Assembly: GCA_024137785.1 (NCBI GenBank)
Contig: JAHRHZ010000021.1
Location: 25,995,321-26,059,320 of the forward strand
DNA: 64,000 bases
Direction: 5' to 3'
Source of the DNA: Ginglymostoma cirratum
Lineage: Eukaryota
Shown here: piece after piece, positions 1-64,000 of the stretch
Layout of the letters: each line of letters begins with the position of its first letter
Position numbering within the stretch: position 1 is the stretch's first letter
The notes under the pieces: model-generated
What the model was told of the DNA's origin: nothing
Databases searched by the model: none
The model's input: the letters and a program-made list of their open reading frames with translations, nothing else
Program-made: the position numbers and the translations under genes

Positions 1-247
1 GGAAAATTACTTGTTAGCGGGTAGCCAATCTGACACCGAGCCAGTCTCCCTTAACACGGTTCTAGATCAGGATAATCCAGACCTCCGGCTGTTTTAAAAG
101 TTCTGTCCCTGTTATCAATGAACCTGACATGCCATCATCAAAGATAATCGGAACTGCAGATGCTGGAGAATCCGAGGTAACAAGGTGTAGAGCTGGATGA
201 ACACAGCAGGCCAAGCAGCATCATAGGAGCAGGAAAGCTTGACGTTT

Positions 248-647
248 NNNNNNNNNNNNNNNNNNNNNNNNNNNNNNNNNNNNNNNNNNNNNNNNNNNNN
301 NNNNNNNNNNNNNNNNNNNNNNNNNNNNNNNNNNNNNNNNNNNNNNNNNNNNNNNNNNNNNNNNNNNNNNNNNNNNNNNNNNNNNNNNNNNNNNNNNNNN
401 NNNNNNNNNNNNNNNNNNNNNNNNNNNNNNNNNNNNNNNNNNNNNNNNNNNNNNNNNNNNNNNNNNNNNNNNNNNNNNNNNNNNNNNNNNNNNNNNNNNN
501 NNNNNNNNNNNNNNNNNNNNNNNNNNNNNNNNNNNNNNNNNNNNNNNNNNNNNNNNNNNNNNNNNNNNNNNNNNNNNNNNNNNNNNNNNNNNNNNNNNNN
601 NNNNNNNNNNNNNNNNNNNNNNNNNNNNNNNNNNNNNNNNNNNNNNN
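248..647. other. Assembly gap (400 N)
   Basis: Run of N; same length as the second gap, so probably a placeholder size. Confidence 0.99.
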
Positions 648-686
648 GGAGCTGGATGAACACAGCAGGCCAAGCAGCATCATTTT

Positions 687-714
687 CTGATGAACGGTCC
701 AGGCCCGAAACGTC
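687..714 (+). ncRNA. Minimal type-I hammerhead ribozyme motif (family A)
   Basis: CUGAUGA-A-CGGUCCAGGCCC-GAAA-CG-UC; core intact, one mismatch at base of stem II. Confidence 0.7.
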
Positions 715-2918
715 AAGCTTTCCTGCTCCTATGATGCTGCTTGGCCTGCTGTGTTCATCCAGCTCTACACCTTGTTACCATGCTATCATCAAACTGAGGT
801 TTTGCAGCCAACTTTAGGTTGGACTGATGGTCTGCCACAAACTAGCCCTATATACGCACGCGTTTTCCCAACAGTTCCAACTCAAAATGCTAACTTTTAG
901 CATAAGGGGAAAGGCATCTTGAAGAACCCTGTTTTTGTTCACATTAAAGGATTGAAAAGGATGTTGAGGAAGTACTGAGATTGAGTAGAAAGGGTTAAGT
1001 TTATTTCACTTGTCTTTAGCACACCTTGAAATTAGATAAGAACCTGGCTTTTCCGGCAATTGCTTCACATTCCAGATCAACTGGCATGGAATAGAAAGTG
1101 AGATGTTTACAAATAAATGCAGATACTTCTATATTTCTATCTTTAGCGTCCTTCAACATTAAGTGTGAATGATGTCAGAGCAAGTGAAAGCTTTAATCAA
1201 ACTAACTCTGTATTAAAATGCAACACTTCCTCGCTGGTATTGAATGTGCCAGTATAATATATCTTAAAAACTATAAAGTTCAAAAAATGAAACATCAATA
1301 TAGAAATTAAAGGAGATAACACTGTGGAGTTCAAAGTCTGGAGAGTCAGTTGGTAATGATTTTCCCAAAAGTGAAATATAATTTATAAACACTGGCATCT
1401 GCGCAAGTAAAAAGAATTGTCAGAAGTAAATAAAGAATTAATTACTTTTTCTGGCCATAATGTTTTATCTTCACAGGTGAGAAACATCTTTCGGCTCTGA
1501 ATCAGTTGATTACAGATCCCCACCAGTCATTTTGTAACACAGAAAAAGACAGTTTTAAACTGCAAAGCAAAGCAAAATGGTTAAATTACAGTAAAAGGGG
1601 ACATTGAAATGAGTTAATCACTGAACAACTTTTTTAAAATCAAAAATTATTTCTACAAGAAAGGTGAAACAAGTAAGTTCAAGAAAAAGTATGTTCCTTA
1701 ATTCCTAGCACAAGTTCAAAATAAATAGTCCTTTTCCCATAGTTATTAGCAAGCTCATTTAAGCATCGTGAAGACTGGCTAAAATATGCACCATTTAATT
1801 TCTCAACTTCACAATTGGGAATTGTCACTCAGAGATTGGTGTAATTGGTAAACAAAACGATAAGACTTTGTTGCCTGGTTATAGTAACAGATAAATATGA
1901 TTCATACAGTACTTTAATTATGTCATAAGTTGGCTCAGTCAGCTTTATTCTCCATGTAGTACACTGGTATAGTATTGCCAACACAGCAATTCATGAAACA
2001 AGAAGCAAAATTACTTCTCATGAGATCTCTGTGCTCATATCTGGGTCTGTACCTTAAATAGAATAGTGTATCTTTTTGACAAAGCTTCTTGCCATATGCC
2101 CTTATCTCTTCCTAATGATGTTTGCTGTTATTATCATTATTTCCCCTGAAGTACTATACACTATTTTACTGCAAATTGACATGACCGAGTACATACTCAA
2201 GCTAGCTAAAGCTGCTCATCAGAGACAAGTACAGAATATTATAGGAAACACGCATCTACACCCACACAGTTTGTTTCTAAGCAGCTCAGTTCTCCAGAAC
2301 ACTAAGTCTTTCCACACTTATGCAAAGAGACTGGCTTTTTGCCAAAGCTTGGCTTCTGTTCAAGTGCTCAATCTGTTTAGAATTCCCAGGTGCAAATGTA
2401 TTTTCAAGCCTATTCATGGTTATTTGCATTTTTTCTGCTTATTGCTTTGAATTGTGAACAATCAGCTTGCTGCATGTTGCAAAGTTTTTCCACATTAGGT
2501 CATTTTTATATGGTCATGGGCTATCAATAAACCATTCACAGAGACAACAATCATGCCTTCCTGGGACAATTTCAGTGATCACTATTTTACTGAAATATTT
2601 CAGGATCGTGCACGTGCAATGTGTATATATAAGCATTAGGTTCAAGTTACAATATATACTATAGGTTCTGTCTAGCCCAATTGGAAAAACACAACAATTC
2701 TACTTCTTAAATTAATGGATATCAGTCTGTCTGTCTACAAAAACCTTGGCTGTACACTCCCAATCCGGTAAATCCCAAGATTCTACTCCACCTTAAACAC
2801 ACAATTTTGTCCTTCTCCTCATTTATAGGTTGCTGTCCTTAAAAGAAATATAAGAAAAGAAAGTATATCTGAAGAATCTTTCACATCCCATGAAATTGTT
2901 GATTATTGATGAATTATT

Positions 2919-3155
2919 GATGAACCTGTGGAATTCATTGCCACGGAGCGCAGTGGAGGCCGGGACGTTGAATGTCTTCAAGGCAGAGATTGATAAATTC
3001 TTGATCTCGCAAGGAATCAAGGGCTACGGGGAGAGTGCGGGTAAGTGGAGTTGAGATGCCCATCAGCCATGATTAAATGGTGGAGTGGACTCGATGGGCT
3101 GAATGGCCTCACCTCCCCTCCTACGTCTTATGGTCTTATGGTCTTATGGTCTTAT
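2919..3155 (+). mobile_element. CR1-clade LINE 3' end
   Basis: ctgtggaattcattgcca...gggctgaatggcct tail ending in (tcttatgg)n octamer repeat. Confidence 0.85.
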
Positions 3156-4299
3156 GAAATGCTGTCACTGCTATTAAGGCAAAGGCAACAGACAATTTTA
3201 CATAGAAACCCTCAAACAGCAAGTTCGCGATTTATTTGTTTTAATGGCACTGGTTGAAGAATGGATGTTGATCTAGGTACGAAAGGAGCTCCATGCTCTT
3301 CATCAAATAGTGAAGTTAACATTTTCTCCAGCTATCAACTGCAAAGAACAAAATTATCACCTCAGTCTCCATCTATAAACTCTGCACATCTGCCACTAAA
3401 TCTATTGCCATCCTTTTGCCCTCCTTTCAGCTGCTCTCTTAGGATAAACCAGACTATAAAAACTTTGGATTTCTGTCCTGTTCTAAGCTCAACTATGATC
3501 TAATGCTTACTTTAACACACTTAAGCCCAGTTATATTACACCTGAACTTCATCATTAAAATCAATTTCTCCACTGCTTTGCTAACTAGTCTTCCATCATG
3601 TATAATCTCTAACAATCTTCAAAACTCTCAGTGAACCTTTTGTCCAGGAGGCTGCCACTTACTGATATCCAACTCTCTGTTTCCCCACACAGTGTTTTTA
3701 AATCTTCTTCTTTATGCTTAGTCTTTCCTTTCCATTCTATCTCACCGACTCTTTCTAGTCTTATATTATGTAACACAGCCGTTGGGTCTCAGCTTTGCTT
3801 TTGCGTGCTGTCCCATCTCTTCATCCTACTTGGCAGCATAACTTTCAACTGTCTTAGTTTTATTCTCTGAATTCCACTGTCCACTCTCTCCCTTTTCATC
3901 CATATAAGTTTAGTAAAATTATCTTTTGACAATGCCTTCAGTCAGTTCTTCCATGATACCTCTGTTGTCCTTTTAGGATGGCCATTCCTTTCAGCAATTT
4001 TCTCTCCAAAGCTTTGCAATCTATTCTCCTGTAAAAGTACTACACAACTGCTACCGTTTGTGCAGAATATCTAATAAAAATAATGAAGGAACAATGACTC
4101 ATGATACTTGAGGATTGATCTCTGCAATGCAAGGAAATCCGCTCATTTGGTAATATTTGAATAACTACTGAAACTTCATTGCCCAAGATGAGTAGATCCA
4201 ACTTTTGCACTAACTATCACTTCATATCAGGCCCTTTCTGGCATAACAACTGCATTTCTGTAAGTGGGGAGGAGTTAGGGGGGAGTTGGGGGTGTGGGA

Positions 4300-4472
4300 C
4301 AGGTAGGCTCAGCTCACTTGGCTGGACGGCTGGTTTGCGATGCAGGGTTCAAGTACTGCACCAGCTGAGGCTACCATAAAGGATTCTCCTTCTCAACTTC
4401 TCCACTCACCTGAGGCATGGTGACCCTCAGGTTAAACCACCACCAGTTGTCTCTCTCTAATGACAGAGCAGC
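4300..4472 (+). mobile_element. tRNA-derived SINE (degenerate)
   Basis: A-box-like agctcacttgg and B-box-like gggttcaagt; related reverse copy at ~58025-58185. Confidence 0.55.
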
Positions 4473-4846
4473 AATATTGAAACCACTGGTTTCAATATTT
4501 CAAATCTTCCACCTGCTAGTTTTACTCCTCATTTAAAATTTGCAAATACTATATCATGAAGATATTAGATAATTTCCTATTCCCTAAATGCCAGCCTAGT
4601 CATGTGCTAATAATTTCTTCAAGAAGATTGGTTTTGTGATTCTCAGTTCTTGAAATAGGTCAGACAATTCATGTGTAACCTACTTGTTTAATGAAGGGTG
4701 CAGACAGAATTCCACACCGATCACTTATTGATGAATGCAAAACATTTCATTTGGAGGAACACTGGGTATAAATTGTATATCAAGATTTATCTGATGCTTG
4801 AAAGCTTTTCAGTGGAATTAAATTCATTTGAGAAAATACTTCAGAC

Positions 4847-5112
4847 ATAGAATCATAGAGTCATATAGCATGAAAACAGACCCTTCAGTCCAATTATTCC
4901 ACACCAACCATTTTCCCAAACCAAACTAGTCCCACGTGCCTGGGTTTGACCCATATACCTCCAAACCTTTCCTATTTAGGTACTTCTCCAAATGTCTTCT
5001 CAAATTTGTAACCGTACCTGCACCCACCAATTCTTCTGGAAGGTCATTCCACACACAAACCTCTCGCTGTTTAAAAACGTTGCCCCTCATGCCTTTTTTA
5101 AACCTTTCTCCA
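4847..5112 (-). mobile_element. CR1-clade LINE 3' end
   Basis: catagaatcatagagtcata tail and cccttcagtccaa; reverse complement of a CR1 3'UTR. Confidence 0.75.
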
Positions 5113-5476
5113 TCTTGTCGGATCTTATTCTAAATCCAAGTTCCACACAGCCCTGAATATCTTAACTAACTATTAAACTATACACTCGCCACTTATGTTT
5201 TTTTTTGCCTTAGCTCTTTTTTTGTGCTTAGCTGTTTGTTTCTACTGGGCTTGTACTTCCCTCTCTCTTGCTCTCCTCCATTTTGTCCATTAATCTCTGG
5301 TTCCTTTGTCTTAGACCATCACATTCCTCCTCATGTTCTTCTTTGCCACATCTGTTCTTATCATTTGTGTAATAACAACCGAAAGAACTGCGGATGCTGT
5401 AAATCAGGAACAAAAACAGAAGTTGCTGGAAAAGTTCAGTAGGTTTGGCAGCATCTGTGAAGAAAAAATCAGAGTT

Positions 5477-5506
5477 AACTTTTTGGGTCCAGTGACTCTT
5501 CCTCAG
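5477..5506 (-). ncRNA. Hammerhead motif (family B, degenerate)
   Basis: Minus strand gagtt-CUGAGGA-A-GAGUC-ACUG-GACCC-AAAA-AG-UU-aactc; 5-bp stem I, but G12 is mutated. Confidence 0.55.
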
Positions 5507-5521
5507 AACTCAGCTCCAGTT

Positions 5522-5551
5522 CTGAGGAAGGGTCACCGGACCTGAAACATG
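5522..5551 (+). ncRNA. Hammerhead motif (family B, degenerate cleavage triplet)
   Basis: agtt-CUGAGGA-A-GGGUC-ACCG-GACCU-GAAA-CA-UG-aact. Confidence 0.6.
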
Positions 5552-7725
5552 AACTCTGATGTTTTTCTTCATAGGTGCTGCCAGACATGTTGAGCTTTTC
5601 CAGCAACTTCTATCTTTGTTTCTAATCATTTGTGTACCTCCTTTACCTTCATTTCTTATTTGCCCTCTTTGTCATCCACTCTGACTTACAAATTTGCTTT
5701 CCTGATCATCTTTTGCTCATTCAAGAATCCAAAAGTACTTCTTTTACCAGCCTCCTGTTCAGAGGGGCACAAATGATAATCGAAAGAAAAGCAAAATATG
5801 CTTAATTTTATTTTGAGATCCATAATGTTAAACAAGGAAGCAATCCAGGTCTACCAAGCAAGGATCCAAATGTACCATCTGCATCCAGGGAACTGTTTAA
5901 AATTAGTACAACATGGTAACAAAAATATTTTCTGCAGAAGCACTAAATTAGCCATTCAGCAAAAATAATCTTCATCTACTGTCACTAGTGTGAAAGGGTA
6001 TTTAAATAGGAAATAAGAACTCCTGTTACATTTATCTGCAGAGAACCAAATACTTTCATGGTAAAACAAAAGGTTCAATCCCAGTATTTACCATTAGGAG
6101 CAATATTTTTTAAAAATGCTTTTTGATTCCATATTTTAAATCATAATTATTCAAAATGTTATTTAAAACTAAAATTAAAAAGAAAGCTAGGTGGAGTAGA
6201 GCCAATTGCTTCTTAACAAATCCATTTTAATCACTCTTGCAAGTACAGTGACATTTGCACTAAAATGTTGCATCAATCCACTGCTACATGTAGGTTAATT
6301 TTAAATCAAGTTTAATTGTCTCAATGACTGATATAAGAGAAATCATTTATGGGAATGACTGAGTCAGTCAATCGAGTTGTTTGAGTCCTGTGTCTGTAAT
6401 GTGTAAGATAGCTGTAGCCATTAGTTCAAAACCTCTTGGGTGGACTTGACACAGGGCCCTCACAGCTGATAAATCTCATCAGTCAGGTTATGTTTTCTCT
6501 GAGTTGGTTTTCTGACAAGAATATGCTGACCTTTTTAAGGCACTATCTTGTGAGACTATAATATGGATTTCATCAAACTCATTAGGAGTTCTAACTGTAT
6601 GAAAGTTTGCACAGCCTGTGAGTTACACTCTTCGACTGTGCCTAGAGTGCAGCTATGAATAAGTCAAACTCCTTGACAAAATTTCATTTGTACCTTTTTG
6701 CATTGAATGTATGAACATTACTGATTGATAACAAGATTTTTAAAAAATGGTGTAAATGGAAAGGCCACAGACAAAGCATTACATCAACAAAATATACCTG
6801 CTATCTCAAGCTTCAGTGCCTTTATTCAAGCATATGGAATCCTTGAATTTATAGATAAATGCAGAGTGCAGAAGTCTAAATGTGTTACAAATTCATCTTT
6901 CAAATTTGTTGATATTTTGTTGTCAGCGCAAATTATCATTATCTCCTGCAATAGTGAGCATGTTGAGGTTAATCAGCATGTAAGACGGAATATTACAGAA
7001 TAAATGAGGGGATTTAGGTATACCGTAAAATAATGCAAATATCACAAATATTGAGTGCTAATCTAATTCATGAAGGATGGCAGCGTACAAAAACAACTGT
7101 TTGGCTTTGCCTCATATCTTTGTTACTTCTCAAAGTAACCATGCATGGAGTTTTTCTACCAAATACACTGAAGTCTCCTAAAATATCTTACTTTATATCC
7201 TGTTTCAGGGGTGGGCTTGTATGGATTGCCAACGTTGAATGAGAAAAATTTCCCCAGTTACAGAATGTCATTTCAAGGTCTTTTTCTAAGCGATGGAAAA
7301 TCGCCTAAAGTTTCTTGAGCATTCACACATACAGTCATTCATACTGAATAACGCTTTTACATTGTCTCTGCAATCTCATCTCATATCATTTCCCCAGTCT
7401 TCATCCTCCCAAGAAACATTCCATGTAGATCTTCAAAACTAACTTGCACAAGTTTTACTTTTGCATCTGTTCAGTTATCAGTTATTTATGTCTATCAGTG
7501 TTGACAAGGCCAGTTATTAATGGCTAACCAATCTAAGTGTCTAAATCCTTATCAGGCTATTGGACCACAGGGTTGTTCATTGGTGTGACTTCTCTTCTAC
7601 ATCCAGATGCTAACATGTATCTTAATTAGGCAAGGTTAAATGAAATAGTATCATAGCTTTTGGTATGCTTGTTTGTTAATGTATCCAGTTGCACAATCAC
7701 TTTTGCAGAGGCCTAATTTGACCAT

Positions 7726-9180
7726 GGAGACAGTTGGGACTGCAGATGCTGAAAGCTACAGTCAATAAATGTGGATCTAGAAATGCACAGCCAGTCAGAG
7801 AGAATCGAGGAGCAGGAAAGTTAATGTTCTGGCCTGAAACCTTTTGTCAGGACTGGGAGGTGGAGAGGAGCCCAGAAATAAATAGAGGGAGGGGTTGGGG
7901 CTGCAGGGGGAGTAGGTGAGTTGGAGATATGTCGAAGCAGGTAGAGAGTTATTGTGGTTGGTCATTGGGAAGGGTGGAATGGATAGGTGAGTCAGAAGAT
8001 AGATGAGTCAGTGGGAAGGGAAATATCATTATGGTGGTTGGGTCTGATTGTCAGTAGTGGAAATGTCGGACGATGATGCTTGTATTCAAAGGTTGGTGCG
8101 GTGGTATGTGAGGAACAAGGGGACTCTATCCTTATTGTGGTTGAGGGGAGAGGGCTTGAGGGCAGAAGCATGGGATATGGGGGAGATGTGGTTGAGGGCA
8201 TCCTTAATAACAGAGAAGGGGAAACGATGGTCTCTAAAGATATCTGGGAAGTCCTAGAGTAGAACGCCTCATCCTGGGAGCAGATGCGGCAGAGACAGAG
8301 GGATTGTGAGTATAGGATAGAATTTTTACAGGAGGTATAGTGGACTAACCTCGGAATGCAACGCATCACCCTCTGACATTTCCACCACCTACAATCAGAC
8401 CCCATCACCAAACAGATATTTCCCTCCCCACCCTGTCCGCTTTCCACAGGGACTGTTCACTCCACGACTCCCTCATCAGCTCCACACTCCATACCTACCC
8501 CTCCACCACACCCAGTACCTTTCCCTGGAGAGACCATCCACAGGAGGTGCTACACCTGCTCCCATTCCTCCCCTCTCATCTCAGTCCAAGGCATCAAACA
8601 ATCCTTCCAAATCCGGCAGAGATTCACCTGCACGTATCTAACCTCATCTAATGTATCCGTTGCTCCCGATGTGGTCTCTATAACAGGCAGACCAAACGCA
8701 GACTCGGGAACCAGTTCATGGAGCAGCTGTGCTCTGCATGCACCAACCAACCCCACCTTCTGGTTGCCATCCCCCTTCCACTCCCCTGGCAACATGTCCA
8801 TCCTTGGCCTCCTCCACTGTCAGAGTGAGGCCAAATGTAAACTAGAGGAACAACATCTGATATTTCACCTTGGGATCTTACAGCCCAATGGACTCAATAT
8901 TGACTTCACCAGCTTCAAAATCTCTCCTCCCCCAAACTGTCCATCCTCTATCTGCTCCACGCTTCCCACTGACCAACCACAATAACCATCTACCTGCCTC
9001 CACCTACTTCCATCTGATGTACCCTCCCCCAGCCCCACCCCTCTCCCTTTATTCATTTCTGGCACCCCTGCCCCTTCCTAGGGTTCCCAGACGAAGGCTT
9101 TCAGCTCAAAATGTTGACTTCCCTGCTCCTCGGATGCTGTCTGACTGGCTGTGCTTTTCCAGCTCCACATTTATTGACCA
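7726..9180. mobile_element. Penelope-like element remnant in fold-back arrangement (minus arm 7726-~8340, plus arm ~8343-9180)
   Basis: Minus-arm translation RICSQDEAFYSRTSQ and plus-arm MSILGLLHCQSEAKCKLEEQHLIFHLG match the PLE at 28.3-30.7 kb; both ends are PLE 3' termini; perfect 12-bp TSD taatttgaccat at 7714-7725 and 9181-9192. Confidence 0.88.
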
Positions 9181-10067
9181 TAATTTGACCATATCCACTT
9201 TTCAGGCTTACTACATGTGGCATCACCTAAATATGATCTTACTGTTGGTATGTGTACATTGACATAATTTAAATTCATTAGCGATATATACATATTAATC
9301 TTCTACACACAAATTCACACACACACATACACATGTGGCTTAAGAATTAACTATAAGATGGTACAAAGTCGAGAGCGATTGGAAGAACCAGAGACAATGT
9401 GGGAAAGAAAAATGTTTTGTAGTGAGTGGTTCAGACTTAGAATACATTTCTGATAGGATGATGAATATAGATTCAATTACAGTTTCAAAAGTGAATGAGA
9501 AAAATACTTGCAGAAAAATTTTGGCATTTGGGAAAAATCAGGAGAGTGGAATTATGAAAACGGTTTGTCAGAAAAGCTGATACAAACTTGGTAGGTCGAA
9601 TTGCCTCCTCCAAATTCCTGTTTCTATAATTCTCCAGATGGCTAAACAGAAATAAATAACCTTGAGCCATTGAGCTGACAATGAATTTTATGATATCAAA
9701 ACAATGTCTGAACATCCCAAAATTATATCACTGCCAAGGTGATCTAGGCTTTGCACACCTTGTTCTGGTGGCATTCCTTTGTACTCCTTTTGAACTGATA
9801 CTATTTATGGGATATCATATGTCTGTTCAAAAATATTCTTATCACCAAATGACAGATAGGTAAAAGTTGTTAGGATGTTTCATATTGGCAATTATGAAAA
9901 CTAATGTAGTTTATAACATATCTCACCAAGTCTTTGAGGAGGTGCGATTTGGCTTTTAAAGCACAATAAAGATGTTAGATTTTGTCTGGATCTAAAAGTT
10001 ACTTCGGCTGTAACAACAAGGGAGCAGGAGGCATCAGTATAAAGAATAAAAACATGAGATGGATGAT

Positions 10068-10285
10068 CAGAGATAGAAATAACTGCCGATGCTGGAGTCT
10101 GAGAGAACACAGTGTGGAGTTGGAGGAACACTGCAGGCCAGGCAGCATTAGAGGAGCAGGAAAGCCGACGTTTCCGGTCAGGACCCTTCTTCAGAAAATG
10201 AAGGGTCTCAACCCAAAGCAGCAACTTTCCTGTTCCTCTGATGCTGCCTGGCCTGCTGTGTTCCTCCAGCTCCACACTGTGTTAT
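10068..10285. mobile_element. PLE-terminus-derived fold-back element, family A variant
   Basis: ~85-bp inverted arms centred near 10197; degenerate 14-bp TSD atgagatggatgat (10054-10067) / ataagttggatgat (10286-10299). Confidence 0.88.
10167..10194 (-). ncRNA. Hammerhead motif (family A)
   Basis: Minus strand CUGAAGA-A-GGGUCCUGACCG-GAAA-CG-UC. Confidence 0.65.
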
Positions 10286-11699
10286 ATAAGTTGGATGATA
10301 GCAAGTTCTTTTTTTCCCCACAGAGAATTCTCAGCCTCTGGGATGGTAAACCTAAAATTGTGCTAGGTATGGATTCACTATAAATGAAAGGAAAATAATT
10401 CTTGTGAGTCAAGACAATGTCCAGTTGTAGAAGCTAGGTGGGGCATCATTGTAATTGGTGTTACAATCATCATAGTCACTTATATTTTACTTAATTGCCA
10501 GTGTTAGAGAAAATTTTCCCTGAGTCTAGTTCCTAAGTTGGTCTGAGGGTTTTTCTCTGCCCAATGTGACTCTCCAGGATACCACATGTTGGGGAAAGAG
10601 GATGATGATTCATGTTGTCTTAATGGGACATTGGTGGCCTCTTCTCTATTACTTAATCTCATATGAATCTGAAGATGTATATGCCTTTCTCCAAAGGAGG
10701 AAACCTGCTTTGAAATGGCACTTCCTTCAAGGTTCTTAATTTCAGAGAAGTTATTGTTACCAGAATAGTATGTAATTTTATTTAAAACTTAAACATTTTC
10801 TACTATGCATTTCCCCAGCAACATTAGTGCCCTTCAATAACCTTACAATCAAAAGCTCTGCCCAATATTAGAGAAATGACAGTCATTATTCAGTCACCCA
10901 GTCACTAATTATTCAAGAATGACTGTAAACCAGTCATGGTTTTAACAAGCTACTTGAAGTGACATCTTCTGAAACTTAACAACTACTCATACATATATAT
11001 TTGGTACGGTTGCCCTCAGTAAAGATCAATAAAAGCAATTATTTTTGATACTGTTTTTGTTTATAAGCAAGACTGATCTTTCTTGGCAGTTAGACGATCT
11101 TTTTAGTGTAGAAAACATTACTCATCAAAGGGAATTGGTTATTTTCCTTTGCAGAGCAACCAATCTTGGGAATGAAGTGTTGATTTTCTGCAAGAAATAG
11201 CCCTCCCACAATTAGAATCAATTGATTTCAGCAGGCAGCTACTCAGTAATTGCATGAAAGATGGTGACAGGAAATAAGTTTAGGTTGTCACCTCAAAGAT
11301 TAAAGTCAGCTAAAAAGATGAGTGTTTTGACAATGGCAGTGCAAAAATGTTTTCCGTAACTACAAGTTAATAGAGATCCATGGATTTTGAAAACAATCAT
11401 GTATGAACTTATCTTCTAGGCAGATTAAACAAATGCATTTACAAATGAACACATTGTAACTAAAAATGTAACACCACCAGTTCAGGAATTATTTAAACTG
11501 AGAAATTGACAATTTCAGGTAGTACATAAATAAAAACTACAGCTTGCAGTACCCCTTGCAAACTTAATTTTTGATCAGAACTATGTCAATCTCGTAGTGA
11601 AAATCACTTGTATTATCTTCCCCAGTAACCATCATTAACCATGCTGTCCTATTTTTGGAAGTCCAATTAGCATTCCAAGTGGTTTTAGAATAAACTTGT

Positions 11700-11835
11700 T
11701 ATTTTTCTCTTTATTCTGTCATGGGATATAGGGGCGGCTAGCAAGGCCAAAATTTTTTGCCTGTGCCTGATTGCTCTTGAACCAACTGGCTTGCTAGGTC
11801 ATTTCAGGGAACAGTTAAGAATCAACAGCATTCCT
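11700..11835 (-). mobile_element. SINE/LINE 3' tail fragment
   Basis: Reverse complement of the tail of the SINE at 48530-48812. Confidence 0.55.
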
Positions 11836-11847
11836 TATAGTCTGGAC

Positions 11848-13430
11848 ATAACCCTCGATTCCCATGCTGATTAAAAACATGTCTTTCTCAGCTTTGAATA
11901 TGTTTAATGACCAATCTCTACAGTCCTCTACAGTAAGGAGTTCCACATATTCATAACCCTCTAAAAAGAAATTTCATCATCCCACCCCCTCCCCCTAGTC
12001 CTGTTTGCAATGAGCAACCCCTTGTTCTGAGATTATGCCCTCTGGTCCAAGACTCTCGCACATGAGAAAACAGCCATTCAGCATCTATCCTAAGAACCTT
12101 GTATGTTTCAATAAAGTCTCCTCTCATTCTTCTAAATTCCAGGGAGTACAGGCCCAACCTACTCAATCTCTCCTCATAAGAAAATCCTTCCTTGCCCAGG
12201 ATCAACCTAGTGAACCTTCTCTGGACTGCCTCCAATGCCAGTACATCGTTCCTTATATAATGGGACTAACTGTTCAAAATCTCTAGTTGTGGCCTGATTA
12301 GTACCTTGCATAATTTTGGCAAACTTCCCTATTTTTATATTACATTCCTTTTGAAATGAAGGCCCACAATCCATTCATCTTCCTTATTACTCGTAGAACT
12401 TATACCCCAGCTTTTGGTGATTTATACCCAAGGATCCCAAATCCCTTTGCATTCCTGCCTTCTGTAGTCTTCCTCCACTTAAATAATATTTTGCTCTTCT
12501 ATTCTTCCTGCCATTCTGCAAAACCTCACATTTTCCCACATTATAATCCAGCTGTCAAGTTGTTGCCTATTCACTTAACCTGTTTATTATCCTTCTACAG
12601 ACTAATTGTATCATCCTCACCACTTGCCTTCCCACTGTTGTTCTATCTGCAAATTTGTCTATAGGTTCATTTCTATCATCTAAGTTATTAATGCATGTTG
12701 AAAATAATTCTGGCCCCAGTGCACCCTGCGCCCCGCCACCCCGAGTTATAGGTTCCCATCTTGAAAATGCGCCTTATCCCAAGTCTGTCTTCTATTAGTT
12801 ACCCATGTAATAAACTATCAACAACATGATGCCTCTTCTCTTACTAAGTATCATTTGTGCGTGGCACCTTTTTGGAGGGCGGTACGGTGGTTAGCCCTGC
12901 TGCCTCACAGCACCAGGAATGCAGGTTCGATTCCAGCCTCTGGTGACTGTTTGTGTGGAGTTTGCACATTCTCCCCGTGACTGCATGGGTTTCTTCTGGG
13001 TGCTCCGGTTTCCTCCTGCAGTCCAAAGATGTGCAGGCTAGGTGTATTGGCCATGCTAAATTGCCTATAGTGTTCAGGGATGTGTAGTTTAGGTGGGTTA
13101 TAGCGGGGCGGATCTGGGTGGGATGCTCTGAGGGTCGGTGTGGACTTGTTGGGCTGAAGGGCCTGTTTCCACACTGCAGGGATTCTATGAAAAAATCTAT
13201 GAAATGAATGCTTTATTTTGGAAATACATATTGTATCTACTGGTTCCCCTTTATCTATCCTGCTTGTTACCTGCTCAAAAAACTCTAATAAATTTATCAA
13301 TATAATTTCCTCTTCATGAAGCCATACTGATTGTGCTTGTTTATACTATGTATTTTTCAATGTTCTGCTGTTGTATCAATTATAATAGATTGTAACACTT
13401 TCTCAACAACCCAAATATTTTCCCAAGGAC
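11848..13430 (-). mobile_element. CR1-clade LINE, decayed ORF2 3' part (interrupted by SINE)
   Basis: ORFs EAVQRRFTRLILG...YEERLSRLGLYSLEFRRMRGD and LINLLEFFEQVTSRIDKGEPVD are typical CR1 ORF2 RT/C-terminal segments. Confidence 0.92.
12877..13190 (+). mobile_element. HE1-like V-SINE
   Basis: tRNA head with B-box ggttcgattcc, V-domain tgtgtggagtttgcacattctccccgtg...tccggtttcctcc, CR1-like tail gggctgaagggcctgtttcc...gattctatga. Confidence 0.9.
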
Positions 13431-15647
13431 TGAAATACATTTCAGCTAGCAGAAATGGGTGACTTTTATCCCATTACTCTACATTTCACTCAGGTTCTCA
13501 AAGGACAGTGCAGCAACCAATTGAGCTGGTCAGCCTCTCAGGCTTTCTATTTAGTAGCATTATGTGTGAATTACTATGGATATCTTGCATTTATGCAAAT
13601 TTTAAACCTTTTTGTAAAGTTTATATTCTCAAAATATTTATGCACCTATATTCCTGTTAAAAAATAGCAATTTTCAAATTTAAAAAATCCAGAGTGATGT
13701 TATCTTATCCGGAATATAGCACAAACGCATTGCAACACCAGCTGGTGAAAATTGTAATGATGAAAATTGGATCAATCAGCACACATGCTCCTGAAAAGAT
13801 GGCAATCATTTTTGTAACTGTATGATTCAAGAGCAATTACCTTGAAACATGTTCAAGTTCTCTTGTAAATGATATTACTGGCGACTGTCTGCAGGAATAA
13901 GCTTGGCAAAGACTTTATTTTTATTAAAAATTCAGTATTTTCACACCACAGCCACTGGACATCTATTATCCAACAGTTTATTTTTGTGTTCCTACCTCAA
14001 AACAAAGCATGTAGGGAACTTAGAATAGTTCTGTTTTGAAGTTACGATAAATCCATTTGTTCTTTATTGCAATGTTTTTCTATCTTTCTGCTAAGCCACC
14101 TATGTTATTCCAATATTTCTATTCTGGTCAATCAGTTACTTATCTATATTTTTGATTCTAAAGCCTTCTAATTTTAATTTTGACATCTCAGTTACAGACA
14201 CTGCTGCTCCTCCTGGCTTGACAAACTTTAAGAAAATGTAAAACAAAATTTATCGAGACATTCTGCGACCAGGATTCTTGATGCTGCCCCAGCTTTGTCC
14301 AATAGGTTGAAAATTATACATGCCTATGTCAGGCTGATTATTAAACAAAGTTTTCCTCCCAATGATCATCAGGATATGATGCTCTCTGATAAATTAGGCT
14401 CTCTCTCCACTGGGGCATGCAGCCTTTCCTTTCCTGAATACCGACAAGTAAAAATGACACACCTGCCAGAAAAGTGATGAAAGAAAGCCCCGAGAGAAAT
14501 TGGTATTATTTGGTATTAAGCATCTTCCAAAAGGTTTAATTTAAAGGGGCAAGTCATGGTAGGAGAGCTCAAAGGTGTGGTTTTGCTCCTGTTGCTCTAT
14601 GTTGGAAGCTGGGTTCATTTCCAGTGCCCAGCACCACCAAGTGTCTCCAGCTGAAGCTCCTGAGAGCTCGGGTTTCAGAGCTGGAGCAGCGGATGGGGAC
14701 ACAGTGGAGCTTCCTCGAAGCTGTCAGAATTGTTGATAGCACATATAGATAGGAGGTCACACTGCAGGCTAAGCCTGCACAGGCAGAGTAAGAGGACTAG
14801 GCAGGCAGTGAAATAATCCCCTGTAGCCATTCCCCGAAGAACAGATACACTACATTGGATGCTATTGAGGGGAATGGCCTCTCGAGGCAAAACAGCAACC
14901 GTCAAATTCATGACACCATGGTTGGCTCTGCTGCGCAGGAGAGGAACAACAGTGTAGAAATGCAATAATCATAATGGATTCAATTGTAAGGAGAATACAT
15001 AGGTGTTTCTGGGGGAACAAATTAGACTTCAGGATGGTATGTTGCCTGCCTGGTACTAGGGTTAGGAATGCCTCAGAGCGACCACAGGACATCCTGAAAG
15101 GGGAAGAGTGAGCAGCCAGTCGTTATGGTACACATCGATACCAACAACAAAATAAAAAGGAGATGTAATAAACGCAGAATATAGAAGCAAGCTGAAAAGT
15201 AGGACCTCAGGGTAGTGATTTTAGGAGTGCTTTGTGCTAATCAGAGTAGAGATAGCAGATGAATACGTGGCTAAAGAGATGGTGTGAGGGAGAGGGTTTC
15301 AGATTCTATTGAATTGGGAAAGGAATGATGGTGGATAGGCAATTTTAAACATTCAAAGAGTGAATGGATGAACTACAAAAATTCCTTATTCCTGTCTGCT
15401 ACAAGAGTACCAAGAGAATAGTGGCTGAACAATAGTTTACGGGGAAGTTAGAGATAGTATTTGATGCAAAAAAGTGGCATTGAAATTTGCAAGAAGAAAC
15501 AATAGACCTGAGGATTGAGAACAGTTAGAAGTCAGTAAAGGAGGACCAAGGGATTGATTAGGAGGAAAATAGAGTATGAGAGTAAGCTTGCGGGGAGCAA
15601 AAGAAGAAACTTCTATGGGTTACACAGAAAAACTGATGTAGGTCCCT

Positions 15648-15787
15648 TGAGGAAGGGTCACCGGACCCGAAATGTTAACTCTGTCTTTTCCTTCACAGAT
15701 GCTGCCAGACCTGGTGAGCTTTTCCAACAACTTTGTTTTTGGTCCTGATTTACAGCATCCGCAGTTCTTTCTTTCAACTTTTATTCA
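15648..15787 (+). mobile_element. Single-arm family B PLE terminus with hammerhead remnant and tail
   Basis: Begins tgaggaagggtcaccggacccgaaatgtt; perfect 10-bp TSD gtaggtccct at 15638-15647 and 15788-15797 inside the CR1. Confidence 0.88.
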
Positions 15788-16512
15788 GTAGGTCCCTCAC
15801 AGTCAGAAATGTGGATAATTATTATGGGGAACAAAGAAATGAAATGACTGATGAACTAAATTCATATTTCACTTCTGGCATCTCAATGGAGGACTTGAAT
15901 AATGTGCCAGAAATGATGGGGAACACAGGGCTTAAATGAGTGTGAAGAACTGAAACAAACTTGTATTAGCAGAGAAAGGGTGTTGGAGAAATTGATAGGA
16001 TTGAAGGTTGGTAAATCCTCAGGGCCTGATAATCTACATCCCAGAGTACTTATCGAAGTGGCCCTAGAAATAGTGGATCGTTGCTGGGCATCTGCCAAGA
16101 TTCCTAGACTTCGGAACAGTTCTTACAGATTGGAGAATAGCTAATGTAAACCCACTATTTAAAAAGGGAGGTAGAGAGAAAACACAGAATTATCGATCAG
16201 AGAGTCTGACATTTCACTGGGCAATTTTATAGCAGAGTACTTAAAAAAACAGTGGAGAATCAGACAGTCAGCATGGGTTTACAAAAGGGAAATCATGCTT
16301 AACAAATCTACTAGAATTCTTCAAGAATGTAACTAATAGAGTTGATCAGAGGAGTCAATGTATACAATTTATTTGTATTTTCAGAAGGCTTTCGATAACG
16401 TCCCACATAAAAGATGACTGTATAAAACTAAAGCACATGGGATTGGAGTTAAGGTATTGAGATTGATAGAAAATTGGTTAACAGCCAGGAAACAAAACGT
16501 AGAAATAAATGG

Positions 16513-16666
16513 AGAGAGAAATCTCCATTCTGGAATCAGGTCACTGGACCCAAAACGGTAACCCTGATTTCTCTCCACAGGTGCTGTCAGACCTGCAGAG
16601 CTTTTCCTGCAATTTCTGCTTTTGTTTCTGATTTCCAGCATCTGCAGTTCTTTCAGTTTTTTAGGG
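16513..16666 (+). mobile_element. Family B PLE terminus with tail
   Basis: ggtcactggacccaaaacg...ccagcatctgcagttc; TSD aataaatgg at 16504-16512 and 16667-16675. Confidence 0.82.
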
Positions 16667-17570
16667 AATAAATGGGTCTTTTTTTCTGAATAGTAGGTGA
16701 CTGCTGGGATACCGTAGGGATCAGTACTAGGATCCCATTTATTCACAATATATGTAAATGATTTAGATGAGGAAACAAAATGTAACATCTCAAAATTTCC
16801 AGATGACTTCAGGCTGGATCGAAGGGTGAGCTGTGAGGAGGATGCAGAGATGCTTCAGTGTGATTTTGACAATGAGAGGACAAATATATGGCAGGTGCAA
16901 TATAATGTGGATAAATTTGAGGTTATCCACATTGGTAGCAAAAATTAGAAGATAGACTTATTATTTGAATGGCTGTTAAGTTGAGACAGGGTAATATTGA
17001 ACAAGGTCTGTGTGTCCTCAGGCACCAGTTGCTGAAAGTAAGTGTGCAGGTACAGCAGGCAGTAAAGGCAAACTGTATATTGGCCTTCACAGTGAGAGAA
17101 TTTGAGTACTGGAACAAGGATGTCTTACTGCAGTTATACGGGGCACTGGTGAGGCTACACCTGGAATATTGAGTGCAGTTATGGTCTCCTTATTGGAGGA
17201 GGGATGTTTTTGCTATAGAGGGAGTGCAGCAAAGGATTACTGAATTGATTCCTGGGATAGCAGTACTGACATATGTGGTGAGATCGAGTCAGTTAGCAAC
17301 TTATTCATTGGAGTTTAGAAATCTACAAAATTCTAACAGGACGAGACAGGTTAGATGCAAGAAAATTCATCCTGATGGTGGGGGATCTAGAATCAGAGGT
17401 CATTGTTTAAGGATAACGAGTAAACCTCTTAAGATTGAGATGACTTTGAATGAGATGATTGAAATTCTTTCATCCAGAGTAGTGAGCCTGTGGAGTTCAC
17501 TGATACAGAAAGTGACTGAGGCCAAAATGTTACATGTTTTCAAGCAGGAAATAGATACAACTCTTGAGGC

Positions 17571-18727
17571 TGTAGGGTTCTGGTTCACAATCAGTAATTT
17601 GATGATTTTTAGGTGGTTTGAGTCATCTTCAGATTCCAGGTTCTTGACACTGGACTTATTTAGGAATATGAAACGAAGAAGGCAGTAGACAAGTGTTGTT
17701 GGGGCGAAAGAATCTCTGCATTTATTAAATACAAAATATAAGCATAATACAAGAAATAAAGGCAAATATAATAAACAGTCAGGTTCGCAGTAATTAAATA
17801 CACTGTTAAATCAAATACAGGTTAAACACTATTAGAACTTTAATCACAGAAAACTTTAATCAGACTTCCTACCATTGGGTTTCCTGCACTGTGACCACCC
17901 ACCTTTTTTGGGGTCTCGAAAGTTTAAGCTCACCAGTGGACAACAACATGATTTTGAAGTACAGCCGACTGTTCCCATGTGCCTCGATGAAGACTTCGGA
18001 CATTATAGACGGTCAGTCTGGGTTGAGTCCACTGATGCAGTAGGACGCGTATTGGATTTATCGGGTGAGTGCTGGGTTTTCCTTACTATCTGGTGGTTTT
18101 GCAGCACCTCAGGATGTATCTGAGGCATCGTGGTGTCGATCGGGTCGGTGGTTTTCGGAGGTCGCCAGTTCTTAGATCCGTTGGTCGTCGTCGGTTTCTG
18201 CTGGTTCCCCGGGAGAAAATAGGTCTGTGTTAGTAGGGTTCAGAATTGCTGTCAGGGTCCCTTTTCTGGAGATAGCTGTGGGGATAGCTCTTAGGGAGAA
18301 GCTCTCTCTCGTGAGATCAGAGCCTGCAATTATACTATTGTGGGTCCCTTATCTTTGCACCAAATCTGCACTTGCCATTGTGTTACTGATGAAGTCAATT
18401 GACTTCCCAGTAGTTAACGAGTATAGGTAAATATATTCTGATCGAAGTTGAATGCCCGATATCTCTGTGAATGAATATTGATTGAAGTTGAATGACCGCT
18501 ATCCATAATGTCTGGGTTTGGTAGCCCGAAGTGTAAAAGTTAGTCCCAGTCCAGAGTGTTTGGGCTGGTTGGTTGTTCTCTTAGAATAAAGGTGTAAATT
18601 GGACTTCCAGGTTGAACAGTAGCCCCGGACAGAAATCATTCTTGCTGTGTGTGTGTATTTGTTGCAGGCCTGAGCTCTGGATTTTGTCTAGTATTTTACA
18701 TAATGGAGATTTTTGCACAATCCTACA
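17571..18727 (-). mobile_element. Solo LTR (~1.16 kb)
   Basis: TG...CA ends with inverted termini tgtagggtt/aatcctaca; near-TSD aggc/tggc; splits a CR1 tail; orientation inferred from minus-strand AATAAA near 17720. Confidence 0.8.
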
Positions 18728-18999
18728 TGGCTAAAGGGCTCAAGGAATACTGGGAGGGGTTGGGGAGTGCAGGATTAAGCTATTGAGCTCGACAATCTGC
18801 CATAATCATGTTGAACGGCAGAGCGGGTTTGAGGGGTCGAGCAGCCTACTCTTATCTTACTCCTATTTTCTCTGTTTTTAAACATTGTTTTCAGCCATTT
18901 TAATGCACCACCTCCATCATTCTCCCTGGGTAAAGGTGAGTTTGGACATAAAAATCAAACCCTTTAGCTTTTCCAAGGCTAAGAAGTTTCAGTGAGTGC

Positions 19000-19660
19000 A
19001 TCATATCCGTTCTAAGAACTTGTCAGTCTTTTACACTAGTTTCTTTGCACTGAACCTTTTTTTTATAGCTTTGATATTGCGTTTGAGGGAGACACCAAAA
19101 CAGAATGCAGTATTCTAGGTACAGCTGTATCGGGTCCATGTCCAAAGTATACATTGTAATTCTAATTTTATATTAATGCTATAGTTTTCAAACAGCCCTG
19201 CAGAATTGCTTATGGCTCTTTAAAGACTTATTATTTACTGTCTCCAGATCCTTCCCCTATTCTGTTGCTTTGAACACATAAATGTGGATGGTGTTTACAT
19301 CCTTGATATTGGCCAAGAGTATTACTTTACATATGTCTGCACTAAAAAAAAATCTGTCAATTATCTGTCCGTTTCTCCTTGACTGCAAATGTACCTGTAA
19401 CTGCTGTTGCTCCTTGAAAATATCTTGGCAGTACAAATTTCTCTGTGTCATCACTTGTAGATTTCACACGCAATGTTTCAGCCATTACTAAAAACAATGA
19501 GGAACACTTCAAGTCCCACCTGATCCAGAGGTGCGTAACAACATTGCTGAGTAGGTGGCTTTGTAAAAAAAAACCAGCATAAAGGTGTGTACATTTTCTG
19601 GCAAAGATGATGGCCATCATAAACACTGCATTTGACTTCCTGCTCCCTCCACCAAAATTA
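19000..19660 (-). mobile_element. Old CR1-like LINE fragment
   Basis: ccaaaacagaatgcagtattctagg is the reverse of the CR1 LEYCxxFW motif; further degenerate RT-like sequence. Confidence 0.5.
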
Positions 19661-21038
19661 AAGCAATATACTTTGGGTCTAAACTACCTAATGTTTGACT
19701 TCTGACTTGGATTTCTGGATTTGCGATAGGAGTAGATTTTGACTTTTATGACTTGGCACTTTGACAAACCTCATGTTCCAAAACATGTTGTGAAGGTCAA
19801 CACCAAAGAAATAGAAGGTTGCTCCTAGGGATATGTCAAGTGATATTGTTAATGTGAAGCTGACAGCACTCAGTGCATCTAATTTCAGAAAAGGGCACAT
19901 ATGTTTAATGTGAAAATGAATCACAGAGCTGTCCATAGTAAATAATACAAGATCAGTAATTGCAAATAAAACTCATGGTGGTTCTACACCAAGAATTCAA
20001 AGCTGATAAGTAGGCTTCTTTTTTTCAACAGTCAGTCACTTGTAGGAGCACTTGCCTGCTGAGGACCAGCTTGTCTCTCAACAAATTCATCAACGGCATT
20101 TTAAAAAGGTATTTCCATCAAAATAGTGGTCACCTCTTTAATATAAACGAAACTGATTGGAAGTCAGAGTTACCACTGTACTCAGTTTCACGCTGAAAAC
20201 TGTATCATTCAAATGTATAAATATCACATTTCATACTGGTTACAGCATCTGAAGTAAATGTAATCAGCCATATTTAAGGGCTGCCCTGTCAGTTCATCCA
20301 CTTAAATGACCTGCCTATCAAGCACACTAACTTTTAAGCCACAATTTAAATTCACAGTGAATTCACATTAGGGATTTCCAATTTTATTACCTTCTATAAA
20401 CTTTAAAGGAAAAATGATCAAAAGTAATTATTTGCCAATATTCATCGCTACACTGTGTATTTAAAATGATCATAGAAATGTAGGTGACAGTGCTCATAAA
20501 TTGAGATTTTCTGATGTTAGCTGAAATCACCGCATTAGCTATGAAGTGATGATTAGTTAATTCCTGACACTAATGGGAACATCCACAATTTTTGGCAGAA
20601 TCTGAAATTAGATTGCTGCTAGCTATCTAGATTCAAGGGACATTGAAAATAGACAGATGAAAAACTTCACGATTTTGAATTTAGAAATATAGTTAGTAAC
20701 TTCTCATTCTTTCAACTCCCAAATTCCCACCTTTCTGAAACACGGGTTTATTTTCAAAGATACCCCAGGTTTTAAGGTTATCTTCAAGGTAAAACATCAA
20801 GAGGGAGAGTGGATAGGTGGTGTCACTAAAATCCAAGAATGGTTGTTATTTATTTTTATAGTATTTGCTTCTTACTTCTAAGTACAAATATAAAGAATTT
20901 AGTGCTGATGCCAATTCAGGTGGTGCCAGAGGTTTACATGCTTTCTTTGCAACAAACCTCTCAGATAAATCTTCAAGGCAGACTTCAGAGAATGAAAACA
21001 ATGTTTATTGCTACTAAGGGGTTGGGTTACAGCTTCTG

Positions 21039-21357
21039 AATCATAGAATCCCTACAGTGAGGAAGCAGGTCCTTTGGCCCAACAAGTCCACACTGACCCT
21101 GACAGCATCCCACCCAGACCCATATAACCCACCTAACCCTACACACCCCTGAACACTATAGACAATTTAGCATTGCCAATCCACATAACCTGCACATCTT
21201 TGGACTGCAGGAGGAAACCAGAGCACCTGGAGGAAACCCACACAGACAGAGGGAGAATGTGCAAACTCCACACAGACAGTCGCCCAAGGGTAGAATTGAA
21301 CCCGGGTCCCTGGTTGCGAGGCAGCAGTGCTAACCACTCAGCCACTGTGCTGCCCCC
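21039..21357 (-). mobile_element. HE1-like V-SINE
   Basis: Reverse complement of the 12877-13190 family, including the V-domain. Confidence 0.9.
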
Positions 21358-21429
21358 CTGCTCATTTTTTCGGAGTTCATCCAGGGACCGTAAGATTAAA
21401 AAGTAGTGATATAAGCCCTGACCTATTGT

Positions 21430-22295
21430 CACACCTCCCAAATCTGACCCCCCTCTTAACATTCTTGTGTAGGCTTAAATCACTTAGAGATGCTAGATGC
21501 TAGAGTCAGAGTCAATACAGTGTGGAGCTGGAGGAACACAGCANNNNNNNNNNNNNNNNNNNNNNNNNNNNNNNNNNNNNNNNNNNNNNNNNNNNNNNNN
21601 NNNNNNNNNNNNNNNNNNNNNNNNNNNNNNNNNNNNNNNNNNNNNNNNNNNNNNNNNNNNNNNNNNNNNNNNNNNNNNNNNNNNNNNNNNNNNNNNNNNN
21701 NNNNNNNNNNNNNNNNNNNNNNNNNNNNNNNNNNNNNNNNNNNNNNNNNNNNNNNNNNNNNNNNNNNNNNNNNNNNNNNNNNNNNNNNNNNNNNNNNNNN
21801 NNNNNNNNNNNNNNNNNNNNNNNNNNNNNNNNNNNNNNNNNNNNNNNNNNNNNNNNNNNNNNNNNNNNNNNNNNNNNNNNNNNNNNNNNNNNNNNNNNNN
21901 NNNNNNNNNNNNNNNNNNNNNNNNNNNNNNNNNNNNNNNNNNNCTAAGTGATTTAAACCTACACAAGAATGTTAAGAGGGGGGTCAGATTTGGGAGGGTT
22001 GGTCATGGGATGAGGCTGGGGGTGGGGAGATTTTGAAACTTGTAAAGTCCACATTAAGACCATTGGATTGTAGGCTCCCGAGGCAGAATATGAGGTGCTG
22101 CTCCTCCAGTTTCCGCGTGGTGTCGTTGTGACACTGGAGGCGGCCCAGGATGGACATGTCACCCAGGGAGTGGGAGGGGGAGTTGTATAGCTGCTGCTAT
22201 ACAAAGCAGTCTCCGAGCCTCTGCTTGGTCTCACCAATGTAGAGGAGGCCACATCAGGAGCAGTGGATGTGCAGGTGAACCTCTGTCTGATGTGA
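21430..22295 (-). mobile_element. Penelope-like element remnant with inverted segment, spanning gap
   Basis: 22020-22295 encodes a GIY-YIG C-terminus on minus (YIGETKQRLGD; KLEEQHLIFCLG); 21434-21487 is the reverse complement of 21944-21996; family A terminus at 21488-21543. Confidence 0.75.
21544..21943. other. Assembly gap (400 N)
   Basis: Run of N. Confidence 0.99.
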
Positions 22296-22419
22296 AATTT
22301 GCAGGAAAAAGCAGGTTCATTGTTTAAATGTGCAATTGTTCAAAAAGCCCCGGCAAGTGGCTGTAGATAGTATACACTGGTATACCTAGCACCTTTAAGA
22401 GAGGGGATTCTGGATTTTC

Positions 22420-23540
22420 ACGTAACAATATTGAAGGAAAAGTCAAGATGGTGAATGGCTTGGAGGGAAACTTGCAGGCGGTGGTTCTGGGTTTGGACGT
22501 TGCTGTCTAAGGAACGTTGGTGAATTTCTGCAGTACATCTTATGAGGTACATACTGCTCCTGCTGAATGTTGGTGGTGAAAAGAATGGAAGTTTGTGGAT
22601 GTGGTGCCAATCAAGTGGGCTGCTTTGTCCTGGATGTGCCAAGCATCTGGAGTGTTATTGGAGCTATAGTCAGCCAGGCAAGTGATGAGCATTCCATCAC
22701 ATTTCTGACTTGTACTTTGTGGATAGTGGGTGGGTTTGAAGAGTCAGGAAGTGAGTTGCTTGCTGCAAGATTCCTAGTTTATGATCTATTCTTGTAGCTA
22801 CAGTGGTTATATAGCTTATCCAGTTCAATTTCTAGTCAATGTTAACCATAGGATGTTGAAAGTGGGAGATTCAGTGATGGTAAATCTATTGCACTCAGTG
22901 GTGCCGAGTCGCTGAATGTTGTTTGACCAGCACTCATCCACACAAGTGGACGGCATTCTATCATATTCTGATTTGCACTTTATGACACTTTGGAACTTTC
23001 TGCCTCAGAGGGTGATGGGGGAAGAGTCATTGAATATATTTAAAACAGAGCTGGATAAATTCTCATTAGGCTAGAAAAATCAAGGTTTATTGGGCACAGG
23101 TGGGATGTGGGATTTGAAGCACTTATCAGATTAGCTGTATCTTATTGAATGGTAGAGCAGGTTTAATGGGCTGAATGGTCTAGTTCTACTCCTGTCTCAC
23201 ATTTTCTTGCTTAGCATCAGTGAGCAGCTCATCAATGAATTAGTGCTTTGTACCAATGCTGACAACTCCTTCCATCACTTACCTGGTGACTGTGAGTAAA
23301 CTGATGGAAAAGTAATTGGTGAGGGTCAGATAGTCCTGATCTTCTGAGGACAGGATATAGCTGAAATTATTTTCCACCTTATCGGGTGCATACTAGTGTT
23401 GTAACAGTACCAGAACAGTTTTGCTGAAGGCCATAGCTAGTTCTGAAGCACCAGCCTTCAGTACTATAGTTGGGATCCTGTTCTGATCTGTACCCTCTGA
23501 GGTGTTCAGCGTACTCAGCAATTTCTTGAACTAGAGCAAT
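22420..23540 (-). mobile_element. Decayed LINE fragments (with a plus-strand CR1 tail at ~22990-23200)
   Basis: Resemblance to LINE-derived sequence at 39110-39850; CR1 tail motif atgggctgaatggtct at 23166. Confidence 0.45.
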
Positions 23541-26500
23541 TTGACCAAGCTGTAATTCCAGTATCTGTCATATAAGGTGGCTCGACCTCGGAATGACAGA
23601 TGGCCACCAAGAACAAACAAAAACCACATCTACACACAGAACTTCATGCATCTCAGGCCCTAGGAGGCCAGAGGGGCAAGCAGCTTTATTTCACTGACCC
23701 AGAAGGACAAAGTTAAATAAAATTGAGAATCCAAGCTAAAAATGATCAGCAATAACGTTTGACTCTTAACGTAATGAGTAGACAGTTCATTCTAAGTTAT
23801 ACGATCTGTCAAATCATTAACTAACCTTCCTGATTTTATGCTACTCTTAGACAAGGTGTTTAATACCAATTTGTATCAAGCCAAGTTGATGCTGAGCTAT
23901 AGAAAAACACCTGAATCACCCCATCTTTATCCATTCTTGCCATTAATTACATCTGTTTGTGTACCTTGTGAACTTTGTGTCTAGTATCAAATGCTGTTTA
24001 GTTGGGTTATCGTGTGTCTTAAAGACATATTGGTTCATGATTTGGCACCTTGACTGTGACAATTTATCAAGAAGCTATTATTCATTCAGTTAGTTATGCA
24101 GTGGTCCTTTGAAGGGTGGTTAATTCTATAAAAAGTTAATGTAATTTATTTAGTTATCCTAAAAGAGTTCAAATTTGTGCATCTAACAATTCTCCAAATA
24201 CGGACAGCAAATCCTTAGGAGGAGCGCAGGTCAAGGTGATAAAGATTGGTACTCTGTATAGGTTGGATATCTGGTAAAATTTATGTGCTTGCTGATTATA
24301 TGCTCCTCATGCTCTCATATCAGCAGCAGCAAACCTAGTTTACACGCTGATGGATTGAATATCTATAAAAACAATCTGAACCCTGGTTACTGCAGGCTTG
24401 CAAGGAATGAGGCTCTTCCTTTTCCTCAACATTATAGAAGAGAAAGGCAAGTTATGAGGCGGGACACCAGATATCATGCACATGTATTGTTAAATTATCT
24501 GTAATGTTTATTTGATTAAGTAAAAGCAGTATTAACCAGTGAGAACGCCCTAAATACATGAAACAGTAATCTCCACATACAATAACCATGACTTGAGTGA
24601 TATTTAAATAAGCAGAACCCAGATGTCCGCAAGGCAGCAAATAGAAGCACAATACAAACCTTCACAATATGGCTTTCTGGAATCAACTGCAAAGCAAACA
24701 ATTTGGCATGGCAGACTAAAATGGATCTTCCTCTTCTGGGGCACAATTACCCACACTATAAGGAATTCAACTGAAGAATACAATTTCTCATCTTCAGCTG
24801 AGACAGTCATCGTTCTTTGACTAAACCCTGAACACCATAGATATTAAAGCCCACTCTGCTCCCCGAGGCAGTCACCTTTCAGTATTAGGGGATGGTATGT
24901 ACAAAAACACATTTTTTTTAATTGGCAGAAATAAGAAACTGAGACCTTTTAACTTTTTTTTGTAACTTTGCTGAATACAAACACAAATCTTTGTGATACG
25001 CAGAAATTGCAATTTGTTTTGTCAAAGACAGATTTTTCTTCCAGGCCTAAATAAATTACATATTTAATTGCAATAATACATCGCATATGTTCAGGGTTTT
25101 AGGAACTCATTACAGCAATTTTTACAGATTCCCAATTGAAAATACTTCTCACCAAAAGTGTATTACCCATGTCTCTTAATTCAAAATAGAAAAAGAATCA
25201 CATAGCACTCCCTTAAGATAAGAACTTACAAAAAACAACATGCTTCCTGCGGATTTTCCCTTGCAGAACAACCTACTCTATCCAGACAAAATGAAAATAC
25301 ACAAAAACAATGACTGATACCACTCATGGTCAGTAATCTTCATTCTTGTACATTTGGCTCCTTTGCAATCTTCATGTGGTTAACTCAAGATGACTCATGA
25401 GCTATAACAGCTAACCAATGCACGACTGGCAGGCTTGTCCTCTTACTGAAAGTGCAAATGACCTTCAAGAAAGCATTAGACTTTCAGGGTAAATATGAGA
25501 ATAAACAGTACTTTATTTAAACCTTCTGTTTTTGTTCAAATTAACCACACGCTCGGGGACTAAGAAATACACAAACCTTTTTTAAAAGGTCATTGATTGC
25601 CAATAGTTAATAAAAGGGAATTTGGTTTTCAGTTCATTTTCTCTCTATCTGTTTTATTTATTCAGGAATAATGTGGTGAGAATTGTTGACTGATATGGGT
25701 TCCAAAAATAACTTTGTGGAAAAAACATTCCCAACTTGGGAGTTTTGTCCAGTTCTATTGCCTGGTTTATAGCTGATAGGCCCATCTGTAATTTCTCTTA
25801 GGATTCTAGCCAGTGGCATTTATTTTAGAATCACACAGCTTGCCGGATAACTTCAGGAAAACATGAGTCAGCCATGTACTGTGGTATTTGAATTACAGTT
25901 TGGCAAAGGCAGGCATGGATGGCAAGTTCCCTTTCCTAAAAGATGGTATTGAACCAGCAGCTATTTTTTTACATTTTCCTGTTGCTAGACCATAAATGAC
26001 AAGATATATTGAATTCAACTACATATTTGCCATGTGATATATGAACTTTTTAATACATCTGCGATATCATGATAATAGCCCCATTAGATTAACCATAAAG
26101 AGAAACGTGAACTTGGTAAGTACTTCTTTAACTAAATTCAGCTGTTAACTTTATTCAAAGAATATTTAGGCCAATACCATTTCAACTCATTATCGCAATT
26201 CAATTTAATATTCTACAGGGTTATGCTCAGTATGATTAGGTAATTCAGCATAGTTATGAGTTTCTGAAATGATTAGTTAACAAATGTGCATGAGTCTTTC
26301 CAGTCACATTGAAGTCTATTCCTGCACATTGCTAAATAAACTGCAACATTTTATAAAATTTCATGCAACAATGCCCTCTGAGACAGCTATTGAAATAGTT
26401 GGGCAGATCTCCCTCTATTTGGTCATACCTGCAATGTCAATCTTCACCAACAGTCATCCCATTCATCGTCGTCCCAAACTGAAAGTAGCAAGTCCATCTA

Positions 26501-27654
26501 CCGCATCCCCACTAGAGAAAAAAATTCCACACCCTACAAATCGACAATAGCCCCAGACCTCAATGGCACTCCTCCCGGCTGACTGCAAACATCATCAACT
26601 AGAACCAGGTAACTGACCTGATTGATGAAGTCTTAGTTTTCAGTGTTCCACAGAAAGCCTGGACAGTCCTAAACTACTCAGAGACAGGTCAGGGAAGATG
26701 TGACCATTTGCTCCAAAAGAGGAGCATAAGGAATAGTTTATCTTGTGACTGTGGTCATGTAAGTCAGACCATTACCTATAGAAAAAACATTTGTCTCGTG
26801 AGGCATTGCATCCATTCACAACATCCATTTGTTAAATCCGTTCAATGGATCATTGATATCAATATCAAGCTATAACTGCTTCCCCAACAAAACAACAATA
26901 ACAACTAAAGTCTAGATTCTCCTGTTGTTTGGTTTTATACTCACACCCAAGAATTTGTGCTTGAGATAGACTGGTCGAGGAGAAGGCAAAGTCAAAAACT
27001 GTCATCTGATTAAATTTCTTTATAAAACTGTCTATTACATATGAAAATAAAGATTACAATACACGAATTTCACAGAAACACCAGGGTCAAAACTTAACGT
27101 GACAGTATTGAAAGACTATTTGATAAATTCTAGCGTCTAATGCTAGTTAGTCAATTCCAAATACTTCTCAGCATGTATTTCTAACATTCACATGGATAAA
27201 CATGGATTCTGCCTTGCACTGCATGTGTTTCTCGTTAGCTCTGCTCATATTGTGCCCACTGAGCTGCAGTTGTGATATCATCATAAGGTTGTTCCACAGA
27301 ACTAAAGCCCTCATCAAACATATACTAGTTGAATTATCTGGTTCTCTTCCTAGTAAATCTAATCTTGCACATTCTTCCATATATATGTATCAAGCCTCTG
27401 AGTTGCAAGGTTCTAGGTTGAAATTCCACTACAGGGCTTGCACACAAAAATACATGGCTGACATTCTTACTGAACATTGAGGGAGTGCTGCACTGCTAGA
27501 GGTACCATTTTTTGAATGTAACGTTAATCCAAGAAACCACTAGCTCTGGTGGATGTAACAGACCCACAGTACTATTTTGAAGAGGAGCAGAGAAGTTATT
27601 GTTAGTATTCTGGCCAAAATGAATCCTTCAAGCAACAGAGAAAATAAGTTATTT

Positions 27655-27862
27655 ACTTGAATAAAATCAAAAGTTTGCAGATGATGGAAATGCGAAAGAA
27701 ACACAGAGAATGTTGGAGAAACTCAGCATGTCTGGCAGCATCTGCAGAGAGAGAAACAGAATTAGCGTTTCGAGTCATACAGGACTTGAAATGTTGACTC
27801 AGTTTCTCTCTCTACAGATTCTGCCAGATATGCTGAGTTTCTGCAACATCCTTGGCATTTGT
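27655..27862. mobile_element. PLE-terminus-derived fold-back element, family B-like (older)
   Basis: Inverted arms (actcagcatgtctggcagcatctgcagagagagaaac / gtttctctctctacagattctgccagatatgctgagt) joined within the hammerhead stem II region near 27780. Confidence 0.8.
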
Positions 27863-27976
27863 TCAAAACAAATTATTTGATCAGTATTGAAACAGTGATT
27901 GTGGGCATTTTCTGTGTGCTTATTATCTGCTGTATTTCTAGAATTACAACAGTGACTACACTTCAAAAAAATGCTT

Positions 27977-28219
27977 TCTTCGGGCCTGAAACTGCATGTC
28001 CTGAAGCCACCCTCGCCTCTTTGACCTGTCTGTCTCCTCTCCACCTATCTTCTCCTTTATCCATTTTCTATCCGCCTCCCCCCTCCTCCCTAGTTATTTC
28101 AGAATCCCCTTCCTCTCCCCCATTTCTGAAGAAGGGTCTAGGCCCAAAACGTCAAGCTTTCCTGCTCCTCTGATGCTGCTTGGCCTGCTGTGTTCATCCA
28201 GCTCTACACCTTGTTATCG
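27977..28219 (+). mobile_element. Family A PLE 3' terminus with hammerhead remnant (28126-28153)
   Basis: Near-identical to 30470-30670; perfect 13-bp TSD caaaaaaatgctt at 27964-27976 and 28220-28232. Confidence 0.9.
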
Positions 28220-28292
28220 CAAAAAAATGCTTAATTGCTGTAAAACACTTTGCAATGATTCTCTGGCTGTGAAAAGTGTTCTACAAATCTAA

Positions 28293-30678
28293 ATTAACCA
28301 CGAGCCTAACCCTCCCTCTACTGACCCCTTCTCCCGCCTCCAACACACCCCCTCCTCCTGGACACCACCCCAAGGCCTCCTACCCTCCCTTGACCGCTTC
28401 ATCTCTAATTGTCGTCGAGACATCGATCGCCTCAAACTTTTCACCCCTCTCACCCACTCCAACCTCTCTCCCGCAGAACGTGCAGCCCTCCGCTCCAATC
28501 CCAACCTCACCATAAAACCTGCGGACAAAGGAGGCGCTGTTGTAGTATGGCGTACTGACCTCTACATCTCGGAGGCCAGGCACCAACTCTCTGACACCAC
28601 CTCCTATCACCCCCTTGATCATGATCCCACCCATGAGCACCAAACCATCATCTCCCAAACCATCCACAACCTCATTACCTCACGTGACCTCCCACCCACA
28701 GGCTCTAACCTCATCATTCCCCAACCCCGCACCGCCCGCTTCTATCTCCTTCCCAAAATCCACAAACCTGACTACCCTGGTCCACCCATTGTCTCCGCCT
28801 ACTCCTGCCCCACTGAACTTATTTCCACCTATCTGGACTCCATCTTCTCCCCCTTGGTCCAGGAACTCCCTACCTACGTCCATGACACCACCCACACTCT
28901 TCACCTCCTCCAGAACTTCCAATTCCCCAGTCCCCAACACCTCATCTTTACCATGGACGTCCAGTCCCAACACCTGCATTCCCCATGCTGATGGCCTAAA
29001 GGCCCTCCGCTTCGTCCTGTCCCACAGGCCCAACCAGTCCCCCTCCACTGTCACCACTTAGCTGAACTCGTCCTCACACTCAACAACTTCTCTTTCAATT
29101 CCTCCCACTTCCTATAGACAAAGGGGGTGGCCATGGGTACCAGCATGGGCCCAAGCTATGCCTGCCTCTTTGTAGGATACATGGAACAATCCCTCTTCCA
29201 AAACTACACTGGTCCTATACCCCATCTCTTCCTCCGTTACATTGATGACTGTTTCGGCGCTGCCTCGTGCTCCCACTAGGAGCTCGAACAGTTCATCCAC
29301 TTCACCAACACCTTCCACCCCAACCTTAAGTTTACCTGACCATCTCTAATACCTCTCTCTCCTTCTTGGACCTCTCTGTCTCCATCTCTGGCATCCACCT
29401 GGAAACCGATATCCATTTTAAGCCTACCGACTCCCACAACTACCGAGAATACACCTCCTCCCATCCACCTTCCTGTAAAAAGGCCATCCCCTATTCCCAA
29501 TTCCTTCGCCTCCACCGCATCTGCTCCCGAGATGAGGCATTCCACTCCCGAACGTCCCAGATGTCCTCATTTTTCAAGGACCGCAACATTCCGTCCACAG
29601 TGATCGAAAATGCCCTCGACCGTGTCTCCCGCATTTCCCGCAACTCATCCCCCACACCCCCTACCTGCTATAATAACCGAAACAGAATCCCTCTCGTCCT
29701 CACATACCACCCCACCCAACCTCCGAATCCAACGCGTTATCCTCCGACATTTCCGCCATCTGCAATCTGACCCCACTACCAAAGACATTTTTCCCTCCCC
29801 ACCCTTATCTGCTTTCCGGAGGAACCACTCTCTCCATGACTCCCTTGTCCGCTCCACACTCCCCTCCAGCCCTACCACCCCTGGCACTTTTCCCTGCAAC
29901 CGAAGCAAATGCTACACCTGCCCCTACACCTCCCCCCCTTATCCCCATCCCAGGCCCCAAGAAGACCTTCCACATCAAACAGATGTTCACCTGCACATCT
30001 GCCAATGTGGTATACTGCACCCGCTGTACCCGTTGTGGCCTCCACTACATCGGGGAAACCAAGCAGAGGCTTGGGGACCGCTTTGCGGAACACCTACGCT
30101 CAGTTCGCAACAAACAACTACACCTCCCAGTTGTGAACCATTTCAACTCACCCCCCTACTCCTTGGATGATATGTCCATCCTGGGCCTCCTGCATTGCCA
30201 CAATGATGCCACCCGAAAGCTTCAGGAACAGCATCTCATATTTTGCTTGGGAACCCTGCAACCCAAGGGTATCAATGTGGACTTCACAAGCTTCAAAATC
30301 TCCCCTCCCGATGACATCTCAAAACCAGCCCAGCTAGTCCCCACCTCTCTAACCATTCCTCCCACCTCAAGCCCCACCCCCATCTCCTCCCGCCGCCTTG
30401 ACCTGTCTGTCCTCCCTGGACTGACCTATCCCCCACGTTAATCCCCACCTACATTCACCTTCACTGGCTCTAACCCCGCCTCTTTGACCTGCCTGTCTCC
30501 TCTCCACCTATCTTCTCCTTTATCCATCTTCTATCCACCTCCTCCTCTCTCCCTATTTATTTCAGAATCCCCTTCCCCTCCCCCATTTCTGAAGAAGGGT
30601 CTCGACCCGAAACGTCAACTTTCCTGCTCCTCTGATGCTGCTTGGCCTGCTGTGTTCATCCAGCTCCACAACGTTTTA
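28293..30678 (+). mobile_element. Penelope-like retroelement (RT + GIY-YIG, Neptune-like), 5'-truncated, frameshifted
   Basis: IKPADKGGAVV, FYLLPKIHK, KGVAMGTSMGPSYA, LRYIDD, Cys linker CNRSKCYTC, VVY...YIGETKQRLGDRFAEH; perfect 12-bp TSD ctacaaatctaa at 28281-28292 and 30679-30690. Confidence 0.95.
30589..30616 (+). ncRNA. Minimal type-I hammerhead ribozyme motif in the PLE 3' terminus (best-preserved copy)
   Basis: CUGAAGA-A-GGGU-CUCG-ACCC-GAAA-CG-UC; perfect stem II, palindromic ACGU stem III, GUC triplet. Confidence 0.8.
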
Positions 30679-32333
30679 CTACAAATCTAAGTCTGCTTTT
30701 CTAACTTCTCTCCCTAAGGAATACACAAATCGCTTTGGTTGATACTTTTAAGTATTTAATAATAACCTATCAGATTTAAAAAATGCTTTGAATTCTTCTG
30801 GTTAATATTTCTCAGTTGACAGAAATTGTTCAGTACAGACATTTCCACACCACTCAAATTTCTTCAAATCTCTCCAGACTCTGTTCCAACACAATTTGAG
30901 GTTTTACATACAATAATCTATGTAACATACACCATGAAAACTGGGTAAAGTTAGATATCTTTAAGTTTATTTACAACACTATTTATGTGGCTATAACATC
31001 AGAGACTGACGTACACACAGGGTCTGGATTCTACCTTTACTGCTGTCTTGTAGATTGCATTCACATGCACGTTCATAGGTTCAATCAAGACTTTCAAGAG
31101 TGTATGAGATGATTTAAATAGAAATAATATGCAGGGTTACTGGAAAAGGGCGGGAAGTGCCAGTAAATCATGATACTTCAGAGAGCTAGTGCAGACACAA
31201 TGGGTGAAATCATCACCTCCTGTACTGTGACAATTCTATGATAACTGAGTGCATCACAAAGAGCATGTGACTGTTGTGATGTTGTGTAACTGTCTTAAAG
31301 GTACAGACCTGTCTAGTCTGGAATCTATTGTATAATACAAAAGGTTTGCTTAAAAAAAATTCTCAATCCACTGTCAACTTCTTGCGGTCTCTTTACTCAC
31401 CAATTTTGATGACTGTCTGATCAAGATAATTTTATTGCGAGAATTCACTGTATCAATCAACTTGAATACTTGTCAAGAATCGGTAACAAGCAATATTTAA
31501 TTAAACAAGAAATAAATTAAAATTGGTCTTCAGATGTAAAATTTCAACCTCCTGCAGCAACAAACAACATAATGCTGGTTACAATTCCTTTGAGTCAGTA
31601 CTCAGTCTTGCTCAAATTGTTCAGAAAATATCACCCATATTCTATCTTTCAGCTTATGATCTTGACAACTTAGATCTACCAACTCCAGTCATCAATTGAA
31701 AACAGTCCAATTCTGAGTCACTGGTCCAAAGAGTAGTCTGAAATCTGAACTTGCCAGAATTTTCACATTAGATCTTTCCCAGAATATATCACGGTCTTAA
31801 ACACCAGGTTAACTCAAATTAACATGGTTTGATCTCAGACAGAATGATCTCTTGAAAAATCAACTTAGCAGACTGAAGCAACAGGTTAGGCCAATAGCAA
31901 TGCAGAGGTCTAATGCATGGATACAGCAGAAATATTTGAATATATTCTGTCAAGATGGAGGATGTGCATTTAAGATTTTATTGTACCAAATATTAATTTT
32001 AATTTAATTCATCAAGGATGGAATTAACACATTAATTCATGTTAAGGAAACGTTCTTCCTTGGGAAAAGGGTATTAGATTGTCTTGAAATTCAGTGTTTT
32101 GTGACAGTGTTATATTCTTGTCAGAGCGTGAGATGCTACAGTCAATATTTGGGTGAACAAGGTATACACCTATTAGCACCAGTAGTGGAATATGCAAGAC
32201 ATGCCAGAGGAACATCTCCCCATTTAATTTTCTTACCTTTTACGTCCAAGAAATTCAATAAATATCTTCCTGTGGGTGACTAACTATACCTTCCAATTTT
32301 AAATAGATCAACTTTGTTGAAAACTTTGCCTCG

Positions 32334-32512
32334 CCTGCAACAGTAGTAGACTCACCAATTTTAAGGGTATTTAAATGGTCATTGGATAAACATATGGATG
32401 ATAATGTAATAGTGTAGGTTAGATGGGCTTCAGATTGGTTTCACAGGTCGGCGCAACATCAAGGGCCGAAGGGCCTGTACTGCGCTGTAATGTTCTATGT
32501 TCTATGTTCTAT
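32334..32512 (+). mobile_element. CR1-clade LINE 3' end
   Basis: gggccgaagggcctgtactgcgctgtaa followed by (tgttcta)n tail. Confidence 0.85.
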
Positions 32513-33287
32513 GAAAAGTCTGGGGGTTTAAAATTCAAAGGTTCTAATAAGGCAGTCACATGGAACAATTTAAATTATTCAACTGTGGTGCTGTTATGGT
32601 GGACTGAAGAGTTCAGCCTGTTAAGAATGCAAACTCTTGAATGAAGAAGATATTTATGTTCTTTCTACTGGAGACATCAGATCAAATTTAAGAACTCAGA
32701 AAAACACGTAGACAGGAATTAGACTTTTTATGCGTTATCAACAAAACACTCAAAGTCTCCTTTTGAAATCCACTTCCCCAATTCTGTTACAAGTGACAAA
32801 ATGCTCATTGATACACAAGCCTAAATAAGTCTTTAACAATGTTAAATTCTGGTTCTTTCCTTCACCACTGACTTTTAAATCAATTAGGAAAGCTTATTCC
32901 AAACGTTCTGCACTAGGGCCAGATTATACTTCAAAAGCTAAACCATTGTGTACAGTTCTGGAATCCACATTATAGGAGGGATGTGATTGCTCTGAAGAGT
33001 CCGCAGAGGAGATTTACCAGGATGTAGCTTAGACCAGAAAAAGTATTAGTAATGAAGTGAGATGGGATAGACTGTGTTGTTTTCCTTGGAGCAAAGGAAA
33101 CTGAGTGGGACATGACTGAGATGTACAAAATTATGAGGGGCATGGGCAGCGTGGACAGCAAGAAACCTTTCCCTATGATGGAGGGAGCAATGGCCAGGGT
33201 GCATAGATTTAAGGTAAGGGCAGGAGGTTGAGAGGGGATGTAAAAAAAAATGTTTTCACCAAGAGGACAGTGGGAATTGGGAACTCA

Positions 33288-33435
33288 TCATCACCATTGG
33301 TGGTCCCTCGCAGACCAGGATGACTCTCTTCCACTCTCAGGACGAATCCGTAGCTGGCTCCACAGACTGAAGCAGCTACTAAAAGCTTTATTACACTAGG
33401 GGCAGGTGGTGGTCACGGGAAGGAGTGGGTGGGGC
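33288..33435. mobile_element. Short retroposon fragment inserted in CR1
   Basis: Flanked by attgggaactca (33276-33287) and attggaactca (34456-34466) once the LTR is removed; family unassigned. Confidence 0.55.
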
Positions 33436-33439
33436 ATTG

Positions 33440-34455
33440 TGTTGCGAAATTGGTATAGCATATGTGGATTGGAAGACAGGACATCCAGAATTTGTTTGTA
33501 AAATGATTTGGGGGGAAGAGAATGTGATTCCTTTAGAAGGTATTTTTTTTAGGCTTGGAGATTTTAAAAAAAGTCTGCAAGCAGCAGCAGATGCATAAAT
33601 AGTTCTTGAAATTGAGACATTGTATCAAAAGGCTATATACTGTTGGCAGGCAAAGCAGCATTTTTACCAAGACAACAGGTTTTTGAATTTAGCCAATTAA
33701 TTTAAACCAGGCCCTAAATACCAAAGCCCAATCAAATTTAAGTGTGATGGTTTTGACAACCTCAGACCAATCCTATTGTAAGAAATTAATAGGTCATCAA
33801 GGGCATAAAACAAGAGGGCATTTGAAAATCAGGGTGAGAGCAAACTGCCATCTGTTAAGAGAACAGCTCTCAACAGCCATCAGCTCTAAAGAAAGAGAAA
33901 ATCACTAGCTCTCACAGAAATCATTAAGATCTCAGAGTAAGCACCATCTAAATAAAGGTACTATGGCACTTTTAGCTAATATTCCTGACACAGGAATTCG
34001 ACAGAGGGAGGCATTCTTGACTGGAGGACAGTGGAGAAGGCAAAGAAAATTCTGGAAGACTTATCCTGGCTGTAATTTTGAGAAATTAAGCTTTAGTTTA
34101 CTTTTGAAAAATTAATTTGGTTTATATAAGTAGGACTTGTATCTATTGGAACAAAATAACATTAGAATTTTGTTTTATTCGGGATTAGGTAGTAGTTAAA
34201 GGGACATTGTTCCAGTTGTTAGTAGTTCTGTTAATTTGTTAACTGTTAGAGTTAGATAAATAAATTGTTACTTGCTGATCGTAGAGTGACTGTTAGGAAT
34301 TTATTTATTTCACCTCTCCCTTATAACAGAGTGGGAGGTGAGAGGCAGGTTATACCACTTTTCACATTTCCTTTAATGGATTACAAGGCAAGGTGAGCCT
34401 CTCTAGGTGTTTAGGTTTCAATTATCAGATAGGTGTCGACCATTCCTTCGTAACA
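33440..34455 (+). mobile_element. Solo LTR (~1.02 kb)
   Basis: tgttgcgaa...ttcgtaaca inverted termini; perfect 4-bp TSD attg; three CCAAT boxes (~33693-33771), cataaaa at ~33804, aataaa at ~34259. Confidence 0.88.
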
Positions 34456-35344
34456 ATTGGAACTCACTGCCTATAGGGATGGTAGAGGCAGAAACCCTCA
34501 TAACATTTAAGAAGTATTTAGATGTACACTCGTAATGTCAATGTATACAAGACTATGGGCCAAATGCTGGAAAATGGGCTTAGGATATTTAAGTGGTTGT
34601 TTTTAACCAGTGCAGTCTTGATGGGCTGAAGGGCCCTTTTTTGCGCTGGAGGCTCATGACTATTGGGGGAAAAAAATCTGCAAATCATTATATACAGATT
34701 TTGCCAAGGCTACAGAGGCTAATCAGAAGTAATTTTCTGTTAGTATACCACTAAAAATGCCATCAGATTTGGGAAATTTTAACTGCAATATCACTGCATA
34801 ATCTGGATCTCATCAATAAAGTGATGGGAAGTTCAACAGCACATCCTTTCAGCAGTGTAGAATCACTGATAGCAACAACTTGATTTCTGAAGTGGACTTT
34901 TACAGACTCCAGAAGTTGCTGCCCGCTTTGAAGGCATACTGATGGCAAATGCTGACTATTTCACCATCACTACTGAAAATTCTGATCCAATTTAGAGGTT
35001 TTGGCATATACAAAGTATTATTCTACACAAAGTAGAATGTCTGAATAGAATAACTGGTAGATTCATTTGGAAAGCATCCTGCATAAACAGTTTCAAGCAT
35101 AATACAATCTTTATTTAATGGTAGTCAATTATTTTAGCACCTTGAGAGCACTTATTCAACGTGTACTGATAAAGGTATTTGCGTATGATTACTGGCTAAC
35201 TTTTCACGCAAGTGCATATTTAGTTTGTATTAATTAGATTAAGTATTTACCTTTGAATAAATGCTTCCTAATACAAAGATGAGGAAAACAACAGCTTTTA
35301 ACTTGAGTGCAGCTATTCCTATTCTAAGCACCAAAAGATCTTTG

Positions 35345-36580
35345 AATATAGAAGTCGTCAGTTCCCGATTCCACAGGATAGTGTGGCAAAAAGGGGAAGT
35401 GGCGGATTTAATATGTTTGGATTTTTAGAAGGTGCTTGATAAGGTACTGCACATTAGGGATAGCAAATACGATAAAAGCCATGGTGTTGGAGATTGCACA
35501 TGCATATGGATGGAGAATTGGGTAAGTAACAAAAGACAGAGAGTCGGGATAAGAGACATTTTCAGAATGGTGAACCATGAGTAGTGGAATGCCTCATGGA
35601 TCAGTTCTGCGGCCATAGTTATTTTCAATATGTAATAATGACTTAGATGAGGAAAGTAAATGTATTATCACCAAGTTTGCAGATGACACAAAAATAGGTG
35701 GGAAGGCAAGTAATGACGATAACACAGTGTGCAGAGGGATTTAGACAGGTTGAGCGAATGGGCACAAACATGGCAAATAAAATATGATGAGGAAAAATGT
35801 GGGATCATGCACTTTGGCTGAATATAATTGAAATGGCGAAAGACTGCAGAAAGTTACAGTACTGAGGGATTTGGGAGTTCTTGTCCACAAATCACAAAAT
35901 GCTGGCGCACACGTTTGCAGGTAATAGCAAAAGCAAATGGGATGTTGGCATTTATTTCAAGGGGAATGGAGAATAAAAGTAGGGAGGTTTTGTTAAATCT
36001 AAGCAAGGCTCTAGTCCACCATTGCTGGAATACTGTGAACCGTTTTGGAAGCCTTACCACAAGAAAAATATATGACACTGAAGATAGTCCAAAGGAGGCT
36101 GACTGCGTTAATGCCAAATATGGAGTCACTGCTTTTTGAGGTGAGGTTGAGTAGATTGGACCTGCACTAATGGAATTTAGAGTAATGAGTGGTGACCTCA
36201 TTGAAATATACAAGACTCCTACAATCTTCACAGGGTAGATGTGGGAAGCTTGTTTCCTCTCGTGGGCCAGTCCAGGTCCAGAGGGCATAATCTCAGAATA
36301 AGGGATCACACATTTAAGACAGAGATAAGGAACAATTTCTCCTCTTAGACGGTAATAAACCTGTGGGATTCTTTATCACGGAGGGCTGTCAGGGTTGGGT
36401 TTGTTAAGTATATTCAAGCCTGAGAGAGACAGATTTTTAATTAGTAAGGGAGTCATGGGTTATAGGGAAAAGGCAGGAAAGCAGAGTTGAGGATTATCAG
36501 ATCAGCTATGACTTCACTGAATAACAGAGCAGACTCCACAGGTTGAATAGCCTACTTGCACCCTTACATCTTATGGTCTT
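35345..36580 (+). mobile_element. CR1-clade LINE RT 3' part
   Basis: aagtttgcagatgacacaaaa (KFADDTK), KANGMLAFISRGMENKS, tail tcttatggtctt. Confidence 0.9.
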
Positions 36581-36664
36581 AGATATTTTCACAGCTTTCT
36601 TTTCATGAGCTTTGCAAAGAATGGCTATAATGTAAGAAAATATAAAGCACACACTTATTTTACT

Positions 36665-36881
36665 GGACAGAGTGGTGACACTGTATAATTCACTGCCACA
36701 GAAAGTCGTTGAGGCCAAAACATTGAATGTTTTCAAGAAAGAGGTAGATATAGTTCTCAGGGCTAAAGCAGGAACAAGGTAGTGAGTTGGATGATCAGCC
36801 ATGATCAGATTGAACGGCAAAGCAGGCTCAAAGGGCAAAATGTTCTATGCTCTCCTATTTTCTATATCTCTATGTTTCTAT
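36665..36881 (+). mobile_element. CR1-clade LINE 3' end
   Basis: cagccatgatc...gcaggctcaaagggc...ttctatatctctatgtttctatg tail. Confidence 0.8.
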
Positions 36882-49414: not shown

Positions 49415-51294
49415 TAACCAGAGACTAAGTTTATTGAAGGTGATGATCTATTCAATACCACACGTGAAAGGCAGTTACCAACTGTTCCTGCTGTGATTTG
49501 CTGGGTGGGTTAAAGGAAGTAACATTTCAGGTGTACACAGAATCAATTTTATGAAGTACAATATAAAGATTACCATATTTAAGTTACATATTCTTTCAGA
49601 AAGCCACCGAGGAGGTTTGTAGTGTAGGCAAACCCAAAAGTATTATCAGAAATGCCAACCTACAGAATTTCACTTTTAGAAACCTGCTTTTTAACCACAG
49701 AAAGTACATAATAATTCTGACTGCAACGTTTCTACTACAATAAAATGTTACCCTCTACAAGAGGTTTTCTGGCCTCAGGAATTGATTTAAAATTATATTC
49801 ACTCATGTTATTTATAAGAGTGTACATTTTCAGATTTATGCATATAATTAGGTAGATATTTCATAACCAACATTTAATCTCAAAACATTATATTCCAATC
49901 CATTGCTCTTAGAACTGACACTTGCAACCCATGGATGAATAAAATGAAGAAACGTTTGCCCAACAATGCTGCCTTGATTACATATAGATTTACAGCTGTA
50001 CCTGTTGCCTAACAAACAAAATAATTTTCAAGGGTTTCATTATTTGCATTTTAGCTGCCATGTAGTAACCATTTTTAGTGTTCAGTGGAGCCCATGTTTA
50101 CACATCATTAAAAAGTTAGAACGTTAAGAAAAGAAAATAATGTTTCAATGAAAAACACATTAAATAAAGTTCAATTTGTCAAACCAGATTACACACTTAC
50201 ACAGGATTGAACGAAATATAGCCACATCTTTAAGTCAAGTCTAATTACTTTATTTTGATGTTGGTTGTTTTAGTACATGGCTTAAGATAATGCTCTAGTC
50301 TTTAAAAAAAAATACAGAAAGGCATAAAAATATATGTATCTGGCTTCCTTTGGTTTATCTCACAAAATAAAGCTACATACAAATTAAAAGAAAAAAAACA
50401 CAATTTTTTTTTAATGTAAGCAAATGTTTCCATCCTGCAATATACTACGTTGCTTTACCAACTTAATTTGGTCCATTATTACTCAACATAATAAAGTTTC
50501 CAGAAAAAAAAGTCAAACAACAAAATCTTAAATTAATGAAATGAGAGTATTAAAAATCCCTCCCACTTTCCCCATGCAGGTACACTTAATGTGGTTTTCA
50601 ATTAAAATGTAACTTCAGGAAATTATGCAGAGATGAATATTTGTTTAAAAAAAAATCATTATTTTTAGGGTTTATCAAAAAGCCTTTACACAATTAAATC
50701 CTTAATTTGCTTATAAAACAGACACGTAAAGAATGTTCTTAACAGTAGTTTACAGTAAAATGTATATTTAATAATTTAATGTGGTATTTAATGGAATTGG
50801 CAACCAAACAGATTCCTTTAATTTGAACCAAAAGCATCAAGAAAAATGAACGCAAAGTTGTGAACCTGGATTGTAAATCTAACTATATAACACATCTTTT
50901 AAAAAAAAACTTTATCATAAATGACATACATTAAAATGCATTTCAAAAGTTTGAGAAGGAACAGCTTTAGTTTTTGAAACTGTAGATTAATTAATATGTA
51001 CATATGCAATGTTCCATGGCAACAACTTTGCCTAATAACAAAGCAACATTTGCAAACTTTAACTGCACATTTTTAAAACAAAATTGCCAAATCTATGGTC
51101 CTTATTAGTACAGAGATGAGAGAAGATTCCACACAAATTATTTTTATGTCTATGTAGAAGTAAGAGTGCAACTGTTTCGTCTTCATAATGTTGAACATGA
51201 CCAGGGTATTTTAACATCTCCCGTCTTGGCAACAGTATGAATATTATCTCCAGTTTATTCAGCTTGCTTTTAAAAGTCATGCTACTCCAGATGA
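49415..51294 (-). other. MDFIC: MDFIC 3'UTR (inferred)
   Basis: Repeat-free AT-rich region between stop codon and candidate poly(A) signal; Pumilio-type TGTACATA at 50995-51002. Confidence 0.55.
49430..49435 (-). terminator. Candidate MDFIC polyadenylation signal
   Basis: AATAAA on minus followed ~15-50 nt downstream by GU/U-rich tggttatttgctttaggcttttgg; ends a repeat-free AT-rich stretch. Confidence 0.55.
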
Positions 51295-51545
51295 TCATGA
51301 AGGAAAGCAAATCCCACAACATTCCATACAGATTTCCAAGCAGTCCGAGGACTCGCAGCAGGCATCCATAATGCCACAATCCATGTCACAAGGGCAATTA
51401 CAATCATCCCCAAGGTCATCTGCTCCACAACAGCAGCAACAGTTTTCAGATGTACAGATACCACAGGAAGCTTGTCCCAAGATAATGTTGCAGAAGGTGA
51501 CGAACTCACAGAATAGGCAGGTGAGAATGCAGTGTACACAGCCAT
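51295..51545 (-). CDS. MDFIC: MyoD family inhibitor domain-containing protein, terminal coding exon (I-mfa domain)
   Basis: (D)GCVHCILTCLFCEFVTFCNIILGQASCGICTSENCCCCCG...CDMDCGIMDACCESSDCLEICMECCGICFPS*; polypyrimidine acceptor tttttctcccccacttgaag at 51565-51546, phase-1 intron. Confidence 0.95.
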
Positions 51546-51719
51546 CTTCAAGTGGGGGAGAAAAATGCAAATTACCATACATATCACAGATCGCAGTGGG
51601 AACAGGACAGGGAAGCAAAGCATGGCATCATACAATAGCAAGACAATAGATAACACCAAGTTAAAACACACTAAAAGATGTTTCCTAATTAGCAGTGATG
51701 TACAATGATCATTTTGCTA

Positions 51720-53675
51720 CCAAAAAGACGAATTATTTGAGAAATCTACAGGAGTCATACAAATTGAAAGAAAGCAGCAGATCAGAGAATTGGGAGCAGT
51801 TCAGATTTCAAAAATGGAGGACAAATGGTGAAAATAAGTACAAGAGTAAGTTTGCGGGGAACACAGAAACTGATTATAAAAGTTTCTTTAAGTATGTGAA
51901 GTGAAAAAGGTTACTGAAGAAGAAACATATGTCCCTTACAATCAGAATCAGGAATATTATAAAGGGAACAAAGATGGCAGACCAATTAAATATATATTCT
52001 GATTCTGTCTTTACAAAAACAATTCAGGGAACACTGGGTCTAATGAGTGGGAGGAACTGAAGGACATCAGCATTGTTATGGAAATAAAGGGAATTAAAGA
52101 CTTATAATGATAATCCACATCACAGAGTTCTTATGTAAGTGGCCCTAGAAGTAATGGACGTATTGGCAGACATCTTTCAAGATTCTTCAGGCTCTGAAAC
52201 AGTTATTACAGTTTAAAGGGTGTAGCTAATGTAACCCCACTATTTAAAATTGGAGGTTGAGAGAAAACATGGAATTATTGACCAGTTGGCCTAAAATTCA
52301 TAGGAAAATGCTAAACATCTGTTCTAAGATATTTAACAGCAGAACATTTGGAAAAGTGACAATCAGACAGAGTCAGCACGAATTTACGAAAGGGAAAATC
52401 ACACTTGACACATCTACTGGATTTGTTCACTCACTCAAAATTGTCCAAATCACATGTAAAGCCCTCTGCATCTTCCTCACAATTCACCCTCCCAGTCAGC
52501 TTTGTGTTGTCTGCAAACTTGGAGATATTGAGGATGTATCTAGTAGAATTGATAAAGGGGAGCCAGTGGGTATGGTTTACTTGGACTTTCAGAAAGCTTT
52601 CAATAAGGTCCCATATAAGAGATGAGCATGTAAATTTTAAAGTGCATGGATTGAGGGTAGTATACAGACATTGGTAGAGAACTGGGTGGCAGACAGAAAA
52701 CAAAGAGTAGGAACGGGCATATTAAAAATGGGCCTTTTAGTGAGTGGAAGCCAGCGATCAGTGGGTACTACAGCGATCAGTGCTAGGAACGCAGCTGTTC
52801 ACAATATGCATATTAATAATTTAGAGAAGGAAGCTAAATGTAGTATCTCCAAGACTGCAGATGGCACAAAACTAGATGGGAGGGTGAGCGGTGAGGAGGA
52901 TGCAGAGATGTTTCCGTGTGATTTGGACAAGTTGAATGCGTGGGCAAATGCATGGACGCTGAAATAAAGTGTGCAGAAATGAGAAGTTATCCACTTTAGT
53001 AGCAAAAACAGGAAGGCAAATTACTATACGAATGGCAATACGTCAGGAAGGGGGACAGGTACAATAAATTGACTATAGGAATAGACATGTCTTGCTGTAA
53101 TTGCGTGGCGCCTTGAGGAGACAACACCTGGAGTATTGTGGGCAGCTCCAGTCTCCTTATCTAAGGATGGATGTGCTGGCTATGGAGGAAGTGCAACAAA
53201 GGTTTATGAGATTGATTCCTGGCATCGCAGGAATGGCATATGAAGAAAGACTGGATTTATATTCACTGGAGTTTTAGAAGAATTGCGGGGGGTGGTCGGG
53301 CAGTGAGATCTCATAGAAACCTATGAATTCTAACAGGATTAGACAGGGTGAATGCAGGAAGGATGTGAGCAAAGACTGGGGAATACAGAACCAGGGCTCA
53401 CAGTCTAAGGATACAGGGTACTCAATTTAGGACTGAGATGAGGAGAAATTTCTTCACCCAGAAAGGGGGGAACCTGTGGAATTCTCTGCCACCAAAGGAA
53501 GTTAAGGTCAAAACATGGAATGTTTTGAAAAGTTAGATATAGTTTTTAGGGCTAAAGGGATCAAAGGATAAGCAGAGAAAGTGGGAACAGAGTACTGAGT
53601 TAGATGAGAAATTCAACAGTGGTGTAGGCTCAAAGTGCCAAATTACCTGTTTGAACTCATTTTTTCTATATTTCT
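51720..53675 (+). mobile_element. CR1-clade LINE in last MDFIC intron (antisense to gene)
   Basis: YLDFQKAFNKVP, SKTADGTKLDG, CDLDKLNAWANAW; CR1 3' tail. Confidence 0.9.
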
Positions 53676-55903
53676 ACATTTAATATCAATATTGGGAAGC
53701 AGAAAAACTGCAGTATTTGAATATCCTGGTGTACTAAATTCAGGCTGGAGTGATACCAATAAAGAGGAAAAAAAAAATCATTCTACTTTCTGTTCCATTC
53801 CCAAAAACACCAAAAGCAAATATTATGCCAGTGTACATCTGGCTGTGGCAAGGAACACTAAATGAAGCACTCAATTTCCTTTCATATTTCCAAGAAAATA
53901 TTTCATCCCGCTTTGAAACGATTAAACTGGGTGTTCCTTTTCTTGACCATGTTAGGATTCTAAAAAGACCAGGATTGTAAAGTCCTTTTGAACTGTGCTC
54001 AAAGTAACCTGAGGCACCAGTATACAGGCTGGATGAAAGACACATTGAAGTCTTAGCGCGTCTGTATTCTTCACAAAATGTCAAGCACTAGTATAAATCA
54101 TTTTGCTTAACTTATACCAATGTTGGAGTTCATGAAAAATCAGTTCTTTACTTCAAAGTTAATGTGTTGATGTGATGATCAATACAATGATGAGTGTCCA
54201 TTGAAAATGATGAATTCACATGTATGTGACTAGTTCAGATCATAAATTACATATGAACCAACAAATGAGGCAAGTAGTTCTTTTGAAAACGATATCTAAA
54301 ACGTTTATCCAAAATAGCTGAAGTCTTCTAAACTGAGTTTCAATGATTTATACGATAAACAAACGATATTTGGTGATTTTATTTTTGCTTGGCAAAGGAA
54401 TTCTTTCTACTTGATTATTCAACATCAGCATCATGAAACGTTCCCTTTTCAGATTCAGAAACAAAACTTCTCCTACTCTATCATGAAAACATGTTTCCAT
54501 TCCAACTTATGTGCACAATCTAGTTGAGCAGTCAGAATTGATTTGCAATTTTCATACCACCCACTGGGACATTGCCAGTCAATGCCAGTTTTGGTTTGTA
54601 GATCCATGCAGGCCAGGTTCCAGGTATGGAATAACCAACTAACCTCACACAGGGCCAAAAAACATACCTTCAGCTGATGTGTATGGGCTTTATGTGAAGT
54701 TATGCTCCAGAGATCATTCCACTTTCACCCAGTTTTCTTTTTATTAACATACTTAACATTAACATAATTTACTCTTTCATAGATTCAAACTTTTTTTTGT
54801 AGAAGAGGCTTGTATTAAAAATAGATCATACTTGTATAACTTAAACTAAAGCAAGGATTCTAAAGAATTGCATTGGGCATTGCCTTATGATTTCTCCTAA
54901 TCAGTACACATAAATTTGACAAAAATCAGGGATGACCATTTAACTACTTTAAGCAAAGTAGTTCTAAAGTTACACCAGCCAATCTGGAAAACAAGAAGAT
55001 GTTTGCCAAAACATTTATTTGAATTGCATGTAAGTAGACTTTATACAAATTGAACAATGTGAAGACTGTTACCCAACTTAATCTTTGAACTGGAATTTTT
55101 TGCTGGACTGAAGAGAACAAATTCAAGGTTTTCCCTTAGTAGCTAATTTAAGGTTTGAACATGACATTAACATATCGTTAAGTTCATTTTTAGAACATAA
55201 ACCTTAGGCCAGCACTGTCTTAGCCAGTTATGCTGACAGAGTTCAGAGCACTCAAAGTAAATCTCCAGACATTTAGTTGTCTCACGCCAAGAATCAAAGA
55301 AAGTGTTAAGCTGAAGTCACAGACATGGTTGGGGTCCTCAGCAGGGACTTCCTCAAGTTTCATATAGCAACAGGCATTGCGATCACAACAACAATTACAG
55401 ATAGCAGGCTGGCAACAGCAAAACTAAAGAAGGCCACAAGTGATCTCAGCACAGTGACAAGAACAAAGGTGCAGAACGAAAGAAGCCCAGCAATCAGATG
55501 CAGAAAGGAAGGCACAAAATAACAAAATGAGTCCAGGAAAATAAATAAAGCCAAGATAATGAAAATGATCACATTCATTCAAATCTTCTGCCCTCATAAC
55601 ATGTTTTAAAAATTTTTAACTTGGAATCTAATTATTTTATACATGGAAACTAATGTACAAATAAACAAATTAAATATTCAAATGTTTAAATCAACTTGTG
55701 ATTTAATACAAAGACAAAAGAAAAGGTGAGAATGTGTGAGGAGCCTTGTTCCTTCAAAGTAGATAAACACATGTATATAGCAGTTAGATATTGTAAGTTT
55801 TAATTTCCTATGATATTTATAGTGGACAGCCCAACTGCACACACTGTAGTTTGCTGGATTCCTAACAGAGGTACACAAATTCAAATCAGTGTCTCAATTT
55901 TGT

Positions 55904-56107
55904 GTCAGAACTCACACGACACCAAGTTGTAGTCAAACAGGTTTACTTGAGATCACAGGCTTTCAAAGTGCTGCTCCTTTGTCAGGTGATGAAGGAGCAA
56001 CGCTTCGAAAGCTTGCGATTTCAAAAGAAAACCTGTTTGACTATAACCAGGTGTCGTGTGACTCCTGACTTTGTCCACCCCAGTCCAACACTGGCACCTC
56101 CACATCG
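55904..56107. mobile_element. Hammerhead-bearing fold-back element, family C
   Basis: ~82-bp inverted arms centred at 55985/55986 plus an ~38-nt tail on the right arm; no clean TSD; PLE origin inferred from architecture only. Confidence 0.8.
55986..56014 (+). ncRNA. Hammerhead motif (family C; C3 lost at junction)
   Basis: (G)UGAUGA-A-GGAGC-AAC-GCUUC-GAAA-GC-UU; palindromic AGCU stem III; degenerate mirror copy at 55957-55985 starts CUGA. Confidence 0.6.
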
Positions 56108-57256
56108 ATTGACAGTCATCACTCTGACAAATCATGTTTTGCCTCTTAAAACCGATGTTTGCATGTGCAGCTCAATGAGGTGGCTCCCATAAGAACAAAT
56201 CCAATCAATACCAAAGGAAAATGATCTTCTTGATAACCAGCAGCAGAGAAATGCCACTGCCAAAACACAACCACCCTCATAACAAAGAATGCACAATGGC
56301 AAAAATTGATTGGAACACAAGTAGTAAAACTGGTTTTAGTTTATTTTGATGCTCTTTAAGGTGAAGGTTGACCAAAATGAATATTTTTCTATGAAATTTC
56401 AGATAAAAATCTTGGAAATCTCACATATTAAAAAATGTGGTAAAGTTTCTTCTGTTAGAATAGTATATCTTATCTTACACTCTCAGCGTGTAGAGGTACA
56501 CGGTCTACTTTTACTAGGACAGATGTGCCAAAACACCTGCAATGCAATCAAGTGGTTGAGACTACAGAACCTAATTTATGGCAAACTCCCTGTGTCAGCA
56601 TGGAGTAGATCTAAAGAACAATAAAGTTAACAGATTGGTGTTACATACTTCAAACCTAACTTCTAAATTTTACACTACTGAGTCACTCAATTAAGTCTGT
56701 AACATGAGCATATCATCCTGTACACTTAGCAACATCGAAAATACGGAACTGAACTATGTTGAGGTGTAATTTTTAAATTTAGTACTAAGTAGGGCTTAAT
56801 GCATACTTATTTTCACCAAGACAGAGCAATTCACTGACAGGTCCATCACATTGAAAGTTCAGATAGCTTTAACTAAGTTTGAGACCCAGAAAATCTGTTT
56901 TATAATAAAATACAAAATAAAATTAGGAATACAGCATAGTCCATAGGTGGGGAGAAATATAAATTGAACAGACATTCTATGACAGATTATTCTACTTGTT
57001 ATGAAGTGAGGTCTGCACTTGAAACTGCATTCTTGTTTGTAAGCAAATTAATAGGCAATACTGGCTGGCTGGAAAACCCACAAGTGTCAGGTGGAATTCT
57101 GATTTTATACTCCACACAAATCTCTGGATTGATTTCAATGAAGAATAACAAAAAAATCAGGTGGTAAATAACTCAGAATTCTACCAATTGTACAAGTTAA
57201 CTTAAAATTGCCTCCAGTAATTCTACACATCAACAAGTGATCAATTCACAATCTCA

Positions 57257-57402
57257 GAGACAGTAGGAACTGCAGATGCTGGAGAATCTGAGATAACAAG
57301 GTGCAGAGCTGGATGAACACAAGGTCTCGGCCCGAAACGTCAGCCTTCCTGCTCCTCTGATGCTGCTTGGCCTGCTGTGTTCATCCAGCTCTACACCTTG
57401 TT
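57257..57402. mobile_element. Family A fold-back element with central deletion
   Basis: 28-bp inverted arms; hammerhead 3' half ggtctcggcccgaaacgtc; 14-bp TSD aattSacaatctca at 57243-57256 and 57403-57416. Confidence 0.88.
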
Positions 57403-58024
57403 AATTGACAATCTCATTCAGCTGCAGGCTCTTAGTGCTCAGAATACTAACCTGTAACTGGGTTTTCCTTTTCACTGACAGTTTCACCAACAGGTTAATC
57501 CCATTTTAAGCATAGGTGTGCTCCTGGGAACATATCCCTAAGACCTACTGCTTCTCACCAGAACAAGGTAGTCATACGGTCACCTACTTTTTGCTTCAAA
57601 TTCACCATTCACAGCAATCAGAGCAGTGGCACAGGTCTACAGAAACAATGAAATTCTATTGCTAGTCAACATACAAGAATAATAACTCCTACTCTATGTT
57701 TGTTTGTTCTCGGTAGCAGCCTGACATTGTTGAAATGTTAAGATGAGTGCAAAACAAAGTATAGAACTAGTATTACGGCCAGCAGGGCGCAGATGTGGAG
57801 GAGGTGGATTTCCTAGTATTTGTCCTCAACGACAGTTGCCAAAACTATTAAACATTAAACATGCAAGAAAAAAACCGGAAAGCTCTTAGAATCCCAGAAT
57901 ACAGCAAAGACAGATATGGGGCAATTAGAGATTAGCACTAAATGCTGGCCTAGCCATCAACACCCACATTCTATGAAAAAATATAAAGAGAAATATTGCA
58001 ATAGATGATTGGTCATGCAAGAGA

Positions 58025-58185
58025 GTGGGAGAGAGAAGTGGTTACATGGCTTGAGGGACACCATTCTACATCATGTTAAGGAAAGAGCAATGAAGCAGAT
58101 CTCCATGAACCATCATAGCCAGGACAGGGACTTAACCTGCACTGTTTGCATCATTCTGCATCATCCACTAGCTATCTAGCCAACT
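58025..58185 (-). mobile_element. tRNA-derived SINE (degenerate)
   Basis: Reverse-complement similarity to 4300-4472. Confidence 0.45.
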
Positions 58186-60004
58186 TGTCTCAATGCATCC
58201 TAATACACTTGCAATTTACCACGGAGAATTCACTTACCTAACGGAAGGTGGTTTTTGTCAAATAGATCATCTTGCACGTAGTATAGAGAAAAATAACTAT
58301 ACTAAACAAAACTGCCCTGCAGGCTATATCCTATTTTGCATATTCAACAGCTTTCTATATACTTTGTTGCATACGTGACAGTTTCATACACTTTGTTGCT
58401 TACTGTACAGGTACTACTTTTGAAATGGACTGTAGCATACTCTTTCTCTAACCTAATTTGAATTAATTAGGAATACTGCCATACCAAAACACACTTAAAA
58501 ACAAAAAGGATATTCTTCTTCAAGATATTCTATTTTGATCATTCCCCTTGCTTCATACATTCCCTAAATCATATGTAGACCTGTAATCTATTCTTATAGG
58601 AGACAAGTGCATATATGAATTGAATTGAATCATTTTCTGTCACATGTATTCGGATGTAAAAATACAGTGAAAAAAGTGTGTACCTTTGCCATACATACAT
58701 GGCCCCATTCACATTAACTTAGAATAAGAAAAGGAAAAAAAAACTTGAGAGTCCAACTTTAAAAAAAAACAAATGAATTGCACACATTTTCTCACTACAG
58801 GCGTAGGAAAATATCTGTATTGCTTATGAAATGGTTTCACTTGTAAATTTGTTTTCTGTCCCCCAAAAGTAATACAAAAATGAAACATTACAAAATTAGA
58901 TCATCGATGTGATAATGAGTTGAAGTCTATGAAGCCTACAGGCAGGAATGTTGTGGGGTTTTTTTTGGGAAAAAAGAATCATCCATTAACATTCTGCTTC
59001 AAATGGAGTCCTCAACTCACTTCCTTTATGTCTTGTACATCCTGTTTTGATTTCCTGAAAAATTAGTTGCTCACTAAAGTCTATTAATTATCATTAATAT
59101 AACTGACTGTTAGGCCCTGAAGGCAGAAGCAGTAATTGACTCATCAATTTATCTCCACTTTCAGGTATTATCCAAGTTCAAGACATCAATTAAAAGACTA
59201 TAAATGCACTTTCTAGCTTCACCAAACCCAAAGTGATTTGAAAAGACAAAAAGTACATCAAAGACAGTGAACTGGCATTTCTTTGGTTAAATACAAATAC
59301 AGGAACTATGTATGATTGACTTGCTCCATTATAAAATGCAAATAAGGCACTAGTAAAATAAACTAGTGGCTAAGGTTTAACTGGAAGAGGGAAATTCGCA
59401 AGTATGAATAAATCACATTTTTATTCAATAGAGATCAGAAACTCAGCAGACTAGTCTGTGTTTAAATGCAAATTAGAAAAAGGATCTAACTAACCATTTA
59501 ATGAAGCCACTATATTTTAAACCCAATAAAGGAATCCAGTTCAGAAATTTTCATGTTTATGCAACAGACATACCAGTCCCCTGCAGAAGTTAAAATAAAA
59601 ACTGAATAAACACTTAGTTACATTTTAACAAATGCAGGCCATTACCAAATCAATGGCAGTTTTGAAGGTAACTTGTTGGGCAGCATTTAGGAAAAAAGCA
59701 TGCGGCACATTTTTCTCTATAGGCTGCGATGTCTCTCCAGTGTCAGAATTCAATTCCAGGCCTAAAGTATCCAGCCTCATTGATAAGTGAATTCAGTTGG
59801 TCAGCTGCACCATTGCTCACCCAACAGCAATGTACAAAATGTTTAGACTTGTCTTGTAGCCATACTTTAAATTATTTGAATGTCATTTTTTTTTAATAAA
59901 AACAAGTGCTTGAGGGCTGCAGTTGATCCTTATAGTATTTTTATCTTTTATTTTTTAAGGGGATGTAGATGGCCTACATTTATTCCTCAATGTAGACTGC
60001 CGAA

Positions 60005-60741
60005 GGTATAACACCGACCCATTAACTTTCTCCCTCCTCCGTATCCAAGGGCCCAAATGCACCTTCCAGGTGAAGCAGCATTTTACATCCATTTCACTGA
60101 ATCTGGTCTACTGCATTCGCTGTTCACAATGTGGTCTCCTCCAGAGAAGCACAGACTGGTAACTACTTCACAGAACACCTATGCTCTATCCACAAAAAAG
60201 ACCCTGAGCTTCCAGGTGCCTGCCACTTCAACACACCATCTTGTTCTTTGGCCAACGTCTCTATCTCAGGCTTGCTGCAGTACTCCAGCAAAACTCAGGA
60301 CAAGCTGGAAAAACAGTACCTCATTTTTTACTTGGGAACTCTACAGCCTTCTGGACTGAATGTCAAGATCAACAATTTTAGGGCTTGAGGCACCTTCCCT
60401 CATGCCAACCCACACACACCAGGCCTAGTTATCACACGGTCTCATATTATGCACAACCCATTGTGAGCCACTAACAGTCCCCGTTAATAGTTATTCACTC
60501 TCCTAGCCAGATCGTTATCCACTCCTTTGTCCTTCCATCTGTCCTTCTCTCTCTTTAGTCTCTATCTCCACCTATCGTTTGCTCCTTACCCCCGCCCCAC
60601 CCATCTTCTGCATAAGAAAATGACTTTTTCCTAGCTACCATCAATTTGGAGGAAGGGCACTGGACCCAAAACATTAATTCTGATTTCTCTCTACAGATGC
60701 TGCCAGACCTGTTGCGTTTTCCAGCAATTTCTGTTTTGTTT
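60005..60741 (+). mobile_element. Second Penelope-like family, GIY-YIG 3' fragment with family B terminus
   Basis: FTEHL...CHFN...SISGLLQ...KLEKQYLIFYLGTLQPSGLN; terminus with degenerate hammerhead at 60647-60675; interrupts a minus-strand SINE (~59950-61040). Confidence 0.85.
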
Positions 60742-62532
60742 ATCCCAAAGTGTCTTTGAAGTAAATATCTTGCATGATCATTTCATTAGGCAATTAAAAG
60801 TCACCACACATTGCTGTGGGCCTGGAGTCACATGGAGCCAGACCAGGTAAGGATGGCAAATATCCCTCTTATGATGGATACCAGGGGACCAGATGGGTGG
60901 ACCAAATGACGACAGTAATAGTTACCATGACACAGAGAGGGTTTCAATTCTTGATTTATTAATGTAATTTATATTTCACTAGTTAATGTGGTTGGACTTA
61001 AACTCATGTCTCTAGAGTATTAGTCTGAGCTACTGGAAGTCCACTACCTTCTGTCTACAAATTCCATAAAAAGATATATGGCTCAGAAAAAGGGCATTAA
61101 ACCCAATCAGTTCATTGTGTTGTCTACAGTGCACTCAATGCTTTTTTTGCTCTGAAATAGTTGTGCTATTACTTTTAAGGGTAAGCTGATACTGAACGGA
61201 AGCAGCTTTACTCTGACTTTGCTTTGGTCTAGAATCAGGCCTGACACACTGGATTTGCATTATTCTAAAGTCAAAAACCTCAGTTTTCTGAATCTGAAAC
61301 TGAAACTAAGTGACTTTAGACACAGAATCCATTTTTCCAAGATACAGTGTTGGTGTTGGTGGGGAAGAAAGATCTGTCTGCACCACAGACCAGTGAAAGC
61401 TTCATTTAAGACTAAATTAGGTTACTCATCAATTATTAACAGCCACAATATAAAACAGGACCTGTTTTAAAGCATCCTTTTAGAATCTCTGCAAGTTTCT
61501 TTTTCTTTCTAAAATTTTGATCTCCAGTGTAACCAACAATCATGCTAAAGGTTAATGCATCTTTCTTACTTTCCCTGGAGATGACATAGTCAAAAGTCAG
61601 TGAAAGTAATAGCAATTTAAATATTGTATTAATTGGTAGATCTATCCAGCAATCTTCAATGTCATTTTGGGATTTTAAACTATTTCTTTCACCCTTCACC
61701 ACAGTTTCAAAGCAGGGATACACATTTAAAATCTTCCAAACATAGGCCAGTGTTATTATGATAAAGGAAGGATTGAGGTGCAAAAATCCCAACTTCTGCT
61801 GATCATAATGTTCACAGACACAGAGTAATTTATTTAATGTCTGACCATCAGTTAGCTTTATACTTTAGATGGTTCTCTTGGAAACCCATCAGTGATCTAA
61901 TGGGAAGTAGGCAGGAAGGGAGAGCTGAAGTCCAGGATAAGGCACGATCATGCTAAATTATATGTTACAGTCCTCATCCTATTTTTGCGATTTTGGGAGT
62001 GGTGTTGAAAATATAGAAATGAGCTTGCTGGTCAGGTTGACAAGATTACTGCTACATCTCTAAATGGGAAAAGAAGTTGGTTACTTCCTATGGCAGTAGA
62101 AGAAGAAAAGGAAAGATGCAAAGACTATCAGAATGTTTATTGCAAGACTAACCAAGCGCTAACCAAGATTTCAGTGTCAAGATGGATGAAAAACTGGCAT
62201 ACTGAACCAAAGAACTGTGACATTGTTGCATGGTTTTGTATTTCTCTTATTCATAAGGAGAAATTTTAGGTTAAGTGAATAGTTTCTTTTTACAGACCAG
62301 TCACTCTCCAATTCCTTTGTGATCTACACAATAAAGTAACAATGATTTTATATCTGACCTCACCACATTGAAGTACTTTGACCAACCTACCAAACAAAAA
62401 CTGGACAAGTGCATGAGGGGGCTTACACAAAAGCCAAAATGTTGAATTCAGGTCACCAATGTTATTGTTGACACTCCTTCCATGCACACCCCACCCCCAC
62501 CATCCACTATGATTAGTAATTGTATTGGTCAG

Positions 62533-62582
62533 TGTCTCTCTCTCTCTCTCACTCACACACACACACACCCACCCACCCACCC
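62533..62582. repeat. Compound microsatellite (TC)n(AC)n(CACC)n
   Basis: Directly visible. Confidence 0.9.
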
Positions 62583-64000
62583 TTGCTGAGCAACCAATGC
62601 CACTGAATTCAAAAGAATACTTAAGACAAAGTTGTGACAGCTATTCCAGTACATCTCCAACAAATCCATTTTTTGTCAAAGCTCAAAAACACAGTTAAAC
62701 ATCAATCTTTTAGTCACTGGAGCAGGATTCAAGCATCCTAGGGATGTTGCCTTTAACTGCCTAAATTTAAATGAAGTGTGCACAACTGCATTTGTAAAGG
62801 AATATTTGTGTCATCTACACCTGCAAACCATATCTCATTGTTCAATTATTTGTCTCAAATTGGGTGAAAGTAACGAGTGAAACTGAAAAGATTTGTTGAA
62901 AAGGTTCCTCTTTTAAACAGACTGAAAATTGGTTATGGTTTATTTTTTGATCTGCAAGTCTTTGCAGGCTGATTGCATGCAAACAAACTAGAAGGTCTGA
63001 GGATTGGCCAAAATTGTTTCTCAGTCTGTATGAAGATTTGCCTAAAGGTTCTGCTTACTGCTTAAGAGGCACCAATGCCTAAGAATTCCAAGCACAGTAT
63101 TCCCAGCTTCTGCTCCACTATCAACACAAGTTTTACAAGCCTGTCTAAGGCAAACTAAATTCCCCTCACTTATTTAGATTAGCAACCTGGCACCAATTTT
63201 AGGCAATTATCTAGGAAATCTGCAAAACAGTGTTTATCAATATGGGTAATACAAGGAATTGCATCACCCCTCACCACCCACATGCCCCAAACAAAAGATT
63301 GTTTTCTCCCCATATTCTGCTACCAAATCATAGAAAGCAGGTGGTTTTCAACTTCAAATCTCAATCAGATTACGGGTGATGCAATATAGTCAGCCTCATC
63401 TTCGTATGATAGGAAGTGGAAAATCAGCCATAACTGCGAAATGTGAATAACGTCCAACTGCCCTGCACCAATAATAGTTGCCAAATTAGGAAAAGAGATG
63501 GAATTGGCTTGTGTACGATTTGTCTAACATAATTTTGTGGATGTACTATTTAATTTGTGTGTTAGGAAAGTGAGGTGCCTTACATCTGAATATGACACTT
63601 CCTTAAGAAAGGAGAACCTTTTTAAAAATAAGTATCACTTGGACAGAAAGATGAATTAACTGTTATAGGGATTCAGGTCCTTGAATATACATATATTGCA
63701 GAATCTCAAGAGGTTTCGTTATTAACAAATAATTATAATTTGACACTGACAAATCAGCTAAATCTATGCACAGAAACACCATTATGAATGATTACGTAAG
63801 CAAACAGTTTGCAAGATGCGAGATCCTTAAATTAGAAATTACTTCCCGTTGGTGGATCAGGATGTTCAGATAAAGAAAAACGATTCACAAGCCTAAAAGG
63901 GAAATAACTCATTCTTTATTGTTAAAAAAATCTGCTCTGAAGAGTTTATGGAATGAATTACTCCTTGGGAAACAAAATAATGCTGCAGTTTTAAAAATTC

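Follow-up and report, generated by a model that had tools for sequence, protein, structure and literature searches.

In EN+ Penelope-like elements (PLEs), which combine a reverse transcriptase (RT) with a C-terminal GIY-YIG endonuclease, an inverted and 5'-truncated copy adjoins the 5' end of the element in head-to-head orientation, a tail of 30-40 bp is often present at one end only, and the insertion carries a target-site duplication (TSD). TATA and Inr-like motifs are also noted in a rotifer pseudo-LTR (pLTR), and the inverted layout is described as troublesome for short-read assembly (Arkhipova et al. 2013, Craig et al. 2021, Schostak et al. 2008; PMC3846280, PMC8557442, PMC2377424). The layout of inverted pLTRs, tail and TSD is already published (PMC3846280, PMC8557442, PMC4209133). 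How the inverted repeats and one-sided tails form is named as unresolved in PMC8557442, and the explanation that we found in print is antisense self-priming (PMC3846280).

According to Frangieh et al. (2024, PMC11167929), the PAc protein of the anole Poseidon element, for which a dimer is predicted, cleaves the two target strands and extends each of them in vitro. Its two internal RT start sites flank the tail and lie shortly inside the ORF, with a hammerhead at the ORF start; the accessible text yielded no link of the two start sites to two arms, nor of run-off to the RNA 5' end. Metazoan PLEs carry minimal hammerheads, consisting of a core with a bulged base and a helix II and having no helix III (Cervera and de la Pena 2014, PMC4209133), and in Schistosoma dual hammerhead motifs lie on opposite strands, 100-700 bp apart (PMC4209133). 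Non-LTR retrozymes are reported to be direct tandem arrays with one hammerhead per unit (bioRxiv 10.64898/2026.07.22.740005; PMC7229834).

Here we describe paired insertions in a 64,000-nucleotide stretch of Ginglymostoma cirratum DNA (the window) and in a sample of the genome. These pairs are the head-to-head 3' ends of three PLE families, A, B and C. They share with published EN+ PLE insertions the head-to-head arrangement, the tail at one end and the TSD, but differ from them in that both copies are usually 35-135 nt long, pairs occur at ~58 per Mb, the single tail is nearly a rule, and 5' ends pile up at an initiator-like site; no quantification of these four features was found in the accessible portions of PMC3846280, PMC8557442 and PMC2377424. 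The mini-palindromes define no new class of mobile element: their layout is known, and what we did not find in print is their reading as run-off products, within a literature coverage that left Repbase/Dfam notes and subscription journals outside. The numbers of pairs likely record the working of a poorly understood step in PLE copying, and the insertions form a very large natural record that discriminates between priming routes.

Parent elements and paired insertions in the window

Family A is represented by a 5'-truncated PLE (28293..30679, +) that retains RT and GIY-YIG remains, ends at the tail-less site and matches, at 91.6% identity, a full-length copy lying elsewhere in sampled stretch G000. 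The family A Pfam matches (RVT_1, E 8e-6; GIY-YIG, E 4e-4) are both below cut-off and come from broken copies, and a CxxxxCxxC linker makes the family look Neptune-like. The pLTR anatomy (30554..30616, +) comprises a TATA-like TATTTA (30554-30559), an initiator-like A at 30585 (+1) and a minimal hammerhead (30589-30616). The stretch from TATA-like box to initiator-like A (30554-30585) is a putative promoter and the hammerhead of these pLTRs a predicted ribozyme motif, both judged from sequence features. A decayed family B PLE end (59900..60741, +, left edge approximate) holds an endonuclease-like frame, a decayed TATA-like box at ~60611-60620, an initiator-like A at 60643 and a decayed hammerhead. 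Endonuclease-like motifs were recognized in families B and C by eye only, and a PDB sequence search with the endonuclease frame returned no match.

The parents display an RT with a C-terminal GIY-YIG endonuclease (RT matched in family A), pLTRs on either side of the ORF at a spacing of ~3.4 kb (family A only; a 3' pLTR in 4/5 long stretches, both pLTRs in 3), and a tail whose sequence leads on into the ORF (30/35 fetched copies), as in EN+ PLEs. For the minimal hammerhead, a strict descriptor gave 91 matches in the genome sample against 0 in one shuffle. Element 3' ends lie at about +98 (tail-less) or +132 (with tail), and in all three families the TATA-like box stands 29-31 nt upstream of the initiator-like A.

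An earlier note had described seven sites in the window as opposed copies of an element 3' end; all seven hold such pairs, with 3' ends facing outward and with a ~34-nt tail on one arm that is absent from the other. Its matches of families A and B to the PLE 3' ends at 30589-30678 and 60640-60741 hold, and family C, for which the same design had been claimed, is also a PLE end, with a GIY-YIG-like motif upstream in sampled locus L173. Five sites had been credited with 12-15-bp TSDs; TSDs are clear at four, weak at 10068-10285 and 27655-27862 (score 8), and a search at 55904-56107 found none.

The first family A pair (128..793) comprises a tail arm (143-247, -) and a tail-less arm (684-778, +) starting at initiator +2, within a TSD (128-142 / 779-793) of 15 bp with 1 mismatch. 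Since the insertion (143-778) includes a 400-N assembly gap (248-647) and a repeated piece (648-683), of which 649-683 duplicates 190-224, its 636-bp size is probably not real. In a second family A pair (10054..10299) a tail arm (10068-10197, -) reaching +2 is joined through the filler AT to a tail-less arm (10200-10285, +) from +10, within a decayed 14-bp TSD; a third (57243..57416) consists of a tail arm covering +67..+132 only (57257-57321, -) and a tail-less arm covering +14..+97 (57323-57402, +), within a 14-bp TSD with 1 mismatch. Family B contributes a pair at 5355..5636 (tail arm 5372-5510, -, to +1; 6-nt filler; tail-less arm 5517-5624, +, from -1; TSD 5355-5371 / 5620-5636, 17 bp with 1 mismatch) and one at 27641..27878 (14-bp TSD, weak). 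In the family C pair (55904..56106) a tail-less arm (55904-55988, -) to +4 and a tail arm (55987-56106, +) from +9 meet at a 3-nt microhomology. A long, diverged A-like pair (7714..9192) has a tail arm with an internal deletion (7726-8333, -), a second arm (8344-9180, +) and a perfect 12-bp TSD (7714-7725 / 9181-9192); the term mini-retroelement does not suit this pair, both of whose arms extend into the endonuclease region.

To call all seven sites hammerhead-bearing was likewise an overstatement, the CUGA box lying outside both arms at 27655-27862 (arms from +22 and +18) and at 57257-57402 (arms from +67 and +14). The strict hammerhead core descriptor has its sole match in the 64-kb window at 30589, and an Rfam scan of the window returned no hammerhead and only sub-threshold hairpin matches of a weak miRNA type. 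Absent from the earlier note is an A-like site at 21486..22274 (-), in which a tail arm (21486-21543) leads into a 400-N gap with endonuclease-region DNA beyond it; the local assembly there is tangled. A single-armed family A insertion (27964..28232, +), read by eye, has a body at 28011-28216, ~35 nt of filler and a 13-bp TSD (27964-27976 / 28220-28232).

Frequency and form of the pairs in a genome sample

The sample comprised 1,188,889 bases (1.19 Mb) of the genome; stretches C16, C20 and C99, which are all N, stand outside every count. With pairs defined for orientation by an inner gap of 60 or less, 66 were head-to-head, 1 tail-to-tail and 5 tandem (p about 1e-18), far from what random adjacent insertion would give. 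At ~58 pairs per Mb the suggestion that insertion routinely yields inverted pairs flanked by TSDs is borne out, and extrapolation gives roughly a quarter-million mini-palindromes genome-wide. Pair sizes (median 194 bp) form a continuum from 122 bp to 3.5 kb, and the 3.5-kb pair has a perfect 15-bp TSD. TSD scores of at least 10 were obtained for 30/69 pairs against 0/400 shuffled; 22 of 26 TSDs measured 13-17 bp, with a mode of 14, and no target-site motif was evident by eye among the 26. Single-armed short insertions with a TSD also occur (15/97), which shows that insertion does not require priming from both sides.

Exactly one arm carries the tail in 62/69 pairs, as against 49% expected from the tail share of unpaired fragments (p about 8e-13). 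The arms of a pair mostly share the same state at subfamily sites, with 17/244 discordant in family A (40% when shuffled) and 18/150 in family B (36%), and 12 rare variants are common to both arms of pairs.

That the pairs are assembly artefacts or chance neighbours is extremely improbable: a family A arm lies within 300 nt of 14/14 of the 400-N gaps in the sample (loose BLAST) and 143-778 is mis-assembled, but in gap-free pairs the arms are mostly 70-96% alike, with unequal ends and shared TSDs, the orientation is 66:1, and raw RNA reads of a public run contain strand-switch joints at the corresponding position, which means that assembly alone does not account for the inversions. Young copies do coincide with assembly gaps.

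A proposed priming route and its alternatives

We read the pairs as 5'-truncated insertions of three PLE families, each likely made anew in one landing, in which the element's protein likely primes from both staggered cuts, one per internal start site, and likely on one RNA; we put the probability of this reading at about 0.7. The pLTR promoter would start a capped RNA at the initiator-like A (+1), and its first ~130 nt would hold the hammerhead, start site 1 (~+98), the tail and start site 2 (~+132), followed by the ORF. The endonuclease would cut both target strands ~14 bp apart, and each of the two target 3' ends would prime at a different site, one at site 1 and its partner at site 2. With priming so near the RNA 5' end, the length of each cDNA would be limited to about 100 or 130 nt, synthesis running off the cap or stopping early; the cDNA ends, joined by end-joining through microhomology or filler and then filled in, would leave a TSD-flanked head-to-head pair in which a single arm has the tail. 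Long arms and full copies would arise where the same sites were used in the downstream pLTR of a read-through transcript. The position of the hammerhead near the axis would follow from its place at the start of the RNA; it would not be the maker of the axis. The products are likely to be mostly dead ends.

In L1 twin priming, a single RNA serves both target strands as template, the resulting segments being without overlap and the second start not fixed, and LTR minus-strand strong-stop DNA begins at an internal start and runs off at the cap, to be transferred and not integrated. The proposed route resembles both, differing by its overlapping arms, fixed second start and integration. The two-site reading is supported by the 66:1 orientation, the TSDs, the one-tail rule, the 34/58 non-nested pairs, the agreement between arms at subfamily sites, the distinct junctions, the +1 cliff, the TATA spacing, the G excess, the continuation of the tail into the ORF and the published anole data.

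Arm 5' ends fall at -1..+3 in 37/122 cases, at -40..-2 in 2/122 and downstream of +3 in 83/122, so that early stops or trimming must be common; among 29 further family C loci, counted as a set of their own, 11 end at -3..+3, 14 further downstream, and 4 extend through the TATA box. A G directly precedes 10/17 of the +1 starts against 20/102 of ends elsewhere (p=0.0015; 0.009 without family C), and 3/3 in the separate family C set. A 5' cap G is also known from L1, and the extra G here may likewise be cap-derived. Hammerhead cleavage is ruled out as the chief source of arm ends, the main cliff lying 32-37 nt upstream of the cut. Family A has a second cluster, of 10 arm ends at cut+1..+7 against 2 in the eight preceding and 0 in the seven following positions; no second cluster after the hammerhead cut was seen in families B and C.

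A variant of this reading keeps de novo two-armed insertion but attributes the +1 pile-up to stalling of the RT on the hammerhead fold, to a site of RNA processing or to a source RNA that is short and non-autonomous; such a non-cap origin of the pile-up is unlikely. In its favour, the pile-up falls on the hammerhead's 5' edge, and RNA reads (one poly(A) run with equal strands and unstated tissue, and a second raw run of 43 reads) show no start pile-up; a step in read depth near +1 could come from read-through of genomic minis and is not used as evidence. A search of sequencing runs listed no indexed RNA run as a holder. Full-length family A copies, predicted to begin at +1, mostly do not: 2/30 begin at +1/+2, 15 beyond -40, 3 at -40..-6 and 10 further downstream. 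The missing start pile-up and the starts of full-length copies also count against run-off from a cap. Against a non-cap origin stand the cliff, which in each of three different sequences follows a TATA-like box at a distance of 29-31 nt, and the G excess before +1; an RT moving 3' to 5' would already have passed the fold on whose 5' side the cliff lies, and mini arms match long family A copies, 30/31 differing by no more than one diagnostic change from a haplotype present there.

Self-priming (fold-back) of one strand, put forward for rotifer PLEs in PMC3846280, is a quite improbable source of the inverted arm. It accommodates alleles common to both arms, including the 12 rare variants, and the 24/58 one-tail pairs in which the tail arm includes all of the tail-less one (10 near-symmetric at the axis and 14 more), which detract to that extent from two-site priming. 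In 34/58, however, the 5' end of the tail-less arm lies >3 nt beyond that of the tail arm (>10 nt in 28), so that each arm has sequence missing from the other and neither can be a copy of its partner; this excludes fold-back as the general route, and the fixed tail-less end of the second arm (62/69) is left unexplained by it. Arm concordance could also come from one subfamily being active at a time, or from gene conversion.

Slightly less probable again is that the dimers form a non-autonomous family, MITE-like or retrozyme-like, copied as a unit, as the earlier note had entertained. Narrow size, high copy number and TSDs favour this; one junction was seen twice in 61, and a family C microhomology junction recurs among matches to a query that itself contained it. 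But junctions, scored in 61 of 69 pairs after exclusion of 8 long or N-containing ones, were distinct in 60 (filler 45, 1-3 nt microhomology 13, blunt 3), and the twice-seen one, a 3-nt microhomology, sits in two pairs that disagree with each other at subfamily site +48 on either arm. With a largest class of 2/61, the comparison of junctions that the note had proposed points to formation de novo and not to a self-replicating dimer, and the continuous sizes, TSDs of ~14 bp, unequal ends, lack of terminal inverted repeats and arms without a TATA-like box argue in the same direction. A minor replicating subfamily of a few percent may be compatible with the 61 loci.

MITEs and the crocodilian 'Chompy' repeats are short, hairpin-like dispersed repeats with TSDs; the pairs differ from them in having a retroelement origin and no fixed equal terminal inverted repeats, length or centre (ends differ by the tail in 62/69, centres in 60/61), and their termini belong to RT/GIY-YIG elements, not to a partner DNA transposase. 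Like retrozymes they are short, non-coding, hammerhead-bearing and pLTR-related, but tandem pairs are just 5/72, as against 66 head-to-head, 45/61 have no strict core, and there is no sign of unit replication.

Returning to two-site priming, a sharper version, which we hold tentatively and at a little under even odds, takes the minis as integrated 'strong-stop' products, a PLE dimer priming both nicks on one capped RNA, one per fixed start site, with run-off at the 5' end. For all EN+ PLEs it would account for inverted pLTRs and a tail on one side with no need of antisense self-priming, and, if true, ribozyme cleavage would have left a germline record in the family A peak at cut+1..+7. Against two-site priming as a whole, a TATA-less internal promoter is reported for Drosophila Penelope (PMC2377424), so TATA use is not general; and two start sites, double-strand extension and a hammerhead are shared with anole PAc, but the in vitro data come from a Poseidon element, whereas family A looks Neptune-like. 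Run-off yields sharp predictions for the anole in vitro system (PMC11167929).

Hammerhead and hairpin content

Ribozyme motifs on both strands, expected by the earlier note, are rare: both arms span the CUGA box in 7/61 pairs and two strict cores are kept in 1/61. In contrast to the minimal PLE hammerheads described, most cores here are truncated or decayed, and copies on opposite strands would be unable to form the same-strand dimer thought to be needed by minimal hammerheads. A body-tail stem around the first start site is predicted in A/B and in C, with next to no covariation (1/12 and 2/33 base pairs), and is not used as evidence. The long hairpins that had been anticipated are predicted to form if pairs are transcribed; at ~58 per Mb the pairs are a large potential source of RNA hairpins, and the mini-palindromes could be misfiled as MITEs or microRNA hairpins.

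Inverted pairs of the window and their parent elements

The inverted pairs are a real, abundant short form of a known insertion layout of Penelope-like elements (PLEs), not a new class, and their value lies in the evidence they offer on the insertion mechanism. At the window site (G000:C21:25995321-26059320 of the 4.36-Gb assembly), whose repeats we presume to be like those of cartilaginous fishes, all seven pairs reported earlier (143-778, 5372-5624, 7726-9180, 10068-10285, 27655-27862, 55904-56107 and 57257-57402) were recovered by self-BLAST and a repeat finder, with 3' ends outward (head-to-head) in each. Their target site duplications (TSDs) are clear at four sites and weak at two, and none was found at 55904. 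The pair at 143-778 contains a 400-N gap adjoined by a repeated piece, so its length is unreliable; the arms of 7726-9180 extend into the endonuclease region. With +1 set at the initiator-like A just 5' of the hammerhead, the predicted cut falls after +32 (families A and B) or +37 (C), and arms end at about +98 or, with a 34-nt tail, about +132. The earlier description of the pairs as hammerhead-bearing stood only in part: a strict descriptor matches at 30589 and nowhere else in the window, the CUGA box is missing at two pair sites, and an Rfam search of the window found no hammerhead.

Because ORF or endonuclease-type sequence stands ahead of the A, B and C ends, all three are classed as PLE ends, B and C by motif only, which upholds the earlier assignment of A and B. 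Family A corresponds to the 3' terminus of a 3.4-kb element with an ORF between two pseudo-LTRs and sub-threshold RVT_1 and GIY-YIG matches, and its end sequence continues through the tail into the ORF in 30 of 35 fetched copies. Family B adjoins, on its 5' side, an endonuclease-like frame at ~60.0-60.4 kb of the window, and family C stands behind a GIY-YIG-like motif in a fetched stretch, L173. Another stretch, L280 (G000:C12:80012977-80014280), holds the 5' part of the family A ORF in two tandem copies 537 bp apart. Additional unpaired A/B end fragments lie in the window at 15648-15771, 16539-16661, 38101-38193, 40677-40750, 45120-45219 and 45424-45517. Window 52418-52952, unrelated to A, B or C, has inverted 110-bp arms (77% alike, 316-nt spacer) and also matches 16716-16973, and so could have come from a LINE-type copy inverted at its 5' end.

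Abundance, orientation and the artefact question

Ten blocks, with 1,188,889 readable bases between them, made up the sample: the window plus 200 kb on each side, two blocks of 200 kb and seven of 50 kb; three further all-N blocks were left out. It holds 181 A, 125 B and 22 C end fragments, and same-family neighbours within 60 nt are head-to-head in 66 cases, tail-to-tail in 1 and tandem in 5, whereas retrozymes are described as tandem arrays in the accessible text of bioRxiv 10.64898/2026.07.22.740005. The density is 58 pairs per Mb, which extrapolates to ~250,000 pairs genome-wide if the sample is typical. Among head-to-head pairs with arms at most 200 nt apart, 30 of 69 reached a TSD score of at least 10 vs 0 of 400 shuffled flank pairs, and the modal TSD length is 14. 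Nine longer pairs carry near-perfect TSDs and one tail each, eight crossing N gaps and one measuring 3.5 kb; single-armed short copies exist too (TSD in 15/97 vs 0/150 shuffled). A fourth, unrelated family, judged by eye and probably another PLE, forms head-to-head palindromes of 0.5-1.2 kb, up to 93% alike, with a hammerhead-like motif close to the outer ends (sample-block coordinates: C12, 41210-41749; C21, 375974-377142; C283, 175751-176622; C144, 35867-36511).

That the pairs arose in assembly, or by chance neighbouring of independent insertions, is together very improbable. Every one of the sample's 14 gaps of 400 N, among them window 248-647 and 21544-21943, lies no more than 300 nt from a family A arm by loose BLAST, and young palindromes appear to break assembly, so that the youngest pairs would be under-counted. 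Against an assembly origin, strand switches at +2 also appear in the unassembled reads of a public RNA run, joining +2 to at least seven distinct positions across the 15 listed joints.

The layout has precedents: inverted 5'-truncated copies with a one-sided tail and TSDs are already described in the available portions of PMC3846280, PMC8557442 and PMC8969392, and PMC4209133, as far as its accessible text goes, reports dual minimal hammerheads on opposite strands, 100-700 bp apart, in Schistosoma.

Origin of the two arms

Joint mapping took in 61 pairs, excluding 8 long or N-containing ones. The suggestion that inverted dimers are a non-autonomous class of their own, expected to share one junction at many loci, finds no support here: 60 different junctions occur among the 61 pairs, of which 45 hold filler, 13 show microhomology of 1-3 nt and 3 are blunt; the sole recurring junction, a 3-nt microhomology, is carried by two pairs whose arms, both of them, are unlike at a subfamily site; and a long-copy haplotype lies at most one change away for 30 of 31 arms of short pairs.

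Exactly one arm carries the tail in 62 of 69 pairs, vs 49% expected by chance. According to the accessible text of PMC11167929, the PLE tail is bounded by two internal RT start sites, and cutting and extension take place on each of the two target strands (Frangieh et al.). Of the 58 one-tail pairs, 34 have a tail-less arm that reaches further 5' than its tailed partner (at the extreme, +2..+98 opposite only +91..+132); each arm then has sequence missing from the other and so cannot be a copy of it, which excludes fold-back, a route proposed earlier for rotifer PLEs (PMC3846280, available portion), as the general route. Instead, both nicks would prime, one per start site, and end-joining would then link the products. 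Subfamily alleles are common to both arms far above shuffled pairs, consistent with a single RNA or a single source; co-activity or conversion could contribute. A body-tail stem is predicted around the first RT start site, at +51..+59 with +107..+115 in A/B and ~+70..+84 with the tail in C, with weak covariation in both cases.

Arm 5' ends and ribozyme cores

The 5' ends of the arms form a cliff: of 122 ends, 37 fall at -1..+3 and 2 at -40..-2. The cliff recurs in 29 family C loci collected separately. In long copies of families A, B and C, a TATA-like box starts 31, 29 and 30 nt, respectively, ahead of the initiator-like A at the cliff. A G stands just before 10 of 17 arms that begin at +1, as against 20 of the 102 beginning elsewhere; among the C loci, 3 of 3 arms beginning at +1 have it. 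An extra G is a mark of m7G cap copying. The cDNA would thus run off at the capped 5' end of the RNA. Counting against this run-off, a transcription start is not visible in RNA reads, only 2 of 30 full-length copies start at the cliff, and the Drosophila Penelope promoter is TATA-less (PMC2377424, accessible part). Fourteen contigs of run X1, which is only guessed to be RNA, turn into poly(A) directly at the TATA-like box (~530 of fetched stretch L271); this may mark the 3' end of the PLE mRNA, ahead of the second hammerhead. Were these ends real, they would imply a unit-length mRNA whose start sites all lie close to the 5' end, with short inverted pairs as its putative default product. Searches of the openly available papers found none on promoter run-off or on one start site per arm; relevant material may stand in the supplementary data to PMC11167929 (Fig. 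S2) and PMC4209133.

Strict hammerhead cores number 91 in the sample vs 0 in one shuffle, but an intact core is absent from 45 of 61 pairs, and one pair has two. The window pairs are predicted by folding to form long hairpins that would mask the hammerhead motif. Besides the cliff, family A has a second cluster of arm 5' ends at +33..+39, just past the predicted cut and mostly in tail arms: 10 ends lie there vs 2 before the cut and 0 beyond the cluster, a pattern absent from B and C. This post-cut cluster is only a lead, as subfamily indels there may bias the mapping.

Follow-up and report, generated by a model that had tools for sequence, protein, structure and literature searches.

Head-to-head Penelope-like insertions with a one-sided tail and two classes of 3' end in Ginglymostoma cirratum

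Described systems and identity of the inserted copies

Penelope-like elements (PLEs) of the Penelope/Poseidon type are described in PMC3846280 and PMC8557442 as strongly 5'-truncated, head-to-head inverted pLTRs with a tail of 30-40 nt on one end and a target-site duplication (TSD), bearing a pLTR hammerhead plus a GIY-YIG endonuclease at the C-terminus. The same characters were found in the insertions analyzed here, including the optional tail of 30-40 nt, the inverted 5'-truncated copy at the 5' end and the TSD, within a 64-kb stretch of Ginglymostoma cirratum DNA (the window). The one-sided tail is a real feature and a known hallmark of PLEs, already in print in both papers. Short 3' extensions and a 34-bp repeat have also been reported (PMC8969392, PMC2377424), and PMC8557442 describes the origin of the inverted, one-tailed insertions as undefined. 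Unlike the published Penelope/Poseidon copies, most copies in the window are cut down to two pLTR stumps of 65-135 nt.

For PAc, a Poseidon element of an Anolis lizard, in vitro work (Frangieh 2024, PMC11167929) reported two internal reverse transcriptase (RT) start sites bounding the tail, with both target strands cut and extended, a predicted protein dimer and no strand difference in start-site use. Two internal start sites bounding the tail, with cutting and extension of both strands, would be shared by PAc and the window copies, and AT-rich targets are a further likeness. The available text of PMC11167929 reports no test of site pairing within one event and does not treat inverted dimers, and no statement that both strands use opposite sites in one event was found in the open-access literature.

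Twin and dual priming with internal duplications are known for L1 (PMC2837659; bioRxiv 2024.08.27.596794). As in L1, both target nicks would prime cDNA in the window dimers, microhomology joins the cDNA ends and one arm starts upstream; outer ends apparently primed by target nicks, a single TSD pair and microhomology at the centre were all found. In contrast, L1 finds its second site through chance complementarity, in most cases far upstream, and a deletion is the usual outcome, whereas the second site in the dimers is fixed about 34 nt upstream, and both arms therefore copy nearly the same segment. A poly(A)-primed first cDNA, a variable second site and an internal deletion were not found in the dimers, whose arms overlap almost wholly and, unlike L1, carry no poly(A) tail.

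Short hammerhead-bearing sequences related to PLE pLTRs have also been described as non-LTR retrozymes (bioRxiv 2026.07.22.740005). Retrozymes form head-to-tail tandem arrays. The window copies occur instead as single stumps or in inverted pairs, and no hammerhead-bearing units in head-to-tail tandem were found among them. This layout, together with the ORF remnants in two copies (7726 and 60011), suggests truncated PLE copies rather than retrozymes.

The Penelope identity assigned to the copies in the original prediction is upheld by the copy at 28297-30678, which joins the short arms to a coding element. KPADKGG and YIDD are visible in its translations, and a Pfam GIY-YIG match on 29947-30309 (E 0.001, 19.8 bits, under the curated cutoff of 22.6, in a decayed copy) sits downstream of the YIDD motif, that is, C-terminal to the RT. 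The Atlas grouped its N-terminal frame with eukaryotic clusters of RT fragments, the first match (0.97) being a 'reverse transcriptase fragment' with PF28514 in 74% of members, and a Pfam search of three fragments returned no RT match. Remnants of the same ORF occur in the dimer at 7726-9179 and in the copy at 60011. A hammerhead core (CTGANGA-hairpin-GAAA, one mismatch allowed) was located in arms at 687, 5522, 28126, 30589, 55986 and 10194, among others; this loose pattern also matches unrelated places, and an Rfam search of the window gave no hammerhead match and three weak miRNA-hairpin matches on palindromes. Judged from these sequence motifs, the arms are 5'-truncated pLTR stumps of Penelope-like elements of the C-terminal endonuclease type with a putative hammerhead.

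Two classes of 3' end and target-site duplications

Self-comparison and seeded searches of the window yielded seven head-to-head dimers and ten other copies (Table 1), and every copy located in the original prediction was recovered within a few bases of the position given there. The sense strand was defined as the strand with the hammerhead core, on which basis the 5' truncation points are inner and the 3' ends outer. All seven dimers combine one long with one short 3' end. The overhang of one arm over the other, given in the original prediction as about 30-40 nt, was 34-40 nt in 7/7, with values of 34, 34, 34, 36, 40 and 36 nt for the six dimers with a long left arm and about 38 nt for family C. 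The long arm is on the left in six dimers (143, 5372, 7726, 10068, 27655 and 57257) and on the right in the family C dimer at 55904-56107 only; a preference of the tail for the left arm (6:1) was dismissed as chance (p=0.125).

The expectation of two preferred 3' end positions held in the window and again in contigs of relatives. Measured from a common CCAGC anchor, 21 ends lie at a distance of 19-25 (n=11) or 54-64 (n=10) with none intermediate, and a gap of such size between end clusters appeared in 0/200000 uniform draws. These ends were placed by hand via TSDs or the end of homology, with 4/21 (38088, 45119, 45415 and 60745) placed without a TSD. The count excludes family C, which has another anchor and whose ends were classed as long or short by comparing its two arms. 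Also excluded is 21488-21543 (offset 44), an arm whose boundary is obscured and adjoins an N gap. Single arms comprised four long and five short ends, plus the tailed arm at 21488, which would make five of each. The occurrence of mixed ends in 7/7 dimers has P=0.008 under a free 50:50 choice per arm and P=0.037 on permuting the 14 arms, with only seven dimers, all within the window, behind these pairing statistics. Both arms of a dimer belonged to the same subfamily in 7/7, and compared over the core the arms were 80-83% identical (5372, 7726, 10068, 27655 and 55904); those of the focal dimer at 5372 are about 110-135 nt long and 83% alike.

Table 1. Penelope-like copies in the window, with strand and target-site duplication (TSD).
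Feature	Position	Strand	Remarks
Focal dimer, left TSD copy	5355..5371	+	13 bp core, 17 with ambiguous edges; p=0.003
Focal dimer, left arm, family A Penelope pLTR 3' stump, hammerhead core, long end	5372..5508	-	tail ~5372-5405
Focal dimer, right arm, family A, short end without tail	5514..5623	+	begins 2-9 nt further 5' than left arm (by eye)
Focal dimer, right TSD copy	5620..5636	+	direct repeat
Family B dimer over N gap (248-647), long left, short right	143..778	.	15-bp TSD 128-142 / 779-793
Head-to-head dimer of 1.45 kb, long left (internal deletion), short right; ORF remnants from thumb and GIY-YIG region	7726..9179	.	12-bp TSD
Family D dimer, long left, short right	10068..10285	.	14-bp TSD, 2 mismatches
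Family E dimer, long left, short right	27655..27864	.	14-bp TSD, 2 mismatches
Family C dimer, short left, long right	55904..56107	.	tail 56070-56107
Family B dimer, long left arm only ~65 nt	57257..57404	.	14-bp TSD; short right arm ~50 nt further 5'
Single arm, long end	15648..15787	+	10-bp TSD
Single arm, long end	16538..16666	+	TSD at least 9 bp; ~25 nt extra at 5' side
Arm with tail, followed after an N gap by an antisense Penelope ORF remnant	21488..22297	-	excluded from counts
Single arm, short end	27978..28219	+	13-bp TSD
2.4-kb 5'-truncated Penelope-like copy, short end	28297..30678	+	DKG, YIDD RT motif, thumb, C-terminal GIY-YIG, pLTR with hammerhead core; 12-bp TSD
Single arm, long end	38088..38222	-	TSD looked for, none
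Single arm, short end	40676..40748	+	15-bp TSD
Single arm, short end	45119..45221	-	TSD looked for, none
Single arm, long end, absent from the original prediction	45415..45517	-	TSD not significant
Single copy, GIY-YIG-region remnant, short end	60011..60745	+	TSD looked for, none

Compared with a null of 391 random sites, TSDs exceeded chance in 6/7 dimers (four at p=0.003 and two at p=0.04) and in 5/9 single arms tested, while a TSD was looked for at the family C dimer and none was found. One TSD pair encloses the whole dimer in 6/7. The duplications are 71% AT, against 61% for the window, and measure 9-15 bp, which differs from the 8-10 bp given for rotifer Penelope (PMC3846280); the mean at L1 loci is 14 bp (PMC2837659). 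The original prediction had invoked a twin-priming-like mechanism to explain a 'long' TSD. This argument was not sustained, since TSDs of the same 9-15 bp flank single arms and such lengths are ordinary for target-primed insertion. In three organisms, orthologous contigs agree with the flank exactly as far as position 142 and continue for 0.9-3.4 kb without an arm match; this is read as an empty site, which would fix the long end of the 143 dimer at 143.

Several copies have further peculiarities. In the 143 dimer, the part of the left arm before the gap (143-247) shares 72 nt with the right arm at 100% identity, and the gap is followed by another, shorter piece of left arm (648-683). Its 400-N gap may be spurious, produced by an assembler reading into a palindrome, and part of the left arm may have been copied from the right arm during assembly. 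In the left arm of the 7726-9179 dimer, at 7986-8011, the pLTR jumps to ORF sequence and omits about 640 nt present in the right arm, which reflects either a post-insertion deletion or a template jump. At 16513-16537, roughly 25 nt separate the single arm from its left TSD; they begin with a few letters antisense to the element and may represent a tiny internally primed second arm. A 54-bp inverted duplication (21434-21487 / 21944-21997, 98% alike) lies astride the N gap between the tailed arm and the antisense Penelope ORF remnant, and is either a mis-assembly or a fold-back copy of the flank.

The window as a whole has 40% GC and two 400-N gaps. It also contains the last coding exon of an MDFI-family gene at 51295-51627 on the minus strand (Pfam PF15316 MDFI, E 3e-41), which marks the DNA as vertebrate, and a decayed LINE remnant at 52108-53242, which we take from its motifs to be CR1-like and in which a Pfam search found no match. 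An inverted piece within this remnant (~52418-52527) is possibly due to twin priming in another family.

Ends in related genomes and RNA structure at the start sites

In order to compare end positions beyond the window, public contigs of four runs of relatives (34,853, 104,246, 111 and 1,189 contigs) were aligned to window positions 1-247, which carry one long arm. Among the six best places per run, loose contig ends on the flank side clustered at 142-150 (long) and 174-179 (short) in runs X1, X14 and X23, the strongest being 142 and 150 for the long class and 174, 178 and 179 for the short class. In X15, which has few and distant copies, other places (186, 200 and 202) stood among the best six. 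X23 may be RNA and was not counted as evidence of transcription, and no RNA record was listed for window positions 5000-7500. Among the places listed, long versus short ends numbered 757+540 versus 2216+2526 in X14, 146 versus 690+594+231 in X1 and 11 versus 18+27+15 in X23; short ends are commoner in these figures, but the reference biases the ratio, which is accordingly unreliable. The exact end bins follow private letters of the reference, and the data are thus to be read as two main clusters and not as a full histogram.

Tandem-type ('goes back') joints restart at 137-150 or 172-179 in nine of the listed entries, with several others at 186-200, suggesting that the RT re-initiates at the same two sites, as tandem pLTR formation would give. 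Opposite-strand joints of a long with a short end were seen at (142,174), (137,178), (138,174), (142,176) and (129,178), amounting to five entries and 57 contigs among those listed (11 contigs in X1 and 46 in X14, each at about single-copy depth), and would represent tail-to-tail junctions. No long-long or short-short joint was present among the 15 of 26 entries listed. The commonest opposite-strand joint is consistent with the long end folding back over 4 nt onto the start of the tail, AGAT at 142-145 being the reverse complement of ATCT at 170-173 (majority letter at 173).

The start regions of family B at 142/150 and 174/178 read TCAG-AGATA and TCTG-AGATA on the cDNA strand, which makes them a near repeat at a spacing of 34 nt; in addition, their first five letters are reverse-complementary to each other. 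A pattern scan of viral contigs gave 0 matches. Scans of metagenome and genome contigs gave 22 and 18 matches, none of which continues into a Penelope arm, and all 40 were dropped as chance.

RNAalifold applied to nine long arms predicted a single helix, a 7-bp stem between an upstream GAUGCUG and a CAGCAUC in the tail, with the short site inside the stem; behind the stem, at about 18-25 nt, comes the long site. The named pairs hold in 84% of cells versus 19-54% when slid. Covariation in the stem was not significant (35-115 of 500 shuffles were as high), single-sequence folds were no better than shuffles (z -1.45 to +0.4), and family C folds a different stem at a like position. By eye, CAUGGCC/GGCCAUG in the PAc template RNA (PMC11167929) likewise forms a stem of 7 bp, the 3' strand of which ends a little ahead of the start site reported at +111-118; this RNA also has two GAAAG boxes spaced by 34 nt. 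Fig. S1B of that paper may show the stem already. The predicted stem enclosing the short site is regarded as a lead, and it may have a role in the mechanism. The tail alone as a hairpin whose base marks both sites was not supported (z -1.4 to +0.9 in 11/11). Compared with the preceding block as a degenerate repeat, the tail gave p<0.05 in 4/11 and scored above the preceding control block in 9/10, which is only a hint of such a repeat.

Origin of the one-tailed dimers

Double target-primed reverse transcription (TPRT) with one start site per strand gives one-tailed dimers and is the probable source of these insertions, which would be abortive events of a Penelope-like retrotransposon. According to this scheme, the GIY-YIG endonuclease would cut the target strands about 12-15 nt apart, as the TSDs suggest, leaving two 3'-OH ends. 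Each 3'-OH would prime cDNA on element RNA, starting from either of two fixed internal positions separated by about 34 nt, and within one event the strands would use different sites, probably through two RT subunits side by side on one RNA, either side of the stem over the short site. Both cDNAs would stop early, often at or near the hammerhead, and be joined head to head via 1-5 nt of microhomology, after which fill-in would produce a palindrome with a tail on one arm and a TSD. Extension of one strand only would give a single arm, long or short. The process would resemble L1 twin priming with a fixed second site and a large internal duplication. The original prediction had proposed two priming sites, one on each target strand. 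Its first element agrees with the two fixed RT start sites observed in vitro for PAc (PMC11167929), and its second, the presumed use of one site per strand, fits 7/7 dimers and the comparison of dimer centres given below. The mechanism it put forward is, in our judgment, probably a fair synthesis, supported by the dimer centres and the opposite-strand joints; the tail asymmetry was already known, and these two lines of evidence, with the predicted stem over the short site, are the new additions here.

Fold-back by self-priming with endonuclease trimming, in which a staggered cut about 34 nt apart on a cDNA hairpin leaves one tail, is unlikely. It lies near published proposals of self-priming (Arkhipova 2013, PMC3846280) and endonuclease-mediated resolution (Craig 2021, PMC8557442), and its geometry by itself yields strict long/short pairing. 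The long-short opposite-strand joints fit a long 3' end folding onto the tail start, and self-priming may occur at some rate. Self-copying of a tailed, target-primed cDNA requires that the unpaired centre belong to the tailed arm. The tail-less arm reached further 5' in 5/7 dimers. The margin was about 50 nt at 57257 and, for the post-gap piece, at 143, but 2-12 nt, as read by eye, at 5372, 27655 and 55904; of the two large-margin cases, 143 adjoins an N gap and 57257 is the cleanest. The tailed arm reached further 5' in the remaining 2/7, by about 8 nt at 10068 and about 250 nt, with an internal deletion, at 7726. These centres argue against simple cDNA fold-back, as the loop needed on the tailed arm fails in 5/7; a loop always on the short arm fits 5/7, but a fixed cut geometry predicts 7:0 and 5:2 was seen. 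Moreover, direct target-primed initiation at both sites has been shown in vitro (PMC11167929), and the similarity of TSD length between dimers and single arms is in keeping with target ends as primers.

From the centre test, both arms need a full-sequence template, which speaks for two cDNAs, each templated by RNA and united through a short overlap, whereas PMC3846280 and PMC8557442 favour self-priming or endonuclease resolution. Overlaps of 1-5 nt were found by eye at the centres of 143, 10068, 27655 and 57257, and at the 27655 junction (27766-27790) both strands of hammerhead stem II form a 5-nt overlap (by eye). The hammerhead core, or a point just 5' of it, is where many arms end, which suggests stalling of the RT and not ribozyme cleavage.

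Dual priming could also be uncoupled, with two RNAs or RNPs and an independent choice of site on each strand, such that the 7/7 mixed dimers are small-sample luck. Dual priming has been proposed for L1 (PMC2837659), start sites show no strand difference in vitro (PMC11167929), and the arms at 57257 differ at family-polymorphic position 188 (T/C, 15% of depth in X1), a hint of two RNA templates; the arms at 143 share rare letters, though possibly through assembly copy. Independent choice is nonetheless distinctly improbable: P=0.008 applies at 50:50 and falls lower if short ends are commoner, the outer-end opposite-strand joints are all long-short among the entries listed, and the tail is described as often present at one end only (PMC3846280).

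Insertion in two steps, with a second copy homing into an earlier one, or subsequent loss of one tail, is very improbable. Recognition of element DNA containing the tail has been reported for the endonuclease (cited in PMC11167929), and the tail-to-tail joints could be homing events, but a single TSD pair surrounds both arms in 6/7 dimers, both arms are of the same subfamily, and short ends abut the TSD at a fixed rather than random position. An assembly artefact at palindromes, for which N gaps with duplicated inverted sequence at two loci (143 and 21488) might speak, is scarcely credible, given that arms of comparable dimers are only 80-83% identical, six dimers are gap-free and the end clusters recur in independent public runs.

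Under double TPRT with one start site per strand, about 200 bp of dimer preserve the two priming sites of an event together with its two stop points, and relatives are rich in such copies, with 34,853 and 104,246 contigs aligned to one arm. The rival mechanisms can therefore be counted in a good assembly and tested in the PAc assay. RNA-templated genome writing would be a further field of relevance for a retroelement able to extend the two strands of a break from fixed sites within its RNA. A stronger version, which we put forward tentatively as a serious possibility, is that double TPRT is obligate in Penelope, with an RT-endonuclease dimer bound to the conserved two-box, one-stem structure of one RNA and each subunit working at its own fixed site, so that every inverted insertion would carry exactly one tail. 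If so, the tail would be the spacing between the subunits, the inverted pLTR would be the product of the second subunit, and the origin of the inverted structures of PLEs would be settled.
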